Positions 1-48,249 of a stretch of 48,249 bases of DNA are shown piece after piece. The notes under the pieces were generated by a model. That model made no database searches. It was not told the DNA's origin and worked only from the letters and a program-made list of their open reading frames with translations. Numbering within the stretch: the stretch's first letter is position 1; every line of letters starts with the position of its first letter. The stretch is from UHGV virus genome UHGV-0268419. One strand, given 5' to 3'. The translations under genes were made by a program, and so were the position numbers. This DNA is from a virus.

Positions 1-365
1 CGGATGCGGACGGCGTCGATCTCGGTGTTGGTGATGTTACGCACCCATGCAGAAGACTTTTTCAGCTCCACATTGATTCGTGTTTCACTTTCCACCGCCG
101 GGAAGCCGTTGATCGGCTCCTGCTGCGGGGTGCCGTTGCGATATTCCAGTGTAACGCCCGGAATGTTTACCGACCCATCATCGTTCTGAACGGGCGTCCC
201 GTCCATGTAAACGCGCTTGGGCAGGTCTTCCGCGCTAATCGGCACGGTTTCACCCTCTGACAACGCCAGGAGCATCCTTACCGTTGCGTTGCTGATCAGG
301 GAGTCTGGATCTTCAACGGGGGTATGCACGTTGCTACTCCCGCCCTTGTATCCTTTGATTTCCAT
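1..365 (-). CDS. N-terminal 121 codons of the host-specificity / central tail fibre protein (lambda J-like). Start ATG is at 365..363. The gene continues in frame across the window junction into 48249..38811.
   Basis: Reverse-strand translation from 365 gives MEIKGYKGGSSNVHTPVEDPDSL...TEIDAVRIR, which resembles the lambda J N-terminus. The frame is continuous with ORF 38811..48248 if position 48249 is joined to position 1. The ATG overlaps the stop of gene I (TAATG). Confidence 0.8.
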   Translation of the reverse strand, partial: MEIKGYKGGSSNVHTPVEDPDSLISNATVRMLLALSEGETVPISAEDLPKRVYMDGTPVQNDDGSVNIPGVTLEYRNGTPQQEPINGFPAVESETRINVELKKSSAWVRNITNTEIDAVRI

Positions 366-964
366 TAAGAACGTACCTCGTTAGCGATAATTCCGGCGCT
401 GATGATAGCACCCCCGATCTCACGCTCGCCATACAAAACGCCAACGATGTTTCCTTGTGCTGTCGTGTTAACCGGCTGGCCGAAGGCGTATGACGGCGCG
501 TTGGCGTCATTCTCCCGGATCTTCATGCCTGTCGCCTGCGGGGAAAGCATCTGCATAACCCCGCCAGCAGCCGTGGAGATACCAGCAGCAACGAGGTAAG
601 GGGAGACAGCCTGCCCGCCGGGGATGAACGATGCCACGACGCCCGCGACAATCATCGCAGCGCCCAGGATGGTCTGGAACAGGCCGCCCTTCTTGTTGCC
701 GATGATGATCGGGGCAATGCGGAATTCTTCGCCGTCAGGGATTGGCTGCGACATCTCATTGAAGCCGATGTTCCGCTTTCCGATGAAAGGGGCGAAGGTC
801 AGGCCGCGCGACTGGCTGTCTCGCATGTACTGGTCGAATCCGGGGAGGATGGCGGAAAGGGCGCTGATTGCTTCGGCGCAGGAGTCGACCGCAAGGTGAT
901 GGACGCGCCCGAAGCGCGCCCCCATTTCGCCGTATAGTCGGATGGTGCTTAGCTGGTTTCCCAT
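365..964 (-). CDS. tail tip assembly protein I-like
   Basis: 199 aa. It lies downstream of the K-like gene, has a hydrophobic Gly/Ala-rich C-terminal half, and sits immediately upstream of the J start. An RBS GGAG precedes the ATG at 964. Confidence 0.7.
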   Translation of the reverse strand: MGNQLSTIRLYGEMGARFGRVHHLAVDSCAEAISALSAILPGFDQYMRDSQSRGLTFAPFIGKRNIGFNEMSQPIPDGEEFRIAPIIIGNKKGGLFQTILGAAMIVAGVVASFIPGGQAVSPYLVAAGISTAAGGVMQMLSPQATGMKIRENDANAPSYAFGQPVNTTAQGNIVGVLYGEREIGGAIISAGIIANEVRS

Positions 965-1698
965 GGTGTGATCTCCGGTAGTAACTCATGTCGGAGAATA
1001 CCAGTAATGCGCGGCTCAAGGTAGGTGCCATACATCCTATCAATGGTCGATTTGCGGTTCATTAGGTGGTGCATAATCATCCCGTCGCCGGTGTAGATCC
1101 CGCAGTGATTGCTTACGCTGGACGCGATACGGAACACCACCATGTCGCCCGGCTCTGCCTCGGACTTCTTGATAAATCCCGCTGCTGAAAAGTTCTCATC
1201 CGTGAAAAGCTCCTCACCCTTCTCCCACCACGGGTACGGCTTGCGGAAGTCAGGGAGCTGGATGCCTCGCGAACGGTGCCACGCCATCACCAGGCCATAG
1301 CAGTCGGTAGCGCCCAGCACAAAGTCACGACCCAGCAGCCCCTTCGGCTCCTCAAAGAACACCGCCAGCTCATCCTTGTCCGGGGCGTAGATGAACCACG
1401 GTAAGCAAGTTTCCTGCATGAGCTGGCGATCGAGAATTGACGGGTAGGCCAGGCCGTCAGCGCCAGGGTGTGAATGGATGACGGCAACGATATTGCCTGC
1501 GTCCTCAGCCTCAGCGAAGTCCTGCGGAGCAATGCGGAAGCTGTTCATTTTGTCGGCTGCGGAGTTGATGACAGGCCAGTATTCGAGGCCTCCACCTGAA
1601 TCAACCAGAAGCCCGCAGCCTTCTTGCGGCGAACACTCTGTAAGGTGTTGTTTAATATAGTTTAATTGCTGTTCCGGGATGTCATTTACGTCAATCAT
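949..1698 (-). CDS. tail tip protein K-like (MPN/JAB metalloprotease plus NlpC/P60 domains)
   Basis: HSHP JAMM-type motif plus a C-terminal Cys/His NlpC-P60-like region (DCYGLV...H). The ATG at 1698 is preceded by GGAGG; the ORF-track start at 1710 is a GTG. Confidence 0.8.
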   Translation of the reverse strand: MIDVNDIPEQQLNYIKQHLTECSPQEGCGLLVDSGGGLEYWPVINSAADKMNSFRIAPQDFAEAEDAGNIVAVIHSHPGADGLAYPSILDRQLMQETCLPWFIYAPDKDELAVFFEEPKGLLGRDFVLGATDCYGLVMAWHRSRGIQLPDFRKPYPWWEKGEELFTDENFSAAGFIKKSEAEPGDMVVFRIASSVSNHCGIYTGDGMIMHHLMNRKSTIDRMYGTYLEPRITGILRHELLPEITPWETS

Positions 1699-1714
1699 TT
1701 TTGCCTCCACTTGG

Positions 1715-1774
1715 CACCACCTGAAATTTTAAATCATTGATTTATAATGCTGAATTTCAGGTGTTAGGTGGTAT
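1715..1774. promoter_or_regulatory. inverted pair of CCACCTGAAATT elements, including the 22-mer ATACCACCTAACACCTGAAATT on the minus strand, 40 nt upstream of K; candidate promoter/operator of the K-I-J-fibre unit
   Basis: CACCACCTGAAATTTT (1715-1730, +) and AATTTCAGGTGTTAGGTGGTAT (1753-1774, the reverse complement of the 22-mer) flank ttgatttataat. The 22-mer is 21/22 identical to 18867-18888. Confidence 0.45.
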
Positions 1775-1825
1775 TGGTATATATATTTATTACCATAAAT
1801 ACATATAAGACATACCCAAGACCAT

Positions 1826-1850
1826 ATAAATAAAACTCCCTTGGGAGGGT
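1826..1850 (-). terminator. GC hairpin (CTCCC-N-GGGAG) followed by a T-run on the minus strand; likely end of the terS-to-L late transcript.
   Basis: aaaaCTCCCttGGGAGggtttttatt sits in a 288-bp AT-rich gap between L and K. Confidence 0.5.
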
Positions 1851-1998
1851 TTTTATTATATATGGCTATGGGATGTATTCTTATCTTCGTCAGTCGAAAA
1901 CTGAGGGCCTGAACGGCACGCTGTCGCGTTTAACGCCGTCAGGCCATACGTTCGGACGTCTTACGCAAGAAAACGCCGCAGAACGCGATACAGTGCGT

Positions 1999-3258
1999 TT
2001 AATCAATCAGGCGCACAGAGATAAAACCGCCGTAGTCAAGAACGGCCGCTTTCGGGTCACTCACCAGCTGGCCGAAGCGTAGGCGGCAATCCTGAATGCA
2101 CCCCCCACATTCGTCCTTCGTGATGTCGTCCACCTGGTTCCCGTGCTTGTCGTACCACTTTTTAGCTGTGCCACGGTTCCAGCTGCACCCGTTTTCTTCC
2201 CCGGCGTCCAGGCCTTTGCCGTACAGCCCGCGCGCCTGCCACTGACAGAACGTCGTGATCTGCCGCGTTGGCACCTGAAAGTTCTGTAGGTCGAGCGGAG
2301 ACGACAGCGCGAACCGCACATACTCTTCGCTCTCATAGTCTGGCCGATCGATGTAGTAAAGCTGCGTCCACTGCTGCATTGAGTTGGCGAACTCGTTACC
2401 ATCTGTGAAGTTGCGCGGATCGAGGAACTTCGCGTAGGTCTGGATGATCTTGACCTTTGCCCCGACCATCTGCTGATAGGCGCGCAGGTAGGCGCTGACG
2501 ACCCCAGACTGGTTGCCAATGGACAGGGTAGGCGTCCCCTGCTGCTCGCTGCTGAACTCGATCCCCTCAGCCATAAACGGCCAATAGCCATATTCGACGT
2601 TGTCGAACCAGATTGATTTCGGGGCCAGCTTGGACGCGTCAACCTCGTGCGGGTTCTTATTCAGGATGCTGATTCGCTTGATCTCGATCTCGCCTACTTC
2701 CTGCTGCCACAGGTCAATGCGGATGCCGATAATCTGGCTGTTTACCCAGTCTGAACCGCCAGCGCTCAGCTTCGACATGTCGAACGAGAATTTCAGCCAC
2801 CCATCACCGAGATCTTCGGTTACGCTCGACAATGCCCCGCCCTTGTTGTAGCTGGGGGAAAAATCATGCGCTGCTGTCTTGTAATAGATCGTATACAGGT
2901 TATCCGACCCGGCAGGAGGAGTGATCCAGCGCCCCACCACCTCGATCACCTGATATTTGCTACCAGTCAGGCCACCGGTGAACGAAGGCAGCAGAAGGTT
3001 CGCGTCAGCTGCTGACGATTTGAAGTTGATGGTGTTACGGTCTTCGTTCTTTGTCACCGTCCCGCGTCCGCCATAGCACTTGAATAGCTGATCGCGGGTC
3101 AACGTGCTGTTCGCACTGTCGAGGATCTCCTTGCTCGTGTGCGGGAGCTGGCAATAGTGGCCCCGGATGATCCCCGCGCCGAACTCGGTTCCGTCGATCT
3201 CCATGAGAATGATCTTGCCAGACGGGTCGAGCTTTGTGGCTTCGTCGAAAATGGTGTT
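1999..3258 (-). CDS. minor tail protein L-like with an inserted ~190-aa central domain
   Basis: The N-terminus (IILMEIDGTEFG) and the C-terminal Cys cluster (CQWQ...C..C...C, DDITKDECGGCIQDCRLRF...GGF) resemble lambda gpL. The ATG at 3258 has an upstream GAAAGG. The ORF-track N-terminal extension overlapping M was trimmed. Confidence 0.75.
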   Translation of the reverse strand, partial: NTIFDEATKLDPSGKIILMEIDGTEFGAGIIRGHYCQLPHTSKEILDSANSTLTRDQLFKCYGGRGTVTKNEDRNTINFKSSAADANLLLPSFTGGLTGSKYQVIEVVGRWITPPAGSDNLYTIYYKTAAHDFSPSYNKGGALSSVTEDLGDGWLKFSFDMSKLSAGGSDWVNSQIIGIRIDLWQQEVGEIEIKRISILNKNPHEVDASKLAPKSIWFDNVEYGYWPFMAEGIEFSSEQQGTPTLSIGNQSGVVSAYLRAYQQMVGAKVKIIQTYAKFLDPRNFTDGNEFANSMQQWTQLYYIDRPDYESEEYVRFALSSPLDLQNFQVPTRQITTFCQWQARGLYGKGLDAGEENGCSWNRGTAKKWYDKHGNQVDDITKDECGGCIQDCRLRFGQLVSDPKAAVLDYGGFISVRLID

Positions 3259-3260
3259 GC

Positions 3261-3623
3261 TCATCCTTTCACCCCTGTGTAGATGCCCACGGCCTGCTCG
3301 GCTGTGAAGGTAATGTTCATGGTTGCACGTCCCAGCGCGACATATTTGATCGTGCCTGATTTCACGGTGTAAATGCCCAGTTCGCCATGCGGCGGAACCA
3401 TCTGGAACGGGTTGGTGATGTGCGCTTTCAGGAAGGATAGGATCTGGTTGCCGGTCTTGGCGTTGCCAGTCCACGAGCAGGGCACCTCCATAATGAACGG
3501 ATTGATGCCTTCTAAAACGTTCTGCTGTGAGCCGTCGCCGAAGCTGTTCGATCGGCTGCGGTCTTTCACTGATACCTGTTGACCTGCCGCCAGCGGCCAG
3601 ATCCACGCGTCTAATGTAGCCAT
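3261..3623 (-). CDS. minor tail protein M-like
   Basis: 120 aa beginning MATLDAW, with a strong RBS AGGAGG. It lies between tape measure and L as in lambda. The upstream part of the 184-aa ORF overlapping tape measure was rejected. Confidence 0.65.
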   Translation of the reverse strand: MATLDAWIWPLAAGQQVSVKDRSRSNSFGDGSQQNVLEGINPFIMEVPCSWTGNAKTGNQILSFLKAHITNPFQMVPPHGELGIYTVKSGTIKYVALGRATMNITFTAEQAVGIYTGVKG

Positions 3624-3657
3624 AAAAAAAGCCTCCTGTGTGGGAGGCTGTAGGTTA

Positions 3658-6504
3658 TCACGCGTGACCGTTAATAAGCATCCAGATCTGTCCACCCGGG
3701 GAGCTTGCCCGGGCGATGCCGTCCTGAATGGCTGCGGCCATTGCATCACCGTAGGCTCGGCCCAGCTTGCCAGACTCTGACACGTTGGCCGTCGCCTGCC
3801 CGTTCTGGTCGACATTCACTTCCATCGACCCGATGGAGACGCCGCCACCGGCACCGCCCTGAGCACGAACACCAAGACGCCCGCTGGAATCCTTCGCCAG
3901 TGGCATGATGGCTTCCGGCCCGGCTTCGGCGAACACCCCGCCCTTCGCAAACGGCTTCGGCTTGTCATACGTGAACAGCTGCGGCGTGGTGTAGACGCGG
4001 TTGCTGTAAGCAGACAGCGACGGGCTATCGTATACGCCACCCTTCGCATTGAATCCGATGCTGGACATATCGAAGCCCATCGCGCCGCCGATCCCCTGGA
4101 TGGCTTTGAACATGAGCCATTTGTTGATCATCTGAACCATCATCCCGAGGATGGATTTGGTAAAGTCGGCGAACGACGCCTTACCGGTCATCACGAAGGA
4201 GTTGATCGAGTCCAGCCCGGCATCCATTGCGCCAGTGATGGCCTTCTGTACGTTGGCTGAGGTGTTGGTGGCATCCTTACCCCACGCTTCGATCGCGGAG
4301 CGTGCGCCGCCTGCCCAGTCCTGCGTTTTCGCGTCGGTAGCCTGCCGCAGCGCTTCACGCTGGCGTGCGTCCTCGTCGATTTGCTCCTGAGTCGCGCCTT
4401 TGTCCCGGAGGGCCGCCGCTCGCTGCATGTTCTCCAGCAGCCGCGCAGCCTCATCGGCTGATAGACCCCATGAGGCGTTAATGGCCGCCACCTGAACAGA
4501 CATGTCATTGCCGCTGCGGGTCAGCTCATCGGTGATCTGCGCCTGCCGCTCCAGCTGCTTGACCTGATCGCCCAGCAGGCCGACGGTCTTGGCCTTCGCG
4601 AGAATCTCCTCTTTGCTCGCCAGAAGTGACTGTTCGTCCTTGGTGAGTGCCCGGCCTTTGGCGTCAGCACGGATGCCCTCAAGGATGGAGATCTTCGCGA
4701 CCAACAGCTGATAGTTCTTCATCTGCTCTGAGGCGTTGACGTCGAAGGCGTTACGGTCTTTCAGCGTCTTGATCTGCGCCCGTAATGCCAGCTCCTGCGC
4801 CTGATACTGCTCAAGGATGCGATCACCCTGCGCAACGGTGACGGCCTTCTCCTTGTTGTGCTTCGTTGACTCATTCGCCAGCTTGCTGACCGCTTCCCTG
4901 CTCTTCTCATCGGTAGCACCGCTGCCGGTAGCACCGTTGGCGTTGCGCGCCCGCGCCTCAGCGTCTGCCTGGCTTTCAAAGGCCCGCTTGCTGACCTCCG
5001 CGAACTCCTTCGCGATCTGCTTGCCCTTCTCGATGGACTCACGGCCATTTTTCTCGACGGTTTCGACGTCGATCCCCATCGCCCGGAGAACGCCACGGCC
5101 ATCAACGCCCGGCACCTTGTCCAGCAGGTCAGCAACGCCCAGCGTAAATTTGCTGTCCATCTGCGCAAGATAGTTCAGCAGGTCGTCGATCGATAGCTTG
5201 ACCATCTTGAAAATATCGACGGCGCGGTTCCCCCACGAGCGCAGCACGATCCCCATATCGTTAAAGACATCCGACGCGGCGGTTTTCAGCGTCTTCCATG
5301 CCTGACCGACGTTATCAGTCTTCTCGATCACGTCATCGGCCCGCTTATTCATGGCCGTTGTGTAGATGTCCAGCGCTTCGGCAGCAGCAGCCTGCTCACC
5401 CTTCTCCTTCTGCGTCTGGATTAGGTGCTTCATCTGCGCTTCGGTCATGAAACCATACTGCTCATTGAGCGCGGCGATAGACTTGATCGGGTTCTTCACC
5501 AGGTTATCGAAGTCTTTCATGACGTCGCCAGCGTCCAGCCCGGCATCTGACAGCTTCGACGTTGAGATCGCCACCTTCTCCATCATGTCGGCTGTCATCG
5601 TGCCCTTGTTGTTCAGCTCGATCAGCCGGTCGGTGATGCTGCTAATGCTGTCGCCAGTTGACTGCTGGATCATGACGGCGGCCCTGTTCAGCTCTTCGGC
5701 TGACTTAAAGCCTGCACCACCCATGAGCGTCACCGATGCCGCGAGTCGATCGGCCTGGTCTGCGCTGGTGTAGGCTGCATAACCCATTGCAGCGATGGCC
5801 GCTGTCGCGCCAGCCAGCCCGAGGAAGGAAGGGGAAATGAATTGTTTAAGCGCCTGAAAGGTGTTGCCCAGCCCGCCGAAGGAGTCCTTAATCTGGCCGC
5901 CCTGCTGGATCATGATCAGGAATGGATTCTGACCACCAGCCAGCTGGGTGACGATATCGGTCATCTGCGCCGGTAACATACCCATAGCAGCGCGGTATTG
6001 CCCGGTAGTGATGGTTAATCCCTGCTGTAGCGTCTTCTGCTTCTCAGACGTCACATTCAGGCCGCGCATAGCTGCGTCGTTGCGGTCGATGATCCCGGCG
6101 CGGTTGGCGAGGATCGCGTTGTACTCCTCCGCTTCCTTCGCGCCCAGCAGCCCGTTAGCCTGCGCCTTCGCCAGTGCCTCCTGCTGCTGCGCCAGGTCAC
6201 GAAGCTGAACGCGCGTTGGCCTGATGCGGTCGAGGAGGTTTTGAAGCTCCTGATTCTGCCGGTACAGCCCCACGGCAGCGTCGCCAGCAGCCTCCTGCGT
6301 CTGCTTCGCCTCGTTGTTGAAGTTGTCGACCGCTGCGGCTGCTGAGTCGGCTGACGGCTTCACCTGGTCGAACTTGTCGCCCAGCCCGTCCGCTGCCCTG
6401 CCTGCGTCCTGCGCCGCGTCAACAAGGTCTGCGAGGGATTTGGCCCCCGCGTTGACCCCGCTGGCGTCGACGTCGACGATCAAGCGTTCTGTGTTTTCAC
6501 TCAT
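3658..6504 (-). CDS. tail tape measure protein
   Basis: 948 aa, Ala/Gln/Glu-rich and coiled-coil-like, with C-terminal Gly-rich segments. It follows the G/GT chaperone pair; ATG with GGAG RBS. Confidence 0.9.
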   Translation of the reverse strand: MSENTERLIVDVDASGVNAGAKSLADLVDAAQDAGRAADGLGDKFDQVKPSADSAAAAVDNFNNEAKQTQEAAGDAAVGLYRQNQELQNLLDRIRPTRVQLRDLAQQQEALAKAQANGLLGAKEAEEYNAILANRAGIIDRNDAAMRGLNVTSEKQKTLQQGLTITTGQYRAAMGMLPAQMTDIVTQLAGGQNPFLIMIQQGGQIKDSFGGLGNTFQALKQFISPSFLGLAGATAAIAAMGYAAYTSADQADRLAASVTLMGGAGFKSAEELNRAAVMIQQSTGDSISSITDRLIELNNKGTMTADMMEKVAISTSKLSDAGLDAGDVMKDFDNLVKNPIKSIAALNEQYGFMTEAQMKHLIQTQKEKGEQAAAAEALDIYTTAMNKRADDVIEKTDNVGQAWKTLKTAASDVFNDMGIVLRSWGNRAVDIFKMVKLSIDDLLNYLAQMDSKFTLGVADLLDKVPGVDGRGVLRAMGIDVETVEKNGRESIEKGKQIAKEFAEVSKRAFESQADAEARARNANGATGSGATDEKSREAVSKLANESTKHNKEKAVTVAQGDRILEQYQAQELALRAQIKTLKDRNAFDVNASEQMKNYQLLVAKISILEGIRADAKGRALTKDEQSLLASKEEILAKAKTVGLLGDQVKQLERQAQITDELTRSGNDMSVQVAAINASWGLSADEAARLLENMQRAAALRDKGATQEQIDEDARQREALRQATDAKTQDWAGGARSAIEAWGKDATNTSANVQKAITGAMDAGLDSINSFVMTGKASFADFTKSILGMMVQMINKWLMFKAIQGIGGAMGFDMSSIGFNAKGGVYDSPSLSAYSNRVYTTPQLFTYDKPKPFAKGGVFAEAGPEAIMPLAKDSSGRLGVRAQGGAGGGVSIGSMEVNVDQNGQATANVSESGKLGRAYGDAMAAAIQDGIARASSPGGQIWMLINGHA

Positions 6505-6836
6505 GCTGTATCACTCCTGCTCATGAGAACTCTGATCGCGGCCCCCTCCATGATTGCCAGGTCATCCATGAGCAGGCGATCGAACTTGACGCCATACAGG
6601 TCAGCCATGACGGGGATCACGTTGTAGTCGAGGCCGATTAAACCGCCCGGCCCCGTGCGCCATTGGGTATCAATACGCTGGTAAAAATAAAAGCTATCAA
6701 CAATCTCTGCTGATAGCTCCACTTCTGGACGGTAGTCTTCCAGCTCCCCCCCGAAATTATCGACCAGCTGCTGCGGCGGATCGGGGAAATACAGACCCTC
6801 AATCGCGGCGGTTAGTGCTTTTGGCGCAGCTTCCAC
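6501..6836 (-). CDS. tail assembly chaperone T segment, expressed as a G-T fusion by -1 programmed frameshift
   Basis: The -1 frame ORF overlaps the last ~22 codons of G. The T-frame stop TGA overlaps the tape measure ATG (ATGA). Confidence 0.7.
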   Translation of the reverse strand: MEAAPKALTAAIEGLYFPDPPQQLVDNFGGELEDYRPEVELSAEIVDSFYFYQRIDTQWRTGPGGLIGLDYNVIPVMADLYGVKFDRLLMDDLAIMEGAAIRVLMSRSDTA

Positions 6837-7201
6837 AGCTCGGACTGGTAGCCAACGCTGATCGACATAAACGCCGTCGGGTAGTTATCGAACAGGGTGA
6901 TCAGGTTCTCTTTCGTGAACTCGTCAGACAGCTCCCAGCCGGTTGCGATGTCCAGCACAAAATCTGCCATCAAAGGATATTGCAGCACGCTATCTTCGAC
7001 CACTGACAGCTTTTTGCCCTTGTATTCCTCATCCATCTCCTGCACGCGCTTCGCCATCGCTTCCTGCTTCTCTTTCAGCTCGGTCAGCGGCATGCGCTTG
7101 AACGTGAATTTCAGCTCTGTAGGCTCATCCTGCCCTACGGTGGTGATCAGGATCGGAAGTTCGAACGTGCCAGCGGGTACTAACTTGAATTTTGCAGCCA
7201 T
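6812..7201 (-). CDS. tail assembly chaperone G-like
   Basis: 129-aa acidic protein between the major tail and tape measure genes. It ends ...LWKLRQKH with a CCAAAAG motif before the stop. Confidence 0.8.
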   Translation of the reverse strand: MAAKFKLVPAGTFELPILITTVGQDEPTELKFTFKRMPLTELKEKQEAMAKRVQEMDEEYKGKKLSVVEDSVLQYPLMADFVLDIATGWELSDEFTKENLITLFDNYPTAFMSISVGYQSELWKLRQKH

Positions 7202-7220
7202 TGTCTTGTCTCCAGATATG

Positions 7221-7245
7221 AAAAAGGCGGCCTAAGCCGCCCTGA
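7221..7245 (-). terminator. intrinsic terminator / attenuator after the major tail protein gene
   Basis: Minus-strand GGCGGC-ttag-GCCGCC followed by TTTTT, between 7258 and 7201. Confidence 0.6.
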
Positions 7246-7257
7246 TGATAGCACGCT

Positions 7258-7929
7258 TTACGCGGCAGGATAGATCACCATCTCACTGACCAGGCTCAGA
7301 ACAAGGCTGTTCGTTTCGACGTTGTTCACTTCGGATGCCGGGATCTCGTTGAAGGATACCTGGCAGCCATAAACGCGCGTTTCTTTCGCGCGCTTGTTGT
7401 AGAACTTGAACGCCGTCACGTCCTGCGAGCGATCCAGCTGCTTCAAAACTTCACGCACTGGCGCGCTGGCGTCGTGCGCCATGGTGAAGGTCTGCGTTGC
7501 CGCCGACTTGTAAGTGTTGATGTTCACCGCGCGCTCGTGCTGGATAGCCTGGAACGTGGTGGTCTGCTGCTCGTTACCGGAGTTGGAGATAGTAGGGGTC
7601 AACGGCAGGTCGATCCACGCCTGAATCTTGACCAGAGTGCCAGCGCCGCCGCCTTCCGGGTAGATCTCGGTGTCGGAGGTGTCGACCTTCTCCAGCGTCA
7701 CCTTGTCGGTGGTGATGGACTTCACGCGACACACCAGACCATTCATATTGACCCAGCTGGTAAACAGCTGAACGTAGTCGCCAGCGGCGATACTGGAATC
7801 AGCAGCCGACAGGGTGGCTACTGCCTCTTTCGCGTTGGAGATACCCGACACGGCAAGGCTTGCACCCATCGTCTGAGCGATTTGCAGCGTTGAGCCGTTC
7901 GGGATGTTGTATGAGAGTTTCGTAGCCAT
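7258..7929 (-). CDS. major tail (tube) protein
   Basis: 223 aa, positioned immediately upstream of the chaperone pair. A terminator hairpin follows it. Confidence 0.7.
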   Translation of the reverse strand: MATKLSYNIPNGSTLQIAQTMGASLAVSGISNAKEAVATLSAADSSIAAGDYVQLFTSWVNMNGLVCRVKSITTDKVTLEKVDTSDTEIYPEGGGAGTLVKIQAWIDLPLTPTISNSGNEQQTTTFQAIQHERAVNINTYKSAATQTFTMAHDASAPVREVLKQLDRSQDVTAFKFYNKRAKETRVYGCQVSFNEIPASEVNNVETNSLVLSLVSEMVIYPAA

Positions 7930-7930
7930 G

Positions 7931-8383
7931 TTAGCCTCTTGCGTTATTGATACGGTAGTTCATCGTGACAGCCACATGCAGCCCGGCGTCGTCTTCATAG
8001 TCAGCGCCGATTTCAGCCGGTGCCGTAAGGTATAGCTGCTGATCGTCGTCGCCGATGCTAACATAATTACCGTCATAGAACATCGCTTCATTGAACGCCT
8101 CCACCAGCGCATCGGCTGCATCGTAGATCTGCCGGGTGCCGGACAGGCGCGGAGCACGCAGCATCACCTGATAGATCCCGCGCTTCGCGATGTCTGACTG
8201 CTGGAAGCCCATGGAGATAGACGGGGCCGGGATGTGCTGCGGGAAGCCGACCAGCTGACTCACCGCCTGCTCGTTCATGTCGTTATCGGCGCTGTTACGC
8301 CACACGAGGGCGATATTGTTGTTGTTGCCCCACTGCATTGCGATTAGGTCGAATTTCGCCTGAATCTGTGAAGTGCTGATCAT
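7931..8383 (-). CDS. tail terminator / tail completion protein (gpU-like position)
   Basis: 150 aa directly upstream of the major tail gene. Confidence 0.5.
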   Translation of the reverse strand: MISTSQIQAKFDLIAMQWGNNNNIALVWRNSADNDMNEQAVSQLVGFPQHIPAPSISMGFQQSDIAKRGIYQVMLRAPRLSGTRQIYDAADALVEAFNEAMFYDGNYVSIGDDDQQLYLTAPAEIGADYEDDAGLHVAVTMNYRINNARG

Positions 8384-9063
8384 AATTTTTGTGCCTCTGC
8401 TGTTGCTGCCGCGAATGCTTCCTCAAATTGGATACATGAGATCCTGACCATCCCGGCGGGAGCCTGTCGTGAGTGCCCCTCATATTCCAGCGGGTAGCCA
8501 TACGGCGAATTGTTAACGAAATAAATATGCTCAGCCATCCCGACGCGGAAGCGCTCGACGGCGTTCACCATTTTGTTGATGGTCGGTGTGCCGGACTTGT
8601 CCCGCTCATCCAGCCACTCAATGGGGACAAAGTCGATCCCCACCTGCCAGTTAGCCCGGAACCGGCCGCCGACGTAGCCCTTCCCGACCGGGTTGACGCC
8701 CTGCTCATTCTTGAGAAGTCGGGGGATTCGCGGGCCGACCGGCCCGACAGGGGAAGAGAATTTCGCCGGTGCTGCAACGATGTTCGCGCCCGGCTTGAGG
8801 CGGCGGGTGCCGCGCTTGGTCGTGTAGCCGAAGGTGTCGCTTTCGCGCATGGCCGTTCGTAGGTCGCTCATGCGGTTGCGCTCCTTGACGGCCTGCTGGT
8901 TGCGGTTCCACAGGTCAGGGTTGCCGACGGGCGAGCGCTGGATGATCATTGCGAAGACCTTCATCGCCGCCAGCTGCACGATCTCTTCGTGACGCTCGAC
9001 GACGCCGCCAGCCCACTGAGCGACATTGTTGGCAAAGATTGTTCCGTTCCGCTTGCGTGCCAT
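8380..9063 (-). CDS. neck / head-tail joining protein (HK97 gp10-like position)
   Basis: 227 aa in the head-tail connector region; ATGA overlap with the downstream gene. Confidence 0.5.
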   Translation of the reverse strand: MARKRNGTIFANNVAQWAGGVVERHEEIVQLAAMKVFAMIIQRSPVGNPDLWNRNQQAVKERNRMSDLRTAMRESDTFGYTTKRGTRRLKPGANIVAAPAKFSSPVGPVGPRIPRLLKNEQGVNPVGKGYVGGRFRANWQVGIDFVPIEWLDERDKSGTPTINKMVNAVERFRVGMAEHIYFVNNSPYGYPLEYEGHSRQAPAGMVRISCIQFEEAFAAATAEAQKL

Positions 9064-9446
9064 TACAGCCCCTTGATCCTCAGCTTGTACACGATGCCGT
9101 AGCCACCGTCGGGGATAACCGGCTTAATCTCGGTGATGGAGTAAGTGCGGCCACCGCCTGAGACGGTCATATTCATCTTCGGCTCCCACTCCTTCCCGGT
9201 GGTGTCCGTCCATGCCATGACGATCTGCTGCTCGCCCGGGGGGATGGTCGCCAGCCCCCAAAACTTGAGGTCGACGCCGGTGATCACTCCCAGCACCTTG
9301 CATACCGCGCCCGGTGGCGTCACCACTTCCTCGCCGGTGACTGGGTCGCGGCTGATGCCGCCCGGGGTGCTGATGGTGATGACTGCTCCGTACTCCTTGA
9401 ACAGCTTGCGGGCCTCTGCCCGCAGTTCGCGATAGAGCTTGTTCAT
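9063..9446 (-). CDS. head completion / head-tail adaptor protein
   Basis: 127 aa, placed by position only. Confidence 0.45.
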   Translation of the reverse strand: MNKLYRELRAEARKLFKEYGAVITISTPGGISRDPVTGEEVVTPPGAVCKVLGVITGVDLKFWGLATIPPGEQQIVMAWTDTTGKEWEPKMNMTVSGGGRTYSITEIKPVIPDGGYGIVYKLRIKGL

Positions 9447-9898
9447 TATCCGCGCTCCATTTTGACGTTACAGCCGCGCCCGTTGCCTTCCAGCCAGTGC
9501 CCGATCATGCCCATCATGTAGGGTGCCTCGAAGCCTGCGCTGTATAGGCTCTGCTCGCTGTACTCGACATCGATCGCGCCCTCGATCCGGGTGCGTTTCT
9601 TATACGCGCCAGCCGATGCGGTGTTGAACTCCGTGCCAGAGTCGACGGCGTCGCACACGATGGTGTAAGTAAAGCGGAGGACTTCCGGCGGGGTGTCGTA
9701 GTCGAGACAGTTGTAGTCGTCGCAGATAGTGCGCGGCCAAATGTCCGCCTGTCCGGGTTCAGCCTGCTCGCCCTTCCATGACAGTGACCACAGCCACAGG
9801 TTAGCCTGGCGGAGCGCGGTGCTCAGCTCATCGTCAGTCATTCCCGTGTAGCCGTTGGCCGCCGCGAATGCTTTCAGGTCGTCCAGATTGCCGATCAT
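9446..9898 (-). CDS. head-tail connector protein
   Basis: The first ATG (MIGNLDDL) with a GGAG RBS is at 9898; the ORF-track start at 9925 is a TTG. The gene follows the capsid gene. Confidence 0.5.
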   Translation of the reverse strand: MIGNLDDLKAFAAANGYTGMTDDELSTALRQANLWLWSLSWKGEQAEPGQADIWPRTICDDYNCLDYDTPPEVLRFTYTIVCDAVDSGTEFNTASAGAYKKRTRIEGAIDVEYSEQSLYSAGFEAPYMMGMIGHWLEGNGRGCNVKMERG

Positions 9899-9912
9899 AT
9901 TTTGCTCCAATG

Positions 9913-9936
9913 AAAAGGGGGCCAATCGGCCCCCAT
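9913..9936 (-). terminator. attenuator hairpin after the major capsid gene
   Basis: Minus-strand GGGGGCC-gatt-GGCCCCC followed by ttttcatt, between the capsid stop (9954) and the next gene. Confidence 0.55.
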
Positions 9937-9953
9937 ATTATTCACTTCTTCGC

Positions 9954-11060
9954 TTACACACCAGCGTCTGCTACCGGGATGGTAGTTGGGGTCAGCTTCA
10001 TAATGATCCCCAGCGTCTCGCGCACGTTGCGAGTCGGCACCACCGGATCGGCGTCGTTGCCAACCGGCTTGCGGTCGGTTTCGCCCTGCTCGGCTTCCCA
10101 GTTCTCCTTCTTGACCAGGTCGGCCATGGTCGGAGTCTTCTTGCCCTCGGTGGCGGTGCGGAACGCCAGAGTAGGGCGCATGCCTTTCAGGGCGATTCCG
10201 TAGTTAAACTCGCCTTGCCACCAGCTTTCAATGTTCTCGCCACCCAGCTTGGCCGGGTCAGCAGCCATTTTGAGGCCGGTGGTCGTTACCTGGATGGCGT
10301 TGGACGCCAGACCGACGATCGCCTGATCAGGTGCGTAGATCGCTGATCCGCCAGAGGTCGCCGCAGAGATGCCAGCGCTTGCCGCGTCGGATACCACGAA
10401 CGAACGACCGAAGCCATCGGTGAAGATCTTCATGTTGCCCAGCTCAAACACCAGCTTGGCGGACTTGACCGCTTCACGGGCGGAGAACTTCGCCCACTGG
10501 GTGCCGGACATGAACCAGGTGCGAATCAGGTCGGCCTGGTCGCCGAAGATGGACGCCGCCAGCGGGAAGTCTTCGACGGTCGGATACAGTTCACCGGCTT
10601 TGCTGGTCACGTGGGCGTCCTGGGTATAGATACCCTGACCGAACGCTTCGATCGCAGCCACGCCAGCACCCATTGCTACGGTCACGTAGCGTTTCAGCAT
10701 GGCTTCCGACGCAAGGGTGGCGATCTCGGCTGCCGCGCGGTTCACGTCAGTCTCGATCAGGCGCAGCTGGCCGGAGGTGATGGCTACCGGCCCAAGGCGG
10801 CCAGCGGAGTTGATGGAACCGCCCAGGATGCGGGAAAGCACCTTCGGCTGAACCACAGTGTTAACGGGGGCGTGTTCGTTGCGATCCTGCACCAGGCCGT
10901 CAATGATCCCAATGGTCATTTTCTCCATGGTTTCCTTGATAACCTCGCCGCTGCCGATAAGCATGGTGCCACCGGAAGCCGCGTTGAACACGTTCAGGTT
11001 TTCAGTCAGAAGCTGAACGGTCGTACCGATCAGTTTTCGTTGGAAGATAGTAAAGCTCAT
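9954..11060 (-). CDS. major capsid protein
   Basis: 368 aa, following the scaffold gene. It is rich in Ala/Gly/Thr and is followed by an attenuator hairpin. Confidence 0.8.
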   Translation of the reverse strand: MSFTIFQRKLIGTTVQLLTENLNVFNAASGGTMLIGSGEVIKETMEKMTIGIIDGLVQDRNEHAPVNTVVQPKVLSRILGGSINSAGRLGPVAITSGQLRLIETDVNRAAAEIATLASEAMLKRYVTVAMGAGVAAIEAFGQGIYTQDAHVTSKAGELYPTVEDFPLAASIFGDQADLIRTWFMSGTQWAKFSAREAVKSAKLVFELGNMKIFTDGFGRSFVVSDAASAGISAATSGGSAIYAPDQAIVGLASNAIQVTTTGLKMAADPAKLGGENIESWWQGEFNYGIALKGMRPTLAFRTATEGKKTPTMADLVKKENWEAEQGETDRKPVGNDADPVVPTRNVRETLGIIMKLTPTTIPVADAGV

Positions 11061-11155
11061 CGCGCGATGTCCTTTGAGTGATTAAACGTCTGGATGATAA
11101 CCGGCAACTACTGGACAAGCAAGAAAAAGCCCGGCAATGCCGGGCCTGTGCTTAC

Positions 11156-11857
11156 TTACTCTGCGTCGCTGATGCTTGCCGCGATCTGTTCTGCGCGGCT
11201 CAGCTGCTTACCGCGCACATCGTCAAGGCTCGGGAGCTTGTCGGAAGCAGAAGGCGTCGGGGTCGGTGCCTGATGGCGGCCGGTGCCAGAGGATGCAGGC
11301 GCTACGCACACCGGCTTGTAAGTCGGGTCTGCCCTGAACTCGCCGATCAGGTCGTTCAGTGACATCGCCGACGGCTTGCCGTCTTTCAGCACGCGAGGGA
11401 TGAAGTCGGAGCCATCTTCACCACCCTCGACAGACAGGCGCTGCTGCAACGCCGGTTTGAACAGCGCGGCATACTCCTTGCCACCCAGCTCTGCGGCCAG
11501 CTTATCGATCTGCGCGTTCAGGAAGTCGTCGCGGCGCTGCCTGCCGAAGCCCTCGATCTTGCCGTTCAGGTCGGCGATCTGGCGCTTATAGTCCTCTTCG
11601 ATGGTCTTAAAGTCGCCGTTCTTCTTCGCCAGGTCAAGCGCTGCCTGTCGGGCCTTCTCTGCTTCGGCGGCCTTCTCTGCGTCGATGGTTCCCAGGCGGG
11701 TTTGAAGATCGGCCATCTGCTGCTGCATGGCCTGCACGTCAGGCATGCCTTCGATGTTCATCACGTAGTTGCCAGAATCACCGACGGCCTTGTATGCGGC
11801 CTGTTGTTCAGGGGTGAGGGCGTCAAACGCTTCTTTGTTAATCAGGTATTTCCACAT
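11156..11857 (-). CDS. scaffolding protein
   Basis: 233-aa alpha-helical, acidic, coiled-coil protein between the Mu-F and capsid genes; AGGAG RBS. Confidence 0.7.
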   Translation of the reverse strand: MWKYLINKEAFDALTPEQQAAYKAVGDSGNYVMNIEGMPDVQAMQQQMADLQTRLGTIDAEKAAEAEKARQAALDLAKKNGDFKTIEEDYKRQIADLNGKIEGFGRQRRDDFLNAQIDKLAAELGGKEYAALFKPALQQRLSVEGGEDGSDFIPRVLKDGKPSAMSLNDLIGEFRADPTYKPVCVAPASSGTGRHQAPTPTPSASDKLPSLDDVRGKQLSRAEQIAASISDAE

Positions 11858-11889
11858 GTGATAGCTCCTGTGTTGTCAACGGCACGATG

Positions 11890-13008
11890 TTAGTCTTCTG
11901 CCGGGATACGGTCAAGATCGCGAAGCTGGGAGAGTGTTAAATACTCCCCCTTGTCGTTGAACAGGTCAGGCGGCGAGATCTTACCGTCGCGGATGAGCTG
12001 CGCCCGCTCCACGCCGAACACCTGCGTTAACGTGCTCATAGGCTGGCGCTCCACCCAGCTCGAATAGTCCATGTAAATCGGCACCTGTCCGTTCATGCTG
12101 GCGCGCGACGCGCCCTTGATCTTGACTCCCGGAACGCCCAATTCCTCCCAGCTCTTGAACACGAAGGTCGACGTACTACGGCAGTTCATGTGCAGCCGCC
12201 CGGGGCCAGCGCCGTATGGCACGCTATGGCCGATCGGCGTGTGCTTCTTGTCCCGCATGTACAGCAGCTGATCGCGGATGATGCACAGCTTCGACGTCTT
12301 ATTGTCCAGCGTAGACAGCCACTGTTCTGACTTGATGAGCGGTGCGTTCGCCTCGCCGATCTTGTCCCGCGCCTCAGCTGCGACGTGCGACACTGCGCTG
12401 CGGGTGACGGTGGCAAGGTGGCGCTCGTTGGTGCCGATCACCCCGTCTTTGTAGGCCGCTGCTGCGCTGCCTTTGACCCGGCGAATGATCTGGTCATACG
12501 TCTCGCCCTGTAGAATGCCCTGCTGCACCGCCCGACCGATCGAGTCGGTCATGGCCTCGCCCAGCACTGACGGGATGTCACGAAGAAGCATGCCCTGGAA
12601 CGGGCGACTGTTCGCCGCTGCCCATACCTGAGTCTCCGGGATCTCCACCAGCCCGCCCACGAAGTCCAGCACCGGGTTAGGGATGAGCGTTCGCCACGTG
12701 CGGTACTGGTACGCCAGCTCGCCGTTACTCAGCGCCTCAAGGTCAGCCTTGAGCTGGCCGTAGGTGGTTTTGTAGATGCGGTTGATCGTCGGGTTAATGG
12801 CTGCTTTGATGGCCTCAAGACGCTTCACCGTGTAGTTGTCGGCGGAGATCTTTGAGTCGTCCAGCGCGTACAGCAGGCGGCCGACCACGTCCACGGCCAT
12901 TCGGCGCAGTAGCTGGGTCATCTTCTTCGCCTGGCCTTCGCTGTAGCGGTAGAGGTAGAGGCGGTGCCTTACCGCCTCCGACGCCATCCGCGAGTTAACG
13001 GATGTCAT
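11890..13008 (-). CDS. head morphogenesis protein (Mu F-like / SPP1 gp7 family)
   Basis: 372 aa. Shows Mu-F-like conservation (TNERHLATVTRSAV..., IIRDQLLY) and follows the portal with an ATGA overlap. Confidence 0.8.
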   Translation of the reverse strand: MTSVNSRMASEAVRHRLYLYRYSEGQAKKMTQLLRRMAVDVVGRLLYALDDSKISADNYTVKRLEAIKAAINPTINRIYKTTYGQLKADLEALSNGELAYQYRTWRTLIPNPVLDFVGGLVEIPETQVWAAANSRPFQGMLLRDIPSVLGEAMTDSIGRAVQQGILQGETYDQIIRRVKGSAAAAYKDGVIGTNERHLATVTRSAVSHVAAEARDKIGEANAPLIKSEQWLSTLDNKTSKLCIIRDQLLYMRDKKHTPIGHSVPYGAGPGRLHMNCRSTSTFVFKSWEELGVPGVKIKGASRASMNGQVPIYMDYSSWVERQPMSTLTQVFGVERAQLIRDGKISPPDLFNDKGEYLTLSQLRDLDRIPAED

Positions 13009-14615
13009 TTAGCCCCCTTCTTCGGCGCGCTGGCCTTCTTCTTAGAGATCGGCTTGTCTTCCTCCGGGTCTTTATCTTCCGGCGGATTGTCCAGCCCCTG
13101 CTGGGTCTGGCGAGCAGCAGCGTTGAAGATCAGCTGCGTTTCTTCGGCACCGTCTTTCAGCTCCTGTTCAACGTCTTCCAGATCTGCATCGTTCGGGATC
13201 AGGCCGATGCGCTGCTGCCACGCGAGGAAGTCGATCATCCGCATCATCCCTGACTGCACCGCCGCCATGTAGGCTGTCAGTTCGGTCGGGTTCAGCACGA
13301 TATCTTCGTATCGCTTGTTGATATGGACGTTCGCGCCTTCGGTGCCGGTGAAGTCCTTCACCATCTCCATTGCCTGATTGAACGCCGCCTCAACGTTGCC
13401 GACGCACTGGGACAGGATTGAGTTGTCTGTTTTCTCATCCGCGCCAGCCTGGGTGGCTGTCTTCGTTGCCCCGTTGCGCTCAACCAGCTTCGCGCCCAGC
13501 ATGGCAAGCTGCTTCTCACGCTTCTCCAGCAGCGCGGCGGCCGGGGTGTTCGGTGGTGCAACGACCATGCTGGCGGTAGGCGTGCCGGTGCCCATGGATT
13601 GCAGAATGATCGCTTCGTCACCGCCGACCTTAATGCTCGGATTGTCCTTCTGAAAGTTCTGCGGTACACCGGCGATCACGAAGGTCGGCTGGCCGCAGAT
13701 GAACGAGCTGTCGGTGTTGTCGGCGTCGGCGTTGTAGTGGGCGATATTGGTGTTCGCGATGTCGGACAGCGGAGCCGGGTCAATGTCGCTGTCGTTCTTC
13801 TCGCTGCCGAACCAGCAGAAAGGCAGATAGTCGAGCTGCTTTCCGCGAGCCATGATCGGGCGCAGTTCCGGCTGCTCCTGATTCATGTTCCCGTTCTGCT
13901 GAATGACCGAGGAAGGCAGCCCGGCGGCACCCTGTAGTTCGTCCGTCCACAGGCGGGAATATGCCTTGCCATCCACCAGCCGCAGTTCAAGGTAGCGAAC
14001 CACCTGATAGTGCTCAAAGCCGTCGTAGTCGACGTCGTCCAGGTAGCGCAGCACGATGAGCGAATATTTGCCGCCGCTCTTGCGCCAGTTGATGATCTGC
14101 CGGTGGTCGAACATGCGGATAGTCGCGCGGCCACTATTGACCAGCGTAGTCACCTGCCCGACGTCCTCCGGGGCGTCATAGTCAACCAGCAGCCCACCGC
14201 GCCCGAAGGTGATGTTCTGCGCTACGCACATTCGAACGAGCTGATCCATGTCCAGCCCTTCGCCGTCGATGTCGGTCGACAGGTAGCCGATGGCCGTCGG
14301 CAAGGTGTAGGTGGCCGGTTTGGCGAACGCGATGCCGACCATACCCATCTGCGTGCGATAGGTGGCGTTGAGGAAGTGGGCGCGGCGCTTGTACGCGTTG
14401 TAACGCTTCATTGTCCACGCTTCGGGCTTCGGCAGGTACAGAACACCGGCACGCTTGATGACCGTCTGTCCTGCAACGCAGTCCTCGATAGTGCGGTATT
14501 CCTGGTTAAACCGCTTGTAAAGCGGGTGTTCGGTGGATACCGTCCCCGCCTGCGGCAGTGTCGTGATCGTCATATCATCGTACCCATTCAATATTATTTG
14601 CTGAGATCGTGCCAT
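13005..14615 (-). CDS. portal protein
   Basis: 536 aa immediately downstream of TerL, with a basic Lys-rich C-terminus. An alternative start (MTITT, 14573) lies just after the TerL stop. Confidence 0.8.
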   Translation of the reverse strand: MARSQQIILNGYDDMTITTLPQAGTVSTEHPLYKRFNQEYRTIEDCVAGQTVIKRAGVLYLPKPEAWTMKRYNAYKRRAHFLNATYRTQMGMVGIAFAKPATYTLPTAIGYLSTDIDGEGLDMDQLVRMCVAQNITFGRGGLLVDYDAPEDVGQVTTLVNSGRATIRMFDHRQIINWRKSGGKYSLIVLRYLDDVDYDGFEHYQVVRYLELRLVDGKAYSRLWTDELQGAAGLPSSVIQQNGNMNQEQPELRPIMARGKQLDYLPFCWFGSEKNDSDIDPAPLSDIANTNIAHYNADADNTDSSFICGQPTFVIAGVPQNFQKDNPSIKVGGDEAIILQSMGTGTPTASMVVAPPNTPAAALLEKREKQLAMLGAKLVERNGATKTATQAGADEKTDNSILSQCVGNVEAAFNQAMEMVKDFTGTEGANVHINKRYEDIVLNPTELTAYMAAVQSGMMRMIDFLAWQQRIGLIPNDADLEDVEQELKDGAEETQLIFNAAARQTQQGLDNPPEDKDPEEDKPISKKKASAPKKGAK

Positions 14616-15936
14616 TATGCACGACAGGGAACTTATAGACCACCGGGTAGGTGCCTGCGTCGTTCATGTGATCCTTCCCGGCCTCCTTGTCAGGCTTACC
14701 CTTGTCGTCGTAGATCTGCTGCTCCAGACATTCGACGAATTGCGGGCACCGCTTGCTGCTCACGAATAGCCGACGGCGGCCGCTGGCGTTGCAGAACAGG
14801 GTGTTCGCGCTGATCACCCTGTCCTTCACGGCAGGGTTGGCCTGCCCACAGTAGACGTCGAACCCTGCGCTCATGAGCATCGACAGGTCTGACATGCTGG
14901 CGTTCTTGCTGCTGGTGTTGCCGCCTGACGCATCCGGGTAGACCTCGATCGGGTGGATGTAGCCATTTCCCGAGTTCTGGTACTTCTCGACCAGCCAGCG
15001 GATGACGTCCGGTGTGTCGATGCCGTTGTGTCGCTCATCCACTGCATGCAGTTCGGCAAGGCCGTCCTCGCCATAGCGCTCGACGTAGACGACGGTCGCC
15101 ATCTTGTTAACGTTGAAGTCCTGGCCGACGATCAGCGTCTCGCCCGGGATGATCTCCACGTCGGTGTCATTCAGATCTCGCTTAAAGTTCTTATAGACCG
15201 TGCCCGATTTCAGGTTGACGAATTGCCCCTTCGCGTAGGCTTCGAAGCGCTGCGGGTCGTAGCTGGCGCGCAGGGCGTCCAGGTAGTCGGCAGGCAGGAA
15301 TGGGTTGGATGAGGTGGCGGCCTGGATCATGAGATAACCGGCTTTGCGGCTGCGCTCCTTGTCCTTCGCCCAGCGGCCATACAGGAAGTTAAACCCCTCG
15401 GGCGTGCAGTAGGCGCTAACCCTATTCAGCGGGCGGTCGGACGGAAGGAAGTCGAATGGCTCATACTCCTTCGGTGACTGACGGCAGCGGGCAATGGCTG
15501 CGCGCCAGACCCCTTTGGCCGCCTCTTTCTTGAGGGTGTCGATCTCATCGCAGTGGACGCGGAACGCCTCCCAGCCGACCAGGCGAGTCGGGTTGTCCAT
15601 GGAGCGAAAGAGGAAGTCGCCGATCCCGCCGTGGGAGGTGTAGATCTCCTTGTTGCCGACGGTCTTAAAGCGAATGCCCAGCTCGGATAGGATCTGTTCG
15701 ATACGCGGCACTGCGATCAGCTTGCACAGGTCGAACGTTGGCTCAAGGATGGCGATCGTGGCATCTGCGCCACCCTCTGAGGCGTCAAGCACGGACGACA
15801 CGGCCATGGTCTGACTCTTGCCTGTACCGAAGCCCGCCACGAATGCAGGGTGTTTGCACGACAGTTGCAGAAAGTCGTTCTGCGGTGGTGTGAGTGTCAG
15901 GTCAATGAATTGACTGGCGTCAGATTGGATAGACAT
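14575..15936 (-). CDS. terL: terminase large subunit
   Basis: Walker A GFGTGKSQ and a C-terminal nuclease region. The start was reassigned to MSIQSD (15936) because the annotated N-terminal 10 codons coincide with a perfect terminator hairpin. Confidence 0.85.
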   Translation of the reverse strand: MSIQSDASQFIDLTLTPPQNDFLQLSCKHPAFVAGFGTGKSQTMAVSSVLDASEGGADATIAILEPTFDLCKLIAVPRIEQILSELGIRFKTVGNKEIYTSHGGIGDFLFRSMDNPTRLVGWEAFRVHCDEIDTLKKEAAKGVWRAAIARCRQSPKEYEPFDFLPSDRPLNRVSAYCTPEGFNFLYGRWAKDKERSRKAGYLMIQAATSSNPFLPADYLDALRASYDPQRFEAYAKGQFVNLKSGTVYKNFKRDLNDTDVEIIPGETLIVGQDFNVNKMATVVYVERYGEDGLAELHAVDERHNGIDTPDVIRWLVEKYQNSGNGYIHPIEVYPDASGGNTSSKNASMSDLSMLMSAGFDVYCGQANPAVKDRVISANTLFCNASGRRRLFVSSKRCPQFVECLEQQIYDDKGKPDKEAGKDHMNDAGTYPVVYKFPVVHNGTISANNIEWVR

Positions 15937-15966
15937 AAAAAAGCCCCGTTGTGTTAACGGGGCCAT
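15937..15966 (-). terminator. strong intrinsic terminator immediately upstream of terL
   Basis: Minus-strand GCCCCGTT-aacac-AACGGGGC followed by TTTTTT, then ATG. Confidence 0.7.
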
Positions 15967-15982
15967 GATAGCAGTTGTCAGG

Positions 15983-16186
15983 TCAGGATAGCACGCGGAG
16001 GAAAGCTGTGTACCTGGTGGCGATGTGCGCTACACCGACCAGGAGGAAGACCGCGAGCACCAGCTTGGTGATCTGGCTGACCGGGTTGGCCTTGAGCCGC
16101 TCCCTGTCCATTGCGGCCATGTGAATTGCGATCATCGCGATAGCTGTCACCAGCGCCAACCACACACCCATTACGATCCCCATCAT
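15983..16186 (-). CDS. small 2-TM membrane protein
   Basis: MMGIVMGVWLALVTAIAMIAI...LAVFLLVGVAHIA, with a GAGGTGG RBS. Part of the cassette between terS and terL. Confidence 0.55.
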   Translation of the reverse strand: MMGIVMGVWLALVTAIAMIAIHMAAMDRERLKANPVSQITKLVLAVFLLVGVAHIATRYTAFLRVLS

Positions 16187-16270
16187 TTCCACCTCGCTGC
16201 GAGTCTCATTAAAGCCTATCAGTCAGCCACTTCGGTGATCAACCGGGCAAATGGTACAAAGTGTAAGCAA

Positions 16271-16483
16271 TCAGAACAATCCGAGGGTGCGAAGGAAGCC
16301 CGCGACGATGAACAGCCAGCACGCCCAGCGGAACACGTCGCCAGCGATGTCGAAGGTGCGAGCCATCCTGATCATGCGCTTGTCTTTCCCGGCTCCGATA
16401 TCCAGGGCCGTCGCCCACCCTTTGCAGCAGAGAAAGCAAAACATGCACAGAATGGCGCTAAAGACTGGGTAGAAGGTCTGCAT
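16271..16483 (-). CDS. small 2-TM, Cys-rich membrane protein
   Basis: FYPVFSAILCMFCFLCC...WACWLFIVAGFL. A GAGGTG RBS sits after a hairpin GCGGCCC-N5-GGGCCGC. Confidence 0.55.
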   Translation of the reverse strand: MQTFYPVFSAILCMFCFLCCKGWATALDIGAGKDKRMIRMARTFDIAGDVFRWACWLFIVAGFLRTLGLF

Positions 16484-16535
16484 TGATTCACCTCATTGCG
16501 GCCCGTCGTGGGCCGCTGGTTAATGATTTGATGGG

Positions 16536-18134
16536 TTACATGGTCAGCTTATCAAGTTCGTTCTTGATGGCTTGCTTTAACGCGCTGCTCATCTCCTCCC
16601 GGACGACTTCGCGAATGGCCTCTTTCATCTCCTCGCCCAGGGTCAGCTTGCTGGCGGGAATGTTTCCGGCGATCACCGCGTTGCCGTGTTTGAGCATGGC
16701 CCAGCTTCCATTGCTGGCAACGACATCCCCTTTAAGCTGGGTGACTTTCAGTGTGCCGCACATGGTGTGCTCCGCTGGCCCGTCGATGCCCTCTGCGGTC
16801 GCCTTCACCTTTGCCTTCACCATCGAAAGAAGTTGTTCAGTGCTGTGAATGCCTGCCGGTGCGTTGGTGTACCCGCGCGCCCAAATAACCCACGCGTCAC
16901 GCTGTGCAACGACATCCTTCACGATCTGCTCCAGTGACTCAATGCGCTCCTTGCGCTTGCGCATCGCTGCGGTGATGGCAGTCCGCTGCGCCTCGCCGCC
17001 CAGTGATGACGGGCTGCAAATGACGTCTGTAGCCCAGTCGTGCCACTCATTGAGCTGACAATACAGGCGATCAATGGTGTCCGCCTGGCGCTTCACGGTG
17101 TCACGGTCAACGGCGGTGCCTGCTTTCATGTCTTCCACGAGCTGCTTATAGCTGGCGATCTCCAGACCAGCGTTAGCCAGGCGTGCTGCGAGTTCGCTGT
17201 TATTCTTGCTCATCGCCTTCGCGTCATTGGTGAGCGCAGTGCAGCGTTGCGTTGCTGCGCCGATGATGTCGCGCTTCTCTGCGATCTCTGTGTGCAGGCG
17301 GTCAATGATTTCTAACAGCTTGCTGATCTCCTTGCGTTTCTCGACCAGTTCGTTAGCCAGCTGGTTAGCCTGCTGCCCGTTCTTGTCGCGCTGGCGCACC
17401 AGGTCGACGACAGTCTGATCGAGGTGCTCGTTGCGCTTTTGCAGGTGGGCGATCTCCTCCGCTGCGTTGCGGTTGAGGTTGATCACGTCGTCCCGCTCCC
17501 GCTCTGCGGCCTCCCTCAGCTGGTCTGATGCGTAGGCTCTGTTGTGCATGGCGTTATAGTCCTTGTTCAGCTGCTTGTTTTTGTTGTGTGCGCTTTCGAT
17601 AGCCGCCGTCATGATTAGGCGAAGATTCCGGTCGTTGGAGTTGCTGGTGGGGTAGGTGGCGAAGTAGGTATCCAGGACGTGCCGGGTGTGCGTGCGCCAG
17701 TCGTTCAGGTTGCCAGCTGCTACAGAAAGATCTTCTGAGCGCTCATCCAGGCGCTGCACGATCGTTTCTATGCCAGCGGCAATGCGCTTACGCTTCTCTT
17801 CCGGCTTCATGTTGACCACCGGCAGGCACTTGAACTTCTGCTCAAGCATTTCGACGCCGAACACCTCCCACTCGCTGAGCGCCTTGATCTTGCTGTCGCG
17901 ATCAGCCTCAAGCGATGCCATAACCTTCATGACGCCCTCAAGGCCCAGCGCCAGGGCAAGCAGGGTGCCGACCTTGATTTTCACGTGCTGCTCAGCACCA
18001 CGGTCTGCGATCTCGACGACGATGGCGCGCGCCAGCTTGAGGTTATTTTCTGCACCTGCCTCGCGGGAAGCGCAAGCGAGAACGCCGCTAACTGGTGCCG
18101 GTGCCGGGGAGGTGAATTTCAGTGATTCAGTCAT
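16536..18134 (-). CDS. 532-aa coiled-coil protein of unknown function, an accessory (moron) gene between terS and terL
   Basis: Long heptad-like helical segments and no Walker motifs. It has its own upstream TTGACA-N17/18-(G)AATAT promoter and hairpin. Confidence 0.6.
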   Translation of the reverse strand: MTESLKFTSPAPAPVSGVLACASREAGAENNLKLARAIVVEIADRGAEQHVKIKVGTLLALALGLEGVMKVMASLEADRDSKIKALSEWEVFGVEMLEQKFKCLPVVNMKPEEKRKRIAAGIETIVQRLDERSEDLSVAAGNLNDWRTHTRHVLDTYFATYPTSNSNDRNLRLIMTAAIESAHNKNKQLNKDYNAMHNRAYASDQLREAAERERDDVINLNRNAAEEIAHLQKRNEHLDQTVVDLVRQRDKNGQQANQLANELVEKRKEISKLLEIIDRLHTEIAEKRDIIGAATQRCTALTNDAKAMSKNNSELAARLANAGLEIASYKQLVEDMKAGTAVDRDTVKRQADTIDRLYCQLNEWHDWATDVICSPSSLGGEAQRTAITAAMRKRKERIESLEQIVKDVVAQRDAWVIWARGYTNAPAGIHSTEQLLSMVKAKVKATAEGIDGPAEHTMCGTLKVTQLKGDVVASNGSWAMLKHGNAVIAGNIPASKLTLGEEMKEAIREVVREEMSSALKQAIKNELDKLTM

Positions 18135-18211
18135 TTTGATGTCCTGTGCAGTAGGGGCAGGATTGCCCGGCCCCTATATTCCTGCGCAGTCATATATATG
18201 TCAAGCAGTAT
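18135..18211 (-). promoter_or_regulatory. promoter plus hairpin in the terS-cassette intergenic region
   Basis: Minus strand reads cTTGACAtatatatgactgcgcaggAATATAgGGGCcgggcaatcctGCCCCt...AGGAcatcaaaATG. Confidence 0.45.
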
Positions 18212-18709
18212 TTAGTCGTCACCCCAGTCGACGGCTTCGGACTCCTCGCGCGGCTTCTCATCTTTCGGCCGCTCGCTGACGATCTTCAACCGCACCGGCT
18301 TGTTGGCATCACCGGTCACGACGATCTCAGTGTTGTCGCGATAGCCGAAGTTCGCTTTCAGCATGAAGGTCGCGAAAGTGCTGTTCGTGGCGAAGCCAAT
18401 ATTCAGAATCATCTGCTCGTAAAGCTCGCGCGCCTGCGTGTAAGCGACAGAAAATTCCTTATGCTTCGAACGCCAGTCGTGAAAAGTCGTCGTCGTGATG
18501 CCGATGCTCTCGCAGAAGTTGAGAATAGACGGCATGTTCTTCGGGTTAATGCGGATGTTGCTCTTCCCGGCTGTCGTGTGTGAGTGCTGGATATAGTCAT
18601 CGACGTCGACACGGAAATATTCAAGGAGTTTTTCCGGCATGTCCTCGGTGTAGCTGGTTGGTCTGCCGACTGGGTTCCGAGGTGTCGTTACCTTCACCTT
18701 ATCAGTCAT
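18212..18709 (-). CDS. terS: terminase small subunit (Terminase_2-like)
   Basis: The start was reassigned to MTDKVKV, which has a strong GAGGAAAA RBS. Shows the GRPTSYT HTH, HDWRSKHKEF...AY.QAREL.E...L...FMLKANFGYRD pattern. Confidence 0.8.
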   Translation of the reverse strand: MTDKVKVTTPRNPVGRPTSYTEDMPEKLLEYFRVDVDDYIQHSHTTAGKSNIRINPKNMPSILNFCESIGITTTTFHDWRSKHKEFSVAYTQARELYEQMILNIGFATNSTFATFMLKANFGYRDNTEIVVTGDANKPVRLKIVSERPKDEKPREESEAVDWGDD

Positions 18710-18777
18710 GTTGTTTTCCTCTTTCAAGTGGCTCTGCCCCAGTTTACCCCTATACGGCATGGTGGGGAGAATAAAAA

Positions 18778-18804
18778 CGCGCAGCCACTGCGTAGCGCTT
18801 TTTT
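18778..18804. terminator. bidirectional hairpin terminator upstream of terS
   Basis: aaaaacGCGCAGccaCTGCGtagcgcTTTTTT. Confidence 0.5.
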
Positions 18805-18866
18805 CTTCCCCCATGTGCGTAAGGGTGTACGTGTTTCTGTAATTATATGGGTTTTATATATAATAG

Positions 18867-19197
18867 GGATACCACCTAACACCCGAAATTAACCCTTTCA
18901 TATCAGCTACTTGCAATCGTCAGGTATTGAGCATTTTTAACCGGCCACCTGAGTTAATCATTGCGATTCAATAACTTAGTATTTTCACCGTTCGAAGCGC
19001 GGCAGAACACCTCCGCCTGAGCTGTTGCCGGTACTGTATACGCGTTTTATGTGCTCAATTTGTGTACAGGTGTTCTGTGGATAACTTTTTTCCATCCGCT
19101 TGATTTGGCTGGGAAATATAATATTGATACGGGGGAGTCCCCCTCCGCATTGTTTACATACTGTATAAACACGCAAAAACCGCCATGATTTCAGGTG
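18867..19197. repeat. cluster of CCACCT(N)GAAAT iteron-like repeats, including the 22-mer ATACCACCTAACACCCGAAATT; candidate origin or regulatory region beside the rep gene
   Basis: Copies at 18867-18888 (+), 18949-18962 (+) and 19186-19197 (-), with degenerate CACCT/AGGTG copies at ~19008 and ~19063. A DnaA-box TGTGGATAA is at 19074-19082. A GGGGG-agt-CCCCC hairpin is at 19131-19143. Confidence 0.45.
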
Positions 19198-19211
19198 GAA
19201 AGTAATTGATA

Positions 19212-19240
19212 TTGACACGGTATTACCTGCCGTGAATAAT
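19212..19240 (+). promoter_or_regulatory. sigma70-type promoter for the rep operon
   Basis: TTGACA-17-AATAAT. Its leader GTCCGAACCAAAGCAGGAGG is homologous to the leaders at 34496 and 30844. Confidence 0.6.
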
Positions 19241-19265
19241 GTCCGAACCAAAGCAGGAGGAAACG

Positions 19266-20927
19266 ATGAACGAAGAGAACAAAAGGCCGATGACGCCCGA
19301 CGACTGGAAGGCGTTACTGGGCGATCAGGAGAAACAGCACGAAGCGGCGGACATCCTCAACCAGCCAATGACCCGCGAGGAAGAGGACGAAGCCTATTCG
19401 CAGGAAATGGCCGACATGCAGGCTTACTTCGACCAGGTAGCACGTGCTGAGGTGGAGGAGCGTGAACAGGCGGGAGAAGTAGCGCCACCTGTTCCACCTG
19501 AACCACCTAAGCCGAAGAAGAAAGACGCCGGTCAGCGCCACCTTGAGCTGCAACGCATCGTTCGCGAGGAAAATGAAAAGCAGAATCTCGGGATGGACTT
19601 ATCCGCCCAGCGCGTTGAGGTGGCAAAGCGCCTCGCCGAAGAGGTTGAGCAGGGGTTGGTGGAAGATCCCGCGCTGAAAGATTACGACCCTGGCGAGTAT
19701 GTGCTGAACACCTCGCCGGACTTCTACGACCCGGTGATCGAAGGTCTGCTGAACCGCCGCACCATCAACGAGATCAACGGTGATGCAGGCGCAGGGAAAA
19801 CGACGCTGCTGGTGCAAATGGCGGTCAGCCTCGCCATGGGTCGCCCGCTGTTCAACTGCTTCCGCGTGTGTAACCCCGGCGTCAGCGTGTTCTTCACCGA
19901 AGACCCGGACAGCGTTGAGTTGCAGGTGGCCGCCTGGTCGCTGCGCACCGGCGTCAATCTCCGTGACTGGATCAAGGTGTTCAAGCGGCCGGCCGACCTG
20001 ATGGAGCCAGGAAAGTTGCGCATCCAGAAGAGCCGCGTGTTGCAGTTCGCCAACGGCAGGCCGGTGAATCTGGTCATCTTCGACAGCAAAATGTTCCACC
20101 TGGCGGCGGCCAACAATAACGGCGTGAGCATGGACGAAAACAGCAACACCGACCAGCAGCTGATCACCACTGCCGGGCACCGGTTCGCTGAGTCCCTCAA
20201 CTGCGCAGGGATCTTCATCCCGCACGTAAGCAAGGGAAGCCTGATGTCCGGCCAGTATGATCTTGAGTCTCGTGGCGGATCCGCAGCGAAGGGCGCGGTG
20301 TATAAAACGTTCAGCCTGGTGCGCGAGAAGACACAGACCGGCAAGGGATTGAACGCCCGCCAGAAGGAGACAGGCTACACTGTCCTGAACGTCGGCAAGA
20401 GCCGCCAGGGCGGGTTGAAGGGGCGCTTTAAGCTCAAAGGCTTTCAGGTGCCGGTGTTCGCGAAGGACGTTGAGGCGAAGAAAAAAAGCACGTATGAGAA
20501 GAAACTTGCCCCAGGGCAGGAGGTCGATCGGCCAGACTTCATCTACATCGACGACGCGACGAAGGTCTGGCTGTTCGAAGACCGCGTTTACGATATGGAC
20601 GCCGGAACGGATGAGGAGCACTTTGAACCGGATGAGAAGCGCCAGGCGCACGTGTACACGCCATTGCAGGAGGCCGTGTATTCGCTGCTGAGGGCGGAGC
20701 CGCACGGAACCGCGCCATACAAGGAGATCCTGCACCGTATAAGCTCCACGGTGTTTAAGGCTGACGGGACGCCGTATTCCCGGGAGTCAGTGCGCGACGC
20801 AATTTACAAAATGGCTGAGCTGGGGCACCTGAGCAAAGAGTCTAACCCACACGAAGCCCGTAACCCTTACTACACGATCAAAGATGCCGTTCCCCCGCTG
20901 ATGGGTAGCTGCCGTGATAACCACTGA
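19266..20927 (+). CDS. replication ATPase / helicase (AAA_25 RepA-like RecA-fold) with a C-terminal winged-helix domain
   Basis: Walker A NGDAGAGKTTLL, Walker B-like LVIFDS, and a C-terminal wH. The start was moved to the ATG with the AGGAGGAAACG RBS because the annotated 19239 ATG lies inside the -10. Confidence 0.75.
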   Translation: MNEENKRPMTPDDWKALLGDQEKQHEAADILNQPMTREEEDEAYSQEMADMQAYFDQVARAEVEEREQAGEVAPPVPPEPPKPKKKDAGQRHLELQRIVREENEKQNLGMDLSAQRVEVAKRLAEEVEQGLVEDPALKDYDPGEYVLNTSPDFYDPVIEGLLNRRTINEINGDAGAGKTTLLVQMAVSLAMGRPLFNCFRVCNPGVSVFFTEDPDSVELQVAAWSLRTGVNLRDWIKVFKRPADLMEPGKLRIQKSRVLQFANGRPVNLVIFDSKMFHLAAANNNGVSMDENSNTDQQLITTAGHRFAESLNCAGIFIPHVSKGSLMSGQYDLESRGGSAAKGAVYKTFSLVREKTQTGKGLNARQKETGYTVLNVGKSRQGGLKGRFKLKGFQVPVFAKDVEAKKKSTYEKKLAPGQEVDRPDFIYIDDATKVWLFEDRVYDMDAGTDEEHFEPDEKRQAHVYTPLQEAVYSLLRAEPHGTAPYKEILHRISSTVFKADGTPYSRESVRDAIYKMAELGHLSKESNPHEARNPYYTIKDAVPPLMGSCRDNH

Positions 20928-20937
20928 GGAAAACAAC

Positions 20938-21150
20938 ATGAGCCTGATTTGCCACGTTACAAGCATCCCCGCGCTTCTCGCTAAAGCGGGCAGCATGCGC
21001 AAGCTGACCACCAAGACCGGCCTGAACACCATGACCATTCTGAAATTCAGGGACGATTACAACTGCGAGCGTCACGCGATCATTAACGGCAGACTGATGA
21101 CCTGGCGCGAGACATCGTCCGCAGATTTCAAAGAATTCATTAAGGAGTAG
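20938..21150 (+). CDS. hypothetical small protein
   Basis: 70 aa with a GAGGAAAA RBS, translationally coupled to rep. Confidence 0.45.
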   Translation: MSLICHVTSIPALLAKAGSMRKLTTKTGLNTMTILKFRDDYNCERHAIINGRLMTWRETSSADFKEFIKE

Positions 21151-21153
21151 TGT

Positions 21154-21185
21154 AAGCACTATTGACATGATGCGGCCCCTATAAT
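21154..21185 (+). promoter_or_regulatory. sigma70-type promoter
   Basis: TTGACA-17-TATATT upstream of 21237. Confidence 0.55.
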
Positions 21186-21236
21186 ATATTTATCGAACAG
21201 GCAGTAACTAACCGATAAATCACAAGGGGTCGCAAA

Positions 21237-21896
21237 ATGTCTAAGTCAGCTATCAAATATCTTACCGCCGCTAACGAAATTCTCGCCGCGCTGGATCTGA
21301 CCATCGGCAATCCGGCAAGCTGGATGACCAACGAGCAAGCCCGCGGCCAGTTCAAGAACGCCGACCTGCTGGCCTGCCTGCTCATCGACTCCGCAGCGAA
21401 CGCGCTGATCTGCGAAAACGTCGACACCCTTGACGATACGATGTACGACGATATGCAGCAGGCTGTAGAAGGTTACATCTCCGCTAACCTCGACGACTGG
21501 AACCAGGCAGAGTGGAAAGCTAACGCCAGTCTGTGCGACGTGAAAGCGCTGCTGGCTAAACTGCTGGACGCCGTTGAAGGCCAGCGCGCCTACGCAGCCC
21601 GCCAGGAAGCACACGCCGAAGCGCTGGTAGTTAATGGCATCGTTGACCGCGCTGTTCAGTGTTCCCGCCACTACTCTCACAACGGCTACCTGATGCACAT
21701 CGGCGTGCAGCGTGCCGTTGACCACGTCCGTAGCGAGCTGCTGGTTCTTGAGCGTTACCCGGCCCGCTTCATCGTCAAGATGATGGTTAGCGTTCGCCGT
21801 CTCGCAAAACTGGCGCAGGAGCAGGCCCAAAAGGAATACCTTGAGATGATGGCCCGCCCGCGGGTGACGGGGATCGATAGCGAACTGCCTTTCTGA
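21237..21896 (+). CDS. hypothetical protein (219 aa)
   Basis: RBS AAGGGG; acidic and helical. Confidence 0.55.
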   Translation: MSKSAIKYLTAANEILAALDLTIGNPASWMTNEQARGQFKNADLLACLLIDSAANALICENVDTLDDTMYDDMQQAVEGYISANLDDWNQAEWKANASLCDVKALLAKLLDAVEGQRAYAARQEAHAEALVVNGIVDRAVQCSRHYSHNGYLMHIGVQRAVDHVRSELLVLERYPARFIVKMMVSVRRLAKLAQEQAQKEYLEMMARPRVTGIDSELPF

Positions 21897-21905
21897 TAAG
21901 TATTG

Positions 21906-21952
21906 TTGACCATATGCGTGTGGGTGTATATATTGCTTATACACCCAACGAA
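21906..21952 (+). promoter_or_regulatory. promoter overlapped by a 9-bp inverted repeat (candidate operator)
   Basis: TTGACC-N17-TATATT, with GGGTGTATA-tattgct-TATACACCC spanning the -10. Confidence 0.5.
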
Positions 21953-21966
21953 ATGAGGAAAACGAA

Positions 21967-22203
21967 ATGACAACTGCACAGACCGTAGCCGCAAAATTCA
22001 GCAAAATGAACATGACCGCAGTAGCCGCGTTGGAAGTCATCCTCAACGCTACCCTGCCAGAAGTGTCGAAAGTATCTATTCACCACTGTGAGATCACGTT
22101 CAAAGATGGCTCGCTGGTTATCCTCCACGATACCATCAACGCGCGCTCCATCGGTCTGACCAACTATGACTACGCAATCCACGCCCAGGACGCTGCGTTC
22201 TAA
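21967..22203 (+). CDS. hypothetical protein (78 aa)
   Basis: RBS GAGGAAAACGAA. Confidence 0.5.
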   Translation: MTTAQTVAAKFSKMNMTAVAALEVILNATLPEVSKVSIHHCEITFKDGSLVILHDTINARSIGLTNYDYAIHAQDAAF

Positions 22204-22242
22204 CCCAACCGGCCCCTTCGGGGGCCACAACCGGAGGAGCCT

Positions 22243-22560
22243 ATGAGTAAATGCGTCACCGTCGTCGTTAATGGCGCTGAGGTCGCTTTCTTCCCTTACC
22301 ACGACCAACCGTCGTTCATTCGCGCAGACGAAGCCGCCAACAAGTTCATGAAGGGCATTGATGGCGCATGGAAGGGGATCGTCTACCCAAGAGTTCGCGT
22401 CACCGCTGCCAGCGGGATCGTCTATGAGGCGTCTTTGTGTCACGTTGACATTGACGACAGCTCAGGCGAAGAACGGATGTTTTCTTTCTGGTACATACCA
22501 GCGCTAAAACGCTGCAAATATGCGGCGATCATTCCTGAAACCGTAGAATATATCTCATAA
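22243..22560 (+). CDS. hypothetical protein (105 aa)
   Basis: RBS GGAGGAG. Preceded by a GGCCCC-ttcg-GGGGCC hairpin. Confidence 0.5.
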   Translation: MSKCVTVVVNGAEVAFFPYHDQPSFIRADEAANKFMKGIDGAWKGIVYPRVRVTAASGIVYEASLCHVDIDDSSGEERMFSFWYIPALKRCKYAAIIPETVEYIS

Positions 22561-22572
22561 CAGGAGGAAATT

Positions 22573-22899
22573 ATGGACGGACGTAAAAGACCACCGCTGT
22601 CAATGACGTTCAAGTTTTGGGACGGCCGACAGCGCAAGCATGAAGGGGCGGGTAGCGCCTCCATGTGCGTGCGGGCAATCATGCGCGAGATGACTGCCCG
22701 ACAGCGCGTCTCCCTGCTGCTGTCGCTGAACAGCTATCACCATGCGCTCGCATCCGCTGAGGGTGAGCCTATGCCTCTGAATCTGACGTTCTCGCAGTGG
22801 GTCAACGCTGATGAAGACCGCAAGATCACCATGAAGTGCGATCTGACCCGCTCCATCGCTTACGCTGCATGGCTGGCTGCCGGGGGTCGCCCGGAGTGA
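22573..22899 (+). CDS. hypothetical protein (108 aa)
   Basis: RBS AGGAGGAAA. Confidence 0.5.
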   Translation: MDGRKRPPLSMTFKFWDGRQRKHEGAGSASMCVRAIMREMTARQRVSLLLSLNSYHHALASAEGEPMPLNLTFSQWVNADEDRKITMKCDLTRSIAYAAWLAAGGRPE

Positions 22900-23099
22900 A
22901 GCTGCGTATCAGACAGCGGGCCGTATTAAAGCGGCTTGCTGTCTCAGAATGGCGCGCAGGAGACTGGGTCTATGACAGCAAGTCCCATACCGTCACTGCG
23001 CTGAACGGACTTGTCAGCCGCGGGCTGGCAAAGTGGAACATAACTACCGGGGCGTGCGAGATCACGCCCGCAGGCCGCGAGGAGGCCCGAAATGATTGA
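22896..23099 (+). CDS. hypothetical protein (~67 aa; GTG start overlapping the upstream stop)
   Basis: GAGTGA overlap (GTG/TGA coupling) with a GGGGG upstream. The alternative ATG at 22836 lies in the same frame. Confidence 0.35.
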   Translation: MKLRIRQRAVLKRLAVSEWRAGDWVYDSKSHTVTALNGLVSRGLAKWNITTGACEITPAGREEARND

Positions 23100-23424
23100 C
23101 CAGATGAAGAAGATCACCAACCGTGACGAAGCCCGCGAGCTTGGTGCTCATATCTGCGCCATGCTCATGCACGGCGCGCAGTTCGCTGTACTGGAAGCCG
23201 TCAACGACAAGACAAAGGAGACGACCTACCGCGTCGTCGTCGAGTTCGGGCGCGTGCGCTGCATCGCCTACGGGCACAACCGCTTCAAAGCGTCTTACAC
23301 CGACTCAAAGAACCACGTCACCGAGATCGACGCAAAGACCGCCGCCGGGGCGTTGAAGTCGCTCCGCGTTGAGTTGCTGACGATCGCCACCGTTTACACT
23401 CACGGCGCTGGAATCATTCTATAG
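23092..23424 (+). CDS. hypothetical protein (110 aa)
   Basis: RBS GGAGG. Confidence 0.5.
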   Translation: MIDQMKKITNRDEARELGAHICAMLMHGAQFAVLEAVNDKTKETTYRVVVEFGRVRCIAYGHNRFKASYTDSKNHVTEIDAKTAAGALKSLRVELLTIATVYTHGAGIIL

Positions 23425-23426
23425 TG

Positions 23427-23458
23427 TTGACACGGGAGATTATCCCGTACTAATATGC
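23427..23458 (+). promoter_or_regulatory. sigma70-type promoter with a CGGGA-gatta-TCCCG dyad in the spacer
   Basis: TTGACAcgggagattatcccgTACTAATAT. Confidence 0.5.
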
Positions 23459-23498
23459 AGATCCCGGCAGGGTGCCGGGACTAACAGGAGAGAGAATC

Positions 23499-23729
23499 AT
23501 GAGCGTGTTAATTATTTGGTGTGTCATGGCTGTGCTGGTGGGTATCGCTGCCGATCGTCGCGGACGCAGTGGCCTTGGTTGGTCGCTGCTGGCGCTGCTG
23601 ATATCTCCGCTGCTGGCGATCCTGTTTCTGCTGGTGATGCGTAACATCGCCGCCGAAGAAGAGCGCCGCCGCATAGAAGAGCGTCGCCACATTGAAACCA
23701 TCGCCGCCATCCGTGGGAACAAGGAGTAA
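23499..23729 (+). CDS. small membrane protein (2 TM, charged C-terminal tail)
   Basis: MSVLIIWCVMAVLVGIAA...LLALLISPLLAILFLLV, followed by EEERRRIEERR. RBS GGAGAGAG. Has its own promoter. Confidence 0.5.
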   Translation: MSVLIIWCVMAVLVGIAADRRGRSGLGWSLLALLISPLLAILFLLVMRNIAAEEERRRIEERRHIETIAAIRGNKE

Positions 23730-23732
23730 TCG

Positions 23733-24095
23733 ATGAAACGCATTACCGCCATCGACATCGCCGCAGCCGCCGTGCTGGGCTGCTCATACGTCGGGGACGC
23801 CAGCGCCGTTAGCTGCGCTGTAGGCATCAAGAACATCAATATCCAGCGCGACCTGGGTGTATACGACCGCCTGCCGGATAACGCGCAGATGGATAAGGTC
23901 ATGAAGGACGCCTGCAAGCTGGGTGAGCGCTACCGTAAGGGTAACGTGTCCGAACCGATGTTCGACGTCACCCGCAGCGCAGTGATGAAGGCCATTGCCA
24001 ACAACAAGGCAGATGATGAGGCGAAGGCGCAGGTCATCGCGGTCGTGTCCGACCTGATGGACGTTGGCTACTACGGCGAGGTGAAAGCACGATGA
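23733..24095 (+). CDS. putative lipoprotein (120 aa)
   Basis: N-terminal MKRITAIDIAAAAVLGC resembles a lipobox-like signal. RBS AAGGAG. Confidence 0.45.
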   Translation: MKRITAIDIAAAAVLGCSYVGDASAVSCAVGIKNINIQRDLGVYDRLPDNAQMDKVMKDACKLGERYRKGNVSEPMFDVTRSAVMKAIANNKADDEAKAQVIAVVSDLMDVGYYGEVKAR

Positions 24096-24376
24096 GCAAG
24101 ATCCCGGTATTCCCCACTAAGCTCGTGGAAGTCGCCGACGTGAAGCCCGGGCAATGGGTTTGGCACTATGGCCGGTTTGTCCGCGCTGAGTTCATCGACC
24201 GCCCGCAAGTTCGCTGGGACGACGTCGGGACACTGAAAGGATTCTGGCGTCGCATGCACTACAGCGACATCGACCAGTGCAGCACCCTGATCCACCGCTT
24301 CGGCCTGAGCTTCCTACGGGCGGGAAACATGGTTATGACCCCCGACTTCATCAACGTAGAGGATTTTTGCAAATGA
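24092..24376 (+). CDS. hypothetical protein (94 aa)
   Basis: ATGA overlap; RBS GAGGTG. Confidence 0.5.
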   Translation: MSKIPVFPTKLVEVADVKPGQWVWHYGRFVRAEFIDRPQVRWDDVGTLKGFWRRMHYSDIDQCSTLIHRFGLSFLRAGNMVMTPDFINVEDFCK

Positions 24377-24759
24377 AACAGAAAGAGCCAGTATTCGAAC
24401 AATTCTTGCCGTCAGTCTGGTCTTTGGGCGACACCCCGGACATTGAGCACGGGCATGAAATGGAGTTTTGGGTGGTGGTGCGTCTGCGTAACAACTGCCG
24501 CCTGATCCGCCGCTTCTGGTACGTTAATTTCGACGAATGCGGGTACACCGATGAACAACTGGCGTGCTGGGACGGCCGCACCGATGAAGGCGGCGAACCG
24601 TTCTTCTTCGTCGGCTGGTGCCAGGAAGGCATTCACCCGGAGTTCAGTTCATTCTACCAGCCGCTCGACCGTAACCGCGATTTCAGGATCGAGGCCTATG
24701 CACCAGTGACCTACCCGCGCGTTCCGTGCTTTGGGGATGATTATGAAGCTGATCACTAA
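24373..24759 (+). CDS. hypothetical protein (128 aa)
   Basis: Starts at MKQKEP; the upstream ORF-track extension was rejected. Confidence 0.45.
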   Translation: MKQKEPVFEQFLPSVWSLGDTPDIEHGHEMEFWVVVRLRNNCRLIRRFWYVNFDECGYTDEQLACWDGRTDEGGEPFFFVGWCQEGIHPEFSSFYQPLDRNRDFRIEAYAPVTYPRVPCFGDDYEADH

Positions 24760-24979
24760 CGGGCTGTTTAAGGTATTCAACTATAACGGCATGGTCATAA
24801 CCGTGCCGCGCTGGGCGAATTGGGTGGCGGTGGATATGGATGGCGCGCTATATGCCTACGACATAGAGCCGTTCGTGAATCACCGTTCTGAATTTTGGAG
24901 TTCAGAAGGGGTGCCTGTTCTGCTAGGCTACGTCGATCTCGAAAGCGCCGACTGGCGCAAAACACTAATGCAATGCTGA
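24743..24979 (+). CDS. hypothetical protein (78 aa)
   Basis: Starts at MKLITNG with a GGGGATGA upstream. Confidence 0.4.
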   Translation: MKLITNGLFKVFNYNGMVITVPRWANWVAVDMDGALYAYDIEPFVNHRSEFWSSEGVPVLLGYVDLESADWRKTLMQC

Positions 24980-24983
24980 GGAA

Positions 24984-25679
24984 ATGAACATGACCACCAA
25001 GAAGAAAAAAACAACTGACGTTACCGACCGCTTCACTGCTGGTGACATCCTGCGCTTCTGGTACGAAGTGGATGAAGGCAACGAGCCTCTGCGCGGCAGC
25101 AACATTCCGGGCCGCAACTCGCTGGTGACGTTCATCGGCTACGGTGAGCTTTCCGGGCAGGAAACCATCATCGCCCGCTGGCATTGCCTGGTGGAGCACG
25201 GTGAATACTCAGTCCCTAACGTGATCGAGTTCCCAACCAACTTCTTCCGTCACCACGGCGTAGCTGATGAGTCGGCGCTAACTCACGACAACATCGCGAC
25301 ACTGAACCGCGATTGTGCTCGCACGGATGGAACCGCGATCTACATGGTCGCCAAAAAGGCGGACGCCCCTGAGAGCGCCTCAGCGCCTCTTGACGCCGCC
25401 CAGGTTCTTGAGAAGGTAAAGGGCCACCTTGAGGAGCGCGGTCGCCGCTACGGCGCGGAGAACGGCAAAGAGCGCCAGTTCGACCGCGTAGCTGACGCAT
25501 TCAATATCGTGCGTTCGTCTGCGAACCGCCAGAACATGCCGCTGACTGGCCTGGACGTGGTGACGCTACAATCCATTTTAAAGATCTGCCGCGCTCAGAC
25601 TGACGACAACACCGACTCGTTCGAAGACCTCGCTGGGTACGCGGCTATCGGCGCTGAGGTCGTGGGAGGGATGAAGTGA
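24984..25679 (+). CDS. hypothetical protein (231 aa)
   Basis: RBS GAGGAA. A possible nucleotide-binding or phosphohydrolase-like C-terminal helical domain is not assignable from sequence alone. Confidence 0.5.
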   Translation: MNMTTKKKKTTDVTDRFTAGDILRFWYEVDEGNEPLRGSNIPGRNSLVTFIGYGELSGQETIIARWHCLVEHGEYSVPNVIEFPTNFFRHHGVADESALTHDNIATLNRDCARTDGTAIYMVAKKADAPESASAPLDAAQVLEKVKGHLEERGRRYGAENGKERQFDRVADAFNIVRSSANRQNMPLTGLDVVTLQSILKICRAQTDDNTDSFEDLAGYAAIGAEVVGGMK

Positions 25680-25915
25680 TCCACGATCTTAAAATCCTCC
25701 CGGTTCACTTCCACGCTGTTAAGTTCGGGAAGAAGCGCGCGGAATTACGCAAGGCTGATCGTCACTTTGCTGTAGGCGATACGCTCAACCTCCGCGAATG
25801 GACTGAGAAAGACTCTTACTCAGGAAGAGTGGTTGACGCCAGGATCACGCACGTCTGCGACGTCGGCGAATACGCGCCCGGGTATGTGATGTTAAGTTTC
25901 TTTTTGCTGCAATAA
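25676..25915 (+). CDS. ASCH / DUF3850-like small protein
   Basis: 79 aa with a GTG start after GGGAGGG. The ILPVHFHAVKFGKKRAELRKADR...GDTLNLRE pattern is typical of ASCH-fold phage proteins. Confidence 0.5.
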   Translation: MIHDLKILPVHFHAVKFGKKRAELRKADRHFAVGDTLNLREWTEKDSYSGRVVDARITHVCDVGEYAPGYVMLSFFLLQ

Positions 25916-25920
25916 ATAAC

Positions 25921-25946
25921 AAGGGGCCAAATGGCCCCCTGTTTTT
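25921..25946. terminator. bidirectional intrinsic terminator between convergent operons
   Basis: GGGGCC-aaat-GGCCCC with TTTTTT on the plus strand and an A-run upstream. Confidence 0.7.
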
Positions 25947-26443
25947 TACACCTTCGCGTTCCGGCCAACGGCCTCAGCATCCCGCCAGTTCATCCCCTTC
26001 GCCAGCGCCTGCCGCGCCAGTGCCCGGCGAACCAGCCCGGGAATGATCTTGCCGCCCTGCTTGCGGAAGAACTCCAGCTGAACGATCAGCTCATCCCAGC
26101 GACCTTGCGTCACCAGGTCGTCGAAGTCTCCCGCCTTCTTGTCCGGCTTGATTGGCTCTTCACCGGCATTGATGACCAGATCAACCAGTGCGTCGAAGAT
26201 GGGTTGCGTGATGGACTTGTGCGCCCACTCGTTCACCTTCTTCTCAGCATAGGCGACGTCTTCACGCAGGATCGCCAGCGCGGCTTCTCGCGTGATGTTG
26301 ATGCGTGGAGGGTTGCGGCCAGTGTGCCCGAAGCCCCAGGTGTAGATCCCGCGACGGCGCTCGTCTTCGGTGGCGAAGTAAGGCGCGCTGCGGAATTTCT
26401 CCCATGCTGCTGTAAATTGCAGCCCGTTGTCACTCATCCTCAT
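25946..26443 (-). CDS. endolysin (GH24 T4-lysozyme-like)
   Basis: Catalytic E/D/T pattern (EDERRRGIYTWGFGHTG); ATGA overlap with Rz. Confidence 0.8.
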   Translation of the reverse strand: MRMSDNGLQFTAAWEKFRSAPYFATEDERRRGIYTWGFGHTGRNPPRINITREAALAILREDVAYAEKKVNEWAHKSITQPIFDALVDLVINAGEEPIKPDKKAGDFDDLVTQGRWDELIVQLEFFRKQGGKIIPGLVRRALARQALAKGMNWRDAEAVGRNAKV

Positions 26444-26741
26444 TTGTTACTCCTTGTTGCTTGCAATAGTCGGTTGTACTGGGTGTTGCAGCGCTGCCCG
26501 GCGATGTAGTATCGATCAGCTTCTGCTGCCAGTTCGTTACCCGCTTGCACTGACTGATAGAACAGCTCGGCGAGCAGATCGGCGAGCGTTCCGGCATCAC
26601 TGCTAACGCCGACAGCGGAGGCGCGTTGTTTTGCGATGGCAGTGGCTGAGTTGAGTTGCTGGCGCAGCCTGTCAGCAGCATAAGCAGCACTAGCAGCGTC
26701 AGCGCGTGCTTGGTCAATCCGGCGAGTCGTGTCGCGATCAT
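26430..26741 (-). CDS. o-spanin (Rz1-like lipoprotein) embedded in and overlapping the Rz gene
   Basis: MIATRLAGLTKHALTLLVLLMLLTGC lipobox, Pro-rich mature part, extends 10 nt past the Rz stop. Confidence 0.6.
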   Translation of the reverse strand: MIATRLAGLTKHALTLLVLLMLLTGCASNSTQPLPSQNNAPPLSALAVMPERSPICSPSCSISQCKRVTNWQQKLIDTTSPGSAATPSTTDYCKQQGVTNEDE

Positions 26742-26940
26742 CTTGGTCTTTCTCCCTCTGGCGCATTTCGGCCAGATCACGGTCAATTTTGTTTCTGCGT
26801 TCAGCCTCCTTGTTAATCCCAGCTGTAACGCCGCTTTCATAACGGCTTTCGCCGTACCTGGTCAGTGCATAACTGCCGCCCTGCCATAGCAAAAAGGCGG
26901 CAAGTGCCGCCAGCAGGTAAATTTTAAGGTTGCCGATCAT
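26440..26940 (-). CDS. i-spanin (Rz-like)
   Basis: N-terminal TM (IYLLAALAAFLLW), a charged coiled-coil periplasmic domain, and an embedded Rz1 in the +1 frame. Confidence 0.75.
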   Translation of the reverse strand: MIGNLKIYLLAALAAFLLWQGGSYALTRYGESRYESGVTAGINKEAERRNKIDRDLAEMRQREKDQDDRDTTRRIDQARADAASAAYAADRLRQQLNSATAIAKQRASAVGVSSDAGTLADLLAELFYQSVQAGNELAAEADRYYIAGQRCNTQYNRLLQATRSNK

Positions 26941-27235
26941 TTTTCCCCCTGAGATTCATGGACGGGAAATACCGCTCAACCACGCGAATGACCTTGTCGA
27001 TCCCAACGTACCCAAGCACGCAGGCAACGATCCAGCCTGCATCCTGGTTTGCGATCCAGTGCATTCGCGGAACGGAATCCCCGATAATGTTGATGATGAA
27101 GGTGATGCCCTTCGCGAACATTGCCGCCATGATCGCATTAGTCCAGATCTGTCGCCTTTCGTGACCGAGCTGGATGTGACGCAATGTAGCCATGACGGCC
27201 GCAGCGATGGGGTAATCTAAGTCGGTCTTATACAT
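26924..27235 (-). CDS. holin (lambda S-like, class I, 3 TM)
   Basis: The GYVGIDKVIRVVERYF C-terminus resembles lambda S (GYIGTDSIGSLIKRF). The first ATG is at 27235; the ORF-track start at 27319 is a TTG. The RBS is weak, so the start is uncertain. Confidence 0.6.
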   Translation of the reverse strand: MYKTDLDYPIAAAVMATLRHIQLGHERRQIWTNAIMAAMFAKGITFIINIIGDSVPRMHWIANQDAGWIVACVLGYVGIDKVIRVVERYFPSMNLRGKNDRQP

Positions 27236-27326
27236 CCGATAGATGTCGGTGATGCCGTGGAAGAAGTCGCCCAAAAGAAAAGCCCCCGTGAATGTTAACG
27301 GGGGCCATGATAAGCGCAAAGTCTAT

Positions 27327-27854
27327 TTAGTTAAAAGCATAACACTCCTGACCGTACCGGTTAACCATCGGCCTCCACTTCTCGATCACCTCCACCGGCG
27401 ACACCTGCTGCATGATCCGGCACTCTGCCTTCGCCTTGTTGATATGCACCGCCACCAGAATGATTGCATCAACGCCGTTCATCACGTAGCTTTCAGCGTT
27501 GTCCTGCCGGATGGTTGGCAACTGCTTGCCGATGCCCTCGGTGGATTTCACCTCATAGACGTGCGTTTGCCGTTCGCGCGTCCCTGTGCGTGAGATGGTC
27601 ATGATGTCACCCTGGCCGAACGCATTAACCGAAACGCCGGTGCGCGCGTTGACTCCCATCGGGATGATGATCCGGTGGCGGCCGTAAATGTTGTTCAGGT
27701 GCTTCGCTGCTGCAATCTCCCCCAGTAGGCCAACAAGGCGTTTGCGGAACTCGACGTTCTGGTTCCAGTTATAGATCTTCTCTTCACGACCAAGGATGTA
27801 GACGGCATTATGAAATTCAGCCGTGTCGATATGAATAACGGTATGTTTTTTCAT
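27327..27854 (-). CDS. hypothetical protein, possible PD-(D/E)xK-like fold (175 aa)
   Basis: E..(n)..GDIMT..(n)..YEVKS spacing. ATGA-coupled to the upstream gene. Confidence 0.45.
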   Translation of the reverse strand: MKKHTVIHIDTAEFHNAVYILGREEKIYNWNQNVEFRKRLVGLLGEIAAAKHLNNIYGRHRIIIPMGVNARTGVSVNAFGQGDIMTISRTGTRERQTHVYEVKSTEGIGKQLPTIRQDNAESYVMNGVDAIILVAVHINKAKAECRIMQQVSPVEVIEKWRPMVNRYGQECYAFN

Positions 27855-28105
27855 TTTGTTGTCGGGATCCCAAAACGGTAGCAGGCGTTGTAAAAACCGC
27901 TTTCAGTGATGTTGTGCTTCTCCATGATCTGCGCCTTCGTCATCCGCCGAACGGTGACGTCGTCGGTCACTTCCTGAATGCGTTCGTCAGTCCAGAACTT
28001 ACCGTTTCGCGGGCCTATGTGCTTGTTCTCACGATCTACGCCCTTTCCTACTTTAAGATCTCGCCCTTCGGTTGATGCCTTCAAGATTGCCTGTGCTAAC
28101 GTCAT
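27851..28105 (-). CDS. small DNA-binding protein with a C-terminal HTH (84 aa)
   Basis: Strong AAGGAG RBS. C-terminal RRMTKAQIMEKHNITESGFYNACYRFGI is HTH-like. Confidence 0.5.
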   Translation of the reverse strand: MTLAQAILKASTEGRDLKVGKGVDRENKHIGPRNGKFWTDERIQEVTDDVTVRRMTKAQIMEKHNITESGFYNACYRFGIPTTK

Positions 28106-28247
28106 GATCTTCTCCTTCTGGTAGCCGGGCTAGTGTCCCGGCGATGTATTTGGTGATGACTCGCGTGTTCTTATCTTGGTTCATCCTGCGCAGCCTGTCA
28201 GCCCGTGATACAGTGCGGGCATTGTGCCTCGGGTACGTCTTACCCAT
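28053..28247 (-). CDS. hypothetical basic protein (64 aa) whose 3' end overlaps the downstream gene by 53 nt
   Basis: ATG with a GAGGAG RBS. The out-of-frame overlap is unusual. Confidence 0.35.
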   Translation of the reverse strand: MGKTYPRHNARTVSRADRLRRMNQDKNTRVITKYIAGTLARLPEGEDHDVSTGNLEGINRRARS

Positions 28248-28259
28248 CGGTGCTACTCC

Positions 28260-28517
28260 TCAATTTTCCCCTTTATATCGCATAGTAACACCAGATTTCG
28301 TCCTTATCTCCTTGACCTGTTGCTTTGTGAGCGTCACGCCCGGTTTAACCCTCACCAGCCTGCGCAGCATGCGGTCGTCAGTCGCCAGAACACCGATCCC
28401 TTTCGCAGATATCGCTACGCCGTCAATCGCGCCGGGAAACGCTTTTGACACGGCGGTAATGAATTCGTCGAGGCCGCATTCCTTCGCGGCCTGCCAGACT
28501 TGCGCCTTACTGTGCAT
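28260..28517 (-). CDS. hypothetical protein (86 aa)
   Basis: The ATG (MHSKAQVW) overlaps the Dam stop. The longer ORF-track version overlapping Dam was rejected. Confidence 0.45.
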   Translation of the reverse strand: MHSKAQVWQAAKECGLDEFITAVSKAFPGAIDGVAISAKGIGVLATDDRMLRRLVRVKPGVTLTKQQVKEIRTKSGVTMRYKGEN

Positions 28518-29235
28518 CCAGTAACCCCAGTTCGCGCAGCATTTGATCCTGATCGATGTAAAGCGTCTCCACACCGGCGCGACGCTTACGCCCGCGCAAG
28601 ATGAACAGCACGGTGCCTTTGTTGTTCTGCTTGCCTGGCTTCCCGGTGCCAGCGTGTTCGAACGACAGGCGGCCAGAGTTCTTGCCGTTGCTGACGATGT
28701 TGATGATGGTGTAGGCCTGATCCACCATGTTGCGGAACCACACTGTGCTGTTGTCGTTCGGCAGCACCACCGCCAGCACTGCGCCCGGTTTGATCTCGCG
28801 GCTCTTCTCCGTCCACGGCGTGATGTCGTCATAAGGCGGGTTCAGAAACATCGCATCAAACTGGCTCCAGTCTTGCGCAAGGCTGTTCTCTTCCTTGCAA
28901 AAGTAGAAGTCGCATTTCGTCGACTTCTCGCAGGCCGCAAGATCTACCTCAAACGGGCCGTAGGTCATATCCAGCCACGCGAACACGTGCTCAGGGGTGC
29001 GCCAGTTCGGGCGGACGTTATCCGGGGTCTTGCTCCCGTTGAACCGGCGGCCGGTCACTTTCTGCGGGCGAACTGCCTGGTAGTGCCCGCCAGTCACCAG
29101 CCCCTTCGTAGCCCATACGCGATTGCTGAACAGCTGCCACGGCGTAAGTCCCTTTGCTGCGGCTTCCGCGTGCAGTGCCGGGTTGTGGTCTGCGTCGAAT
29201 GCGTCGATAGTCACGTTGTCTGCTTCGTCTTTCAT
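28507..29235 (-). CDS. dam: DNA N6-adenine methyltransferase (phage Dam-like)
   Basis: NPPY catalytic motif (FLNPPYDD); the RBS AAGGGTGAG precedes the ATG. Confidence 0.8.
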   Translation of the reverse strand: MKDEADNVTIDAFDADHNPALHAEAAAKGLTPWQLFSNRVWATKGLVTGGHYQAVRPQKVTGRRFNGSKTPDNVRPNWRTPEHVFAWLDMTYGPFEVDLAACEKSTKCDFYFCKEENSLAQDWSQFDAMFLNPPYDDITPWTEKSREIKPGAVLAVVLPNDNSTVWFRNMVDQAYTIINIVSNGKNSGRLSFEHAGTGKPGKQNNKGTVLFILRGRKRRAGVETLYIDQDQMLRELGLLDAQ

Positions 29236-29238
29236 TTC

Positions 29239-29463
29239 TCACCCTTTAACTGAAAATGTGCGGTACTCAATGCGGCTAATGTGAAACGTGTTCCCGTTCA
29301 GATACAGCGGCGCAACCTTGCGAATGGTCACGAGAATATCTGGCTTCCCTTCACAGCTAATGATGGCCGGGCCGATCTCCGGCATCTCGACGGTGATCAT
29401 TCTCGTCTCTTCGCGGGATGCGAAAACTTTGTAATCTTCCAGCGGCATGAAGAATTTATTCAT
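29239..29463 (-). CDS. hypothetical protein (74 aa)
   Basis: ATG MNKFFMPLEDYK with a GAGG RBS. Confidence 0.45.
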   Translation of the reverse strand: MNKFFMPLEDYKVFASREETRMITVEMPEIGPAIISCEGKPDILVTIRKVAPLYLNGNTFHISRIEYRTFSVKG

Positions 29464-30235
29464 GGTGGTTAGCCTCAAAGACAGCCAGAGCGAATCCGCG
29501 CGGAGTGGCGCTGCGGATGTTCTTGGTGCGGGTACTCTTTCCGCCGACCTTGATCGCCCGGTTGAAGTCCTTGCCTACCGGCTCCACCGGCTTCGGCTCG
29601 GGCATCACGAACGCTTCACTGCACCAGATCCCGGTCAGCTTGGTATAGGCGTCACGGTCAGGAATGACACCCGGGTAGTCCGGGTGCATCTCTTCACCCT
29701 CCGGGATATAGCCGCCATAGTCACACGGGTTGAAGGTGTGATTGAAGTTGCGCCACAGCTTCGGCAGGAATGATCGAGCCGGATTCTCCAGCATCCACGG
29801 GATCGGGCCGGTGGAAAAATCACTGTTGACGATGTGGCAATATGCCTCCACCAGCTCAACGAATTTCGCCAGCTTCACAGCGTCCTCCATATCCCGGCGG
29901 CGGTTGGGGTATGCCGGGTGTGGTCGGCGCTCAGCAACTGGAAGATCGCGATCTTCCGGGTGATACAGCCAGCGCGCGCCGGTGGTGGTCAGATATGTGC
30001 ATTCCGCGAAAGAGGCGATGAACTTCACGCCACCACCTACGATCCTGGCTACGTCGCTGGCATGCACGCTGGTAGCTGAGGCGTCGAACCACATGCCAAC
30101 CGCCATCAATCCCGGCTCAACCTCGTGAACACCGTCAGGAAGCTGCCCGTCAAATGTCCAGCATTCATAGCCAGCGTTTAACCACGGCTGCAACATGTGC
30201 CGCGAGCGGTTAAACAGAAATATCGCTTTCTTCAT
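29456..30235 (-). CDS. hypothetical protein (259 aa) adjacent to Dam; DNA-modification-associated?
   Basis: ATG MKKAIFLF with an AAGGAG RBS. Has a conserved-looking ENPARSF...NPCDYGGYIP region, but family assignment is not possible from sequence alone. Confidence 0.5.
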   Translation of the reverse strand: MKKAIFLFNRSRHMLQPWLNAGYECWTFDGQLPDGVHEVEPGLMAVGMWFDASATSVHASDVARIVGGGVKFIASFAECTYLTTTGARWLYHPEDRDLPVAERRPHPAYPNRRRDMEDAVKLAKFVELVEAYCHIVNSDFSTGPIPWMLENPARSFLPKLWRNFNHTFNPCDYGGYIPEGEEMHPDYPGVIPDRDAYTKLTGIWCSEAFVMPEPKPVEPVGKDFNRAIKVGGKSTRTKNIRSATPRGFALAVFEANHHE

Positions 30236-30416
30236 CTTTGTGCTCCTTTTTCCACTCTTTGAAACAACGTTTACACACCACGACATTATCGATCACGTGC
30301 CAGCATCTGCTTCGCCCGCCAGCGTGGAAGTATGTCCCACAGCAGACCATCTTTCCGCGCTCGCTGCCTTTGATCATTTTCCGGCAGCCAATCACCACGG
30401 GCCTTGCCCCGCTCAC
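30210..30416 (-). CDS. small Cys-rich (zinc-finger-like) protein
   Basis: C..(n)..CC...H..(n)..C.H..(n)..C..C pattern. GTG start overlapping the upstream TAG stop. Confidence 0.35.
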   Translation of the reverse strand: MSGARPVVIGCRKMIKGSERGKMVCCGTYFHAGGRSRCWHVIDNVVVCKRCFKEWKKEHKDEESDISV

Positions 30417-30808
30417 TATTCCGCCCCCGCAAGATAGTTAGCCAGGCTCCCCATGGTGACATACAGGCGATTGCACATGATCTTCACGAAGTAGCGGCCA
30501 TCAAAGTTGCCAGCCGCTGCCGCCTTGCTCGACTTGATGACGACGACGTGCTGGACGCGGTTATATGACTTTCTGAACAGCGCGGCGTTAGCGATCTGGT
30601 TCACCACGTCCTTCTCGGTGAATCCGGCGTTCACTCCCAGCTGCTCATCTTCGCCGTAGCCTGTTTTGCTGGCCTCTTTGGCGATCATGAACGCGATGGC
30701 CGGTTGGTCTGCGACAATTACCGGGATACGGCGGCGGGCAATAGCTTTTTTGATTTCTTCGGCTACTGCGCTGGCGGTCTTCGGTGATACGGTGGTTTGT
30801 TCTGACAT
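30416..30808 (-). CDS. hypothetical protein (130 aa)
   Basis: AGAAGGAG RBS, downstream of the consensus promoter at 30839-30867. Confidence 0.5.
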   Translation of the reverse strand: MSEQTTVSPKTASAVAEEIKKAIARRRIPVIVADQPAIAFMIAKEASKTGYGEDEQLGVNAGFTEKDVVNQIANAALFRKSYNRVQHVVVIKSSKAAAAGNFDGRYFVKIMCNRLYVTMGSLANYLAGAE

Positions 30809-30825
30809 TTTGCTGCTCCTTCTGT

Positions 30826-30867
30826 TGGGTGTTCGGGCATATTACTTGGGCACCATATACCTGTCAA
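30826..30867 (-). promoter_or_regulatory. consensus sigma70 promoter with a conserved leader (copy 2 of 3)
   Basis: Minus-strand TTGACA-17-TAATAT followed by GCCCGAACACCCAACAGAAGGAG. Confidence 0.6.
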
Positions 30868-30874
30868 CTGTATT

Positions 30875-31369
30875 TCACATGTGATATTTGCGCATCGTCT
30901 CGATCAGGTCGTAGGCCATCCAGAACCGGCGATCATAGTCAGGCGCGGCCTGCTGCTTGCGGATGTACTTCTGAGAGGCTGATAAGTTTTTCTCTTCCAG
31001 CCTGACGCGCGGAGCCTTCGGGAATGCGTCGCGGGCGATCACCGGCTCGGTCGTCATTTCCTGGTCAGGCTCGACCTTGAGGAAGTTGGCCCCAATCTCA
31101 TGCAGCGCCACCGGGAATTCGTAGCCGGTAGTTTGCATGAACCACCACAGGCCCAGGTGTGATCCGCACTGATTGCAAATTGCAGCACCGCGACCCTTCA
31201 TCGTGACGTCCTGCTTCGATTCGCCCCAGCGGAACCGGTCGTTCCCTCCGCACAGCGGGCAGGCCTGATGCCTGCCGTTGAATGCGCGCTTATCCCAATA
31301 CTGGGATAGCAGCACCTCCCAGCGCCCGACCATGAGTCGTTCTATCTGCTCAATGGGGTAGAACTTCAT
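30875..31369 (-). CDS. primase zinc-ribbon domain protein (Prim_Zn_Ribbon-like)
   Basis: HQACPLCGGNDRFRW...AICNQCGSH motif. The ATG MKFYP has a strong GGAGGAGG RBS; the ORF-track start is a GTG. Confidence 0.6.
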   Translation of the reverse strand: MKFYPIEQIERLMVGRWEVLLSQYWDKRAFNGRHQACPLCGGNDRFRWGESKQDVTMKGRGAAICNQCGSHLGLWWFMQTTGYEFPVALHEIGANFLKVEPDQEMTTEPVIARDAFPKAPRVRLEEKNLSASQKYIRKQQAAPDYDRRFWMAYDLIETMRKYHM

Positions 31370-31931
31370 GACCTCCTCCACAGATTCAGGTAGCGGGTGT
31401 TGAGGTTGGCCATGATCCCCTGGTCATATTTCGGATCGAGCTTACGCTTGTGCAGCATCGGCCCCATCTTTTCCTCGTGTACCAGTCCGCGCTGGTTGTA
31501 CACGTAAAGCCCGGCATAGTCCGGCAGGATCTCCCGCGCCTTGTCGGCGATAGTCCACGGCACCAGGAAGTAGAAGCGATTGGCTATCAGCTCACCAGCT
31601 TTCAGGCAGTCATGCTTCATCTTCACCGGGTACGGGACGCGCTCGTTTTCGTCTGATCGCCAGTATTTTTCTGCTTCCTCCGCTGTCTTTGGGTAAACGG
31701 TGTGGGCCTTGCGGAAGTCAGCGCGCATGTCGGCAATGGAGATCTTCACCTCCACTTCCACCGTGTAGCGGCTCTTGCGGATGCAGAACATATCAGCCTC
31801 ATAGCCCAGGTTGTCCGGGGTGTAGTAGTTCGGGATCATGATCTGGAATGAGTTGCCCATAGAACGTACAAAAGCCCGCTGTATCGCGCCCTCGTGAATT
31901 TCTGGTTCTGGTAGTTTGCCAATATTCATCA
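31366..31931 (-). CDS. PD-(D/E)xK (Mrr/VRR-like) nuclease-fold protein
   Basis: EADMFCIRKSRYTVEVEVKIS motif. The ATG MMNIGK has an AAGGAC RBS; the N-terminal ORF-track extension was rejected. Confidence 0.5.
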
Positions 31932-32004
31932 TTTTAAAGTCCTTGTGTTTTGGTGTTCGTTGTGCAGAATATATTGCAATGTTTACCACGTCAACGAGGC
32001 AACA
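31932..32004. promoter_or_regulatory. divergent promoter region between the two early operons
   Basis: The minus strand reads TTGACG-N15/16-TATATT and is AT-rich. The plus-strand promoter is not sharply defined. Confidence 0.4.
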
Positions 32005-34053
32005 ATGGAAAAGGTGAAAAGCATCAAGCAAATGATTGAGGAGACGGACATAGAGGCGGTTCGCAGCCAGCTGCTTAGAGGCCTTCGCGGCATGCCATAC
32101 GATCCCTACCCGTTCCAGTTCGCTGCACACTTTGCGACGTCTCAGGCCATCAACAACTACAAGGAGATCGGCCCGTTCATCGTCAAGGCCGCCGTGTCGG
32201 CAGGGAAGACCACGCAGATCAGCATGGTGGCCCGCCGCCTGACCCAGCTCAACAAGACCGCGCTAGTGTTGTCACGTCAGGGCGGGATCATCAAGCAGGA
32301 CGCCATGGAGATACGGAACTTCGGGGTGGAGAACAGCGTGTTCAGCGCTGGCCTGCGCATGAAGTCAACGACCTTCCCTATCATTTGCGGCAGCGAGAAG
32401 ACGGTGGTCAACGCCCTTGAAAAGCAGCTGGCTAACTTCGTGGCGCGCTTCCTGCTGATCGACGAATGCCATCACGTCAACGTAGACGACATCGTTGAGA
32501 GCGAGATGACCTGCACGCTTGCGGATCAGAATCCTGAAAACGAGATGTTGCAGCGCAAAGCAGAGCGCACGCTGGCGCAGATGATCGCCGCTGGCCGCAC
32601 CGGGTACACGCTTATCATCCGGGAGATGCAGCGCCGTTGCCGGGAGATGTACGGTCGGGATCTGGTTGTTATCGGGTACACCGGCACCGACTACCGAGGC
32701 ACGCAGCCGATCATCAACGAAGACAGGAACACCCCCGGATTCTGGCGGCGTGCGGTGTGTGATATCTCCACTGAGTACCTGGTTGAAGTTGGCGCGGTGG
32801 TGCCTACCCATTACGGCGCGATCGATGATGAGCTGACCTACCAACTTGATTCTTTCGTGAGTCGCGGCGAAGAGGGTGACGACGAATTCAGTGATGCCGA
32901 CCTGATCGAGATGGAGAAGCAGATCCTGTCCCAGGGAACCATCACGCAAAACATCATGCTCGACGTCGTGAAGCGTACCGCTAACCGTAACTGCGTACTC
33001 GTTACCTGCGCCGGTAAGAAGCACTGCAAGGAGGCGGCCAGCGCGTTACCTCCCGGCGTTACTTACGGGATCATCACCGACGACACGCCACAGAAGGAGC
33101 GCGACCGGATACTGGAAGACGCATTTAACAACCGCTGTAAATTCATCTTTCAGATCGGGTGCCTCACTACCGGCTACAACGTTCCACCATGGGACACGAT
33201 CGTTATCCTGCGCAAGATCGGCAGCCTCACTCTGTTGGTTCAGCTCATCGGTCGCGGGATGCGCATCCTCAAAAAATTCCATATAGAAGAGCTGGGGATG
33301 GTCAAAGAGGACAACCTTGTTCTCGACTACGGTGGAGCGCTGGACGACCTGGCGGAGCTGTACTTCTCGCCATTCCTTGAGCAGTACCGCTATGAGACGG
33401 ATACCAGCACCGGCCAGACGAAGGAATGCCCATATGGACACACGAACGGTAAGCACGCGCGCCGGTGCCGCCATGTGTACGACCACGACGGGATCGAGGA
33501 AGACGGCACGCCATACCGCAAGGACGACCGCTGTCACCACTGGTTCATCTCGCGCACATGCGATGACTTTAAGAACGATCGTGGGGTGGTTGTCAGTCGC
33601 GGATGCGGCGCAGAGAACGACATCACCGCCCGGCAGTGCGCCCACTGCGGGAACACGTTGATCGACCCAAACAGGAGCCTTGAGAAAAAGAGCTATACCC
33701 GGGATGACTTTGTGGACGTGCGATCCTTCAACGTTGAACCGACGAAATGCGGAAACGGCGTGGTGTTCCGCTACGTGCTGGGGAATGAGGGGGATCCTGA
33801 CTTCGTAGCCTATGAGGTGTTTTGGCCGGACAGTGACAGCATGCCAGCAAAACAGCAGTGGAAGGCGGCACTGGATAAGCACGTTGCATCACCGAACACC
33901 CGGGGCAAGATGCGGAAAGGGGTAAAAACGAAGATCCTGCCGTCCGCTCACCTGATTGCAGCGCCGAAGCGTGTGACGCACCGGCGCATAGGCGGCAGAA
34001 AGTCTCGCGACGTCATAGCCCGTAAAATTTTCGAAGGAGGTGATGACCTGTGA
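32005..34053 (+). CDS. SF2 (DEAD/DEAH-box-like) DNA helicase with a C-terminal Cys-rich zinc-ribbon region
   Basis: Walker A AVSAGKTTQ, motif II LLIDECHH, and a C-terminal C..H...C..C cluster. The ATG at 32005 (MEKVKSIKQ) was chosen over 31945. Confidence 0.75.
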   Translation: MEKVKSIKQMIEETDIEAVRSQLLRGLRGMPYDPYPFQFAAHFATSQAINNYKEIGPFIVKAAVSAGKTTQISMVARRLTQLNKTALVLSRQGGIIKQDAMEIRNFGVENSVFSAGLRMKSTTFPIICGSEKTVVNALEKQLANFVARFLLIDECHHVNVDDIVESEMTCTLADQNPENEMLQRKAERTLAQMIAAGRTGYTLIIREMQRRCREMYGRDLVVIGYTGTDYRGTQPIINEDRNTPGFWRRAVCDISTEYLVEVGAVVPTHYGAIDDELTYQLDSFVSRGEEGDDEFSDADLIEMEKQILSQGTITQNIMLDVVKRTANRNCVLVTCAGKKHCKEAASALPPGVTYGIITDDTPQKERDRILEDAFNNRCKFIFQIGCLTTGYNVPPWDTIVILRKIGSLTLLVQLIGRGMRILKKFHIEELGMVKEDNLVLDYGGALDDLAELYFSPFLEQYRYETDTSTGQTKECPYGHTNGKHARRCRHVYDHDGIEEDGTPYRKDDRCHHWFISRTCDDFKNDRGVVVSRGCGAENDITARQCAHCGNTLIDPNRSLEKKSYTRDDFVDVRSFNVEPTKCGNGVVFRYVLGNEGDPDFVAYEVFWPDSDSMPAKQQWKAALDKHVASPNTRGKMRKGVKTKILPSAHLIAAPKRVTHRRIGGRKSRDVIARKIFEGGDDL

Positions 34054-34469
34054 TTAAAGAATATCTTTACCCACCAGATGAACCGACGAAAGCGCTTGAG
34101 GATGATCACCTGGTTAACTTTACCACTTGGTTTAATCATTGGTATCCAGACGTGTACTGGTTCCATGTGCCGAACGAGAACGGCGGGAAGGCCGGGAAGC
34201 AGTATTTCCTGCGCCAGCAGGTGAAGGGACTCCGTAAGGGCGTTGCCGACATCGTGATCCTGCATCGTGGCCGCAACGGGGAGCCGTTCGGGGTGATCGA
34301 GATGAAGCGAGAGACTAAAAAGCTGTCGACGCCAGTCAGCAAGGAGCAGGTTGAATGCCTGAACGCCGTATCTGCTCAGGGCGGGTTCGCCGCGGTGGCG
34401 TATGGCTTCCACTGCGCGAAGCTGGCGGTGATCGACTTCCTCGGGCCGTCGACCATCTCAATTAAATAG
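34050..34469 (+). CDS. VRR-NUC domain nuclease
   Basis: HVPNENGGKAG...KGVADIVILHRGRNGEPFGVIEMKRETKKLSTPVSKEQVECLNAVSAQGG is a classic VRR-NUC. GTG start after GGAGGTGA. Confidence 0.75.
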   Translation: MIKEYLYPPDEPTKALEDDHLVNFTTWFNHWYPDVYWFHVPNENGGKAGKQYFLRQQVKGLRKGVADIVILHRGRNGEPFGVIEMKRETKKLSTPVSKEQVECLNAVSAQGGFAAVAYGFHCAKLAVIDFLGPSTISIK

Positions 34470-34471
34470 CC

Positions 34472-34520
34472 TTGACAGGGCATATTATGCGGAAGTAATA
34501 TGCCCGAACACCCCACAGGA
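34472..34520 (+). promoter_or_regulatory. consensus promoter with a conserved leader (copy 3 of 3) and a 10-bp inverted repeat
   Basis: TTGACA-18-TAATATGCCCGAACACCCCACAGGAGG, with the palindrome GGGCATATTA-N8-TAATATGCCC. Confidence 0.6.
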
Positions 34521-34527
34521 GGTCATC

Positions 34528-34890
34528 ATGACACATGCAGAGTTACACAGAATATTGCACGGCGGCATTCGCAACACTGACCGCAAAACATTTAAAGAGG
34601 CTTACGGCCTTATGCGATCATTAAAGAAAGTGGTGCTCACATATAGAGCGCCGGGAAATAATCTTATTAGGGACGTGCTATGGGAGGTTTTATTTTGCGG
34701 CGTACCCACTGGAACCGAGTTGATGCTTGGTCAGATTCTATTCCGCGATCCTGCCGTGAAATATCCAGCCATTGAGAATAAAAGCAAATGGCTATTGAAA
34801 GTTAATTGCAAGGGCGATTCACGCCGCTTTGTCAGGCAGGAAGATATCGAACGAAAACTTCGGTTAGATATGAATAAGGGGATCATGTAA
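34528..34890 (+). CDS. hypothetical protein (120 aa), AT-rich moron upstream of the exonuclease
   Basis: Local GC is visibly lower than the flanking genes. It has its own consensus promoter and occupies the gam/abc position in a Red/Erf-type recombination operon. Confidence 0.55.
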   Translation: MTHAELHRILHGGIRNTDRKTFKEAYGLMRSLKKVVLTYRAPGNNLIRDVLWEVLFCGVPTGTELMLGQILFRDPAVKYPAIENKSKWLLKVNCKGDSRRFVRQEDIERKLRLDMNKGIM

Positions 34891-35933
34891 TGTCAGATAT
34901 TAAATCGCTAAAAGATGATGAAGTGCTGTTCTTCACGAATAACGATCTGTCGAACGAAGACTATCACGCTGAGACAGACCACATGAACGGCTCCGGCTTG
35001 TGGGAGTTGTTCTCCACATGCCCGGCTAACTGGAAGTTCGCAGAGGAAAAGAAAAAGCAATCCCGCGCACTGGTATTCGGAACTGCTGCCCACGCTAACC
35101 ACCTCGAACCGGAATTATTTGCCCGTGAATATTTCCGCATGCCTGAGAAAGAGGACTTTATTAAGCGTGACGATAACGGCGATATTATTCCGCAGCCGAA
35201 CTTTATTACCTCGCTTGAGGCCGCGAAGGCATTTCTGAAAGAACACGGTGTTGCCGGTTATTCGAAAATGAAAGAGCCGGAATTAATTGAGACAGTCACC
35301 AACACCGCCGCAGCTCTTGGGATAACTGACGTTGTTTTCTGGCACGACATCGTGAAAAAGGCCAATGAAGAGCGCGGTGATCGTGAAGGCATTCGCGGAC
35401 AGGATTATGACATCATTCAGGAGATGCGCGCCGTTCTGTTTAATAACGAATCATTTAAGGAATATTTCGTCGACGGAATGTCGGAAGTCTCGATCTTTTT
35501 CAGCTATCAGGGTTTGCGCTGCAAGGTGCGCCTCGACTGGATCAGCAAGTTCGCCGACATGGTGGACTATAAGACCACAGACACGGCCAACCCTGAAAGA
35601 TTCATGCGTAAGTGCTTCGATCTCGGGTATCCGCTGAAAATGGCGTTGCAGCGCGAGGGGTTTAAGGCGGCTTTCGGCCAGAAACCGAGAAGGACGATGT
35701 TGCTGGCGCAGGAGAAGAGCAGCCCGTTCGTCGTCGCTCCTTTCGCCTTGTCAAACAAAACCCTGATGATTGGATATGCGCAGCTGCGTGAAGCCATCGC
35801 CACATTTAAATGGTGCCGGGACAATGACACGTGGCCGACCTACGGCGGCGGAAGCGTGATTGACCTCGATCCTCCGTACTACCTGGAAAACGCCTTCCGC
35901 CACTTGTGGGAAGATGTGAAAACCAAAAAATAA
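34890..35933 (+). CDS. PD-(D/E)xK exonuclease (YqaJ / lambda-Exo-like recombination exonuclease)
   Basis: RLDWISKFADMVDYKTTD...K motif. Adjacent to the Erf annealase and SSB. Confidence 0.7.
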   Translation: MSDIKSLKDDEVLFFTNNDLSNEDYHAETDHMNGSGLWELFSTCPANWKFAEEKKKQSRALVFGTAAHANHLEPELFAREYFRMPEKEDFIKRDDNGDIIPQPNFITSLEAAKAFLKEHGVAGYSKMKEPELIETVTNTAAALGITDVVFWHDIVKKANEERGDREGIRGQDYDIIQEMRAVLFNNESFKEYFVDGMSEVSIFFSYQGLRCKVRLDWISKFADMVDYKTTDTANPERFMRKCFDLGYPLKMALQREGFKAAFGQKPRRTMLLAQEKSSPFVVAPFALSNKTLMIGYAQLREAIATFKWCRDNDTWPTYGGGSVIDLDPPYYLENAFRHLWEDVKTKK

Positions 35934-35941
35934 TTGATTCA

Positions 35942-35967
35942 GGGGTAATATACTGACATATTACCCC
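35942..35967 (+). promoter_or_regulatory. intercistronic 10-bp inverted repeat between exo and erf
   Basis: GGGGTAATAT-actgac-ATATTACCCC. Confidence 0.4.
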
Positions 35968-35988
35968 CTCAATATAAGGAGTGACCAA

Positions 35989-36684
35989 ATGATGAAATTC
36001 TCTCAGCCATGCAGCACCATCGTTAAGCAGTTTGCCCACGCGCAGGATATGTGCGTATCGCCGAAGAAGTCCAAGCAGAACCAGCACCTGAAAAACCACT
36101 ATGCGACCCTCGGAGACGTTGCGGCCGCCATCGGCCCGGCAATGGAAGACGCCGGGTTGATCATGATCCAGTCTCCGACGCACGAGGCCGGACAGGCTCC
36201 GAACGTGATGCTGATGGAGACGCGCATCATCCACGTTGCCACAGGCGAATGGCTGTCCGATATCTGCCAGATCCCGCTGGCGAAGAACGACGCCCAGGGC
36301 TTCGGCTCAACGCTTACCTACGCCCGCCGCTATGCCCGCGTTTCGATCTTCGGCCTCACCATGGATGACGACGATGGCAACAAATCAGTGCGTAGCGCAG
36401 CCGACTGCCGCCGCTCCATTGAAGCCGCGAAGGATAAGGACGAAGTCGACGCCATCTACCGCGCCGCGTGCGAGCTGTTCCGCAGCGACAAGGCATCACT
36501 GCGCATCGTCGAAGATGCCCGCGCCAGCAAGATCGTCGAGCTGAAAAACGCGGAGGCCCGACCGTTCAACCCCGGCAAGCCAGCCAATGCTAAACGCGGT
36601 AAGGCTACCGTCCAGGTTGCACCTGATGACGTTCAGCCGCAAGATGTACCGCCGCAGCTATCAGACGTCGAAGAAGATTTTTAA
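35989..36684 (+). CDS. erf: ERF-family single-strand annealing protein
   Basis: Erf signature GSTLTYARRYARVSIFGL; AAGGAG RBS. Confidence 0.8.
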   Translation: MMKFSQPCSTIVKQFAHAQDMCVSPKKSKQNQHLKNHYATLGDVAAAIGPAMEDAGLIMIQSPTHEAGQAPNVMLMETRIIHVATGEWLSDICQIPLAKNDAQGFGSTLTYARRYARVSIFGLTMDDDDGNKSVRSAADCRRSIEAAKDKDEVDAIYRAACELFRSDKASLRIVEDARASKIVELKNAEARPFNPGKPANAKRGKATVQVAPDDVQPQDVPPQLSDVEEDF

Positions 36685-36696
36685 GGAGCGCTATAA

Positions 36697-37191
36697 ATGG
36701 CAAGCCGTGGAGTTAACAAGGTGATCCTCGTGGGTCGCATCGGTCAGGATCCAGAAATTCGCTACATGCCGTCAGGCGGCGCGGTGGCTAACCTCACGAT
36801 CGCGACGTCAGAATCATGGCGCGATAAGCAGACCGGCGAAGTAAAGGAGCAAACGGAATGGCACCGCGTCGTCGTCTTCGGGAAGCTGGCTGAGATCGTC
36901 GGCGAGTACGTGAAGAAGGGTTCTCAGATCTACGTCGAAGGAAAGCTGCAAACACGAAAATGGACTGACAGCAACGGAGTCGAGAAATGGACGACAGAAG
37001 TGGTTCTGAACGGGCCTAACGCCGTTATGCAAATGTTAGGCGGTAAGAGCGAAGGCGGACAGCAGGGACAGGCGCAGGGACAGGCGCAGGGACAGCCGCG
37101 CACGCATTCCGGCCCAGCGCGCCAGCAGTCAAAACCACAGCAGCAGTCCAGCGAGCCGCCGATGGACTTTGATGACGATATCCCGTTCTGA
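36697..37191 (+). CDS. ssb: single-stranded DNA-binding protein
   Basis: OB-fold N-terminus, Gly/Gln-rich linker, C-terminal DFDDDIPF tail. Confidence 0.9.
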
Positions 37192-37199
37192 GGTAGAAA

Positions 37200-37403
37200 A
37201 TGAACATCACACTGATTTTGAAAGAACACCGCGAGCGCGCTGGATTTTCCCAGCGTGGTCTGGCGAAAGCAGCAGGCATTGCGCAGTGCCGCGTATGCCG
37301 TTATGACAATGGCCGTGAGTTCCCGACCATTGAAACCATGATCCGCCTTGCGAAGCCCCTGGGCATCGAATGGCATGAACTCGTTAAAGTGGAGGGTGAA
37401 TAA
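37200..37403 (+). CDS. XRE/Cro-like HTH transcriptional regulator (67 aa)
   Basis: HTH SQRGLAKAAGIAQCRVCRYDNG. Confidence 0.6.
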   Translation: MNITLILKEHRERAGFSQRGLAKAAGIAQCRVCRYDNGREFPTIETMIRLAKPLGIEWHELVKVEGE

Positions 37404-37405
37404 CG

Positions 37406-37495
37406 TGTTTGACAAAATTAAACAGCCATTACTGGCAGCAGCGATCGGCCTCGTGTTGGGCTTCGTGATTAACGTGCTTTATCACGTGCTGTAAA
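37406..37495 (+). CDS. possible 29-aa hydrophobic peptide (GTG start)
   Basis: VFDKIKQPLLAAAIGLVLGFVINVLYHVL, preceded by GGAGGGTG. Too short to be in the ORF track. Confidence 0.2.
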
Positions 37496-37496
37496 G

Positions 37497-37524
37497 AAAG
37501 GGGCCGATGGCCCCTTTTTTTTAT
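37497..37524. terminator. bidirectional intrinsic terminator between the early-right operon and the tail fibre gene
   Basis: GGGGCC-gat-GGCCCC followed by TTTTTTTT; the T-run overlaps the fibre stop codon. Confidence 0.75.
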
Positions 37525-38783
37525 TCCCCTTTCAGCGCCCTCAACTCCTTCCGAAGCTCCTGCACCGAAGACACCAGGTCAGCGATGATTGCCACATAGT
37601 CCACGTTCATCACCCGGAACCTCTCGCCATCGATCTCCTGCTCGACGTCCTGATAGGTGTAGACCTCGTCTACGGTCTCCGCCTGCTGTGCGATAAAACC
37701 ACGCCTAACGCGCGTTTCTCCCTTGACCCTGTACTCACACACCCCCAAGCGTTCAATGCGCTCTGAGGCGTTCTCAGGCGCTTGGGTGAAGTCTGTTTTC
37801 AGGCGAACGTCTGAGCCGGTAGTTAGAACGTCGCCTTTGGGTGTGGAGATTGTCCCCCCTGAGCGGAATGACCATGCGTCTGTTCTCCCGAAGCCGTCCA
37901 TATACATGATAATCCTGTGTTCGGTTCCCACGTACTCTTCAACATAGAAACCGCCCCACGCCCCGTAGGTGTCACCGTTACCGCCGCGTCCGAGCATTCG
38001 AGATCGAATCCTCCCACCTGAAACCAACGAACCAATAGCAGGGGAGCCGAAGTCTGTTCTGTTGGACGAAAGATCGACGCCGCATTGCGTCCACCCTTTA
38101 ATGTCTGCCATACCAAAAACACGAAGATCCCTGTCAACTCGCAAATGACTACTTTGCACACTAATTTGATCGGCGGCAGTGGCTATAATCCGCCCGGTAA
38201 AGTCGTCTGTGCTGTAGTTAAAATGGAAGTCGATGTATGGCGATCCAAATGACAGCTCAATCGCCTGGGCATACAGCAGCCCCTTAGCCACTACATCCCC
38301 ACCAGTGGAAAGCGCCCCGGGTAGCGTGGTCTTCTTATCCGTTCCGATGGTCAAAATATCCTCGACCGTAGAAGACGGTGAGACTGTTGCTGTATTCGTG
38401 CGCTGGATCTTGAATGGCGTACCGCTACCGACGGCGATGGTGCCGCCCTGGCCGCTCTTTTTAAGCAGTGCAAGATCGCTGTTTTTCCCAAGGATCACCA
38501 TGCTGTTGTCGTTCATCACGTTGATGTTGCCGACAGAAACATTAATCCCGGCGCTGAACGTTTGCAGGGCCGTGAAGGTGTTCGCCGCTCCTCGTTGAGC
38601 TGCGGTATCCACTGAGCCGATCACCTTGTTCCATGAGCGCACTGTTGCGGTGGTTCCGTCCTGCTTGGTGATCTGCACGTCGCCAACGCCGAAGAAGATC
38701 TGATCCTGATTGGCGAGGTCTGTGTAGTATTTGCTGAATGCGTTGTGAATATCAGCCGCGAGTTGGTCGCTAATATTTGCCAT
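37521..38783 (-). CDS. tail fibre / tailspike with a C-terminal intramolecular chaperone (peptidase S74) domain
   Basis: C-terminal SDVRLKTDF...GFIAQQAETV...IIADLVSSVQELRKELRALKGE is an S74-type auto-cleaving chaperone. It has an N-terminal anchor and a beta-rich middle. Confidence 0.8.
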   Translation of the reverse strand: MANISDQLAADIHNAFSKYYTDLANQDQIFFGVGDVQITKQDGTTATVRSWNKVIGSVDTAAQRGAANTFTALQTFSAGINVSVGNINVMNDNSMVILGKNSDLALLKKSGQGGTIAVGSGTPFKIQRTNTATVSPSSTVEDILTIGTDKKTTLPGALSTGGDVVAKGLLYAQAIELSFGSPYIDFHFNYSTDDFTGRIIATAADQISVQSSHLRVDRDLRVFGMADIKGWTQCGVDLSSNRTDFGSPAIGSLVSGGRIRSRMLGRGGNGDTYGAWGGFYVEEYVGTEHRIIMYMDGFGRTDAWSFRSGGTISTPKGDVLTTGSDVRLKTDFTQAPENASERIERLGVCEYRVKGETRVRRGFIAQQAETVDEVYTYQDVEQEIDGERFRVMNVDYVAIIADLVSSVQELRKELRALKGE

Positions 38784-38810
38784 TTAATATCGGCCCCGAA
38801 GGGCCGCTCC

Positions 38811-41800
38811 TTATTGTCCAAAAGAACCGTTGTTGCTTCGGAATGCAGTCACAACAATATTGCTTACTGTGACCTCACTCTGCTGCGGCCCAAAACTTGC
38901 GCCAGTCAGCGAGATGCCGATTCGGTCGTTACTTGCTGGAATGTTAACGGTGAACGACTGCGGAACATCCACAAGGCCACGCGCTTTATCCCGCATATCA
39001 ACAACGACGCGTCTCGTACTCTGCACTCCGTTAATGTTGAATGTCAGAACCACATAGAAGTCACGGCTTTGGTCGCCTACCCCGCCAGAGTATGAATTGC
39101 ATCGCACAGTGCAGTTCAGCGTGATGGTCATCGGATACCCACGGTTCTGATACCATGCGTTCATAGTGCCAGAACCTTCACCGCCCTTGACAGTAAATCC
39201 GTTGAACGAAGCAGAAGTAGCAATATCGCCGATAAAAGACTCAGCTTGCACCGTTCCCTTGAAAATACCGCTGTTAGCCTCGACACGACCACGAACGATA
39301 ACGTTATTGAACTGCGAGCTGCCATCTTTACCGATGCGCCAGCCCTGAGAGCCATCGACAAAGTTGTTCGACTTGATTTCGTTTCCGATCTTCGCGTTGG
39401 TGATCGAGCCATCGCGGATCAGCGCTTCCTGCATGTACGCCACGCCGTTCTGCACAACGAACGGGAACGTCTTGTTACTGCCGCCAGCGTACACCGCGAA
39501 GGTGTCAGCCTGAACCAGGAACTGAGAAGAGCCACTCGCGTCGATGCCCAGCTGAATACCAGCAATGCGCGGGTTTCCGCCGCCGTTGTCAGTCTGAACT
39601 TTGACGCCCCACTGCGCCGACAGCTTGCCGTTGATATCCGCAACAGCCGTTGAAGTCTGCTGAACGGTGGAACTCATACCATCCACTGACGCCTTGATTG
39701 TGCCGATCTGCTGCGCCGTTGAAGACTCAAGATCCACCATTGCCTGGCTCGTCTGCGTGATGGCCGCCTGGTTGTCGCCGATCTGCGCACGCAGTTGCTG
39801 GAAGCCGTTCGCCATCGCCAGACCGTTAGCCGCTGTCGTCTCATTCAGGGCATTGACCGACGCTTCGGCTGTCCCCACCCGGCTCGTCAGCCCGGTAATG
39901 GCGGTCGTGTTCGCCGTAATGTCCTTGCCCTGCTGCGTCACCGTGGAGTTCAGCGAGGTGATGGCGGCCGCGTTCGCCTGGATCCCAGCGCCCCGACGGG
40001 TCACTACCGGGTTATACAGGCTGACGCGGGTCGTGGCGGCGTGGCTCCCCGCCTGGATGTAGGCGGTCGTACAGCCTGCCGGAACCGTGATGCCCGTCAG
40101 GGTGAAGCGATATTTCTCCCCGGCGGTCATGGTGCGGTTGGTGGCATACGCGGTCTGGTTGCTGACACTCGGGCCGTCGAAACGTAGCCCGACTGTTATC
40201 TCGCCTGCGATGTTGACCATTACCGACACCGCCAGATCCAGCGTCTCACCCGCCGTGACCGGGAATTTCCCCGACGTCGGGTTATAGCTCACCGTGGAGT
40301 ACACCGCCGGATAGCCGTCGATGGTCTCCGTCCCGGTCTTCGCCCAGCCCTGGCCATCGCCCAGCATTCCAGGGTTAGGCACCAGGTTGTCGCCGTAGGT
40401 GATGCTGTTCTGTAGACTGGTGATGCTCTGACCTTGCGAAGTGATGCTTCCCTCGGCAGACGTCACTCGGTTGGTTAGGGCGGTCAGCGCGGTCGCATTC
40501 GCCTTTTTGGCCACTTCCGCATTCGTGGCCGCCAGGTCGCCCTTCGTCGTGGACAGGTCGCTATTCAGCTTGGTAATCGCCTGACCCTGAGAGGTCAGTG
40601 TATTGCCCTGCTGGGTGACAGTCGATTGCAGGCTGGTGATCGCGTTGGAGTTCGCGATAGTACCGGCATTTCTGCGGGTAACTTTAATGTTATAGATCGT
40701 GAGGGTAATGGCGTTTCTGCTATAAGGTTGGAGATAGCCAGTTGTCGCGCCATCCGGGACAGTGATGGTTCCAGTTACGGATTTCTTCTCGCCAGCTGCA
40801 TAGTTTAACGGCTCCACGTAGACCGAGTTGTTCGTCATGCTCGGGCCATCGAAGCGAATACCCCATGCCATGCCGTTGATTGCGGCACCAGCCAGACAAA
40901 GAAGACTAAAGTCTAGAATGTCGCCAGGTGTTACGGAAAACTTAGGTGAAGTTGGAGACCATGCTGCCGTGTCGATCACAGCCGGATAACCGTCAACAGT
41001 TGTTGCATGACCACCCCAACCCTGAGCGTCATTCAGCATTGCGGAGTTCGGAACAATGTTGTCGCCCACCGTTAAAGTATTTTCTAACGACGTTACGCGA
41101 CTGCCCTGGCTCGCGATTTGGCCTTCTGTGGTGGTAACGCGCGTTTGCAGCGCGGTGACTGCGCTGGCGTCAGCCTTCTGACTCAGCGTGCCATTGATGG
41201 TGCTCACGTCACCGTTCAGCTTGGTGATCGCGTCTGCCTGAGATGTGATCTGCCCTTCTGCGGCGCTCACACGGCTGGTCAGGCTATTGATCGCGCTTGA
41301 GTTAGCGTCTGCTGTGGTCTGTGCTGCGTGCGCGTCGGTTACGTCGGTGATCACCAGATCGTCGATATAGATGCGATATCCAGGGCCTCCGGACGTGCCG
41401 CGAGTGGAGATCCACAGGCGACCTCGTGTTTTCTTTGCGCCGTCTAAGCCGAGCTTACCGGAGAACTTGACCCACTGACCGCGGCCGCCACCAGCAGCAA
41501 GCCCTGCCTCTGTAATGACGAATGCGCTAGGCCATGCGTTCTGGTTGGCTGTGTTGCGAACCATTAAGCCCACAACACAGTTCCACCCGTTCGGCGGCGT
41601 CTCATCTTCCGGCATCATCGCCCAGCATTCGAAGCGGTAAACCGCAGACTCGCGAATAGCTGTTTCATTGCCGAAAGTCTTGTCAGAGTTGCCGGATTCA
41701 CCGTTGGCGCGGCGACACATAAGCGACTTCTGACCACTGAATGAGAAGTCAGTAGTGACCAGTCCATTAGATCCGCCGATGGCTTGCTGGTTGTCATACG

Positions 41801-44800
41801 ACTCGAATGATCCATCTACCCACGGGTTGCTGTTGCTGTACTGAACAGTTTTAAGCGAGTTGTTCAGCTGGGTGATCGCGCTGCCCTGCGACGTGATGTC
41901 GTTACCCTGCTGGGTTACTTTCGTGTTCAGCGAGGTGATCGCGTCAGCGTTCGCCTGAATCTTGGTGTCGTTGGTGATGTCGACAACGTAGACGTCGTCG
42001 AAATACATCGCCCCAGCACTCAGTGCGGTAGTCAGCTGAAACAGCGCGTTGGTGGTCTTCGTAGCCGTCCAGTCCATGAAGACGTGTTGCCATTCAGACG
42101 TAAACGGGCCGTAATTCGTGCCAGCAAGAAGATTTCCTGATGCGTCAGCGATACGGAATTTCGTGTTGTTCGTATCGTTGATGACAGTACCGGCGTCCTG
42201 TTTGGTAAACACGCCGAAGCGGTAGCGGCGGCCCTGCGTGATCTCCACGGCCTGACTGATTCCAGCTCTTCCGCCTGCCGCCATCTTGACAATTTTGGTG
42301 CCAGAATGCGGCTGTGTTGCCGTGATGATGGTGGCAAGGCTGCTCCAGCCGGTGAAGTTAACCGGGCCGCGCTCAAACGATGAGTTAGCCAGCAGGTTTC
42401 CGGGGATCTTGCCCTGCGCGTCGATTGAGGCGTCAGTTGCAGACAGGCTATTGCTCAGCTGGGTGATCGACTGGCCCTGTGAATCGATCTTGCCTTCGGC
42501 AGTCGATACGCGGGTGGTAAGCGCGTTCAGCGCCGAAGCGTCAGCCTTATTGTTCACGATGCCGGTCAGCGTGCTCAGATCGCTGGTCAGTTTGGTGATG
42601 GCCTGACCCTGAGACGTGATCGACCCTTCCGCTGATGTGACACGGGTGGTCAGCTGGCTGATCGCTGTGGCGTTGGCGTCTGCCTTGCCCTCAGCAGTCG
42701 CCGCTGCGGTGACGTCGCGCACCTGCCAGTCGGTCGCATACCATACTGTCCCGAAGTTAGGGCCGTCCTGATTGATTTGCAGGAATGGACGGAAGTAACC
42801 CTTCGCACCCTGCGCCGCGTTTACTTTCCAGCGCCACGTGGTTCGCGTCCACTGCGCGCCGGTAGCCGCTGAGATTTGGCCTCCGTTCGCCAGTGGCGAC
42901 CCGATGCTGCCAGAAACCAGTGTCGACGTCCCGATGTAGTGCTGGAACGGTGCAGTGCCGGTGCCACACGCAGCCAGTACAGACAGCTCAAACACCTGAC
43001 CTTCGCGGCAAGGGATGTTATTCATTGCCGGGACGTGATCGCGGTACTGGCATTTAATCGCCCACGGGTAAGGGCATCCAGCCGGAACGCCTTCTGACGT
43101 TGTGGAGACAACGTTCATGCCCATTTGCGGATAGGCCGGGTCTACCGTCGGGTTCGGGATGAGGTTCGCCGCCTGAGTCAGTACGCCCTTGATCGATGAG
43201 TTGATCGAGGTGATGGACTCAGCCTGTGAGTCAATCTTCCCTTCGGCTGCACTGACCCTGGTCGTCAGGTTGTTGATCGCCGTTGAGTTAGCGGAGATCT
43301 TCCCGTTCGCTGTCGACAGGTCGCTGGTGAGCTGGGTAATTGCATTGCCATGAGCCGTGATCTTCCCTTCGGCGGTGGTGACGCGGGTGGTCAGCGACTG
43401 CAATGCGCTCGCGTCAGCTTTGTTGTTCAGCGCGGTGTTGATGTCCCGCACCGAGTTGTTCAGAGTGACGATAGCGGCACTGTTCGCGTCAACCTTCCCG
43501 GAGGTCTGCTCAACCTGAGAGGAGAGCACCTGGGAGGCTGATGCAGCGGCCAGCTGACCGGCACCACTGAACAGTTGATCGACGTTGTCGGACAGCTTGA
43601 GGCCAAAGTTGATATAGAACTGACCGGTGTACTGCGCAACAACGAATTCAAGCGTGTTCCAGCCTTTTTTGAGATCCATGCTGTAGGTGCTGGTGCTGGC
43701 AGAGAAGGAAGCCGCTTCCGTTCCATTGATGTACAGCCGTCCGGTGTCGTCAATGATGCGGGAACCGGGCGAGATAGCAATGGTCTTATCAGCCGCAACA
43801 TACACCAGCGCCTTCACATACGCGATTTTGTAGTCGCCGTAAGGCAGAAAATCCAGCTTTGCAGCGTCAGCCATCTCGTACACGGCCAGCGGCGGCACGC
43901 CTGCGAGATCTGTTAACTTCGGCACGTAGCCGGTATTAACCTTAATATCGAAGATCTTTGTCAGCCAGTACTTCGCTTTACCGTTCTGCGCGGTGTTCTG
44001 CAAATCGGTGATGGCCTGACCCTGCGAAGAGATGGCGTTCCCCTGCTGGGTGACAGTGGTCGCCAGCTGCTGCAATGCGCTCGCTTCGGCCTTGGTCGCC
44101 ATCTGACCCTGCAAAGTGCTCACGTCGCCTTTGAGCTGGGTGATCGCCTGGCTGTTGGTGCTGATGGTGCCTTCCGCCGCAGTAACGCGGGTGGTCAGGG
44201 CGTTAAGCGCCGTAGCGCTCGCGTTGGCGGTGTTGATGCTGCCCTGGACTTCGTCCGGGTTCGGCCCCCAGTCGGTTCCCCGGTTGCCCTCTTCCAGCTG
44301 GATTTTGTACAGCACGCAGCCGGTCGTCCGCTCCTTATCCTCACAGATAATGCGCAGCGTGTTCGGATTTTTGAACAGTACCGCCCCGGCCGCCACTGTA
44401 ACCGTCCCGCGATAGCGGAAATACTGGCCATCCTCCACGATGCTTCCGTCGCTCATGTAGAAGCGCTTGCTCCAGCTGTCACCGGTCGCGCTCGCGGCCC
44501 CAAGCACGGCGCTGGTGAACGGATCTTTCATGGTGTAATCGTTGGACTTCTTAAACCAGACTGACAGCGTGAAATAGGTGGTCGCACTGATGCTTTTCGC
44601 CTTCCACGTGTCCGGCACCTGGAAGTCATACGAGGTGAACGACGTCGCCGAAGACCGCATGGTGAGCGGGTTCAGTGTGCGGTCTGACCCCAGCAGGATG
44701 TTCTCTGCCCCGATCTTAATTTCCGTGACTGTGTTCTTTAGCGAGGTAATCGCCTGGCCCTGAGAGGTCAGCGTATTGCCCTGCTGGGTGACAGTCGATT

Positions 44801-47800
44801 GCAGGCTGGTGATCGCGTTGGAGTTCGCCGTGATCTTCCCGTTCGCGTCGGTCAGGCCGCTTTGAAGCTGGGTAAGTGCCTGCGCCTGAGACTGGTTCTC
44901 GCTGGTCAGCGTGTCGAGACGCTTGGTCACGGAGGCCTTGTTCGCGTTGTAGTCAGTGCGCAGGGTGTTGACGTCGCTGGCGATCGCCTGCTCTGCGGTG
45001 ACGCGGGTCTGGCGCTCGTTGAAGATGATGCCTGTCACCAGCTTGGACGGGTCGGTTCCCTCATAGTTCCCGCGAAGCTGTACGGCCAGCGTGTTACGCG
45101 CTGCGGCTTCGGCAGAGTCCGCAGAGGTCATGGCGGTGCGAAGATCCTGAATCTGCGCCTGTGAAGCGCCTGGGGTCGGTCGTCCTACTGCCAGCCAGTC
45201 GACGGCGTAGTAGTTATTGGCGTCCTGATTGTTTGAGAAGTCAAAGCGCAGGCGGCGCACGGTGCCGGATGTCGCCCACAGAAGATCTGGGATCGACAGG
45301 ACAGTGATCCCGGTGGCCGGGTCAAAGTCAGGTGCCGGAATGGCAATTGAGCGGCCACTTGTCCAGCCAGTCTCATCCACACCAATCCAATACAGCTTAC
45401 CAGCCCATGACGGGTTCCCGACTCGCTTCATGCGCAGGCGCATGTACTTATAGCTGCGCGCGTCGATTGCCAGCGGGTTAGGTGAGCGCATGGTGGATGC
45501 TGCGCCAGCAGGGTAAATCCAGCCATCTTGGTCGACGGTGAGCAGATTGGTGTTGGCGTCGTCAGAAGCCCACCCTTCCGGGCCGTTGTCGAAATACCAG
45601 ATAGCGAGGCTGTCGAACTGCTCGCCAGTACCAGCGGAAATGGATGCCATCTGCTGCGCCAGGCTGTCGAAGCCGTCCTGCATCGTGGTATTGGTGGTGC
45701 TGATCTGCGCTTCGACTTCGTTTTTTGTCGCCAGCAGGTTAGCCGCAGCCTGAGCTGCCACTTCTGCGTCATCCGTCTCAGCCTTCGCGATAGCGTCGGC
45801 CACGTCCTGAGCTGCCTTGTTGGCGTTCGCGATGTCGCCAGCCTTGCGGTCAAGGATCTCCTGAGCGATTGCACTGGCGTTTGCCGCCCCCGCGTTAGCG
45901 GTGGTGGTGATGGCCTGCGCGTTCTTCTGGATCTCGGCCAGCTGGTTGTTCAGCTGCTGCTGCTGCTGCTGGTTGGTTGTCACTGCTCCGTCAGCAGTAA
46001 CCTGCGCGGCCTGCGCGGCGTCTTTCGCTGCCTGTGCGCTGTCGCTTACGTCTTTGATGCCGCTGGTAAGTTCGCCGTAGGTGTCGGAGCCTTTGATCGC
46101 GTCGTCGATGTTCTGGTAATAGTCGTCCATGTTGTCGGACGTCATCGCCATGACCGGGGCGCTCCACTCGCCAGCATCGCTATATGACGACACAAAGCGG
46201 GCGCGCACCTGCACGCGTTCGGAAAATTTCAGGCCGGACTGTGTGAACGTCCCGGTCGGGTAGGTCACGACGCTGAGATCGATCCACCCACCAACCGGAG
46301 CACCATTGCCGTCAATGCGCTGGAACTGTAGCTCTGTCGACTTCATGTCGATCAGATCATCCGTGCCAGTCACCCAACGCCAGGTAATACCGTTAACGAT
46401 GCCTACGCCGTTCAGGCCAGCTACTGCCGGGATGCTGCCGCGCTTGCCGTCAACGAACACCTGATTCGACTCGACCCACTGAGACGACCCGCCGTCACGG
46501 GATACGGAACGAACGCGGAACTGATAGGTGCCGGTCAGAACGTTGGTCAGGTCTACGGACGTGCTCGACTGGCTGGCAAGGTTAGTCCACCCCTGTGACC
46601 ACTGGCCGTTTGACTGAGAGGTTCGGCGCACCTGAATGTCGTAGCTGACGGCCTGACCTACGGTGAACCATGAACAGTTTACGTTAGCTGAGCGAATCCC
46701 CTGGTTAACGATACTGTAGCCTTCGGCCACCACGTTAGCGGGTGCCTGTACCTGACCGGTCGGGATCAGCGATGTCGGGCGGTCTTCAATTCGCGCGCCG
46801 GTGTCAACCTGCAAATACTTCGAGTGGCTGTATTGCAGACCGGTAACGGTGAAATTATTGTCCTGCTCGTTGTAGGTGATCTTGGTGATGCGGATTAGTT
46901 CCGGTGCCAGTACCTTAGTATCCAGCAGGAACACTTCACCGCTCTGAATATCAAGGTTAGCGCCGTCGACGGTGAAGGACATCCGGTCAGCCGCGATTGC
47001 ATTGATCACGCGGTTGTAGGTTCCATCCGATCCAGCTTGACGAACGATCACTCTGTCGCCGATTGCCACGTGGTCGGAGATCATACGGTCGGAGGTAATG
47101 GTGGTGCCGGATGCGCCAGCAACACGCCCGCCGAACTGACCGCCCTGCACGTAGCGGTTAGCGATGCCGACGACGTCGCCGATCAGGTACTTGATGCCGC
47201 TCAGGCCGACGCGGTAGCTGATCTGCATGTCGTTGGTATTCGACAGCAGCGCCCACAGGCCGCGACGTTGCGCTTCGTATTCGTCCGTGCAGCCGATGCC
47301 GGACACTTCCAGCGGCTCAACGCCATAGCGCTCCACGAGGTCTTTGATCTGCGCCACAGTGGTCTGCGTCTTATAGTGCGCCTTCGGGTCGTCAAAAGTG
47401 ACCATCGCGATCCCGCGACGGTTAGCCATGCTGCCGTAGGAATATTCGAACGTCCCGTTCACGACGTCGTCGTTTGTCACAACATGGCGGACTTCTGCCG
47501 GTGCATCCTGCGCGAACTGCAATTGCATATTGCTGTAGCTGACCATTCCGTTAAAGATCGACGCCAGGTCACGGATGACGATCCACGCATGCTCGCGTTT
47601 CTGGATATACACGTTACAGGTGTAACGGCGGTTCTGCGTGCCGTCGGCGTTCGTCACCAGCTCATCGCAGCGCTGTGCGATGCTGTACATCGTCCATTTG
47701 TTCAGGAATGAGGACGGGATACGGCGGCCAATACCGAAGCGCTTGTGCAGAATGATGTCGTAGACGATCCACGCCGGGTTATCCGTCCACGCCTGTTTAA

Positions 47801-48249
47801 ATGTCCCGTTCCACGACCCGCTGTAGGTGTGGTTAACAGGGTCATAGTTGGACGGAACCAGCACCAGACGGCCGCCCATCTTGATGCTGATTGTCGGGAT
47901 GTTCTGGAACGATTTGGCGTCGAAGCTGACGAACAGTAGGGACGTCCACGGGTAACGAACGCGGGCGTCGACGATCTCGGTGACAGCCACGATCCCGGAG
48001 TTGAGCACGGTGGTATCAGACTTGCTGTCGTCAGTTAGGCGGGTAACGCGGATTTGCCAGCCAGCGCTGCTCTTCGGCAGGTCGATGCGGTGATCGCGTT
48101 CATAGTTGTCTTTCTGCTTGCCGTCGACAGCACCATTGAAGGCCACGGTGTAGACGCTGTCGCCGACTTTGCGGTATTCAATCCGGTACTCAATGCGTCC
48201 GCCTACGCGATCCCCGTCCTTCTGCTGGATGACCAGCCGGAAATTCATT
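38811..48249 (-). CDS. central tail fibre / host specificity protein J-like, C-terminal 3146 codons. The full gene is ~3267 aa and wraps to 1..365. It contains ≥7 coiled-coil/globular repeat modules.
   Basis: The core resembles lambda J (LVPSNYDP..YSGSWNGTFKQAW...NPAW). The C-terminal ~200 aa resemble the lambda J receptor-binding region. The intervening ~2000 aa consist of repeated ITSLQSTVTQQGNTLTSQGQAITSL-type helical segments alternating with beta-rich domains. Confidence 0.85.
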   Translation of the reverse strand, partial: MNFRLVIQQKDGDRVGGRIEYRIEYRKVGDSVYTVAFNGAVDGKQKDNYERDHRIDLPKSSAGWQIRVTRLTDDSKSDTTVLNSGIVAVTEIVDARVRYPWTSLLFVSFDAKSFQNIPTISIKMGGRLVLVPSNYDPVNHTYSGSWNGTFKQAWTDNPAWIVYDIILHKRFGIGRRIPSSFLNKWTMYSIAQRCDELVTNADGTQNRRYTCNVYIQKREHAWIVIRDLASIFNGMVSYSNMQLQFAQDAPAEVRHVVTNDDVVNGTFEYSYGSMANRRGIAMVTFDDPKAHYKTQTTVAQIKDLVERYGVEPLEVSGIGCTDEYEAQRRGLWALLSNTNDMQISYRVGLSGIKYLIGDVVGIANRYVQGGQFGGRVAGASGTTITSDRMISDHVAIGDRVIVRQAGSDGTYNRVINAIAADRMSFTVDGANLDIQSGEVFLLDTKVLAPELIRITKITYNEQDNNFTVTGLQYSHSKYLQVDTGARIEDRPTSLIPTGQVQAPANVVAEGYSIVNQGIRSANVNCSWFTVGQAVSYDIQVRRTSQSNGQWSQGWTNLASQSSTSVDLTNVLTGTYQFRVRSVSRDGGSSQWVESNQVFVDGKRGSIPAVAGLNGVGIVNGITWRWVTGTDDLIDMKSTELQFQRIDGNGAPVGGWIDLSVVTYPTGTFTQSGLKFSERVQVRARFVSSYSDAGEWSAPVMAMTSDNMDDYYQNIDDAIKGSDTYGELTSGIKDVSDSAQAAKDAAQAAQVTADGAVTTNQQQQQQLNNQLAEIQKNAQAITTTANAGAANASAIAQEILDRKAGDIANANKAAQDVADAIAKAETDDAEVAAQAAANLLATKNEVEAQISTTNTTMQDGFDSLAQQMASISAGTGEQFDSLAIWYFDNGPEGWASDDANTNLLTVDQDGWIYPAGAASTMRSPNPLAIDARSYKYMRLRMKRVGNPSWAGKLYWIGVDETGWTSGRSIAIPAPDFDPATGITVLSIPDLLWATSGTVRRLRFDFSNNQDANNYYAVDWLAVGRPTPGASQAQIQDLRTAMTSADSAEAAARNTLAVQLRGNYEGTDPSKLVTGIIFNERQTRVTAEQAIASDVNTLRTDYNANKASVTKRLDTLTSENQSQAQALTQLQSGLTDANGKITANSNAITSLQSTVTQQGNTLTSQGQAITSLKNTVTEIKIGAENILLGSDRTLNPLTMRSSATSFTSYDFQVPDTWKAKSISATTYFTLSVWFKKSNDYTMKDPFTSAVLGAASATGDSWSKRFYMSDGSIVEDGQYFRYRGTVTVAAGAVLFKNPNTLRIICEDKERTTGCVLYKIQLEEGNRGTDWGPNPDEVQGSINTANASATALNALTTRVTAAEGTISTNSQAITQLKGDVSTLQGQMATKAEASALQQLATTVTQQGNAISSQGQAITDLQNTAQNGKAKYWLTKIFDIKVNTGYVPKLTDLAGVPPLAVYEMADAAKLDFLPYGDYKIAYVKALVYVAADKTIAISPGSRIIDDTGRLYINGTEAASFSASTSTYSMDLKKGWNTLEFVVAQYTGQFYINFGLKLSDNVDQLFSGAGQLAAASASQVLSSQVEQTSGKVDANSAAIVTLNNSVRDINTALNNKADASALQSLTTRVTTAEGKITAHGNAITQLTSDLSTANGKISANSTAINNLTTRVSAAEGKIDSQAESITSINSSIKGVLTQAANLIPNPTVDPAYPQMGMNVVSTTSEGVPAGCPYPWAIKCQYRDHVPAMNNIPCREGQVFELSVLAACGTGTAPFQHYIGTSTLVSGSIGSPLANGGQISAATGAQWTRTTWRWKVNAAQGAKGYFRPFLQINQDGPNFGTVWYATDWQVRDVTAAATAEGKADANATAISQLTTRVTSAEGSITSQGQAITKLTSDLSTLTGIVNNKADASALNALTTRVSTAEGKIDSQGQSITQLSNSLSATDASIDAQGKIPGNLLANSSFERGPVNFTGWSSLATIITATQPHSGTKIVKMAAGGRAGISQAVEITQGRRYRFGVFTKQDAGTVINDTNNTKFRIADASGNLLAGTNYGPFTSEWQHVFMDWTATKTTNALFQLTTALSAGAMYFDDVYVVDITNDTKIQANADAITSLNTKVTQQGNDITSQGSAITQLNNSLKTVQYSNSNPWVDGSFESYDNQQAIGGSNGLVTTDFSFSGQKSLMCRRANGESGNSDKTFGNETAIRESAVYRFECWAMMPEDETPPNGWNCVVGLMVRNTANQNAWPSAFVITEAGLAAGGGRGQWVKFSGKLGLDGAKKTRGRLWISTRGTSGGPGYRIYIDDLVITDVTDAHAAQTTADANSSAINSLTSRVSAAEGQITSQADAITKLNGDVSTINGTLSQKADASAVTALQTRVTTTEGQIASQGSRVTSLENTLTVGDNIVPNSAMLNDAQGWGGHATTVDGYPAVIDTAAWSPTSPKFSVTPGDILDFSLLCLAGAAINGMAWGIRFDGPSMTNNSVYVEPLNYAAGEKKSVTGTITVPDGATTGYLQPYSRNAITLTIYNIKVTRRNAGTIANSNAITSLQSTVTQQGNTLTSQGQAITKLNSDLSTTKGDLAATNAEVAKKANATALTALTNRVTSAEGSITSQGQSITSLQNSITYGDNLVPNPGMLGDGQGWAKTGTETIDGYPAVYSTVSYNPTSGKFPVTAGETLDLAVSVMVNIAGEITVGLRFDGPSVSNQTAYATNRTMTAGEKYRFTLTGITVPAGCTTAYIQAGSHAATTRVSLYNPVVTRRGAGIQANAAAITSLNSTVTQQGKDITANTTAITGLTSRVGTAEASVNALNETTAANGLAMANGFQQLRAQIGDNQAAITQTSQAMVDLESSTAQQIGTIKASVDGMSSTVQQTSTAVADINGKLSAQWGVKVQTDNGGGNPRIAGIQLGIDASGSSQFLVQADTFAVYAGGSNKTFPFVVQNGVAYMQEALIRDGSITNAKIGNEIKSNNFVDGSQGWRIGKDGSSQFNNVIVRGRVEANSGIFKGTVQAESFIGDIATSASFNGFTVKGGEGSGTMNAWYQNRGYPMTITLNCTVRCNSYSGGVGDQSRDFYVVLTFNINGVQSTRRVVVDMRDKARGLVDVPQSFTVNIPASNDRIGISLTGASFGPQQSEVTVSNIVVTAFRSNNGSFGQ
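40572..40655 (-). repeat. intragenic DNA repeat copy 1 (82/84 nt identical to 44745-44828)
   Basis: ggtaatcgcctgaccctgagaggtcagtgtattgccctgctgggtgacagtcgattgcaggctggtgatcgcgttggagttcgc. Confidence 0.8.
44745..44828 (-). repeat. intragenic DNA repeat copy 2
   Basis: Near-identical to 40572-40655; encodes the same coiled-coil peptide. Confidence 0.8.

Follow-up and report, generated by a model that had tools for sequence, protein, structure and literature searches.

A giant J-type tail-tip gene spans the end-to-start junction of a circularly closed Klebsiella phage genome

Joining the last nucleotide of virus genome UHGV-0268419 to its first restores one giant J-type tail-tip gene. The stretch of DNA analysed here (the window, 48,249 bp) is a whole genome, closed as a circle, of a lytic Klebsiella phage that has been described before; it represents one more strain of the known phiKp_24 / vB_Kp3 species of unclassified Klebsiella siphophages. 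The junction itself holds nothing mechanistically new. Very probably, the record is a complete genome of the phiKp_24 / vB_Kp3 type that is packaged by a headful mechanism, and the circle was opened at an arbitrary point inside J.

Continuity of J across the record ends

The original prediction placed a J gene across the junction of positions 48249 and 1, and the reading frame, homology and DNA are all continuous there. Minus-strand translation of the last 900 nt joined to the first 900 nt yields ...TNTEIDAVRIR followed directly by MNFRLVIQQKDGDR..., with neither a stop nor a frameshift, and the two ends of the record split a single Arg codon (CG at window positions 2..1 and A at 48249). The joined gene (365..1 plus 48249..38811, minus strand) is 9,804 nt long, a length divisible by 3, and encodes 3,267 aa with its sole stop at the terminus. 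Its 5' part (1..365) supplies codons 1-121 and the first two bases of codon 122, and its 3' part (38811..48249) runs from the last base of codon 122 to the stop codon at 38811..38813. A lambda-J-like N-terminus is encoded at 365..1, as had been proposed. Its ATG (365..363, context GAGGTACGTTCTTAATG) overlaps the TAA of gene I (365..964, minus strand) by 1 nt in the arrangement TAATG, an in-frame stop lies five codons upstream of this ATG, and homology to the N-termini of lambda J and gp24 begins at residue 2-9.

Protein comparisons cross the junction without interruption. The Pfam domain FNIII-A_GpJ (PF24801, 119.8 bits) covers residues 91-217 and straddles the junction at residues 122/123. 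In phmmer searches, J residues 2-844 align in a single stretch with the "J-like tail tip protein gp24" (PDB 23gd_D, E = 4e-219), and residues 9-708 likewise align in a single stretch with lambda J (8iyk_J, E = 1e-87). The joined protein also aligns end to end with BEH89093 of phiKp_24 (3,294 aa) at 90.9% identity. At the DNA level, a 3,000-nt junction probe finds a single ungapped HSP in both phiKp_24 (98.2%) and Haden_MM8 (98.6%), and a single HSP with 14 gap positions in HSE3 (84.7%). An exact junction-spanning 38-mer occurs within an IMG/VR contig, and J residues 1-409 are encoded in three IMG/VR contigs (1,227-nt, 409-codon matches). One uncut gene is annotated in relatives, at 25874..35758 in phiKp_24 and at 18437..28321 in Haden_MM8.

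The minus-strand ORF 38811..48248 had been described as lacking a start inside the window. This detail does not hold literally, since an in-frame ATG is present at 48248, although it is not the genuine start: it encodes an internal Met inside a conserved domain and is not accompanied by a Shine-Dalgarno motif. A linear gene caller applied to the record would report a 3,145-aa truncated protein from Met 48248 and leave an orphan 122-codon fragment at 365..1. The tail-tip CDS of GenBank ON602766 is mis-annotated in this same way (25..9630). The mis-annotation of J disappears when the record is rotated, for instance so that it begins at terS (18814).

At the break in the window there is no strong hairpin, no repeat exceeding 15 nt and no lexicographically minimal k-mer. 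A clustering of assembly breaks here was considered and rejected. One IMG/VR locus that appeared to end 94 nt away reflects a storage boundary rather than a contig end, as the same contig carries the region internally (26669-33895), which leaves only the ON602766 break at a distance of 79 nt. Its proximity fits chance or a shared pipeline.

Architecture of the J protein

The product of the joined gene comprises a lambda-J-like hub of ~850 aa, a modular fibre insertion of ~2,050 aa, and a J-type C-terminal tip. Beyond the junction, the remainder of the N-terminal hub and FN3 region (residues 123 to ~850; 46065..48249, minus strand) is delimited by matches to 23gd_D, 8iyk_J, FNIII-A_GpJ and fn3. 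The C-terminal part (residues ~2901-3267; 38811..39914, minus strand) contains the Phage_Tail_Tip domain (PF09327, residues 2983-3116, 127 bits) and a distal domain of ~150 aa. Residues 2908-3119 match 23gd_D 907-1120, and the whole C-terminal region is kept at 90-100% among relatives. The protein carries the hub homologous to gpJ with its FNIII-A_GpJ domain and the C-terminal tip domain expected of a J-type protein, and its gene has the expected position after M, L, K and I. Its 3,267 aa lie outside the typical J-type size of ~1,100-1,200 aa.

The insertion (residues ~851-2900; 39915..46064, minus strand) is absent from ordinary J proteins. It consists of eight blocks rich in aromatic residues, Gly, Pro and Cys (D1-D8) that alternate with fibrous repeats of the form AITxL..VTQQGNxITSQGQ. 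Fragment-wise BLAST was used to detect the internal repeats of J, and those of the insertion are weakly similar to the P22 tail needle gp26 (4lin_A). Block D5 (41919..42422, minus strand) is a CBM_4_9 carbohydrate-binding module (PF02018, 31.0 bits against a cutoff of 25.9, E = 3.6e-07), and a Pfam scan of the other seven blocks gave no match above the curated cutoff. A single-sequence AlphaFold2 model of D5-D6 has a mean pLDDT of 47.6, and its pattern of strands, a long helix and further strands is only suggestive.

Amino acid comparison with relatives identifies block D7 (residues ~2483-2703; 40508..41167, minus strand) as a replaced cassette. It has only 16-26% amino acid identity to its counterparts in phiKp_24, Haden and ON602766, whereas its flanks are 84-100% identical. 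It is conceivable, though we consider it doubtful, that the insertion forms a trimeric "beads-on-a-string" central fibre whose globular blocks are swapped as cassettes among near-identical phages and set capsule-type specificity. If this were true, then exchange of J cassettes would be a way for Klebsiella siphophages to change host range independently of a classical tailspike depolymerase.

Genome completeness, packaging and lifestyle

The window also has the complete gene set of a phage, in keeping with the claim that it is a whole genome. Coding sequence makes up 95.7% of it (60 genes), its length falls within the 47.3-48.8 kb spanned by close relatives (at least 90% identity), and it closes on itself with no flanking host sequence. 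The phiKp_24 genome aligns over ~98.6% of the window at ~97.7% nucleotide identity, in HSPs of 26,248 nt (98.0%), 14,361 nt (98.3%) and 7,085 nt (95.7%). The product of identity and aligned fraction is ~96%, above the 95% that delimits a species. Each of the 58 phiKp_24 CDSs is matched by an intact gene in colinear order, mostly with 97-100% protein identity, and the endolysin and two short ORFs, whose annotation was carried over from ON602766, are likewise intact. The phiKp_24 group sits in vConTACT cluster VC_124_0 (PMC10581060).

Upstream of J, the minus strand encodes tail assembly protein I (365..964, Lambda_tail_I), minor tail proteins K (949..1710, JAB and NlpC/P60), L (1999..3264, Phage_tail_L) and M (3261..3623, Phage_min_tail), the tape measure protein (3658..6504), a chaperone pair (6501..6836 and 6812..7201), and the tail tube protein (7258..7929). 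The major capsid protein (9954..11060), scaffold (11156..11857), Mu-F-like minor head protein (11890..13008) and DUF4055 portal (13005..14573) are encoded on this strand as well. The assignments of K, L, M, and the tape measure through portal proteins come from Pfam. The large terminase subunit (14575..15936, minus strand; Terminase_6N/6C) is 100% identical to TerL of phiKp_24, and a 532-aa orphan ORF between it and the small subunit gene (18212..18814, minus strand) is only 89% identical to its phiKp_24 counterpart. Directly downstream of J lies a gene for a side tail fibre or spike (37521..38783, minus strand) with a C-terminal Peptidase_S74 intramolecular chaperone. The plus strand carries early and recombination genes (32005..37403) for an SF2 helicase, VRR-NUC, a PDDEXK exonuclease, Erf, SSB and a 67-aa XRE-type HTH protein. 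Erf/SSB/exonuclease modules and small XRE HTH proteins, both present in this genome, occur commonly in temperate phages. Roughly half of the small early ORFs could not be assigned to a family, and a 70-aa protein has a sub-threshold match to NinH.

The proposal that the genome is circularly permuted, packaged by headful and virulent is supported by calls made for close relatives and by the terminase types. In a read-based PhageTermVirome analysis, phiKp_24, phiKp_7-1 and phiKp_14 were classified as "Headful" and "Permuted: Yes" with no DTR, and the packaging of phiKp_7-2 was given as "unknown" in the same run; the first three phages are also listed as "virulent" (PMC10581060 Table S2). The distant relative MED16 is described as lacking defined termini, and HHpred matched its TerS to P22 gp3 (PMC8306585). 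PMBT64 is virulent by PhaTYP prediction. In the window, TerS was originally assigned to Terminase_2. We could not reproduce this assignment, and Pfam instead gives GP3_package (PF16677, E = 8e-12), the P22 gp3 type, which together with the Terminase_6N/6C type of TerL fits headful packaging. Searches of TerL and TerS against PDB with phmmer returned nothing useful. Among TerL outgroups, Jerseyvirus is the nearest (~50% identity across 95% of the length), and its packaging is reported as headful on the basis of PhageTerm, restriction digests and PFGE (PMC10783031).

From close relatives, gene content and protein families, we infer headful packaging and obligately lytic growth. A P22/Jersey-type headful terminase would cut virion DNA from concatemers, and it is probably because of this cutting that the circle closes. 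The resulting molecules would be terminally redundant and circularly permuted without fixed ends, and the break in the record would therefore carry no biological meaning. Assembly probably yielded a closed circle, and the record was then begun at an arbitrary position, 366 nt into the J gene. Many relatives' records instead start at terS.

Neither an integrase, serine or other site-specific recombinase, S24 repressor, protelomerase nor ParA/ParB was found by Pfam among the 60 proteins (E <= 0.01). The 67-aa XRE HTH protein is the only strong regulator-type match in the genome; it lacks an S24 peptidase domain, and its match to Phage_CI_repr is sub-threshold (18.1 bits against a 22-bit cutoff). 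No close relative of the major capsid protein or TerL was found in 185,579 representative bacterial and archaeal genomes, a scan of one genome per species that is sensitive to close relatives only. The structural half of the window (1-24000) has no megablast match among PLSDB plasmids. Neither the hallmarks of a temperate phage or prophage (integrase, CI/LexA-type repressor, host flanks or integrated copies) nor those of an N15/phiKO2-type element (protelomerase, ParA/ParB, plasmid relatives) were found in these searches. These results bear out the original view that the window lacks an integrase and repressor and is not a slice of a prophage. The lack of lysogeny genes bears on phage therapy.

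Three other explanations can be weighed against this evidence. The genome could have fixed ends, either cohesive or with short direct terminal repeats, and have assembled into a circle from collapsed repeats or concatemer reads without any permutation. Assemblies of cos and DTR phages do close into circles too, packaging of phiKp_7-2 was left uncalled, and the ON602766 break is nearby. However, fixed ends are improbable given the permuted, DTR-free headful calls from reads for three relatives, the P22-gp3 type of TerS, the headful TerL outgroup, and the lack of a long repeat or strong hairpin at the break. In addition, phiKp_24, KT367887, P85_2, phiKp_7-1 and three IMG/VR contigs are uninterrupted here. 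To our knowledge, there is no precedent for a fixed genome end within an essential tail gene. There is a vanishingly small chance that misassembly, for example by a chimeric join or a collapsed repeat, created the continuity between end and start and that J is not one gene. The J gene does contain internal DNA and protein repeats, and "tail fiber" genes are fragmented in the records of some relatives (HSE3). The junction, however, lies inside the non-repetitive N-terminal hub, where it is crossed by a single Pfam domain and by single-stretch alignments to solved structures, and both the ungapped 3-kb matches in independent genomes and the 38-mer within an IMG/VR contig reproduce it.

A temperate element, either an excised prophage or an N15/phiKO2-like phage-plasmid, whose lysogeny functions are too divergent for recognition is also highly unlikely. 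The Erf/SSB/PDDEXK-exonuclease module with its XRE HTH protein, the many unassigned early ORFs, and the distant relationship of the giant J to that of the linear-plasmid prophage phiKO2 could be read in its favor. Set against these are the complete lack (0/60 proteins) of matches to the lysogeny and plasmid-maintenance families listed above, a largest unannotated gap of just 451 bp, the negative genome and plasmid searches, and the isolation of relatives as lytic phages that are predicted to be virulent. A virulent, headful-packaged phage is the reading that we prefer.

Comparison with known systems

The closest known systems are phiKp_24 (LC768495), vB_Kp3 (KT367887, ON602766), P85_2 and Haden_MM8, which have 97-98% nucleotide identity over ~98-100% of the window. 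All of their genes and the gene order are shared with it, and phiKp_24 and Haden_MM8 carry the same giant tail gene directly after gene I. The records of this group differ from the window in their start point. Compared with J of phiKp_24, the D7 cassette is replaced and the window protein is 27 aa shorter. Jerseyvirus, a Salmonella phage genus, differs in host and tail genes and has a smaller genome (41-43 kb against 48 kb), and the orphan ORF between terS and terL sets the window phage apart from it.

Lambda gpJ (8iyk), gp24 (23gd_D) and the F2-pyocin fibre (25vf_A) are homologous to the N-terminal ~700-950 aa of the window protein (E = 1e-87 to 4e-219) and have the C-terminal Phage_Tail_Tip region and the gene order M-L-K-I-J in common with it. 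These proteins have only 1,132-1,204 aa, whereas J of the window phage reaches 3,267 aa through an insertion of ~2,050 aa that separates the FN3 region from the tip domain. A precedent for a giant J-type protein is gp21 of phiKO2, a linear-plasmid prophage of Klebsiella oxytoca ("similar to lambda J protein", 3,433 aa). It occupies the same place after gene I and is 35% identical over 78% of the J insertion of the window, and the sequence relationship is distant. However, phiKO2 is temperate and has a telRL site and ParA/ParB, whereas the window phage has a giant J without these elements.

The J frame across the record ends

The window (48,249 bp, G+C 57%, zero Ns) has no terminal direct repeat. 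Minus-strand translation over its joined ends gives an open frame without a stop, ...TNTEIDAVRIR|MNFRLVIQQKDGDR..., in which the record ends divide an Arg codon (CG at 2..1, A at 48249). The joined gene for J, a giant lambda-J-type tail-tip protein, comprises 365..1 and 48249..38811 on the minus strand. Its 9,804 nt encode 3,267 aa, and the only stop is the terminal one, confirming the original prediction that the frame continues over 48249|1. The start ATG at 365..363, in the context GAGGTACGTTCTTAATG, shares one base with the TAA of tail assembly gene I (365..964, -), and both a Shine-Dalgarno-like GAGG and, five codons away, an in-frame stop lie upstream. The claim that ORF 38811..48248 lacks a start is wrong to the letter but right in substance: the mechanical ORF list opens it with an ATG at 48248, which is an internal Met of J inside a conserved domain and has no ribosome-binding motif.

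A probe that joins the window's final 1,500 nt to its first 1,500 nt aligns as a single ungapped HSP to phiKp_24 (98.2%) and Haden_MM8 (98.6%); HSE3, a more distant relative, also gives a single HSP (84.7%, 14 gap positions). Window positions 1 and 48249 map to adjoining positions of the phiKp_24 record (26238 and 26239), so no base is lost or doubled at the junction. An exact junction-straddling 38-mer is present within IMG/VR contig UViG_3300045988_087187, and three IMG/VR contigs encode J residues 1-409 (matches of 1,227 nt, or 409 codons). The predicted continuity of J-like homology is also borne out at the protein level. Pfam FNIII-A_GpJ (residues 91-217) spans the junction at residue 122|123, and J-type proteins of solved structure align across it in single stretches: 23gd_D gp24 (residues 2-844, E 4e-219), lambda J 8iyk_J (residues 9-708, E 1e-87), 9l9p_S and the F2-pyocin fibre 25vf_A. 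J aligns end to end with a 3,294-aa phiKp_24 protein (90.9% identity), and the annotation of relatives has one 9,885-nt gene immediately after gene I. Misassembly of the junction is essentially excluded.

ON602766 (vB_Kp3) is the only record that breaks nearby, 79 nt from the window's break; a proposal that three assemblies break less than 100 nt apart was rejected, since the IMG/VR "end" is the storage boundary of a fetched locus. This circular GenBank record is broken within J (1-9630 and 48070-48513), so that the CDS annotated there as "tail protein" (25..9630) lacks its N-terminus, as the window's J CDS would. Joining its ends restores an intact 3,357-aa J ORF.

Completeness, packaging and lifestyle

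By megablast the window is 97-98% identical to full-length genomes of Klebsiella siphophages (~47.3-48.8 kb), including phiKp_24, vB_Kp3, P85_2 and Haden_MM8. Judged by nucleotide identity, it belongs to the same species as phiKp_24 under the 95% criterion, because the phiKp_24 HSPs (98.0%, 98.3% and 95.7%) cover ~98.6% of the window. Each of the 58 genes annotated in phiKp_24 has an intact counterpart here, in unchanged order; so do the endolysin gene and two short ORFs whose annotation was carried over from ON602766. Most of the proteins are 97-100% identical. The 60 genes occupy 95.7% of the window, gaps of at least 100 bp occur only at 1711-1998, 18815-19265 and 31861-32004, and no tRNA genes were found in the window. 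The window is thus a whole phage genome free of host flank, written out as a rotated circle, as had been proposed. The split J is a record-layout artefact of a complete genome from a phage species already described, and the original prediction is correct in observation and interpretation save for the internal ATG at 48248 and the family label of TerS. The phiKp_24 record (LC768495) has a 95-bp overlap between 1-95 and 48325-48419, to both of which window 26149-26243 maps; the overlap was probably left untrimmed after circular assembly, which would make the true length ~48,324 bp.

Read-based PhageTermVirome analysis called phiKp_24, phiKp_7-1 and phiKp_14 "Headful", permuted and without a direct terminal repeat; phiKp_7-2 is permuted with packaging "unknown" (PMC10581060 Table S2). 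TerS (18212..18814, -) matches GP3_package (PF16677, P22 gp3 type); the Terminase_2 label given to it was not reproduced among its matches. TerL (14575..15936, -) is Terminase_6N/6C, and its closest relatives outside its own group are Jerseyvirus TerLs, including those of Kenya-K14 and K62 (~50% identity over 95% of length). The Jerseyvirus phages of one study are reported to use pac-initiated headful packaging according to PhageTerm, restriction digests and PFGE (PMC10783031), and the distant relative MED16 has no defined termini and a TerS that matches P22 gp3 by HHpred (PMC8306585). From these terminase types and the read-based calls in relatives, for which headful packaging has been shown, we infer it for this genome as well, in support of the earlier proposal. 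The terminase would cut concatemers near a pac site and make later cuts by head-full measurement, yielding virion DNA with terminal redundancy and circular permutation, which would assemble as a circle. Where the record breaks would then have no biological meaning. That circular assembly masks fixed ends (cos or DTR) is unlikely: the same calls and terminase types speak against it, as do the many records that continue across the window's break point.

Less likely again is that the phage is cryptically temperate or a phage-plasmid. None of the 60 proteins matches an integrase, serine recombinase, S24-type repressor, protelomerase or ParA/ParB at E<=0.01, and the annotated genes leave no room for one. 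Among 185,579 bacterial and archaeal species (one genome each) no close relative of the major capsid protein or of TerL was found, and 72,556 plasmids gave no match to the structural half (1-24000). The closest relatives are called virulent (PMC10581060 Table S2), as is PMBT64 by PhaTYP prediction (PMC13435897). Together with the lack of host flank, these predictions and absences favor the virulent phage originally proposed over a prophage slice.

Gene content

The tail genes are of lambda type, in the order tube, chaperone pair, tape measure, M, L, K, I, J and a 420-aa fibre with a Peptidase_S74 chaperone. The chaperone pair (6501-7201, -) consists of Phage_TAC_4 (6812-7201) and an overlapping DUF1799 ORF (6501-6836) with a GTG start, an arrangement reminiscent of a lambda G/GT-type programmed frameshift. 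Phage_tail_L covers only residues 214-419 of the 421-aa L-type minor tail protein (1999-3264, -), leaving an extra N-terminal domain of ~210 aa without family assignment. K (949..1710, -) combines JAB and NlpC/P60. The 288 bp between L and K (1711-1998) are an unusual non-coding gap inside the tail operon. In this gap, where gene L ends, the window has a single copy (~1926-2002) of a 69-nt unit that forms a perfect tandem array in an IMG/VR relative (69 nt x 4.1, its positions 2020-2303); the array may reflect either genuine expansion or an assembly artefact.

Head genes encode a Gp13-like capsid, scaffold, Mu-F-like protein and DUF4055 portal. Early genes include an AAA_25 primase-helicase, SF2 helicase, VRR-NUC, PDDEXK exonuclease, Erf and SSB. 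They also include two DNA methyltransferases (a Pfam Dam match and a PHROG 757 match) and a holin/spanin/lysozyme cassette, and a 67-aa XRE HTH protein is the sole strong regulator-type match. Between terS and terL lies a 532-aa coiled-coil-rich ORF (16536-18134, -) without a Pfam or PHROG match. It is restricted to this group of Klebsiella phages, where its position never varies, and is 35-97% identical among phages whose TerLs are 98-100% identical; HSE3 and ATCEA85 retain mere remnants. GenBank mislabels its homologues "methyl-accepting chemotaxis protein I" or "chromosome partition protein". In Haden_MM8 (PP738799, 681-2266) the homologue is divided into three CDS (681-1676, 1740-1883 and 1838-2266), which suggests frameshift sequencing errors in the deposit.

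The J insertion

Residues 1-~850 and ~2,900-3,267 of J are equivalent to an ordinary J-type protein of ~1,150 aa. Between them is an insertion of ~2,050 aa (39915-46064, -), missing from ordinary J proteins, in which eight aromatic/Gly/Pro/Cys-rich blocks (D1-D8) alternate with fibrous segments carrying a repeated 'AITxL...VTQQGNxITSQGQ' motif. Block D5 (41919-42422, -) is a CBM_4_9 domain (31.0 bits against a Pfam threshold of 25.9); the other blocks have no significant Pfam match. The hub and C-terminal tip are 90-100% identical between near-identical genomes while individual blocks are replaced: D7 (40508-41167) shares just 16-26% identity with its counterpart in each of the three relatives compared, ON602766 has replaced D2 and D8 as well, and such swaps occur between proteins otherwise 97-100% identical. 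This pattern suggests that the blocks may be exchangeable binding cassettes. The fibrous repeats bear a weak resemblance to gp26, the tail needle of P22. A J protein of this size has a precedent in phiKO2 gp21 (3,433 aa, "similar to lambda J protein"), which is distantly homologous to J over the insertion.

Follow-up and report, generated by a model that had tools for sequence, protein, structure and literature searches.

Why are the two terminase genes of this virus held apart by more than 2 kb of other coding sequence, and what might that sequence do? The window (the whole 48,249-nucleotide stretch of DNA analyzed here, UHGV virus genome UHGV-0268419) belongs to a Klebsiella siphophage of ~48 kb, which is virulent and falls in the vB_Kp3/HSE3 lineage. 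Relatives of this phage have been described as lytic or predicted to be virulent, and the annotated near-identical genome K34PH164 carries no integrase or lysogeny module. An earlier examination of the letters alone (hereafter the sequence-only reading) had noted a 2.3-kb separation of terS and terL and had interpreted it as a three-gene moron cassette bracketed by a promoter and a terminator. The distance from the terS stop codon (18212) to the true terL start codon (15936) measures 2,275 bp, all genes at the locus lie on the minus strand, and the features described in that reading are present at their positions.

The flanking genes are readily assigned. The small terminase gene terS (18212..18709) is P22 gp3-like (Pfam PF16677 GP3_package, E = 8e-12; phrog_3064, E = 1e-48). 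Its reading frame is open from 18814 to 18212, and the likely, conserved start is the ATG at 18709 (MTDKV) behind an AGAGGA Shine-Dalgarno sequence. The large terminase gene terL (14575..15936; 453 aa; Pfam Terminase_6N/6C) begins at the ATG at 15936 with the conserved residues MSIQS, and the longer open reading frame from 15966 is out of frame in the EKq1 clade. Between them are encoded p532 (16536..18134), a 532-aa soluble protein that is predicted to be an almost all-helical, segmented coiled coil; p70 (16271..16483), a 70-aa Cys-rich protein with two transmembrane (TM) helices according to hydropathy and alignments; and p67 (start 16186 or 16183, end 15983), a 66- or 67-aa protein that also has two TM helices. 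Each of the three genes is preceded by a Shine-Dalgarno sequence, which is GAGGTGG for p67. The proposal of one coiled-coil protein and two ~68-aa two-TM proteins, one of them Cys-rich, therefore describes the gap well. The doubt that the small frames are translated is countered by purifying selection and by their Shine-Dalgarno sequences, which together indicate that they are real genes.

Comparison of the terminase spacing supports the view that the cassette is a lineage-specific addition. Among more distantly related phages, terS and terL overlap in the Jerseyvirus ZCSE9 and are adjacent in MED16 as ORF01 and ORF02 (PMC8306585). In Pectobacterium phage Taid, other small genes fill the slot, including one for a 71-aa protein with two TM helices. 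The distribution of the cassette among four clades indicates that it is old in the lineage, that it predates the split of these clades, and that it is not a recent insertion. Its promoter, both hairpins, and the three reading frames remain conserved between clades even though synonymous change has reached saturation (dS about 1.1), which implies that these features are maintained beyond what chance would allow.

A candidate early-type sigma-70 promoter, AAATACTGC-TTGACA-N17-GAATAT (18176..18209; −35 at 18204–18199, −10 at 18181–18176), starts at the terS stop codon. It occupies the site that the sequence-only reading had given as TTGACA...AATATA, the latter being GAATAT read one base further on. 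The −10 element agrees with the phage's own consensus, TAATAT, at five of six positions and with the E. coli consensus, TATAAT, at only three, and for this reason a generic promoter scan missed it. The window holds 16 TTGACA sites, only six of which, including that of the cassette, are followed at 16–18 nt by a TAATAT-like −10, and all six precede genes. The upstream flank AAATA is common to the cassette promoter and to the promoters at 34472 (plus strand) and 30867 (minus strand). TTGACA and the −10 are invariant among 10 genomes from three clades and also in a fourth, metagenomic clade. By these measures the putative promoter matches the class of early-type promoters that the phage uses in its replication module.

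Directly after the −10 lies the 23-nt hairpin AGGGGCCGGGCAATCCTGCCCCT (18153..18175), which had been reported together with the promoter. Its 51-nt context folds at −15.4 kcal/mol with a z score of only −1.5. The stem is A-T to G-C compensated in K34PH164, and in EKq1 (GGCCGG/CCGGCC followed by T5) and ATCEA85 the stems differ yet are complementary. The hairpin could be either the 5′-terminal stem-loop of the cassette mRNA or the end signal for terS transcripts. No T-run follows it in the window's clade, whereas T5 is present in the EKq1 clade. Thus, in the window's clade, terS transcripts may enter the cassette, and late expression of its genes is also possible. A second hairpin, GCGGCCC-ACGAC-GGGCCGC (16498..16516), is located between p532 and p70. 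It lacks a T-run and precedes the GAGGTG Shine-Dalgarno sequence of p70. None of 200 shuffles equals its folding energy of −17 kcal/mol (z = −3.6). ATCEA85 carries a full terminator at this position (GCCCCGG-TTCG-CCGGGGC-T5), and the metagenomic clade carries a hairpin.

At the other end of the cassette, the predicted intrinsic terminator GGCCCCGTT-AACAC-AACGGGGCT (15964–15942) plus T5 spans 15937..15964 and ends at the terL ATG, as the sequence-only reading had it. It is the top-ranked minus-strand terminator-like site of its region in a generic scan, and none of 200 shuffles folds as stably as the surrounding 55 nt (−17.2 kcal/mol; z = −4.3). The 3′ arm carries GGGG, the only Shine-Dalgarno-like sequence available to terL. 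Three fully complementary versions of the stem occur across clades (GGCCCCGTT/AACGGGGCT, GCCCCTGT/ACAGGGGC, and GGCCCCTGA/TCAGGGGC), a pattern indicating that the stem is preserved through compensatory changes.

The terminator also belongs to a wider pattern. Abutting its stem is a putative late-promoter element resembling an extended −10, TGCTATCAT (15965..15973). Three exact copies are present in the window, all on the late strand, versus 0.29 expected, and none of 100 shuffles reaches three. TATCAT precedes terL and the genes for MCP, the tail chaperone, the J-like fiber, and the holin, at 34–51 nt from their start codons. In K34PH164, five of the nine TATCAT sites have such spacing (binomial P about 4e-7, for a spacing window chosen post hoc). 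The box at terL is invariant in all four clades. The late strand bears several hairpin and T-run elements, three of them directly preceded by a TATCAT box. The cassette terminator is one of these and is therefore not private but part of a genome-wide punctuation of late genes by TATCAT boxes and hairpins.

Is the cassette a classic moron? The hallmarks of morons include deviant GC content and expression from a repressed prophage to the benefit of the lysogen (PMC3594210; Juhala et al. 2000). The extra DNA between genes that overlap or adjoin in relatives and, as sequence elements, the cassette's own promoter and a terminator are in place, so this part of the designation stands. The remainder does not: The GC content of the cassette (0.54–0.61) equals that of terL and the portal gene (0.56–0.63), and a phage that lacks an integrase and a lysogeny module offers no repressed prophage for its expression. 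The same balance emerges from comparison with the HK97 gene 15 moron, whose product gp15 is an inner-membrane superinfection-exclusion protein. Both are extra DNA between neighboring genes, with a promoter and terminator within a late operon and with small inner-membrane proteins. Unlike HK97-type morons, the cassette resides in a virulent phage and reflects ancient vertical inheritance within the lineage rather than an obvious recent transfer. It also has three genes, including one for a 532-aa coiled coil, and has no sequence relation to gp15/YebO.

Natural variants provide information on which genes are needed. A 1.8-kb deletion in Holland_MM2 fuses codon 19 of p532 to the spacer between p70 and p67, and HSE3 retains 96 aa of p532 and a remnant of p70. 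MUC-5 has an in-frame stop codon in p532, and in Haden_MM8 the gene is broken into three reading frames. All four are isolated, plaque-forming phages. The 1.6-kb frame is thus deleted or disrupted in four of ~35 isolates, and it is intact in about 30 genomes. These two independent deletions and two disrupted alleles indicate that p532 and p70 are dispensable for plaque formation, and they speak against the possibility, raised alongside the sequence-only reading, that p532 is a conserved virion or packaging component of all relatives. Sequencing errors might account for some of the disrupted alleles, as might deletions selected during laboratory culture. The variants also argue against treating the three genes as one unit, since p532 and p70 are lost together and p67 is retained in all 32 records.

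The genes also differ in their rates of change. The dN/dS values are 0.25–0.54 for p532 and 0.14–0.44 for p70, compared with 0.00–0.13 for p67 (dS up to 0.93) and 0.01–0.04 for terL. All frames are maintained in >30 genomes with dN/dS below 1. A value of about 0.4 denotes relaxed or fast evolution and is not proof of positive selection. The same rates bear on the least promising explanation, that the cassette is decaying, functionless DNA with fortuitous promoter and terminator matches: The four broken p532 alleles are what it would predict, but it is strongly disfavored and very improbable given a long frame kept intact across clades with saturated synonymous sites, dN/dS values no higher than 0.13 for p67 and below 1 for p532, invariant TTGACA and −10 elements, and hairpins with compensatory changes.

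The p532 protein has a conserved N-terminal region of ~60 aa (invariant F7, T8, A13, P14, L19, and C21, followed by QxVKIKxGxL) and a conserved C-terminal region of ~200 aa. The part between them is hypervariable, with indels of whole blocks and exchanges of coiled-coil segments. Four modules of the form "xxW – loop with Pro – R..I..A" occur at residues 86, 143, 361, and 412, and near the C terminus a ~50-aa nonhelical segment is followed by a helix. Hydropathy reveals no TM segment. The family is restricted to phage contigs of ~47–49 kb, in which p532 identity falls to 30–97% where terL stays at 95–100%. A coiled-coil family in sister clades likewise spans 43–100% identity.

Profile searches of p532 revealed no domain of any kind, in line with the lack of catalytic motifs noted in the sequence-only reading. 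Searches with p532 against Pfam, PHROG, PADLOC, NCBIfam, and PDB gave no match above noise, and a BFVD fold search returned only p532 itself. The AF2 models have low confidence (pLDDT 57 and 54). We considered and rejected an SMC/MukB/Rad50-like protein. Residues ~110–410 match arm regions only, at 15–23 bits versus cut-offs of 567–1087 (SMC_prok_B, 23 bits against a cut-off of 567; also LmuB, JetC, and PbeC), and we found no AAA or SMC_N Pfam domain, no ATPase head, and no hinge. A methyl-accepting chemotaxis protein was likewise rejected because p532 has no MCPsignal or HAMP match and no TM segment. The matches to SMC, MCP, and LmuB are coiled-coil noise, and GenBank records that call this gene "methyl-accepting chemotaxis protein I" or "chromosome partition protein" carry artifactual labels. 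The former label is carried by the records for MUC-5, vB_Kp3, and JYSS1.

The membrane proteins show contrasting patterns of conservation. The p70 protein, found in 31 phage records at 49–100% identity, has five Cys residues, an invariant CxxCFxCCKGW motif that closes TM1, and a basic amphipathic loop. It is absent from Holland_MM2 and truncated at its N terminus in HSE3. In contrast, p67 is 83–100% identical in the records that keep it, which include both deletion variants, and is restricted to the vB_Kp3/HSE3/ATCEA85 lineage. Such strong constraint makes it probable that p67 serves a further function or a distinct one. In all four clades, the coiled-coil gene is followed by membrane proteins whose TM helices sum to four. 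In the sister clades, a p532-family protein (612 aa) is followed by a single 4-TM protein of ~142–144 aa that has no detectable homology with p70 or p67, so the putative equivalence of the platforms is one of position and topology.

Comparative sequence analysis shows the gene set, the conservation of promoter and terminator, the dispensability of p532 and p70, their rates of change, and the lack of recognizable homologs. A cassette with its own promoter and terminator that is partly dispensable, fast-evolving, and without a family match is a real accessory module and a candidate for phage–phage or phage–host conflict. Our preferred explanation, held tentatively and at somewhat less than an even chance, is an autonomous three-gene accessory operon whose early-expressed products form an inner-membrane-anchored complex for exclusion or counter-defense. 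Host sigma-70 RNA polymerase would transcribe the cassette, presumably early, from its replication-module-class promoter, and the terminator would insulate terL and the structural genes against this transcription. Late expression of terL would depend either on read-through or on the TGCTATCAT box, whose transcripts would begin within the terminator's ascending arm. Two 2-TM inner-membrane proteins, p70 and p67, would build a four-helix platform on which p532, a long cytoplasmic protein, may dock by its conserved ends. Such docking is suggested by the pairing, in sister clades, of the same coiled-coil family with a single 4-TM protein, and the joint loss of p532 and p70 also points to a link with the membrane. 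Because p532 and p70 are dispensable, repeatedly lost, and fast-evolving, we infer a conditionally useful function in conflict that is exerted early at the inner membrane. The likeliest roles would be the exclusion of superinfecting or competing phages or the neutralization of a membrane-acting host defense. As a counterpoint, the near-invariance and universal retention of p67 are atypical of arms-race genes.

Known systems resemble this arrangement in part. The sister-clade protein of ~142–144 aa with four hydrophobic segments resembles RexB, which has 144 aa and four TM helices. Like lambda RexA/RexB and gp30/gp31 of mycobacteriophage Sbash (PMC6426596; PMC11077077), the cassette would supply a nonessential, phage-encoded pair of a cytoplasmic protein and a small polytopic membrane protein. 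However, p532 is a coiled coil of twice the size of RexA, and RexA and RexB in Pfam give no match to p532, p70, p67, or the sister 612-aa and 144-aa proteins at E values up to 0.1–1. Moreover, Rex is a prophage-expressed abortive infection system, and a virulent phage would hardly profit from one unless it served to exclude other phages and not to abort infection. T4 Imm and Sp represent another type: small (~70–100 aa) early membrane proteins of virulent phages that are dispensable in single infections. The size and two-TM topology of p70 and p67 fit this type, but Imm and Sp act alone, with no large coiled-coil partner, and p67 is conserved far beyond what is usual. No homology to Imm, gp15, RexAB, holins, or similar proteins was found in Pfam, PHROG, PADLOC, or NCBIfam, and PADLOC returned nothing past coiled-coil noise. 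We know of no exclusion or anti-defense protein with a 500-aa coiled coil in such a layout.

A more specific version, which we regard as possible but doubtful, is that virulent phages have in this cassette a conflict system of two parts that has not been described before. As a cytoplasmic sensor or adaptor, the fast-evolving coiled coil of p532 would act with an inner-membrane effector of four helices, supplied by p70 and p67 together or, in sister clades, by the single 4-TM protein. Both parts would be made early from a host-type promoter that lies between the terminase genes. The system would exclude competitors at the DNA-entry or membrane step or disarm a membrane-acting Klebsiella defense, and it would be Rex- or Imm-like in function and unrelated by descent.

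Four other explanations deserve weighing. The p532 protein might be a nonessential appendage of the virion, forming a fiber on the neck or head in the manner of fibritin or whiskers. Such a fiber would have a conserved N-terminal anchor, a variable-length shaft, and, at the C terminus, a small knob rich in beta structure, and the membrane proteins would be unrelated neighbors. The order of conserved N terminus, length-variable segmented coiled coil, and nonhelical C-terminal segment plus helix suits a fiber, as do the location of the gene in the morphogenesis arm in late orientation and its rapid evolution, which is typical of host-contacting fibers. Dispensability in the laboratory is also known for T4 wac and hoc. 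We nonetheless judge an appendage unlikely. The promoter is of the early TTGACA type and not the TATCAT box of structural genes, genes for membrane proteins accompany p532 in all four clades, p70 is deleted along with it, no extra appendages are reported from electron microscopy of the relative PMBT64, and p532 matches no fiber protein in PHROG or structure searches.

Improbable to a similar degree is a role in organizing phage DNA replication or packaging at the inner membrane, with p532 as a membrane-tethered scaffold, comparable to phi29 p16.7/p1, that would raise efficiency without being essential. The location of the cassette between the terminase genes and beside the replication module, its combination of coiled coil and membrane proteins, its probably early expression, and the tolerance of its loss are all compatible with a scaffold. 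Yet no DNA-binding or terminase-interacting domain was detected in p532, divergence to 30% identity where terL stays above 95% is unexpected of a housekeeping scaffold, and Jerseyvirus and MED16 manage without the cassette.

There is a slim chance that p70 and p67 are a pair resembling class II holins and antiholins that tunes the timing of lysis or the integrity of the membrane, under regulation by p532 from the cytoplasm in the manner of PspA with PspB/C or of lysis-inhibition factors. Pinholins and class II holins have ~70 aa and two TM helices, and pspABC likewise combines a coiled-coil protein and two small membrane proteins. Although size and TM number agree with class II holins or pinholins, family, position in a lysis cassette, and late class do not: Pfam and PHROG give no holin or PspA family match for either protein. 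The main lysis cassette is complete and lies 10 kb away at 25.9–27.3 kb, where the sequence-only reading had placed it, with endolysin (25946–26443), spanins, and a holin-like ORF behind its own TATCAT box. A lethal holin would also be hard to reconcile with an early constitutive promoter, and p70 can be deleted. Equally slim are the prospects of a host-takeover factor that acts on the envelope or division machinery, by a division block or inner-membrane remodeling, and raises burst size on some hosts but takes no part in conflict with other phages or with defenses. An early-type, membrane-associated, nonessential, and lineage-specific cassette would be expected of such a factor, but there is no likeness to known division inhibitors, and rapid diversification between conserved termini is easier to explain if the opponent is a variable antagonist than if the target is a conserved host component.

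The tentative reading of the cassette as an accessory operon for exclusion or counter-defense is directly testable, since Holland_MM2 and HSE3 constitute natural near-isogenic deletion controls. The early TTGACA-N17/18-TAATAT promoters and the TGCTATCAT late box fused to terminator hairpins should aid the engineering and annotation of this unclassified lineage, and the terL start is corrected for many GenBank records. Klebsiella phages of the lineage are being recovered around the world for possible therapeutic use against multidrug-resistant Klebsiella, and about 4% of the genome is occupied by this conserved yet dispensable module. If the exclusion or anti-defense function is true, carriers could exclude partner phages, which would affect cocktail design as well as host range, and a new protein family would be added to the phage conflict repertoire.

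The window represents all or nearly all of the genome of a Klebsiella siphophage of ~48 kb, and its cassette region is 95-98% identical in nucleotide sequence to vB_KpnS-MUC-5, vB_Kp3, phiKp_14, and others. Relatives of the vB_Kp3 type are unclassified Caudoviricetes that are lytic or predicted virulent by description, and an integrase is absent from the fully annotated, near-identical genome of K34PH164. The three cassette genes lie between terS (18709..18212; P22 gp3-like, Pfam E=8e-12) and terL, which is followed by the portal gene; all genes of the region are on the minus strand. They encode a 532-aa coiled-coil protein (p532, 18134..16536), a 70-aa protein (p70, 16483..16271), and a 66/67-aa protein (p67, 16186..15983). 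The longest terL ORF begins at 15966, where GenBank records of the clade start the gene, and the first ten "codons" of that ORF are the terminator hairpin (15937-15966). The EKq1 clade carries seven T's versus six in the window, which puts the 15966 ATG out of frame. The conserved terL start is the ATG at 15936 (MSIQS). Therefore the distance from the terS stop to the terL start is 2,275 bp, in agreement with the ~2.3 kb gap described by the sequence-only reading.

The terS gene is annotated from 18814, the limit of its open frame, and the conserved start with an upstream Shine-Dalgarno sequence is at 18709. The divergent region that separates terS from the primase/helicase gene is AT-rich (GC 0.43-0.46) and contains hairpins with flanking A- and T-runs at 18780-18792 and 19130-19147. 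One of them, ~70 nt before the terS start, points to a small separate transcription unit ahead of terS. Small ORFs are annotated there in relatives. No RNA gene was found anywhere in the window by Rfam or tRNA scans.

The cassette is preceded by AAATACTGC-TTGACA-N17-GAATAT, which begins directly 3' of the terS stop codon and is followed immediately by a 23-nt hairpin. A generic promoter scan did not call this element because GAATAT matches TATAAT at only 3/6 positions. The replication and early genes of this phage are served by a promoter family of the form TTGACA-N17/18-TAATAT, TATATT, or AATAAT, and the cassette -10 matches TAATAT at 5/6 positions. Strong TTGACA promoters are located before replication and early genes at 19212, 21162, 21906, 23427, and 34472 on the plus strand and at 30867 and 31994 on the minus strand. 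Several members of the family have an AAATA upstream flank in common. Several also share a G(C/T)CCGAAC leader, and the leaders at 34472 and 30867 are almost identical (GCCCGAACACCCnACAG). There are 16 TTGACA hexamers in the window; six have a family-type -10 at 16-18 nt, and all six, the cassette promoter among them, precede genes. Ten genomes from three clades keep the TTGACA element, the hairpin, and, within the -10, its A and T anchor positions; the promoter and hairpin are also kept in a fourth, metagenomic clade. Around them, divergence has reached saturation both in non-coding sequence and at the synonymous sites of flanking genes (dS about 1.1). The promoter proposed for the cassette is thus supported by its family match and by conservation in four clades, and early transcription by host RNA polymerase is likely.

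At the other end of the cassette, GGCCCCGTT-AACAC-AACGGGGCT plus T5 runs directly into the terL ATG. The folding energy of its 55-nt context is -17.2 kcal/mol (z = -4.3), unmatched by any shuffled sequence. Other clades have GCCCCTGT/ACAGGGGC or GGCCCCTGA/TCAGGGGC in place of this stem; both replacements are fully complementary, and such compensatory change supports a functional hairpin. The stable fold and compensatory stems favor the predicted intrinsic terminator abutting the terL ATG. Together with the conserved promoter, these stems indicate that the promoter-to-terminator bracket is real at the sequence level. The terminator would block early transcripts from the cassette promoter before they enter the morphogenesis genes.

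Immediately 5' of the terminator stem is the nine-base sequence TGCTATCAT. The window has three copies of it, all on the late strand (0.29 copies expected; no shuffle gives three). The TATCAT core occurs six times on this strand, and five of these sites are 34-51 nt upstream of start codons. The genes so preceded encode a giant J-like fibre (box at 402-410), a tail assembly chaperone (7245-7253), the major capsid protein (11094-11099), TerL (15965-15973), and a holin-like protein (27307-27312), with all boxes on the minus strand; there is no such box ahead of terS. In K34PH164, 5/9 TATCAT sites qualify (binomial P about 4e-7, with the spacing range chosen after the fact), and distant ATCEA85 keeps TATCAT at terL, capsid, and J. 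In this unclassified lineage, the box probably acts as a late-promoter element. At the terL, chaperone, and holin genes, it is fused to a hairpin and T-run, and the holin and terL hairpins are alike in sequence. The terminator is therefore not private to the cassette and is part of the general late-gene punctuation of the phage.

If the box is an extended -10-type late promoter (TGnTATcAT), then a start about 7 nt 3' of it would lie in the ascending arm of the terminator. Late terL mRNA would then be made without the terminator hairpin, leaving GGGG, the only Shine-Dalgarno-like element of terL, exposed. A leader truncated in this way folds at only -3.3 kcal/mol. Alternatively, late expression of terL could result from plain partial read-through, as at other terminator-like attenuators of the late strand, such as the one at 3630-3649. 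At that site (minus strand), a hairpin with T7 (AGCCTCC-CACAC-AGGAGGCT TTTTTTT ATG) adjoins a start codon after the tape-measure gene, and the Shine-Dalgarno AGGAGG is within the 3' arm of the stem. This arrangement resembles the terL junction and seems to combine attenuation with control of translation.

Natural variants reveal which cassette genes the phage can lose. In Holland_MM2, a 1.8-kb deletion joins p532 codon 19 to the p70-p67 spacer and spares the promoter, p67, and the terminator. Independently, HSE3 retains 96 aa of p532 and a 5'-truncated p70 with p67 intact. The p532 gene has an in-frame stop in MUC-5 and is broken into three ORFs in Haden_MM8, although sequencing error is possible in both of these cases. 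Since all four isolates form plaques, neither p532 nor p70 is an essential virion or packaging part, and p532 is not such a component conserved in all relatives. P0066 and P0067, database proteins of 83 and 137 aa, both end in the final ~58 aa of p532 after unrelated N-termini and may represent further natural deletion or frameshift variants.

Evolutionary rates follow the same division. Pairwise dN/dS of each gene against the window is 0.01-0.04 for terL, 0-0.17 for terS, 0-0.13 for p67, 0.14-0.44 for p70, and 0.25-0.54 for p532; these values mark all three cassette genes as genuinely coding. The protein-level rate of p532 and p70 is about ten times that of terL, whereas p67 is tightly constrained. 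Both small proteins have two TM helices. In p70, these accompany a basic loop and an invariant CxxCFxCCKGW motif, and p67 is nearly invariant and kept in 32/32 genomes (83-100% identity). The cassette is thus not one uniform unit: p532 and p70 are dispensable and fast-evolving, whereas p67 is conserved.

The close lineage (about 32-35 GenBank genomes) shares these three genes. In the K. aerogenes clade (ATCEA85, Diencephalon, and VLCpiS8a) and the metagenomic clade, the same promoter-hairpin is followed by a homologous 497-626-aa coiled-coil protein and then a hairpin or terminator. Next come one protein of 142-144 aa, which has four hydrophobic helices, and then TGCTATCAT-terminator-terL. Profile-profile comparison found no homology between this protein and p70 or p67 (probability below 1%), and the constant feature is therefore a coiled-coil protein plus four TM helices. 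ATCEA85 has a full intrinsic terminator (GCCCCGG-TTCG-CCGGGGC-T5; L007 6200-6262) between its coiled-coil and four-TM genes. In the window, the hairpin at this position has no T-run, and the two clades may therefore differ in how much coiled-coil protein is made relative to membrane protein.

More distant phages lack this arrangement. In MED16, ORFs 1-3 are terS, terL, and portal; in Jerseyvirus, the end of one terminase gene overlaps the other by 11 nt. In Pectobacterium phage Taid (PQ008975.1; L014), the slot holds three unrelated small ORFs, one encoding a 71-aa two-TM protein. These different contents identify the slot as an insertion hot-spot. The terL that follows in Taid (PQ008975.1 1666-3930) owes its length of 754 aa to an intein-like insert directly after the Walker A motif (AGFG, then CVHPHTK...). 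The cassette was gained once, before the Klebsiella clades split, and no GC deviation is left: the GC profile of the window has no compositional island. Paralogues of the three proteins were not found in the window by tblastn.

In 20 diverse homologues of p532, the N-terminal ~60 aa and C-terminal ~200 aa are conserved. In the middle, entire coiled-coil blocks are gained, lost, or swapped between lineages (total 412-588 aa). The protein has no TM segment and no signal peptide. AlphaFold2 with the 20-sequence alignment predicts, at low confidence, an almost wholly helical chain (55-100, 111-160, 166-339, 345-371, 380-423, 432-448, and 501-531) with a ~50-aa non-helical stretch ahead of the last helix. 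Helices are joined by unconfident loops both at full length (pLDDT 57, pTM 0.22) and in the C-terminal 211 aa (pLDDT 54, pTM 0.29). The helix breaks carry four copies of a motif in which xxW is followed by about 8 residues, a Pro-containing loop, and an R..I..A restart (L-x-E/D-W at residues 86, 143, 361, and 412). These Trp modules appear to be shuffled between lineages. The "WEVFGVEMLEQKFKCLPVVNMKPEEKR" module is at a different position in EKq1-type proteins.

Searches with p532, p70, p67, and the sister-clade 612-aa and 144-aa proteins against Pfam, PHROGs, PADLOC, and NCBIfam returned only sub-threshold coiled-coil noise. Matches of p532 to SMC, Rad50, LmuB, JetC, and PbeC were sub-threshold and confined to coiled-coil arms, and the sole match of a PDB sequence search, LapB (E=0.4), is noise. 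The GenBank names "methyl-accepting chemotaxis protein I" and "chromosome partition protein" are unsupported. A lipoprotein assignment also fails, since the lipobox-like VLAC lacks a signal-peptide n/h-region and is RLAC in other clades. The BFVD viral fold search found only the vB_Kp3 orthologue. A p532 C-terminal domain profile gave eight matches among 1.84 billion representatives; seven are the same family or fragments, and the other is a repeat-protein artefact. Neither that search, nor predicted viral structures, nor a search of 5.8 billion proteins yielded relatives of p532, p70, or p67 outside ~47-49 kb phage contigs. A sister-clade homologue on a 47,193-bp contig labelled Brucella melitensis (P0084) probably comes from a phage genome or a contaminant in the assembly. 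The literature on HSE3, EKq1, PMBT64, MED16, K34PH164, and MUC-5 contains no functional, transcript, or virion-proteome data for the cassette genes.

The chances that p532 acts at the inner membrane together with the small proteins seem evenly balanced. We tentatively propose a conflict role, in which the cassette would either exclude superinfecting or competing phages or act in counter-defence, although this is the less probable of the two suggestions. T4 Imm and Sp are early exclusion proteins of virulent phages and would be among the closest functional analogues, as would HK97 gp15, a moron-encoded inner-membrane exclusion protein; by sequence, the cassette proteins belong to none of these families. 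The same is true of Rex-like two-part systems, which couple a cytoplasmic protein with a 4-TM protein (PMC6426596, PMC11077077) and are likewise functional analogues. The cassette might instead serve envelope-directed host takeover, modulate lysis or membrane integrity, provide a membrane scaffold for replication or packaging, or encode a non-essential fibre.

The features described by the sequence-only reading are confirmed, and its interpretation of the cassette as a classic moron is supported in part. The cassette is an autonomous accessory unit and not a packaging component, but its GC content is not deviant and a phage with no integrase would offer no prophage expression. Judged by comparative sequence evidence, it is an ancient, lineage-restricted, separately punctuated three-gene unit whose proteins lack homology to anything characterised. 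It is a well-defined module in therapeutically relevant phages, and natural knock-outs of it exist.

Follow-up and report, generated by a model that had tools for sequence, protein, structure and literature searches.

Iteron plasmids such as pSC101 and R6K gamma carry repeated Rep-binding sites together with an AT-rich region, an IHF site and a DnaA box. Their iterons are direct repeats of ~19–22 bp, and their Rep proteins, initiators with two winged helices, lack a helicase domain and recruit host DnaB. The alpha protein of the satellite phage P4 is a primase-helicase, in which a superfamily-3 helicase is fused to a primase, with a C-terminal origin-binding domain. The protein recognises one short repeat both at ori and at crr; crr, with its 120-bp direct repeats, is located 4.5 kb from ori. 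In lambda cosB (R3-I1-R2), protein-binding sites flank an IHF bend site. A further design is found in the SaPI elements, whose Rep combines a hexameric-helicase-type ATPase and a C-terminal winged helix reading short iterons in one polypeptide; the SaPI origin has iterons on either side of an AT-rich centre, in opposite directions, and the specificity differs between elements (PMC9371898).

The DNA analysed here, referred to as the window, is a stretch of 48,249 nt that represents the complete, circularly permuted genome (48.2 kb) of a Klebsiella siphophage. It can be placed in the vB_Kp3/HSE3/ATCEA85 family of unclassified Klebsiella siphophages. The phages phiKp_24, phiKp_7-1 and vB_Kp3 are 98% identical to the window, and the farther relatives comprise HBM00, KPAJ1/Op1_ER4, the HSE3/phiKp_7-2 group, the ATCEA85 group and K70PH128C1, all of these relatives being classed as unclassified Caudoviricetes. 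Papers on this family are isolation and genome reports of candidates for anti-Klebsiella therapy, and in the literature on the family we found no publication on replication or gene control. For EKq1, a terminal repeat of 8.8 kb has been reported, which is not relatable to the loci described below (the record is re-oriented to the terS start).

The structural genes of the window are encoded on the minus strand in the order terS (start 18709), L, K, I, a gene for a 3145-aa tail protein and a fibre gene, and rep is the first gene of the plus-strand early operon. Two intergenic regions located 17 kb apart are of concern here, namely the terS-rep gap of 556 nt and the L-K gap of ~290 nt (Table 1). 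We propose that the CCACCTGAAAT-type repeats in these gaps are, more likely than not, iterons of Rep, which would serve as binding sites for the C-terminal winged helix of the protein and form two origin-like modules. This reading is based on the combination of a helicase-type ATPase with a predicted winged helix, opposed repeats, lineage-specific pairs of motif and domain, and a site at the rep promoter.

Table 1. Sequence features of the terS-rep and L-K regions of the window.
Region	Feature	Position	Strand	Remark
terS-rep	Degenerate motif copy CCACTTGAAAG	18721-18731	-	Immediately 5' of the terS RBS
terS-rep	Bidirectional terminator-like hairpin, A-run/GCGCAG-CCA-CTGCG/T-run	18779-18793		Between terS and the module
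terS-rep	AT box TAATTATATGGGTTTTATATATAAT + AGGG	18840-18868	+	TATATATAA core kept in 7/7 lineages, at both loci
terS-rep	Left arm of rep-side module, 8-bp tandem CCACCTAA + CACCCGAA, then ATT	18869-18890	+	22-mer of the preliminary description
terS-rep	IHF-like site TATCAGCTACTTG	18901-18913	+	One mismatch to WATCAANNNNTTR
terS-rep	Degenerate right arm of rep-side module TCGTCAGGTATTG (TCAGGTAT), core TCAGGT	18917-18929	-	
terS-rep	Motif copy CCACCTGAGTT	18945-18955	+	
terS-rep	Second IHF-like site ATTCAATAACTTA	18966-18978		3' of motif copy 18945-18955
terS-rep	Degenerate motif copy AACACCTCCGCCTGAG	19006-19021	+	
terS-rep	Degenerate motif copy AACACCTGT	19066-19074	-	Abuts the DnaA box
terS-rep	Perfect DnaA box TGTGGATAA / TTATCCACA	19076-19084	-	Only exact copy in the window
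terS-rep	Motif copy CCACCTGAAAT	19188-19198	-	13 nt upstream of the rep promoter -35
terS-rep	rep promoter, strong sigma-70-type, TTGACA-17-AATAAT	19212-19240	+	11/12
terS-rep	Rep gene, 553 aa	19266-20927	+	
L-K	Terminator-like hairpin CTCCC/GGGAG + T-run	1826-1855	-	After gene L
L-K	K-side AT box TATTTATGGTAATAAATATATATACCA	1775-1800	-	
L-K	Left arm of K-side module ATACCACCTAACACCTGAAATT	1753-1774	-	
L-K	IHF consensus AATCAATGATTTA in the 24-nt AT-rich spacer	1730-1742	-	Exact match to WATCAANNNNTTR
L-K	Right arm of K-side module, K-sense ATTTCAGGTGG	1717-1727	+	Ends ~19 nt before the K start codon
L-K	Extra motif copy CCACCTGAATC inside gene K	1592-1602	+	

The 22-mer ATACCACCTAACACCYGAAATT has exactly two exact copies in the window, which form the left arms of the two modules, and in 100 shuffles it was not matched once, even with three mismatches allowed. 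The recurrence of this element at the K locus, as reported in the preliminary description, is therefore confirmed. Its inverted partner there is also confirmed, as CCACCTGAAAT is found in exact form both at the rep promoter and in the right arm of the K-side module. The same holds for the placement of the K copy between the terminator after L, with its hairpin and T-run, and the RBS and ATG of K (1698-1696). A search of the genome for CCACCT..GAAAT, which had been proposed earlier and was run with a gap of N0-8, resulted in four matches, all of which lie within the two loci (0.22 expected). CCACCTGARWT is matched three times (1717, 18945 and 19188; 0.12 expected). The likeness between the rep-side and K-side loci reaches 37 nt, and beyond this a looser likeness continues through the AT-rich tract back to the terminator-like hairpin at both loci.

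Internally, the 22-mer is made up of two adjacent 8-bp units, CCACCTAA + CACCYGAA; it is duplicated exactly, as had been described, but is composed of tandem units. Similarly, the clear and degenerate copies previously listed beside rep are present, but the array extends farther than first described and reaches 18721. As in an iteron origin, short repeats cluster beside a putative initiator gene above chance. Shorter words are spread more widely: the 8-mer CACCTGAA has 12 copies in window-type genomes and 2–3 in other lineages, and TCCGCGAA has 13 copies in phiKp_7-2 and 3–5 elsewhere. We considered and rejected a function of such 8-mers scattered over the genome, as most copies are ordinary coding sequence and do not switch to CCCCTGAA in Op1/KPAJ1. 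Among homologous coding positions, this switch is only seen at the extra copy inside K, which reads CCCCCTGAATC in Op1/KPAJ1 through a synonymous GGT-to-GGG change.

The order of elements within a module is the same at both loci and in all lineages. A terminator-like hairpin is followed by an AT-rich stretch of ~40 nt that ends in (A/T)TATATATAA, 3–5 G/C-rich bases, two tandem 8-bp units ending in GAAAT(T), an AT-rich spacer of ~24 nt and finally one or two opposed units. The spacer has an A+T content of ~79%, providing the AT-rich tract that is expected of an iteron origin. Iterons facing each other across an AT-rich centre are seen in the K-side module of the window, and the rep-side modules of Op1, ATCEA85 and L021 contain two units on either side of the centre. 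The rep-side right arm, degenerate in the window, is represented by a clear inverted copy in Op1/KPAJ1 and ATCEA85. The rep-side AT box could either be a site of unwinding or serve as a weak promoter (CTGTAA-16-TATAAT, 9/12), a match that occurs in this box only.

The most conserved features of the modules are the opposed-repeat geometry and the IHF-consensus spacer, both of which were absent from the preliminary description. The exact IHF consensus is matched a single time in the 48-kb window, in the K spacer (0.68 expected genome-wide). It is found in 11 of the 15 related terS-rep regions, with ~0.02 expected per region; the other regions, including that of the window, have the consensus with one mismatch. 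We rejected two candidate promoters in the K spacer, TATAAA reading into K and CTGAAA-16-TATAAT reading in the opposite direction. In HBM00 the letters of both are gone and a perfect IHF consensus is kept, which argues that it is the bend site and not a promoter that is conserved here. The DnaA box near rep, already recognised as perfect from the first inspection, is found in the middle of the region in the window type, L021 and K70, which are three independent lineage types. In MUC-5, which is 97% identical, a point change has destroyed it, and several variants of the region lack it; the box would thus be an accessory at most. The IHF and DnaA sites reported here are consensus matches.

Comparing the modules between relatives reveals that the architecture is kept at both loci and that the letters of the motif differ, with seven variants in total. 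An alignment across related phages, as suggested earlier, therefore supports conservation of the layout but not of the motif itself. The motif is CACCTGAAAT in the window, CCCCTGAAAT in KPAJ1/Op1, TCCGCGAAAT in HSE3/phiKp_7-2, CTTCCGAAAT in ATCEA85 and TACGCGAAAT in K70PH128C1. Two further variants, CTACAYGCGAAAT (L018/L019) and CCCTCGAA (L021), stem from the terS-rep modules of metagenomic sequences that were reached via Rep homologs. Read towards K, the K module has the form ATACCACCTAACACCTGAAATT – cagcattatAAATCAATGATTTAa – AATTTCAGGTGG in the window, ATTGTCCCTGTTCCGCGAAATT – …TTCAATGGCTTA… – AATTCGCGGAA in HSE3/HJK1, …CCGTCTGACTTCCGAAATT – …ATTCAATGACTTA… – ACTCGGAAGG in ATCEA85, TTTTACGCGAAATT – AAATCAACATGTTA – …TTTTACGCGAAATT in K70PH128C1 and …CCCCTGAAATT – AAATCAATGGCTTA – GTTCAGGGGA in KPAJ1/Op1. 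In each of these five, the phage's own motif also fills the rep-side module, the site at the rep promoter (13–25 nt upstream of the -35) and the site at the terS RBS. The rep-promoter site is occupied by the respective motif in every lineage. At the terS RBS, K70 has TTTACGCGAAATG, and L018 likewise carries a copy of its own motif, CTACACGCGAAAGG.

The K-locus 10-mer of each lineage is present in 2–5 copies in its own terS-rep region (up to one mismatch; 0.02–0.06 in shuffles), and a cross-table showed that it is almost never found in the terS-rep regions of other lineages. The two loci contain all six copies of CTTCCGA[AG] in the ATCEA85 genome. The architecture persists at both loci down to 57% identity of the K protein and 58–66% identity of Rep, and a K-locus module with the lineage-specific motif is kept in every complete genome examined. 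Such concerted change at physically separate sites is predicted for a sequence reader that acts in trans. The earlier suggestion of a site for a phage factor common to both loci is in line with this pattern, in which each lineage appears to share its own motif between terS-rep and L/K.

The N-terminal region of Rep is helical; it is followed by an AAA_25 RecA-fold ATPase (aa 149-324) and, towards the C-terminus, by a predicted winged helix (aa ~466-540; nt ~20661-20885). The best structural matches of the ATPase core are RSF1010 RepA, RecA/RAD51, KaiC and DnaB, and a sequence search of the PDB with Rep returned only a marginal match to RSF1010 RepA. The winged helix is predicted by AlphaFold with pLDDT values of 85–93 and has a helix–strand–helix–helix–hairpin arrangement. 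Superimposing it with the DNA-complex domains of MarR, SarA and RosR (Foldseek) yields TM values of ~0.6 and an rmsd of 1.5–2.3 Å. The description of Rep as a RepA-like AAA_25 ATPase with a winged helix agrees with the AAA_25 domain found in the protein and with a confident structure prediction for the C-terminus.

Between the window and phiKp_7-2, the ATPase core of Rep is ~100% identical and the last ~70 aa are only 40–47% identical. In KPAJ1/Op1, where the motif is one base off, Rep has six private substitutions that cluster in the winged-helix domain. They fall where helix 2 and helix 3 begin (in helix 3 E-to-D, SRESV to SRDSV) and in the first wing strand, with an S-to-N change at the wing. 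HBM00, KPJD2 and K49 have the window motif and a window-type Rep domain, with two substitutions only, both in loops. In the seven lineages, the C-terminal ~70–80 residues of Rep and the motif change together, a relationship that is correlative. Since the winged helix is the part of Rep that changes with the motif, the factor that binds the motif is most plausibly Rep, acting through this C-terminal domain.

For other possible readers, we compared phages with the CACCT motif (window, MUC-5, Mingus, HBM00, KPJD2 and K49) with phages that have CCCCT (KPAJ1 and Op1). A Cro-like HTH protein (37200-37403, HTH67) is identical in HBM00 and Op1, whose motifs differ, and was thus excluded. The small terminase is discordant both ways, as its HTH is the same in HBM00 and Op1 and divergent between the window and HBM00, which have the motif in common. 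A NinH-like protein of 70 aa is made unlikely by having only L-to-I and I-to-V changes, as is g105 by its absence from phiKp_7-2. Scans of the remaining early proteins against Pfam, PHROGs and NCBIfam revealed no further DNA-binding domain. Lineage-diagnostic substitutions were also seen in g120 (23733-24095), g231 (24984-25679) and orf532, which have no recognisable DNA-binding domain and formally are possible candidates. This concordance screen is correlative and covers few independent lineages. Moreover, Rep is physically linked to the rep-side module, and part of the concordance could be due to hitch-hiking, against which the position of the K locus 17 kb away can be argued. On this correlative evidence, the proposed initiator has a DNA-binding domain matching the repeats, as is the case at iteron origins.

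We therefore hypothesise the following mechanism, which takes over the scheme reported for the Reps of SaPIs (PMC9371898) and adds host-factor sites of the iteron-plasmid type. The CCACCTAA + CACCYGAA units would face one or two opposed units over the IHF-bearing spacer of ~24 nt, with the TATATATAA tract just upstream. Bending of the spacer by IHF could bring together the Rep assemblies on both flanks and open the AT-rich DNA, onto which the Rep helicase would load itself. The single site upstream of the rep promoter, a candidate for Rep autoregulation, could allow Rep to feed back on its own gene. Likewise, single sites abutting the RBS of terS and of K could link Rep occupancy or replication to both late operons. 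GC and AT skew were also considered as an indicator of the origin. The GC-skew switch that had been suggested as a check did not appear; skew merely tracks the strand on which the genes lie and carries no origin signal.

As an alternative to origins, the modules could be promoters or operators that are subject to regulation. Here, Rep or another phage protein would bind the repeats, IHF would bend the DNA, and the complex would switch transcription of rep, terS-L and K-I-J-fibre, with the TATATATAA box as the -10 of an activator-dependent promoter. We consider this somewhat unlikely, yet it has several points in its favour. Both modules are positioned directly 3' of a terminator and face the next gene; this common polarity towards the downstream gene, as expected of a regulated promoter, counts against an origin, as does the unusual position of a second origin between tail genes. 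The terminator after L would cut off K-I-J-fibre from upstream transcription, so that this operon requires a separate start. Reading into terS or K, no sigma-70 match reached 9/12, leaving the late operons terS-L and K-fibre with no recognisable sigma-70 promoter, and inspection by eye at terS and K for a sigma-54 promoter gave no GG-N10-GC match. The early genes, in contrast, have six near-consensus TTGACA promoters. Given the lack of sigma-70 promoters in terS-L and K-fibre, the modules may serve late transcription instead. In addition, motif copies abut the terS RBS, the K RBS and the -35 of the rep promoter, the rep-side AT box includes the weak promoter match mentioned above, and in a distant phage with a K homolog L and K abut with no module between them, which would make the insert an added control element.

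However, even the best -10/-35 candidates match poorly, and the spacer ones lack conservation, as seen in HBM00. Furthermore, rep has a strong promoter of its own 300 nt downstream, and the dedicated HTH regulator (37200-37403) is out of step with the motif. Opposed repeats, an AT-rich centre and a DnaA box beside a helicase-initiator gene correspond to a classical origin layout. Regulation of transcription is also compatible with an origin, and the two are not exclusive. The K-locus module may be a second origin, a cis partner similar to crr of P4 or a control site of the tail-tip operon; its readings as origin and as control site are compatible with each other, and sequence alone cannot separate them. 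One form in which both could be combined is that Rep, as a helicase-initiator, also gates the late genes. The rep-side module would fire replication, the K-side module would head the promoter-less K-I-J-fibre operon, and the single sites at the terS and K RBS would couple the expression of tail-tip and packaging genes to the loading of Rep or the passage of the fork. The seven pairs of motif and winged helix would then be orthogonal specificities that evolved via few residues in helix 3 and the wing. We regard this extended scenario as speculative and unlikely in its entirety.

Two further explanations are each very improbable. The repeats could be recognition sites of the small terminase (pac- or cosB-like), between which IHF would bend the DNA as at lambda cosB. 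The rep-side array is immediately upstream of terS, with one copy abutting its RBS, terS encodes a P22 gp3-type protein (PF16677), and sites around an IHF site recall lambda cosB. Nevertheless, the HTH of terS does not co-vary with the motif in the comparison of HBM00, Op1 and the window, a full second module between L and K is needless for a packaging site, and a further copy is present at the rep promoter. Alternatively, the inverted repeat of the K locus could fold into a hairpin within the leader of K, as RNA or as single-strand DNA (a stabiliser, an attenuator or a small RNA), in which changes of the arms are compensatory. The K-locus arms fold into an 11-bp stem of -20.1 kcal/mol (z = -2.3), both arms change jointly between lineages, and the opposite-strand CTGAAA-16-TATAAT together with the terminator could bound an RNA of ~100 nt. 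Yet no such hairpin is seen in the rep-side module of the window (z = -1.05), and in K70PH128C1 the second copy at the K locus is direct, not inverted. Besides, lone copies of the lineage motif are also present at the rep promoter and the terS RBS, HBM00 has lost the opposite-strand TATAAT, and Rfam and tRNA/tmRNA scans gave no matches. Least credible of all is a chance or selfish duplication, i.e. a functionless segment of ~40–100 nt copied between the loci and homogenised by recombination: the loci do share at least 37 nt and similar AT-rich flanks, and the phage encodes Erf/RecE-type recombination genes, but the architecture is kept at both loci over the range of K and Rep identities given above while the letters change, the K-side non-coding DNA of the HSE3 group is 93% identical where the flanking genes are 82–88% identical, and the IHF consensus sites are retained.

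If the repeats are indeed Rep iterons, the origin or origins of this phage family would be located and its initiator identified. A RecA-fold helicase would then use the design of a winged-helix tail and opposed iterons that so far has been described for the superfamily-3 helicases of SaPIs. Seven natural pairs of motif and domain would be available, one of which differs by one base and six residues. This pair would constitute an unusually clean system for studying the evolution of winged-helix specificity and the avoidance of cross-initiation between co-infecting phages. What is unusual about the system is the module located between tail genes, through which a possible coupling of replication to late expression can be tested directly.

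When comparing the phage with the systems introduced above, the likeness to SaPIs extends to the protein and to the sites. The phage Rep joins a helicase-type ATPase and a predicted winged helix in one protein, opposed iterons surround an AT-rich centre, and the pairs of repeat and domain are lineage-specific. However, SaPI Reps are superfamily-3 AAA+ helicases, whereas the phage Rep is a RecA-fold AAA_25 protein. The SaPI ori is located immediately downstream of rep, whereas one phage module precedes rep and the other is 17 kb distant. Unlike in SaPIs, the phage module has candidate IHF and sometimes DnaA sites, and its repeats measure 8 bp compared with 5–6 bp.

With iteron plasmids the phage shares repeats, adjoining AT-rich DNA and a site at the rep promoter that suggests autoregulation, and it has consensus matches to an IHF site and, in some lineages, to a DnaA box, but an iteron-plasmid replicon has no second module elsewhere, whereas the phage has two. 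P4 resembles the phage in having one short repeat at two loci that lie apart in the genome; we know of no IHF-centred opposed geometry for P4. Sites around an IHF-type site beside a small terminase gene resemble lambda cosB; in contrast to cosB, the phage motif and terS do not change together, and tail genes flank a second complete module. Taken together, the best reading of the phage system is a lineage-variable pair of iteron and winged helix, which appears to be arranged around an IHF-type bend site twice per genome.

Three strong early promoters of the window are followed by a near-identical leader, TAATATGCCCGAACACCC…AGGAGG, which is also the longest inverted repeat of the window. The first transcribed stretch, being conserved, is a possible target of regulation. 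At the rep promoter, the -10 region in the relatives Op1 and KPAJ1 and in the genome L012 reads TGTGAATAA and contains an exact match to the DnaA box, TTATNCACA, which overlaps the promoter. The corresponding stretch of the window (19230-19240) reads CGTGAATAA, with one mismatch to the box.

Between the window and the HSE3 group, identity is 93% for the non-coding stretch that follows the tail gene L, comprising a terminator and AT-rich DNA, and 82-88% for the L and K proteins encoded on either side of it. Some annotators place small ORFs within this stretch, albeit not consistently.

The hypervariable gene between terS and terL encodes a 532-aa protein with 65% identity to its counterpart in HBM00 versus 37% in phiKp_7-2, while ATCEA85 carries another gene in its place. 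Searches of Pfam and PHROG returned no matches for this protein, an odd member of the packaging module. For EKq1, a 48.2-kb relative, PhageTerm called direct terminal repeats of 8,798 bp (PMC10793312). Such a length is implausible for a terminal repeat, and the call may represent a high-coverage interval bounded by two preferred ends.

The gene for the 3145-aa tail protein harbours repeats of ~92-94 nt (families D1-D3, each with at least six diverged copies), especially at 39886-44900. Across whole genomes, the hexamer CTGAAG/CTTCAG is absent from both the window and phiKp_7-2 and occurs 44 times in ATCEA85; its absence suggests that some lineages, but not others, avoid an Eco57I/AcuI-type restriction site.

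Coordinates of the features discussed, in the window and in two Skarpretter-like phages
Feature	Genome	Position	Strand	Remark
Non-coding stretch 3' of L	window	1778-1900		terminator + AT-rich DNA
Hypervariable 532-aa gene	window	16536-18134	-	terS-terL interval
Early promoter + leader (rep)	window	19212-19260	+	TTGACA-17/18-TAATAT or AATAAT
Early promoter + leader	window	30818-30867	-	TTGACA-17/18-TAATAT or AATAAT
Early promoter + leader	window	34472-34522	+	TTGACA-17/18-TAATAT or AATAAT
3145-aa tail protein gene	window	38811-48248	-	
TATATA tract, then repeats	L020	5560-5760		AT-rich; 4 or 5 (C/T)ACTCGC direct repeats
TATATA tract, then repeats	L022	4480-4640		AT-rich; 4 or 5 (C/T)ACTCGC direct repeats

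In the Skarpretter-like phages L020 and L022, Rep is 32% identical to that of the window and has the same C-terminal domain. Immediately 3' of their rep gene lies a TATATA tract with (C/T)ACTCGC repeats. This array is likewise iteron-like; however, it consists of direct repeats downstream of rep, and both its position and its geometry are unlike those of the window's modules.

Follow-up and report, generated by a model that had tools for sequence, protein, structure and literature searches.

A giant lambda J-type central tail fibre of a Klebsiella siphophage, with lectin-like modules between predicted coiled-coil linkers and exchangeable cassettes

The analysed stretch of DNA (the window; 48,249 nucleotides, UHGV virus genome UHGV-0268419) encodes, across its two ends, a protein of 3267 residues, a length that holds if the window is a whole genome in circularly permuted form. 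The open reading frame is a real central tail-fibre gene of the lambda J/TipJ family from a ~48-kb Klebsiella siphophage, and its product takes up 20% of the phage genome. The explanation that we favor overall, and regard as moderately probable, is a J-type fibre with an extended coiled-coil stalk and lectin-like modules, which is varied by cassette exchange and binds capsular or other surface glycans. The giant fibre belongs to an already catalogued and very common family, whose domains are apparently exchanged as cassettes among phages and prophages. The design is not new as a kind: it is shared by more than 1500 database proteins, by PHROG 2589, by gp21 of phiKO2 and by many Klebsiella prophages. 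Added here are a map of constant and variable module slots, the location of the exchange breakpoints in the linkers, a cassette-linked 84-nt element, and a combination of cassettes that is unique among 124 proteins. The value of the work lies in the slot map and the hypothesis, not in a new type of protein.

As listed, the open reading frame (38811..48248, minus strand) has 3145 residues and starts with an ATG one base short of the window's end. Joining positions 365..1 upstream yields a single unbroken frame, and the junction between ...AVRIR and MNFRL... is contiguous in the Klebsiella phages Wooten_MM7 (3273 residues) and EKq1 (3381 residues). Since the frame is continuous across the ends and the junction is intact in these relatives, the length of ~3267 residues proposed for a J-like fibre in the first-pass annotation is correct. 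In the sequence TAATG, the start codon (ATG at 365-363) overlaps the stop codon of the tail assembly gene that lies upstream. Genes are in the order TMP, L, K, I, J, and the upstream frames match PHROG 24, 18, 30 and 32. The parts with counterparts in ordinary J proteins are as follows.

1..365, minus strand: first 122 codons of the J/TipJ gene, which continues at the other end of the window; contiguous in relatives
46155..48249, minus strand: rest of the J core (aa 123-820), hub and FN3 domains, from Pfam, PDB and PHROG matches
39246..39626, minus strand: tail-tip fibre domain (aa 2997-3123), from Pfam PF09327 and PDB matches
38811..39245, minus strand: C-terminal domain (aa 3124-3267) and stop codon, presumed receptor-binding; a variable cassette, swapped in relatives

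The hub and FN3 domains make up the N-terminal 820 residues, and the J-type tip and C-terminal domain the last 270. The core matches Pfam FNIII-A_GpJ (79 bits, cut-off 27), PHROG 31 (E 5e-227) and PHROG 2589, as well as the structures of the J-like protein gp24 (23gd_D, E 2e-178) and lambda J (8iyk_J, E 5e-68). The tip domain (PF09327/DUF1983, Phage_Tail_Tip; 127 bits, cut-off 22) can be aligned with the C-terminal portions of the F2 pyocin fibre and lambda J. In the F2 pyocin fibre (1204 residues), residues 130-940 are aligned with residues 8-836 (ORF numbering) of the protein, which also align to further J-like proteins, and residues 981-1197 with its C-terminal 391 residues. Because both ends of the protein align to one and the same chain, the extra material is a single insertion of ~1940 residues, located where ordinary J proteins have ~40 residues. 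The suggestion that a J-like core and a J-like C-terminal region are set apart by ~2000 residues is therefore supported by the Pfam and PDB alignments. The lambda J/TipJ proteins of known structure (8iyk; 23gd_D; F2 pyocin fibre, 25vf) have homologous hub, FN3, PF09327 tip and C-terminal regions, and in both cases the gene follows tail assembly genes I, K and L. However, lambda J, gp24 and the F2 pyocin fibre are only 1132-1204 residues long and lack the eight beta modules contained in the insertion.

The insertion includes nine amphipathic helical linkers of 43-179 residues (~950-1000 residues in all), free of aromatic residues and proline, which separate the beta modules.

45618..46154, minus strand: H0, first stalk segment (aa 821-999), without aromatic residues or proline; periodicity 3.60, 0/300 shuffles
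44724..45167, minus strand: H1 linker (aa 1150-1297), holding the proximal 84-nt element; AF2 helices at residues 153-183 and 199-297 of the model, periodicity 3.5
43986..44249, minus strand: H2 linker (aa 1456-1543); AF2 helices, periodicity 3.40 with a register shift
43176..43556, minus strand: H3 linker (aa 1687-1813), from helical periodicity analysis
42414..42707, minus strand: H4 linker (aa 1970-2067), from helical periodicity analysis
41838..41966, minus strand: H5, a short linker (43 aa); periodicity 3.5, 0/300 shuffles
41073..41333, minus strand: H6 linker (aa 2428-2514), left breakpoint of the slot 7-8 swap, from periodicity and the identity profiles of relatives
40401..40667, minus strand: H7 linker (aa 2650-2738), opening with the distal 84-nt element; continuous AF2 helix of 89 residues
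39627..39986, minus strand: H8 linker (aa 2877-2996), with the right-hand breakpoint of the exchange at slots 7-8; aligned with the helices that precede the tip in the F2 pyocin fibre

Scanning periods of 3.0-4.25 with a local register trace, which resolved two blocks with a shift, placed the peaks of hydrophobic periodicity at 3.40-3.65 in 9 of 10 segments, values that none of 300 shuffles reached; with a fixed period of 3.5 and one register for each whole segment, half of the linkers fail. AF2 predicts continuous helices of 89 and 99 residues. The block-mean pLDDT of the H7 helix is mostly 71-95 and lower toward its C-terminal end. The linkers also resemble in sequence the tail needle gp26, a trimeric coiled coil (PHROG 1219, E 3e-14; PDB 4lin, E 3e-5). 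Periodicity, predicted helices and similarity to gp26 agree with the alternation of heptad-like helices and beta domains seen at first reading. A fold-back of the 88-residue linkers into helical hairpins was considered and rejected, as the AF2 models are single continuous helices with a kink at most. P22-type gp26 and T4 fibritin are segmented trimeric coiled coils, comparable to the heptad blocks with register shifts found here, but they are only 230-490 residues long and have no interspersed lectin-like domains.

Between the nine linkers lie eight beta modules of 135-168 residues each. The alternating arrangement described in the first-pass annotation was correct, whereas its count of at least seven modules becomes eight.

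45168..45617, minus strand: B1 (aa 1000-1149), the first module in every full-length homologue; all-beta AF2 model, pLDDT ~90
44250..44723, minus strand: B2 (aa 1298-1455), variable slot 2, type Q2; beta-rich AF2 model of low confidence
43557..43985, minus strand: B3 (aa 1544-1686), possibly PA14-like; AF2 pLDDT 75-95, Foldseek matches to PA14 domains for the model containing it
42708..43175, minus strand: B4 (aa 1814-1969), CBM_4_9-like superfamily; hhalign 96.6% to B7 and 94.1% to B5
41967..42413, minus strand: B5 (aa 2068-2216), CBM_4_9; Pfam PF02018, 31.5 bits, cut-off 25.9
41334..41837, minus strand: B6 (aa 2260-2427), CBM_4_9-like; hhalign 100% to B5
40668..41072, minus strand: B7 (aa 2515-2649), variable slot 7; AF2 beta sandwich, Foldseek matches to CBM22, CBM16 and CBM4
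39987..40400, minus strand: B8 (aa 2739-2876), paralogue of B7, variable slot 8; AF2 beta sandwich, hhalign 99.8% to B7

B1 and B2 are beta domains with no lectin signature, B3 looks PA14-like, and none of the three has a family match at the sequence level. B1 also occurs in Xp10-type J proteins and phiEa21-4-type myophage tail proteins. A model of B1-B3 matched the PA14 lectin domains of Cea1A and MpIBP in Foldseek (E 1e-4 to 1e-3, TMt ~0.4); judging from its sequence pattern, B3 is the probable source of these matches to the joint model. A search of B3 with the Pfam PA14 family found no match at E up to 1, and no Pfam family was found on B1, B4, B6, B7, B8 or the C-terminal domain.

The remaining modules can be connected by profiles. 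Comparison with hhalign links B4, B6, B7 and B8 to B5 at 85-100%, although none of them passes Pfam, and a jackhmmer search seeded with B5 recovered 112 of 138 B6-type segments. These links depend on the depth of the alignments: shallow family alignments joined only Q5 with x0 and Q7 with Q8, and the deeper jackhmmer alignments joined B4-B8. By profile comparison, B4-B8 constitute a single CBM_4_9-like superfamily. Among the alternative cassettes found in relatives, x0 matches CBM_4_9 in Pfam (33.4 bits) and x3 matches ILEI. The claim that two of the domains are clear paralogues is confirmed for B7 and B8, as B7 with H7 and B8 with H8 share 50-51% identity over ~240 residues (E 6e-36, blastp of protein chunks). 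In a set of 1.84 billion proteins, B7 is found in just 14 representative clusters.

The B7-H7-B8 model (mean pLDDT 75.6; ~75 for the models generally) matched the tandem CBM22 structure 4xup (E 1e-11), the CBM16 structure 2zex (TMt 0.5-0.56) and CBM4-2, and further matches include SGBP-B and a hyaluronan-binding module. All of these matches span E 1e-12 to 1e-6, and the fold similarity to CBMs is moderate (TM 0.4-0.56). The resemblance of the beta domains to carbohydrate-binding modules, first noticed by eye, is thus found with the Pfam assignment of B5, with hhalign, and with AF2 and Foldseek (CBM22, CBM16 and CBM4). The CBM-like modules may bind sugars, although similarity of modelled folds is no proof of this.

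In all, 124 full-length homologous proteins, including that of UHGV-0268419, were compared. Exchange affects slots 2 and 7-8 and the C-terminal domain, slots 1 and 3-6 being constant, and every exchange breakpoint falls within helical linkers. The module in slot 2 is replaced in 7 of 8 relatives, with three alternative cassettes known at this position, and the C-terminal domain is replaced in EKq1, K34PH164, K49PH164C2 and KPJD2. The nearest relative differs by segment: K34PH164 for H1-B2-H2, Wooten_MM7 for H6-H8, and vB_Kp3 and Holland_MM2 for the tip and C-terminal domain. The gene is a mosaic. The proposal that it is a substrate for recombinational variation is supported by this combinatorial swapping. 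Homologous partner genes are found on Klebsiella chromosomes and plasmids. The closest orthologues are those of the vB_Kp3/HSE3/EKq1 group of 48-kb Klebsiella phages (PHROG 2589), in which slots 1 and 3-6 are identical and for which megablast gives a nucleotide identity of 82-97% across the portion of the gene that aligns; they differ in that Q2 together with Q7 and Q8 is absent from the other 123 proteins. A phage-training paper that names EKq1 concerns recombination in Jiaodavirus and not the giant-TipJ group.

The restriction of this combination to one window, and the differing nearest relatives of its segments, are also what a misjoining of reads from two co-occurring related phages might produce, either as the unique combination or as the repeat described below. 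Such an assembly artefact is very improbable: the frame is intact across 9.8 kb with every module complete, both halves of the combination are found in independent assemblies, K34PH164 also has two copies of the repeated element, and equivalent mosaicism is normal in the family. In addition, the repeat is unable to collapse an assembly, since 84 nt is shorter than ordinary reads.

The repeated element lies in H1 and H7.

44745..44828, minus strand: proximal 84-nt element, encoding ANSNAITSLQSTVTQQGNTLTSQGQAIT (aa 1263-1290); 82/84 identical to the distal copy
40572..40655, minus strand: distal 84-nt element (aa 2654-2681), at the start of H7

The two copies, reported in the first-pass annotation as 82/84 identical and 4.2 kb apart, are exactly so: they lie 4173 nt apart, have sharp borders, and differ at two positions, both synonymous. 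As the remaining copies of the linker unit are only 60-75% identical, the pair stands well above the background. Recent duplication or gene conversion within the gene, by which the copies would now be a substrate for intragenic recombination, would account for the high identity and the synonymous differences, and B7/B8 is a true tandem duplication that is polymorphic, with a single copy in the 3049-residue protein of Carter_MM5. We nevertheless consider this origin of the 84-nt identity unlikely. The proximal copy is present in every gene carrying Q2 and in none without it, whatever occupies slots 7-8; vB_Kp3, a phage without Q2, has a distal copy with 100% identity to the proximal copy here; and identity to relatives without Q2 falls off exactly at the element, the left breakpoint of slot 2 lying just upstream. 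These observations suggest that the element is part of an imported cassette, and that the presence of two copies in one gene results from a combination of cassettes. The earlier proposal of a local duplication is therefore not upheld; from the sequence comparisons, a linker element moving with particular cassettes is the better explanation of the identity, which would be a trace of cassette exchange.

The genes next to the fibre gene are as follows.

37521..38783, minus strand: separate fibre of 420 aa with a C-terminal Peptidase_S74 chaperone domain; PF13884, 40.8 bits, and PHROG 1980
34890..37191, plus strand: recombination module with exonuclease VIII, an Erf-like annealase and SSB; PHROG 412, 155 and 44

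The PF13884 match covers residues 324-371 of the 420 (cut-off 22), in agreement with the notion that the J-like gene is encoded together with a separate S74-chaperone fibre. No Pfam family of right-handed beta-helices, lyases or hydrolases (depolymerases) was found in the giant fibre or in the S74 fibre. Host range of Klebsiella phages is usually ascribed to capsule depolymerases.

In the favored explanation, three chains would form a segmented parallel coiled coil, by analogy with trimeric lambda J. The fibre would be ~140-150 nm long if straight, or ~160-190 nm with modules and tip, and eight nodes of three lectin-like domains each would provide 24 weak putative glycan-binding sites. These sites may bind Klebsiella capsular or other surface polysaccharide and hold the virion, while the distal domain would get through the thick capsule to a receptor in the outer membrane. 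Host range might then depend jointly on the S74 side fibre, the distal domain and the variable slots. Homologous recombination in conserved linker-coding DNA could generate new combinations, with co-infecting phages or the many Klebsiella prophages with homologous genes as partners. The phage's own RecE/Erf/SSB module may assist; its adjacency is context, and a role as driver of cassette exchange is possible. Phages with the same design infect Klebsiella, Acinetobacter, Stenotrophomonas, Xanthomonas and Erwinia, which are mostly capsule or exopolysaccharide producers. The relative PMBT64 lyses only strains with the K3 capsule (PMC13435897). Glycan or capsule binding by the giant fibre is what we infer from these data; our literature search found no binding, structural or host-range experiments on any member of the family, and a 150-nm fibre has not been seen so far, thin fibres often being missed in negative stain.

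A more specific version, which we put forward tentatively and consider rather doubtful, is a depolymerase-independent device for capsule penetration: a stalk of ~150 nm with 24 lectin sites, three swappable positions and a swappable tip, re-programmed by Erf/RecE recombination at conserved coiled-coil-coding joints from a large reservoir of homologous genes in Klebsiella prophages and phage-plasmids. If it is true, host range would become predictable and engineerable cassette by cassette in a common phage group.

The constancy of slots 1 and 3-6 argues that much of the fibre does not determine host range, and the S74 fibre could carry all of the capsule specificity. The insertion might instead act as a ruler or spacer that sets the length and stiffness of the fibre, its beta domains being ligand-free nodes that stabilize the trimer and the variation in slots 2, 7 and 8 being neutral or defence-evading. 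The constant slots, and B1 and B2 with their lack of a lectin signature, fit this idea, as does the tightly kept size of the 124 closest homologues (3044-3381 residues, 7-8 modules) despite the swaps; Tai-type defences that sense central fibres have also been mentioned (PMC12143355). We consider it quite improbable all the same, since three independent lectin-type families (CBM_4_9, ILEI and PA14-like) have been recruited into the same slots, and length is not fixed in the wider family, where lineages have 2 to 14 or more modules and 1538 to 4797 residues.

It is even less likely, and in our opinion barely plausible, that the modules bind environmental glycans of mucus or biofilm matrix and thereby enrich the phage near its hosts, as proposed for Ig-like/Hoc-like capsid decorations. 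CBM-like and Ig-like decorations with that role are known, the Hoc-like protein of PMBT63 interacts with mucin (PMC13435897), and related phages come from sewage or gut sources. However, the modules here sit on the infection organelle, between hub and receptor-binding tip rather than on the capsid, and in phages isolated on different Klebsiella strains the variable slots change in step with the distal domain and the side fibre. The slot map makes a capsule-binding role directly testable. The 48-kb siphophages are an abundant group, and some of them, such as EKq1, are components of therapeutic cocktails. For retargeting such a phage, the map suggests the C-terminal domain and slots 2, 7 and 8 as parts that could be exchanged, at breakpoints located in the linkers.

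Several known tail proteins share aspects of this design. Gp21 of phiKO2 (3433 residues, annotated as "similar to lambda J") has B1, B4, B5, B6 and the tip in common with the fibre described here, at 39-56% identity. It differs in the order of its modules (B1-?-B6-B5-B4-?-B6-?), in the lack of B2, B3 and B7/B8, and in belonging to a temperate phage-plasmid. Homologues of ~4200 residues have been reported in Klebsiella prophages (PMC7784688). T5-like phages of Klebsiella grimontii have giant pb4 central fibres of 3446-3454 residues (PMC13611949), which likewise reach ~3400 residues through lectin-like and Ig-like beta domains in variable combinations, with proposed carbohydrate binding (PMC13611949). 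The pb4 stalk is not homologous, being a collagen-like triple helix rather than an alpha-helical coiled coil, and the T5-like phages have separate proteins as hub (pb3) and as receptor binder (pb5). CBM-like beta sandwiches are also carried on tail-tip proteins of Gram-positive siphophages (lactococcal Tal/Dit extensions, PblB and Bacillus RBPs), but on other scaffolds, with far fewer modules and no long coiled-coil stalk; such CBM-decorated tail proteins are among the 978 structural matches in BFVD.

The giant fibre gene of this phage, a central tail fibre gene of the lambda-J/TipJ type, extends across the window ends. On the linear sequence it is listed as follows.

38811..48248, minus strand, open reading frame (ORF) of 3145 codons whose ATG lies one base short of the window end

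The upstream frame is open across the wrapped ends, back to an ATG at 365-363 (same strand), which shares the sequence TAATG with the stop codon of the gene before it. Joining the ends yields one ORF of 9804 nt and 3267 aa, in agreement with the length proposed in the first-pass annotation. The junction, AVRIR/MNFRL, is uninterrupted in Klebsiella phage Wooten_MM7 (gene annotated as a 3273-aa tail protein) and in EKq1 (3381 aa); therefore, the window is a whole phage genome, circularly permuted and about 48.2 kb in size. The arbitrary window start splits the largest gene (1-365 and 48249), and a linear ORF call loses 122 codons. Residue numbers refer to the full protein; ORF numbering is 122 lower.

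The hyper-extended fibre of repeated coiled-coil and beta modules, as first annotated, is real and was well described. Megablast gathered 55 phage records (53 from Klebsiella) of 46–49 kb siphophages, mostly unclassified (vB_Kp3, HSE3-like, EKq1, PMBT64, phiKp and the MM series), with J genes coding for 3049–3381 aa. The fibre matches PHROG 2589 ('tail protein', profile of 3686 positions; E = 0) as well as PHROG 31 (central tail fibre J; E 5e-227). A search of 5.8 billion proteins returned 1518 matches at E ≤ 1e-5; the best 120 of these are all 2475–3381 aa, come from 48-kb phage contigs and Klebsiella chromosomes, and go under the names 'TipJ family phage tail tip protein', 'carbohydrate binding domain-containing protein' or 'DUF1983'. 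The same design is found in the vB_Kp3-group orthologues, phiKO2 gp21 (annotated 'similar to lambda J'; 3433 aa), a protein of about 3490 aa from an Acinetobacter phage and one of 2555 aa from Stenotrophomonas phage Siara. De Sousa et al. 2020 had already pointed out that Klebsiella prophages carry homologues of about 4200 aa (PMC7784688). Thus, this kind of protein is known and common, and would not in itself surprise a phage specialist; the giant fibre is a new cassette combination within a widespread family. Among the closest systems are the pb4 giant fibres of T5-like Klebsiella phages, in which lectin-like domains are joined by collagen-like connectors (PMC13611949).

The N-terminal part of the protein is conventional.

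Residues 1-820, J hub and FN3 region (Pfam FNIII-A_GpJ; PDB matches to J-like gp24, F2 pyocin fibre and lambda J)

The core aligns to positions 130-940 of the 1204-aa F2 pyocin fibre and the final 391 residues to positions 981-1197, which indicates a single insertion of about 1940 aa at one point, just N-terminal to the Phage_Tail_Tip domain (PF09327, 127 bits). Ordinary J proteins have both ends but lack the insertion. Delimiting linkers as runs without W, F, Y, P, C or H divides the insertion into nine helical linkers (H0-H8; 43 to about 180 aa each, 950–1010 aa summed) and, between them, eight aromatic-, proline- and glycine-rich beta domains (B1-B8; 135–168 aa), whose positions we call slots 1-8. 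Hydrophobic periodicity is 3.40–3.65 in all linkers except one 33-residue piece, a result equalled by none of 300 shuffles, and the linkers match the trimeric coiled coil of the gp26 tail needle by sequence. H2, H4, H6 and H7 (87–98 aa), and likewise H3, are each built from a pair of heptad blocks whose register shifts about midway; in H2-H6 the shift falls at a K-A-[DE]-A-S-A motif. This recurring discontinuity of the coiled coil (H2, H3, H4, H6 and H7; window 39987-45167) could act as a hinge. AlphaFold models of residues 1000-1686 and 2505-2885 (mean pLDDT 75.1 and 75.6) both place long single helices (89 and 99 residues) between all-beta domains; B1 and B3 are modelled confidently (pLDDT 75–95), but B2 is not (40–72). 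The sandwich-helix-sandwich unit is matched by 978 viral models in BFVD.

Most modules are of the carbohydrate-binding module (CBM) type. B5 passes the Pfam CBM_4_9 cut-off (31.5 versus 25.9 bits). Profile-profile comparison, built on iterative searches of about 235 giant homologues, connects B4, B5, B6 and B7 over nearly full length (B5 with B6 100%, B4 with B7 96.6%, B4 with B5 94.1%, B5 with B7 85.4%), and B7 and B8 are paralogues of about 50% identity. Fold searches with the B7-H7-B8 model hit, at E 1e-12 to 1e-6, tandem CBM22, a surface glycan-binding protein of Bacteroides, CBM16, CBM4-2, a module that binds hyaluronan and the CBM-like domains of the toxins Cry and Vip3, with TM scores to single CBMs (target) of 0.5–0.56. 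Among the alternative cassettes in relatives, x0 is a CBM_4_9 (33.4 bits) and x3 an ILEI domain (39 bits). The earlier CBM-like reading therefore holds for B4-B8 and several alternative cassettes; for B3 it is probable. Matches of the B1-B3 model are weaker (E 1e-4 to 1e-3) and fall on PA14 sugar-binding domains and CBMs; the sequence pattern of B3 suggests that the PA14 likeness belongs to that domain. B7-type modules are rare, matching 14 representative clusters among 1.84 billion proteins; 13 of the 14 are proteins of 263–4797 aa (eight of them at least 1538 aa), some with four or five matched stretches. B1 is a widely shared first module, heading the series in all proteins that include the N-terminal core. 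B1 alone (window 45168-45617) also occurs in ordinary-size Xp10-type J proteins of Xanthomonas and Stenotrophomonas and in tail proteins of phiEa21-4-type myophages of Erwinia and Salmonella.

To define the mosaic, 124 full-length homologues were cut at the linkers and their modules clustered at 60% identity. Slots 1, 3, 4, 5 and 6 are constant, while slot 2 is filled by any of three unrelated cassettes and slots 7-8 hold x1+x0, Q7+Q7, x3+Q8, Q7+Q8, Q8 alone or others (Q types being those of this phage). Cassette x0 is found at both slot 2 and slot 8. Among these proteins, only that of this phage combines Q2 with Q7+Q8. The nearest relative by nucleotide identity changes along the gene.

H1-B2-H2, K34PH164, 96–98%
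H6-B7-H7-B8-H8, Wooten_MM7, 98–100%
Tip domain, vB_Kp3, 97%
C-terminal domain, Holland_MM2, 99% (vB_Kp3, 97%)

All breakpoints examined lie within linkers. The 3049-aa Carter_MM5 J lacks B7 and adjoining linker parts. Distant lineages use the same module families in other orders and numbers: phiKO2 gp21 reads B1-?-B6-B5-B4-?-B6, and a 4797-aa homologue has at least 14 modules, with B4-B5-B6 twice, in opposite order. We found no paper that lays out either the slot structure or the linker breakpoints, so this map may be useful.

The first-pass annotation attributed an 84-nt repeat to recent duplication or gene conversion within the gene. The copies, in H1 before B2 (44745-44828, proximal) and in H7 between B7 and B8 (40572-40655, distal), lie 4173 nt apart, have abrupt borders and are identical at 82 of 84 positions, both mismatches being synonymous; each codes for 28 residues, or four linker heptads. 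Further copies of the unit are 60–75% identical. Of nine sequenced relatives, almost all have the distal copy, whereas the proximal copy is confined to this phage and K34PH164, the pair with the slot-2 cassette in common; vB_Kp3 has a distal copy 100% identical to the proximal copy of this phage. Across the 124 homologues, the encoded motif always occupies one of three places: 20–25 residues before Q2, between Q7 and Q8, or downstream of the final x1/x0-type module. Identity to relatives without Q2 falls exactly from the start of the proximal element. Thus, the element is a cassette-linked linker segment, present twice because two cassettes, each carrying a copy, were combined. Recent sequence exchange is certain; the pattern does not call for an intragenic origin.

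Tape measure and L-, K- and I-like genes lie upstream of the J gene, and the gene after it codes for a 420-aa fibre that bears a Peptidase_S74 chaperone domain. A recombination module lies directly beyond the fibre genes, on the opposite strand.

34890-37191, plus strand, exonuclease VIII (RecE-like), Erf-like annealase (single-strand annealing protein) and SSB

This module is a plausible engine of cassette exchange in the fibre gene. By analogy with lambda J and gp26, the chains would form a trimeric parallel coiled coil, its helical part about 140–150 nm long (about 950–1000 residues at 0.148 nm), each node displaying three lectin-like domains. The modules may bind capsule or other surface glycans and so let the distal domain reach an outer-membrane receptor. 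Slots 2, 7 and 8 would control host range together with the distal domain, and new combinations would arise by recombination with prophage copies, aided by the phage's own recombinase. Against this mechanism, the fold scores are moderate, most slots are constant and the fibre is not seen by negative stain; no tail appendage is visible in micrographs of PMBT64, which infects only K3-capsule strains and produces a faint halo (PMC13435897). Screening of the giant and S74 fibres revealed no depolymerase-type domain in either. The tail of HSE3 measures 189 nm (PMC7232175).

The S74 side-fibre gene (window 37521-38783, minus strand) varies among close relatives (1218–1287 nt), and the HSE3 paper reports it as the sole structural gene that is not vB_Kp3-like (PMC7232175); so, both fibres vary. 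An ORF of 532 aa (16536-18134, minus strand), which lies upstream of the gene for the large terminase, has no PHROG match at E ≤ 1e-5 and no Pfam match at E ≤ 1e-3. The K34PH164 J ends early (3236 aa) and is followed by a separate 156-aa ORF annotated 'tail protein and host specificity' (K34PH164 record 1337-1807). This ORF is either the C-terminal domain, split off, or an alternative subunit for receptor binding. Klebsiella contigs of about 110 kb carry many homologues, and NCBI labels one of these contigs as a plasmid, which suggests phage-plasmids.
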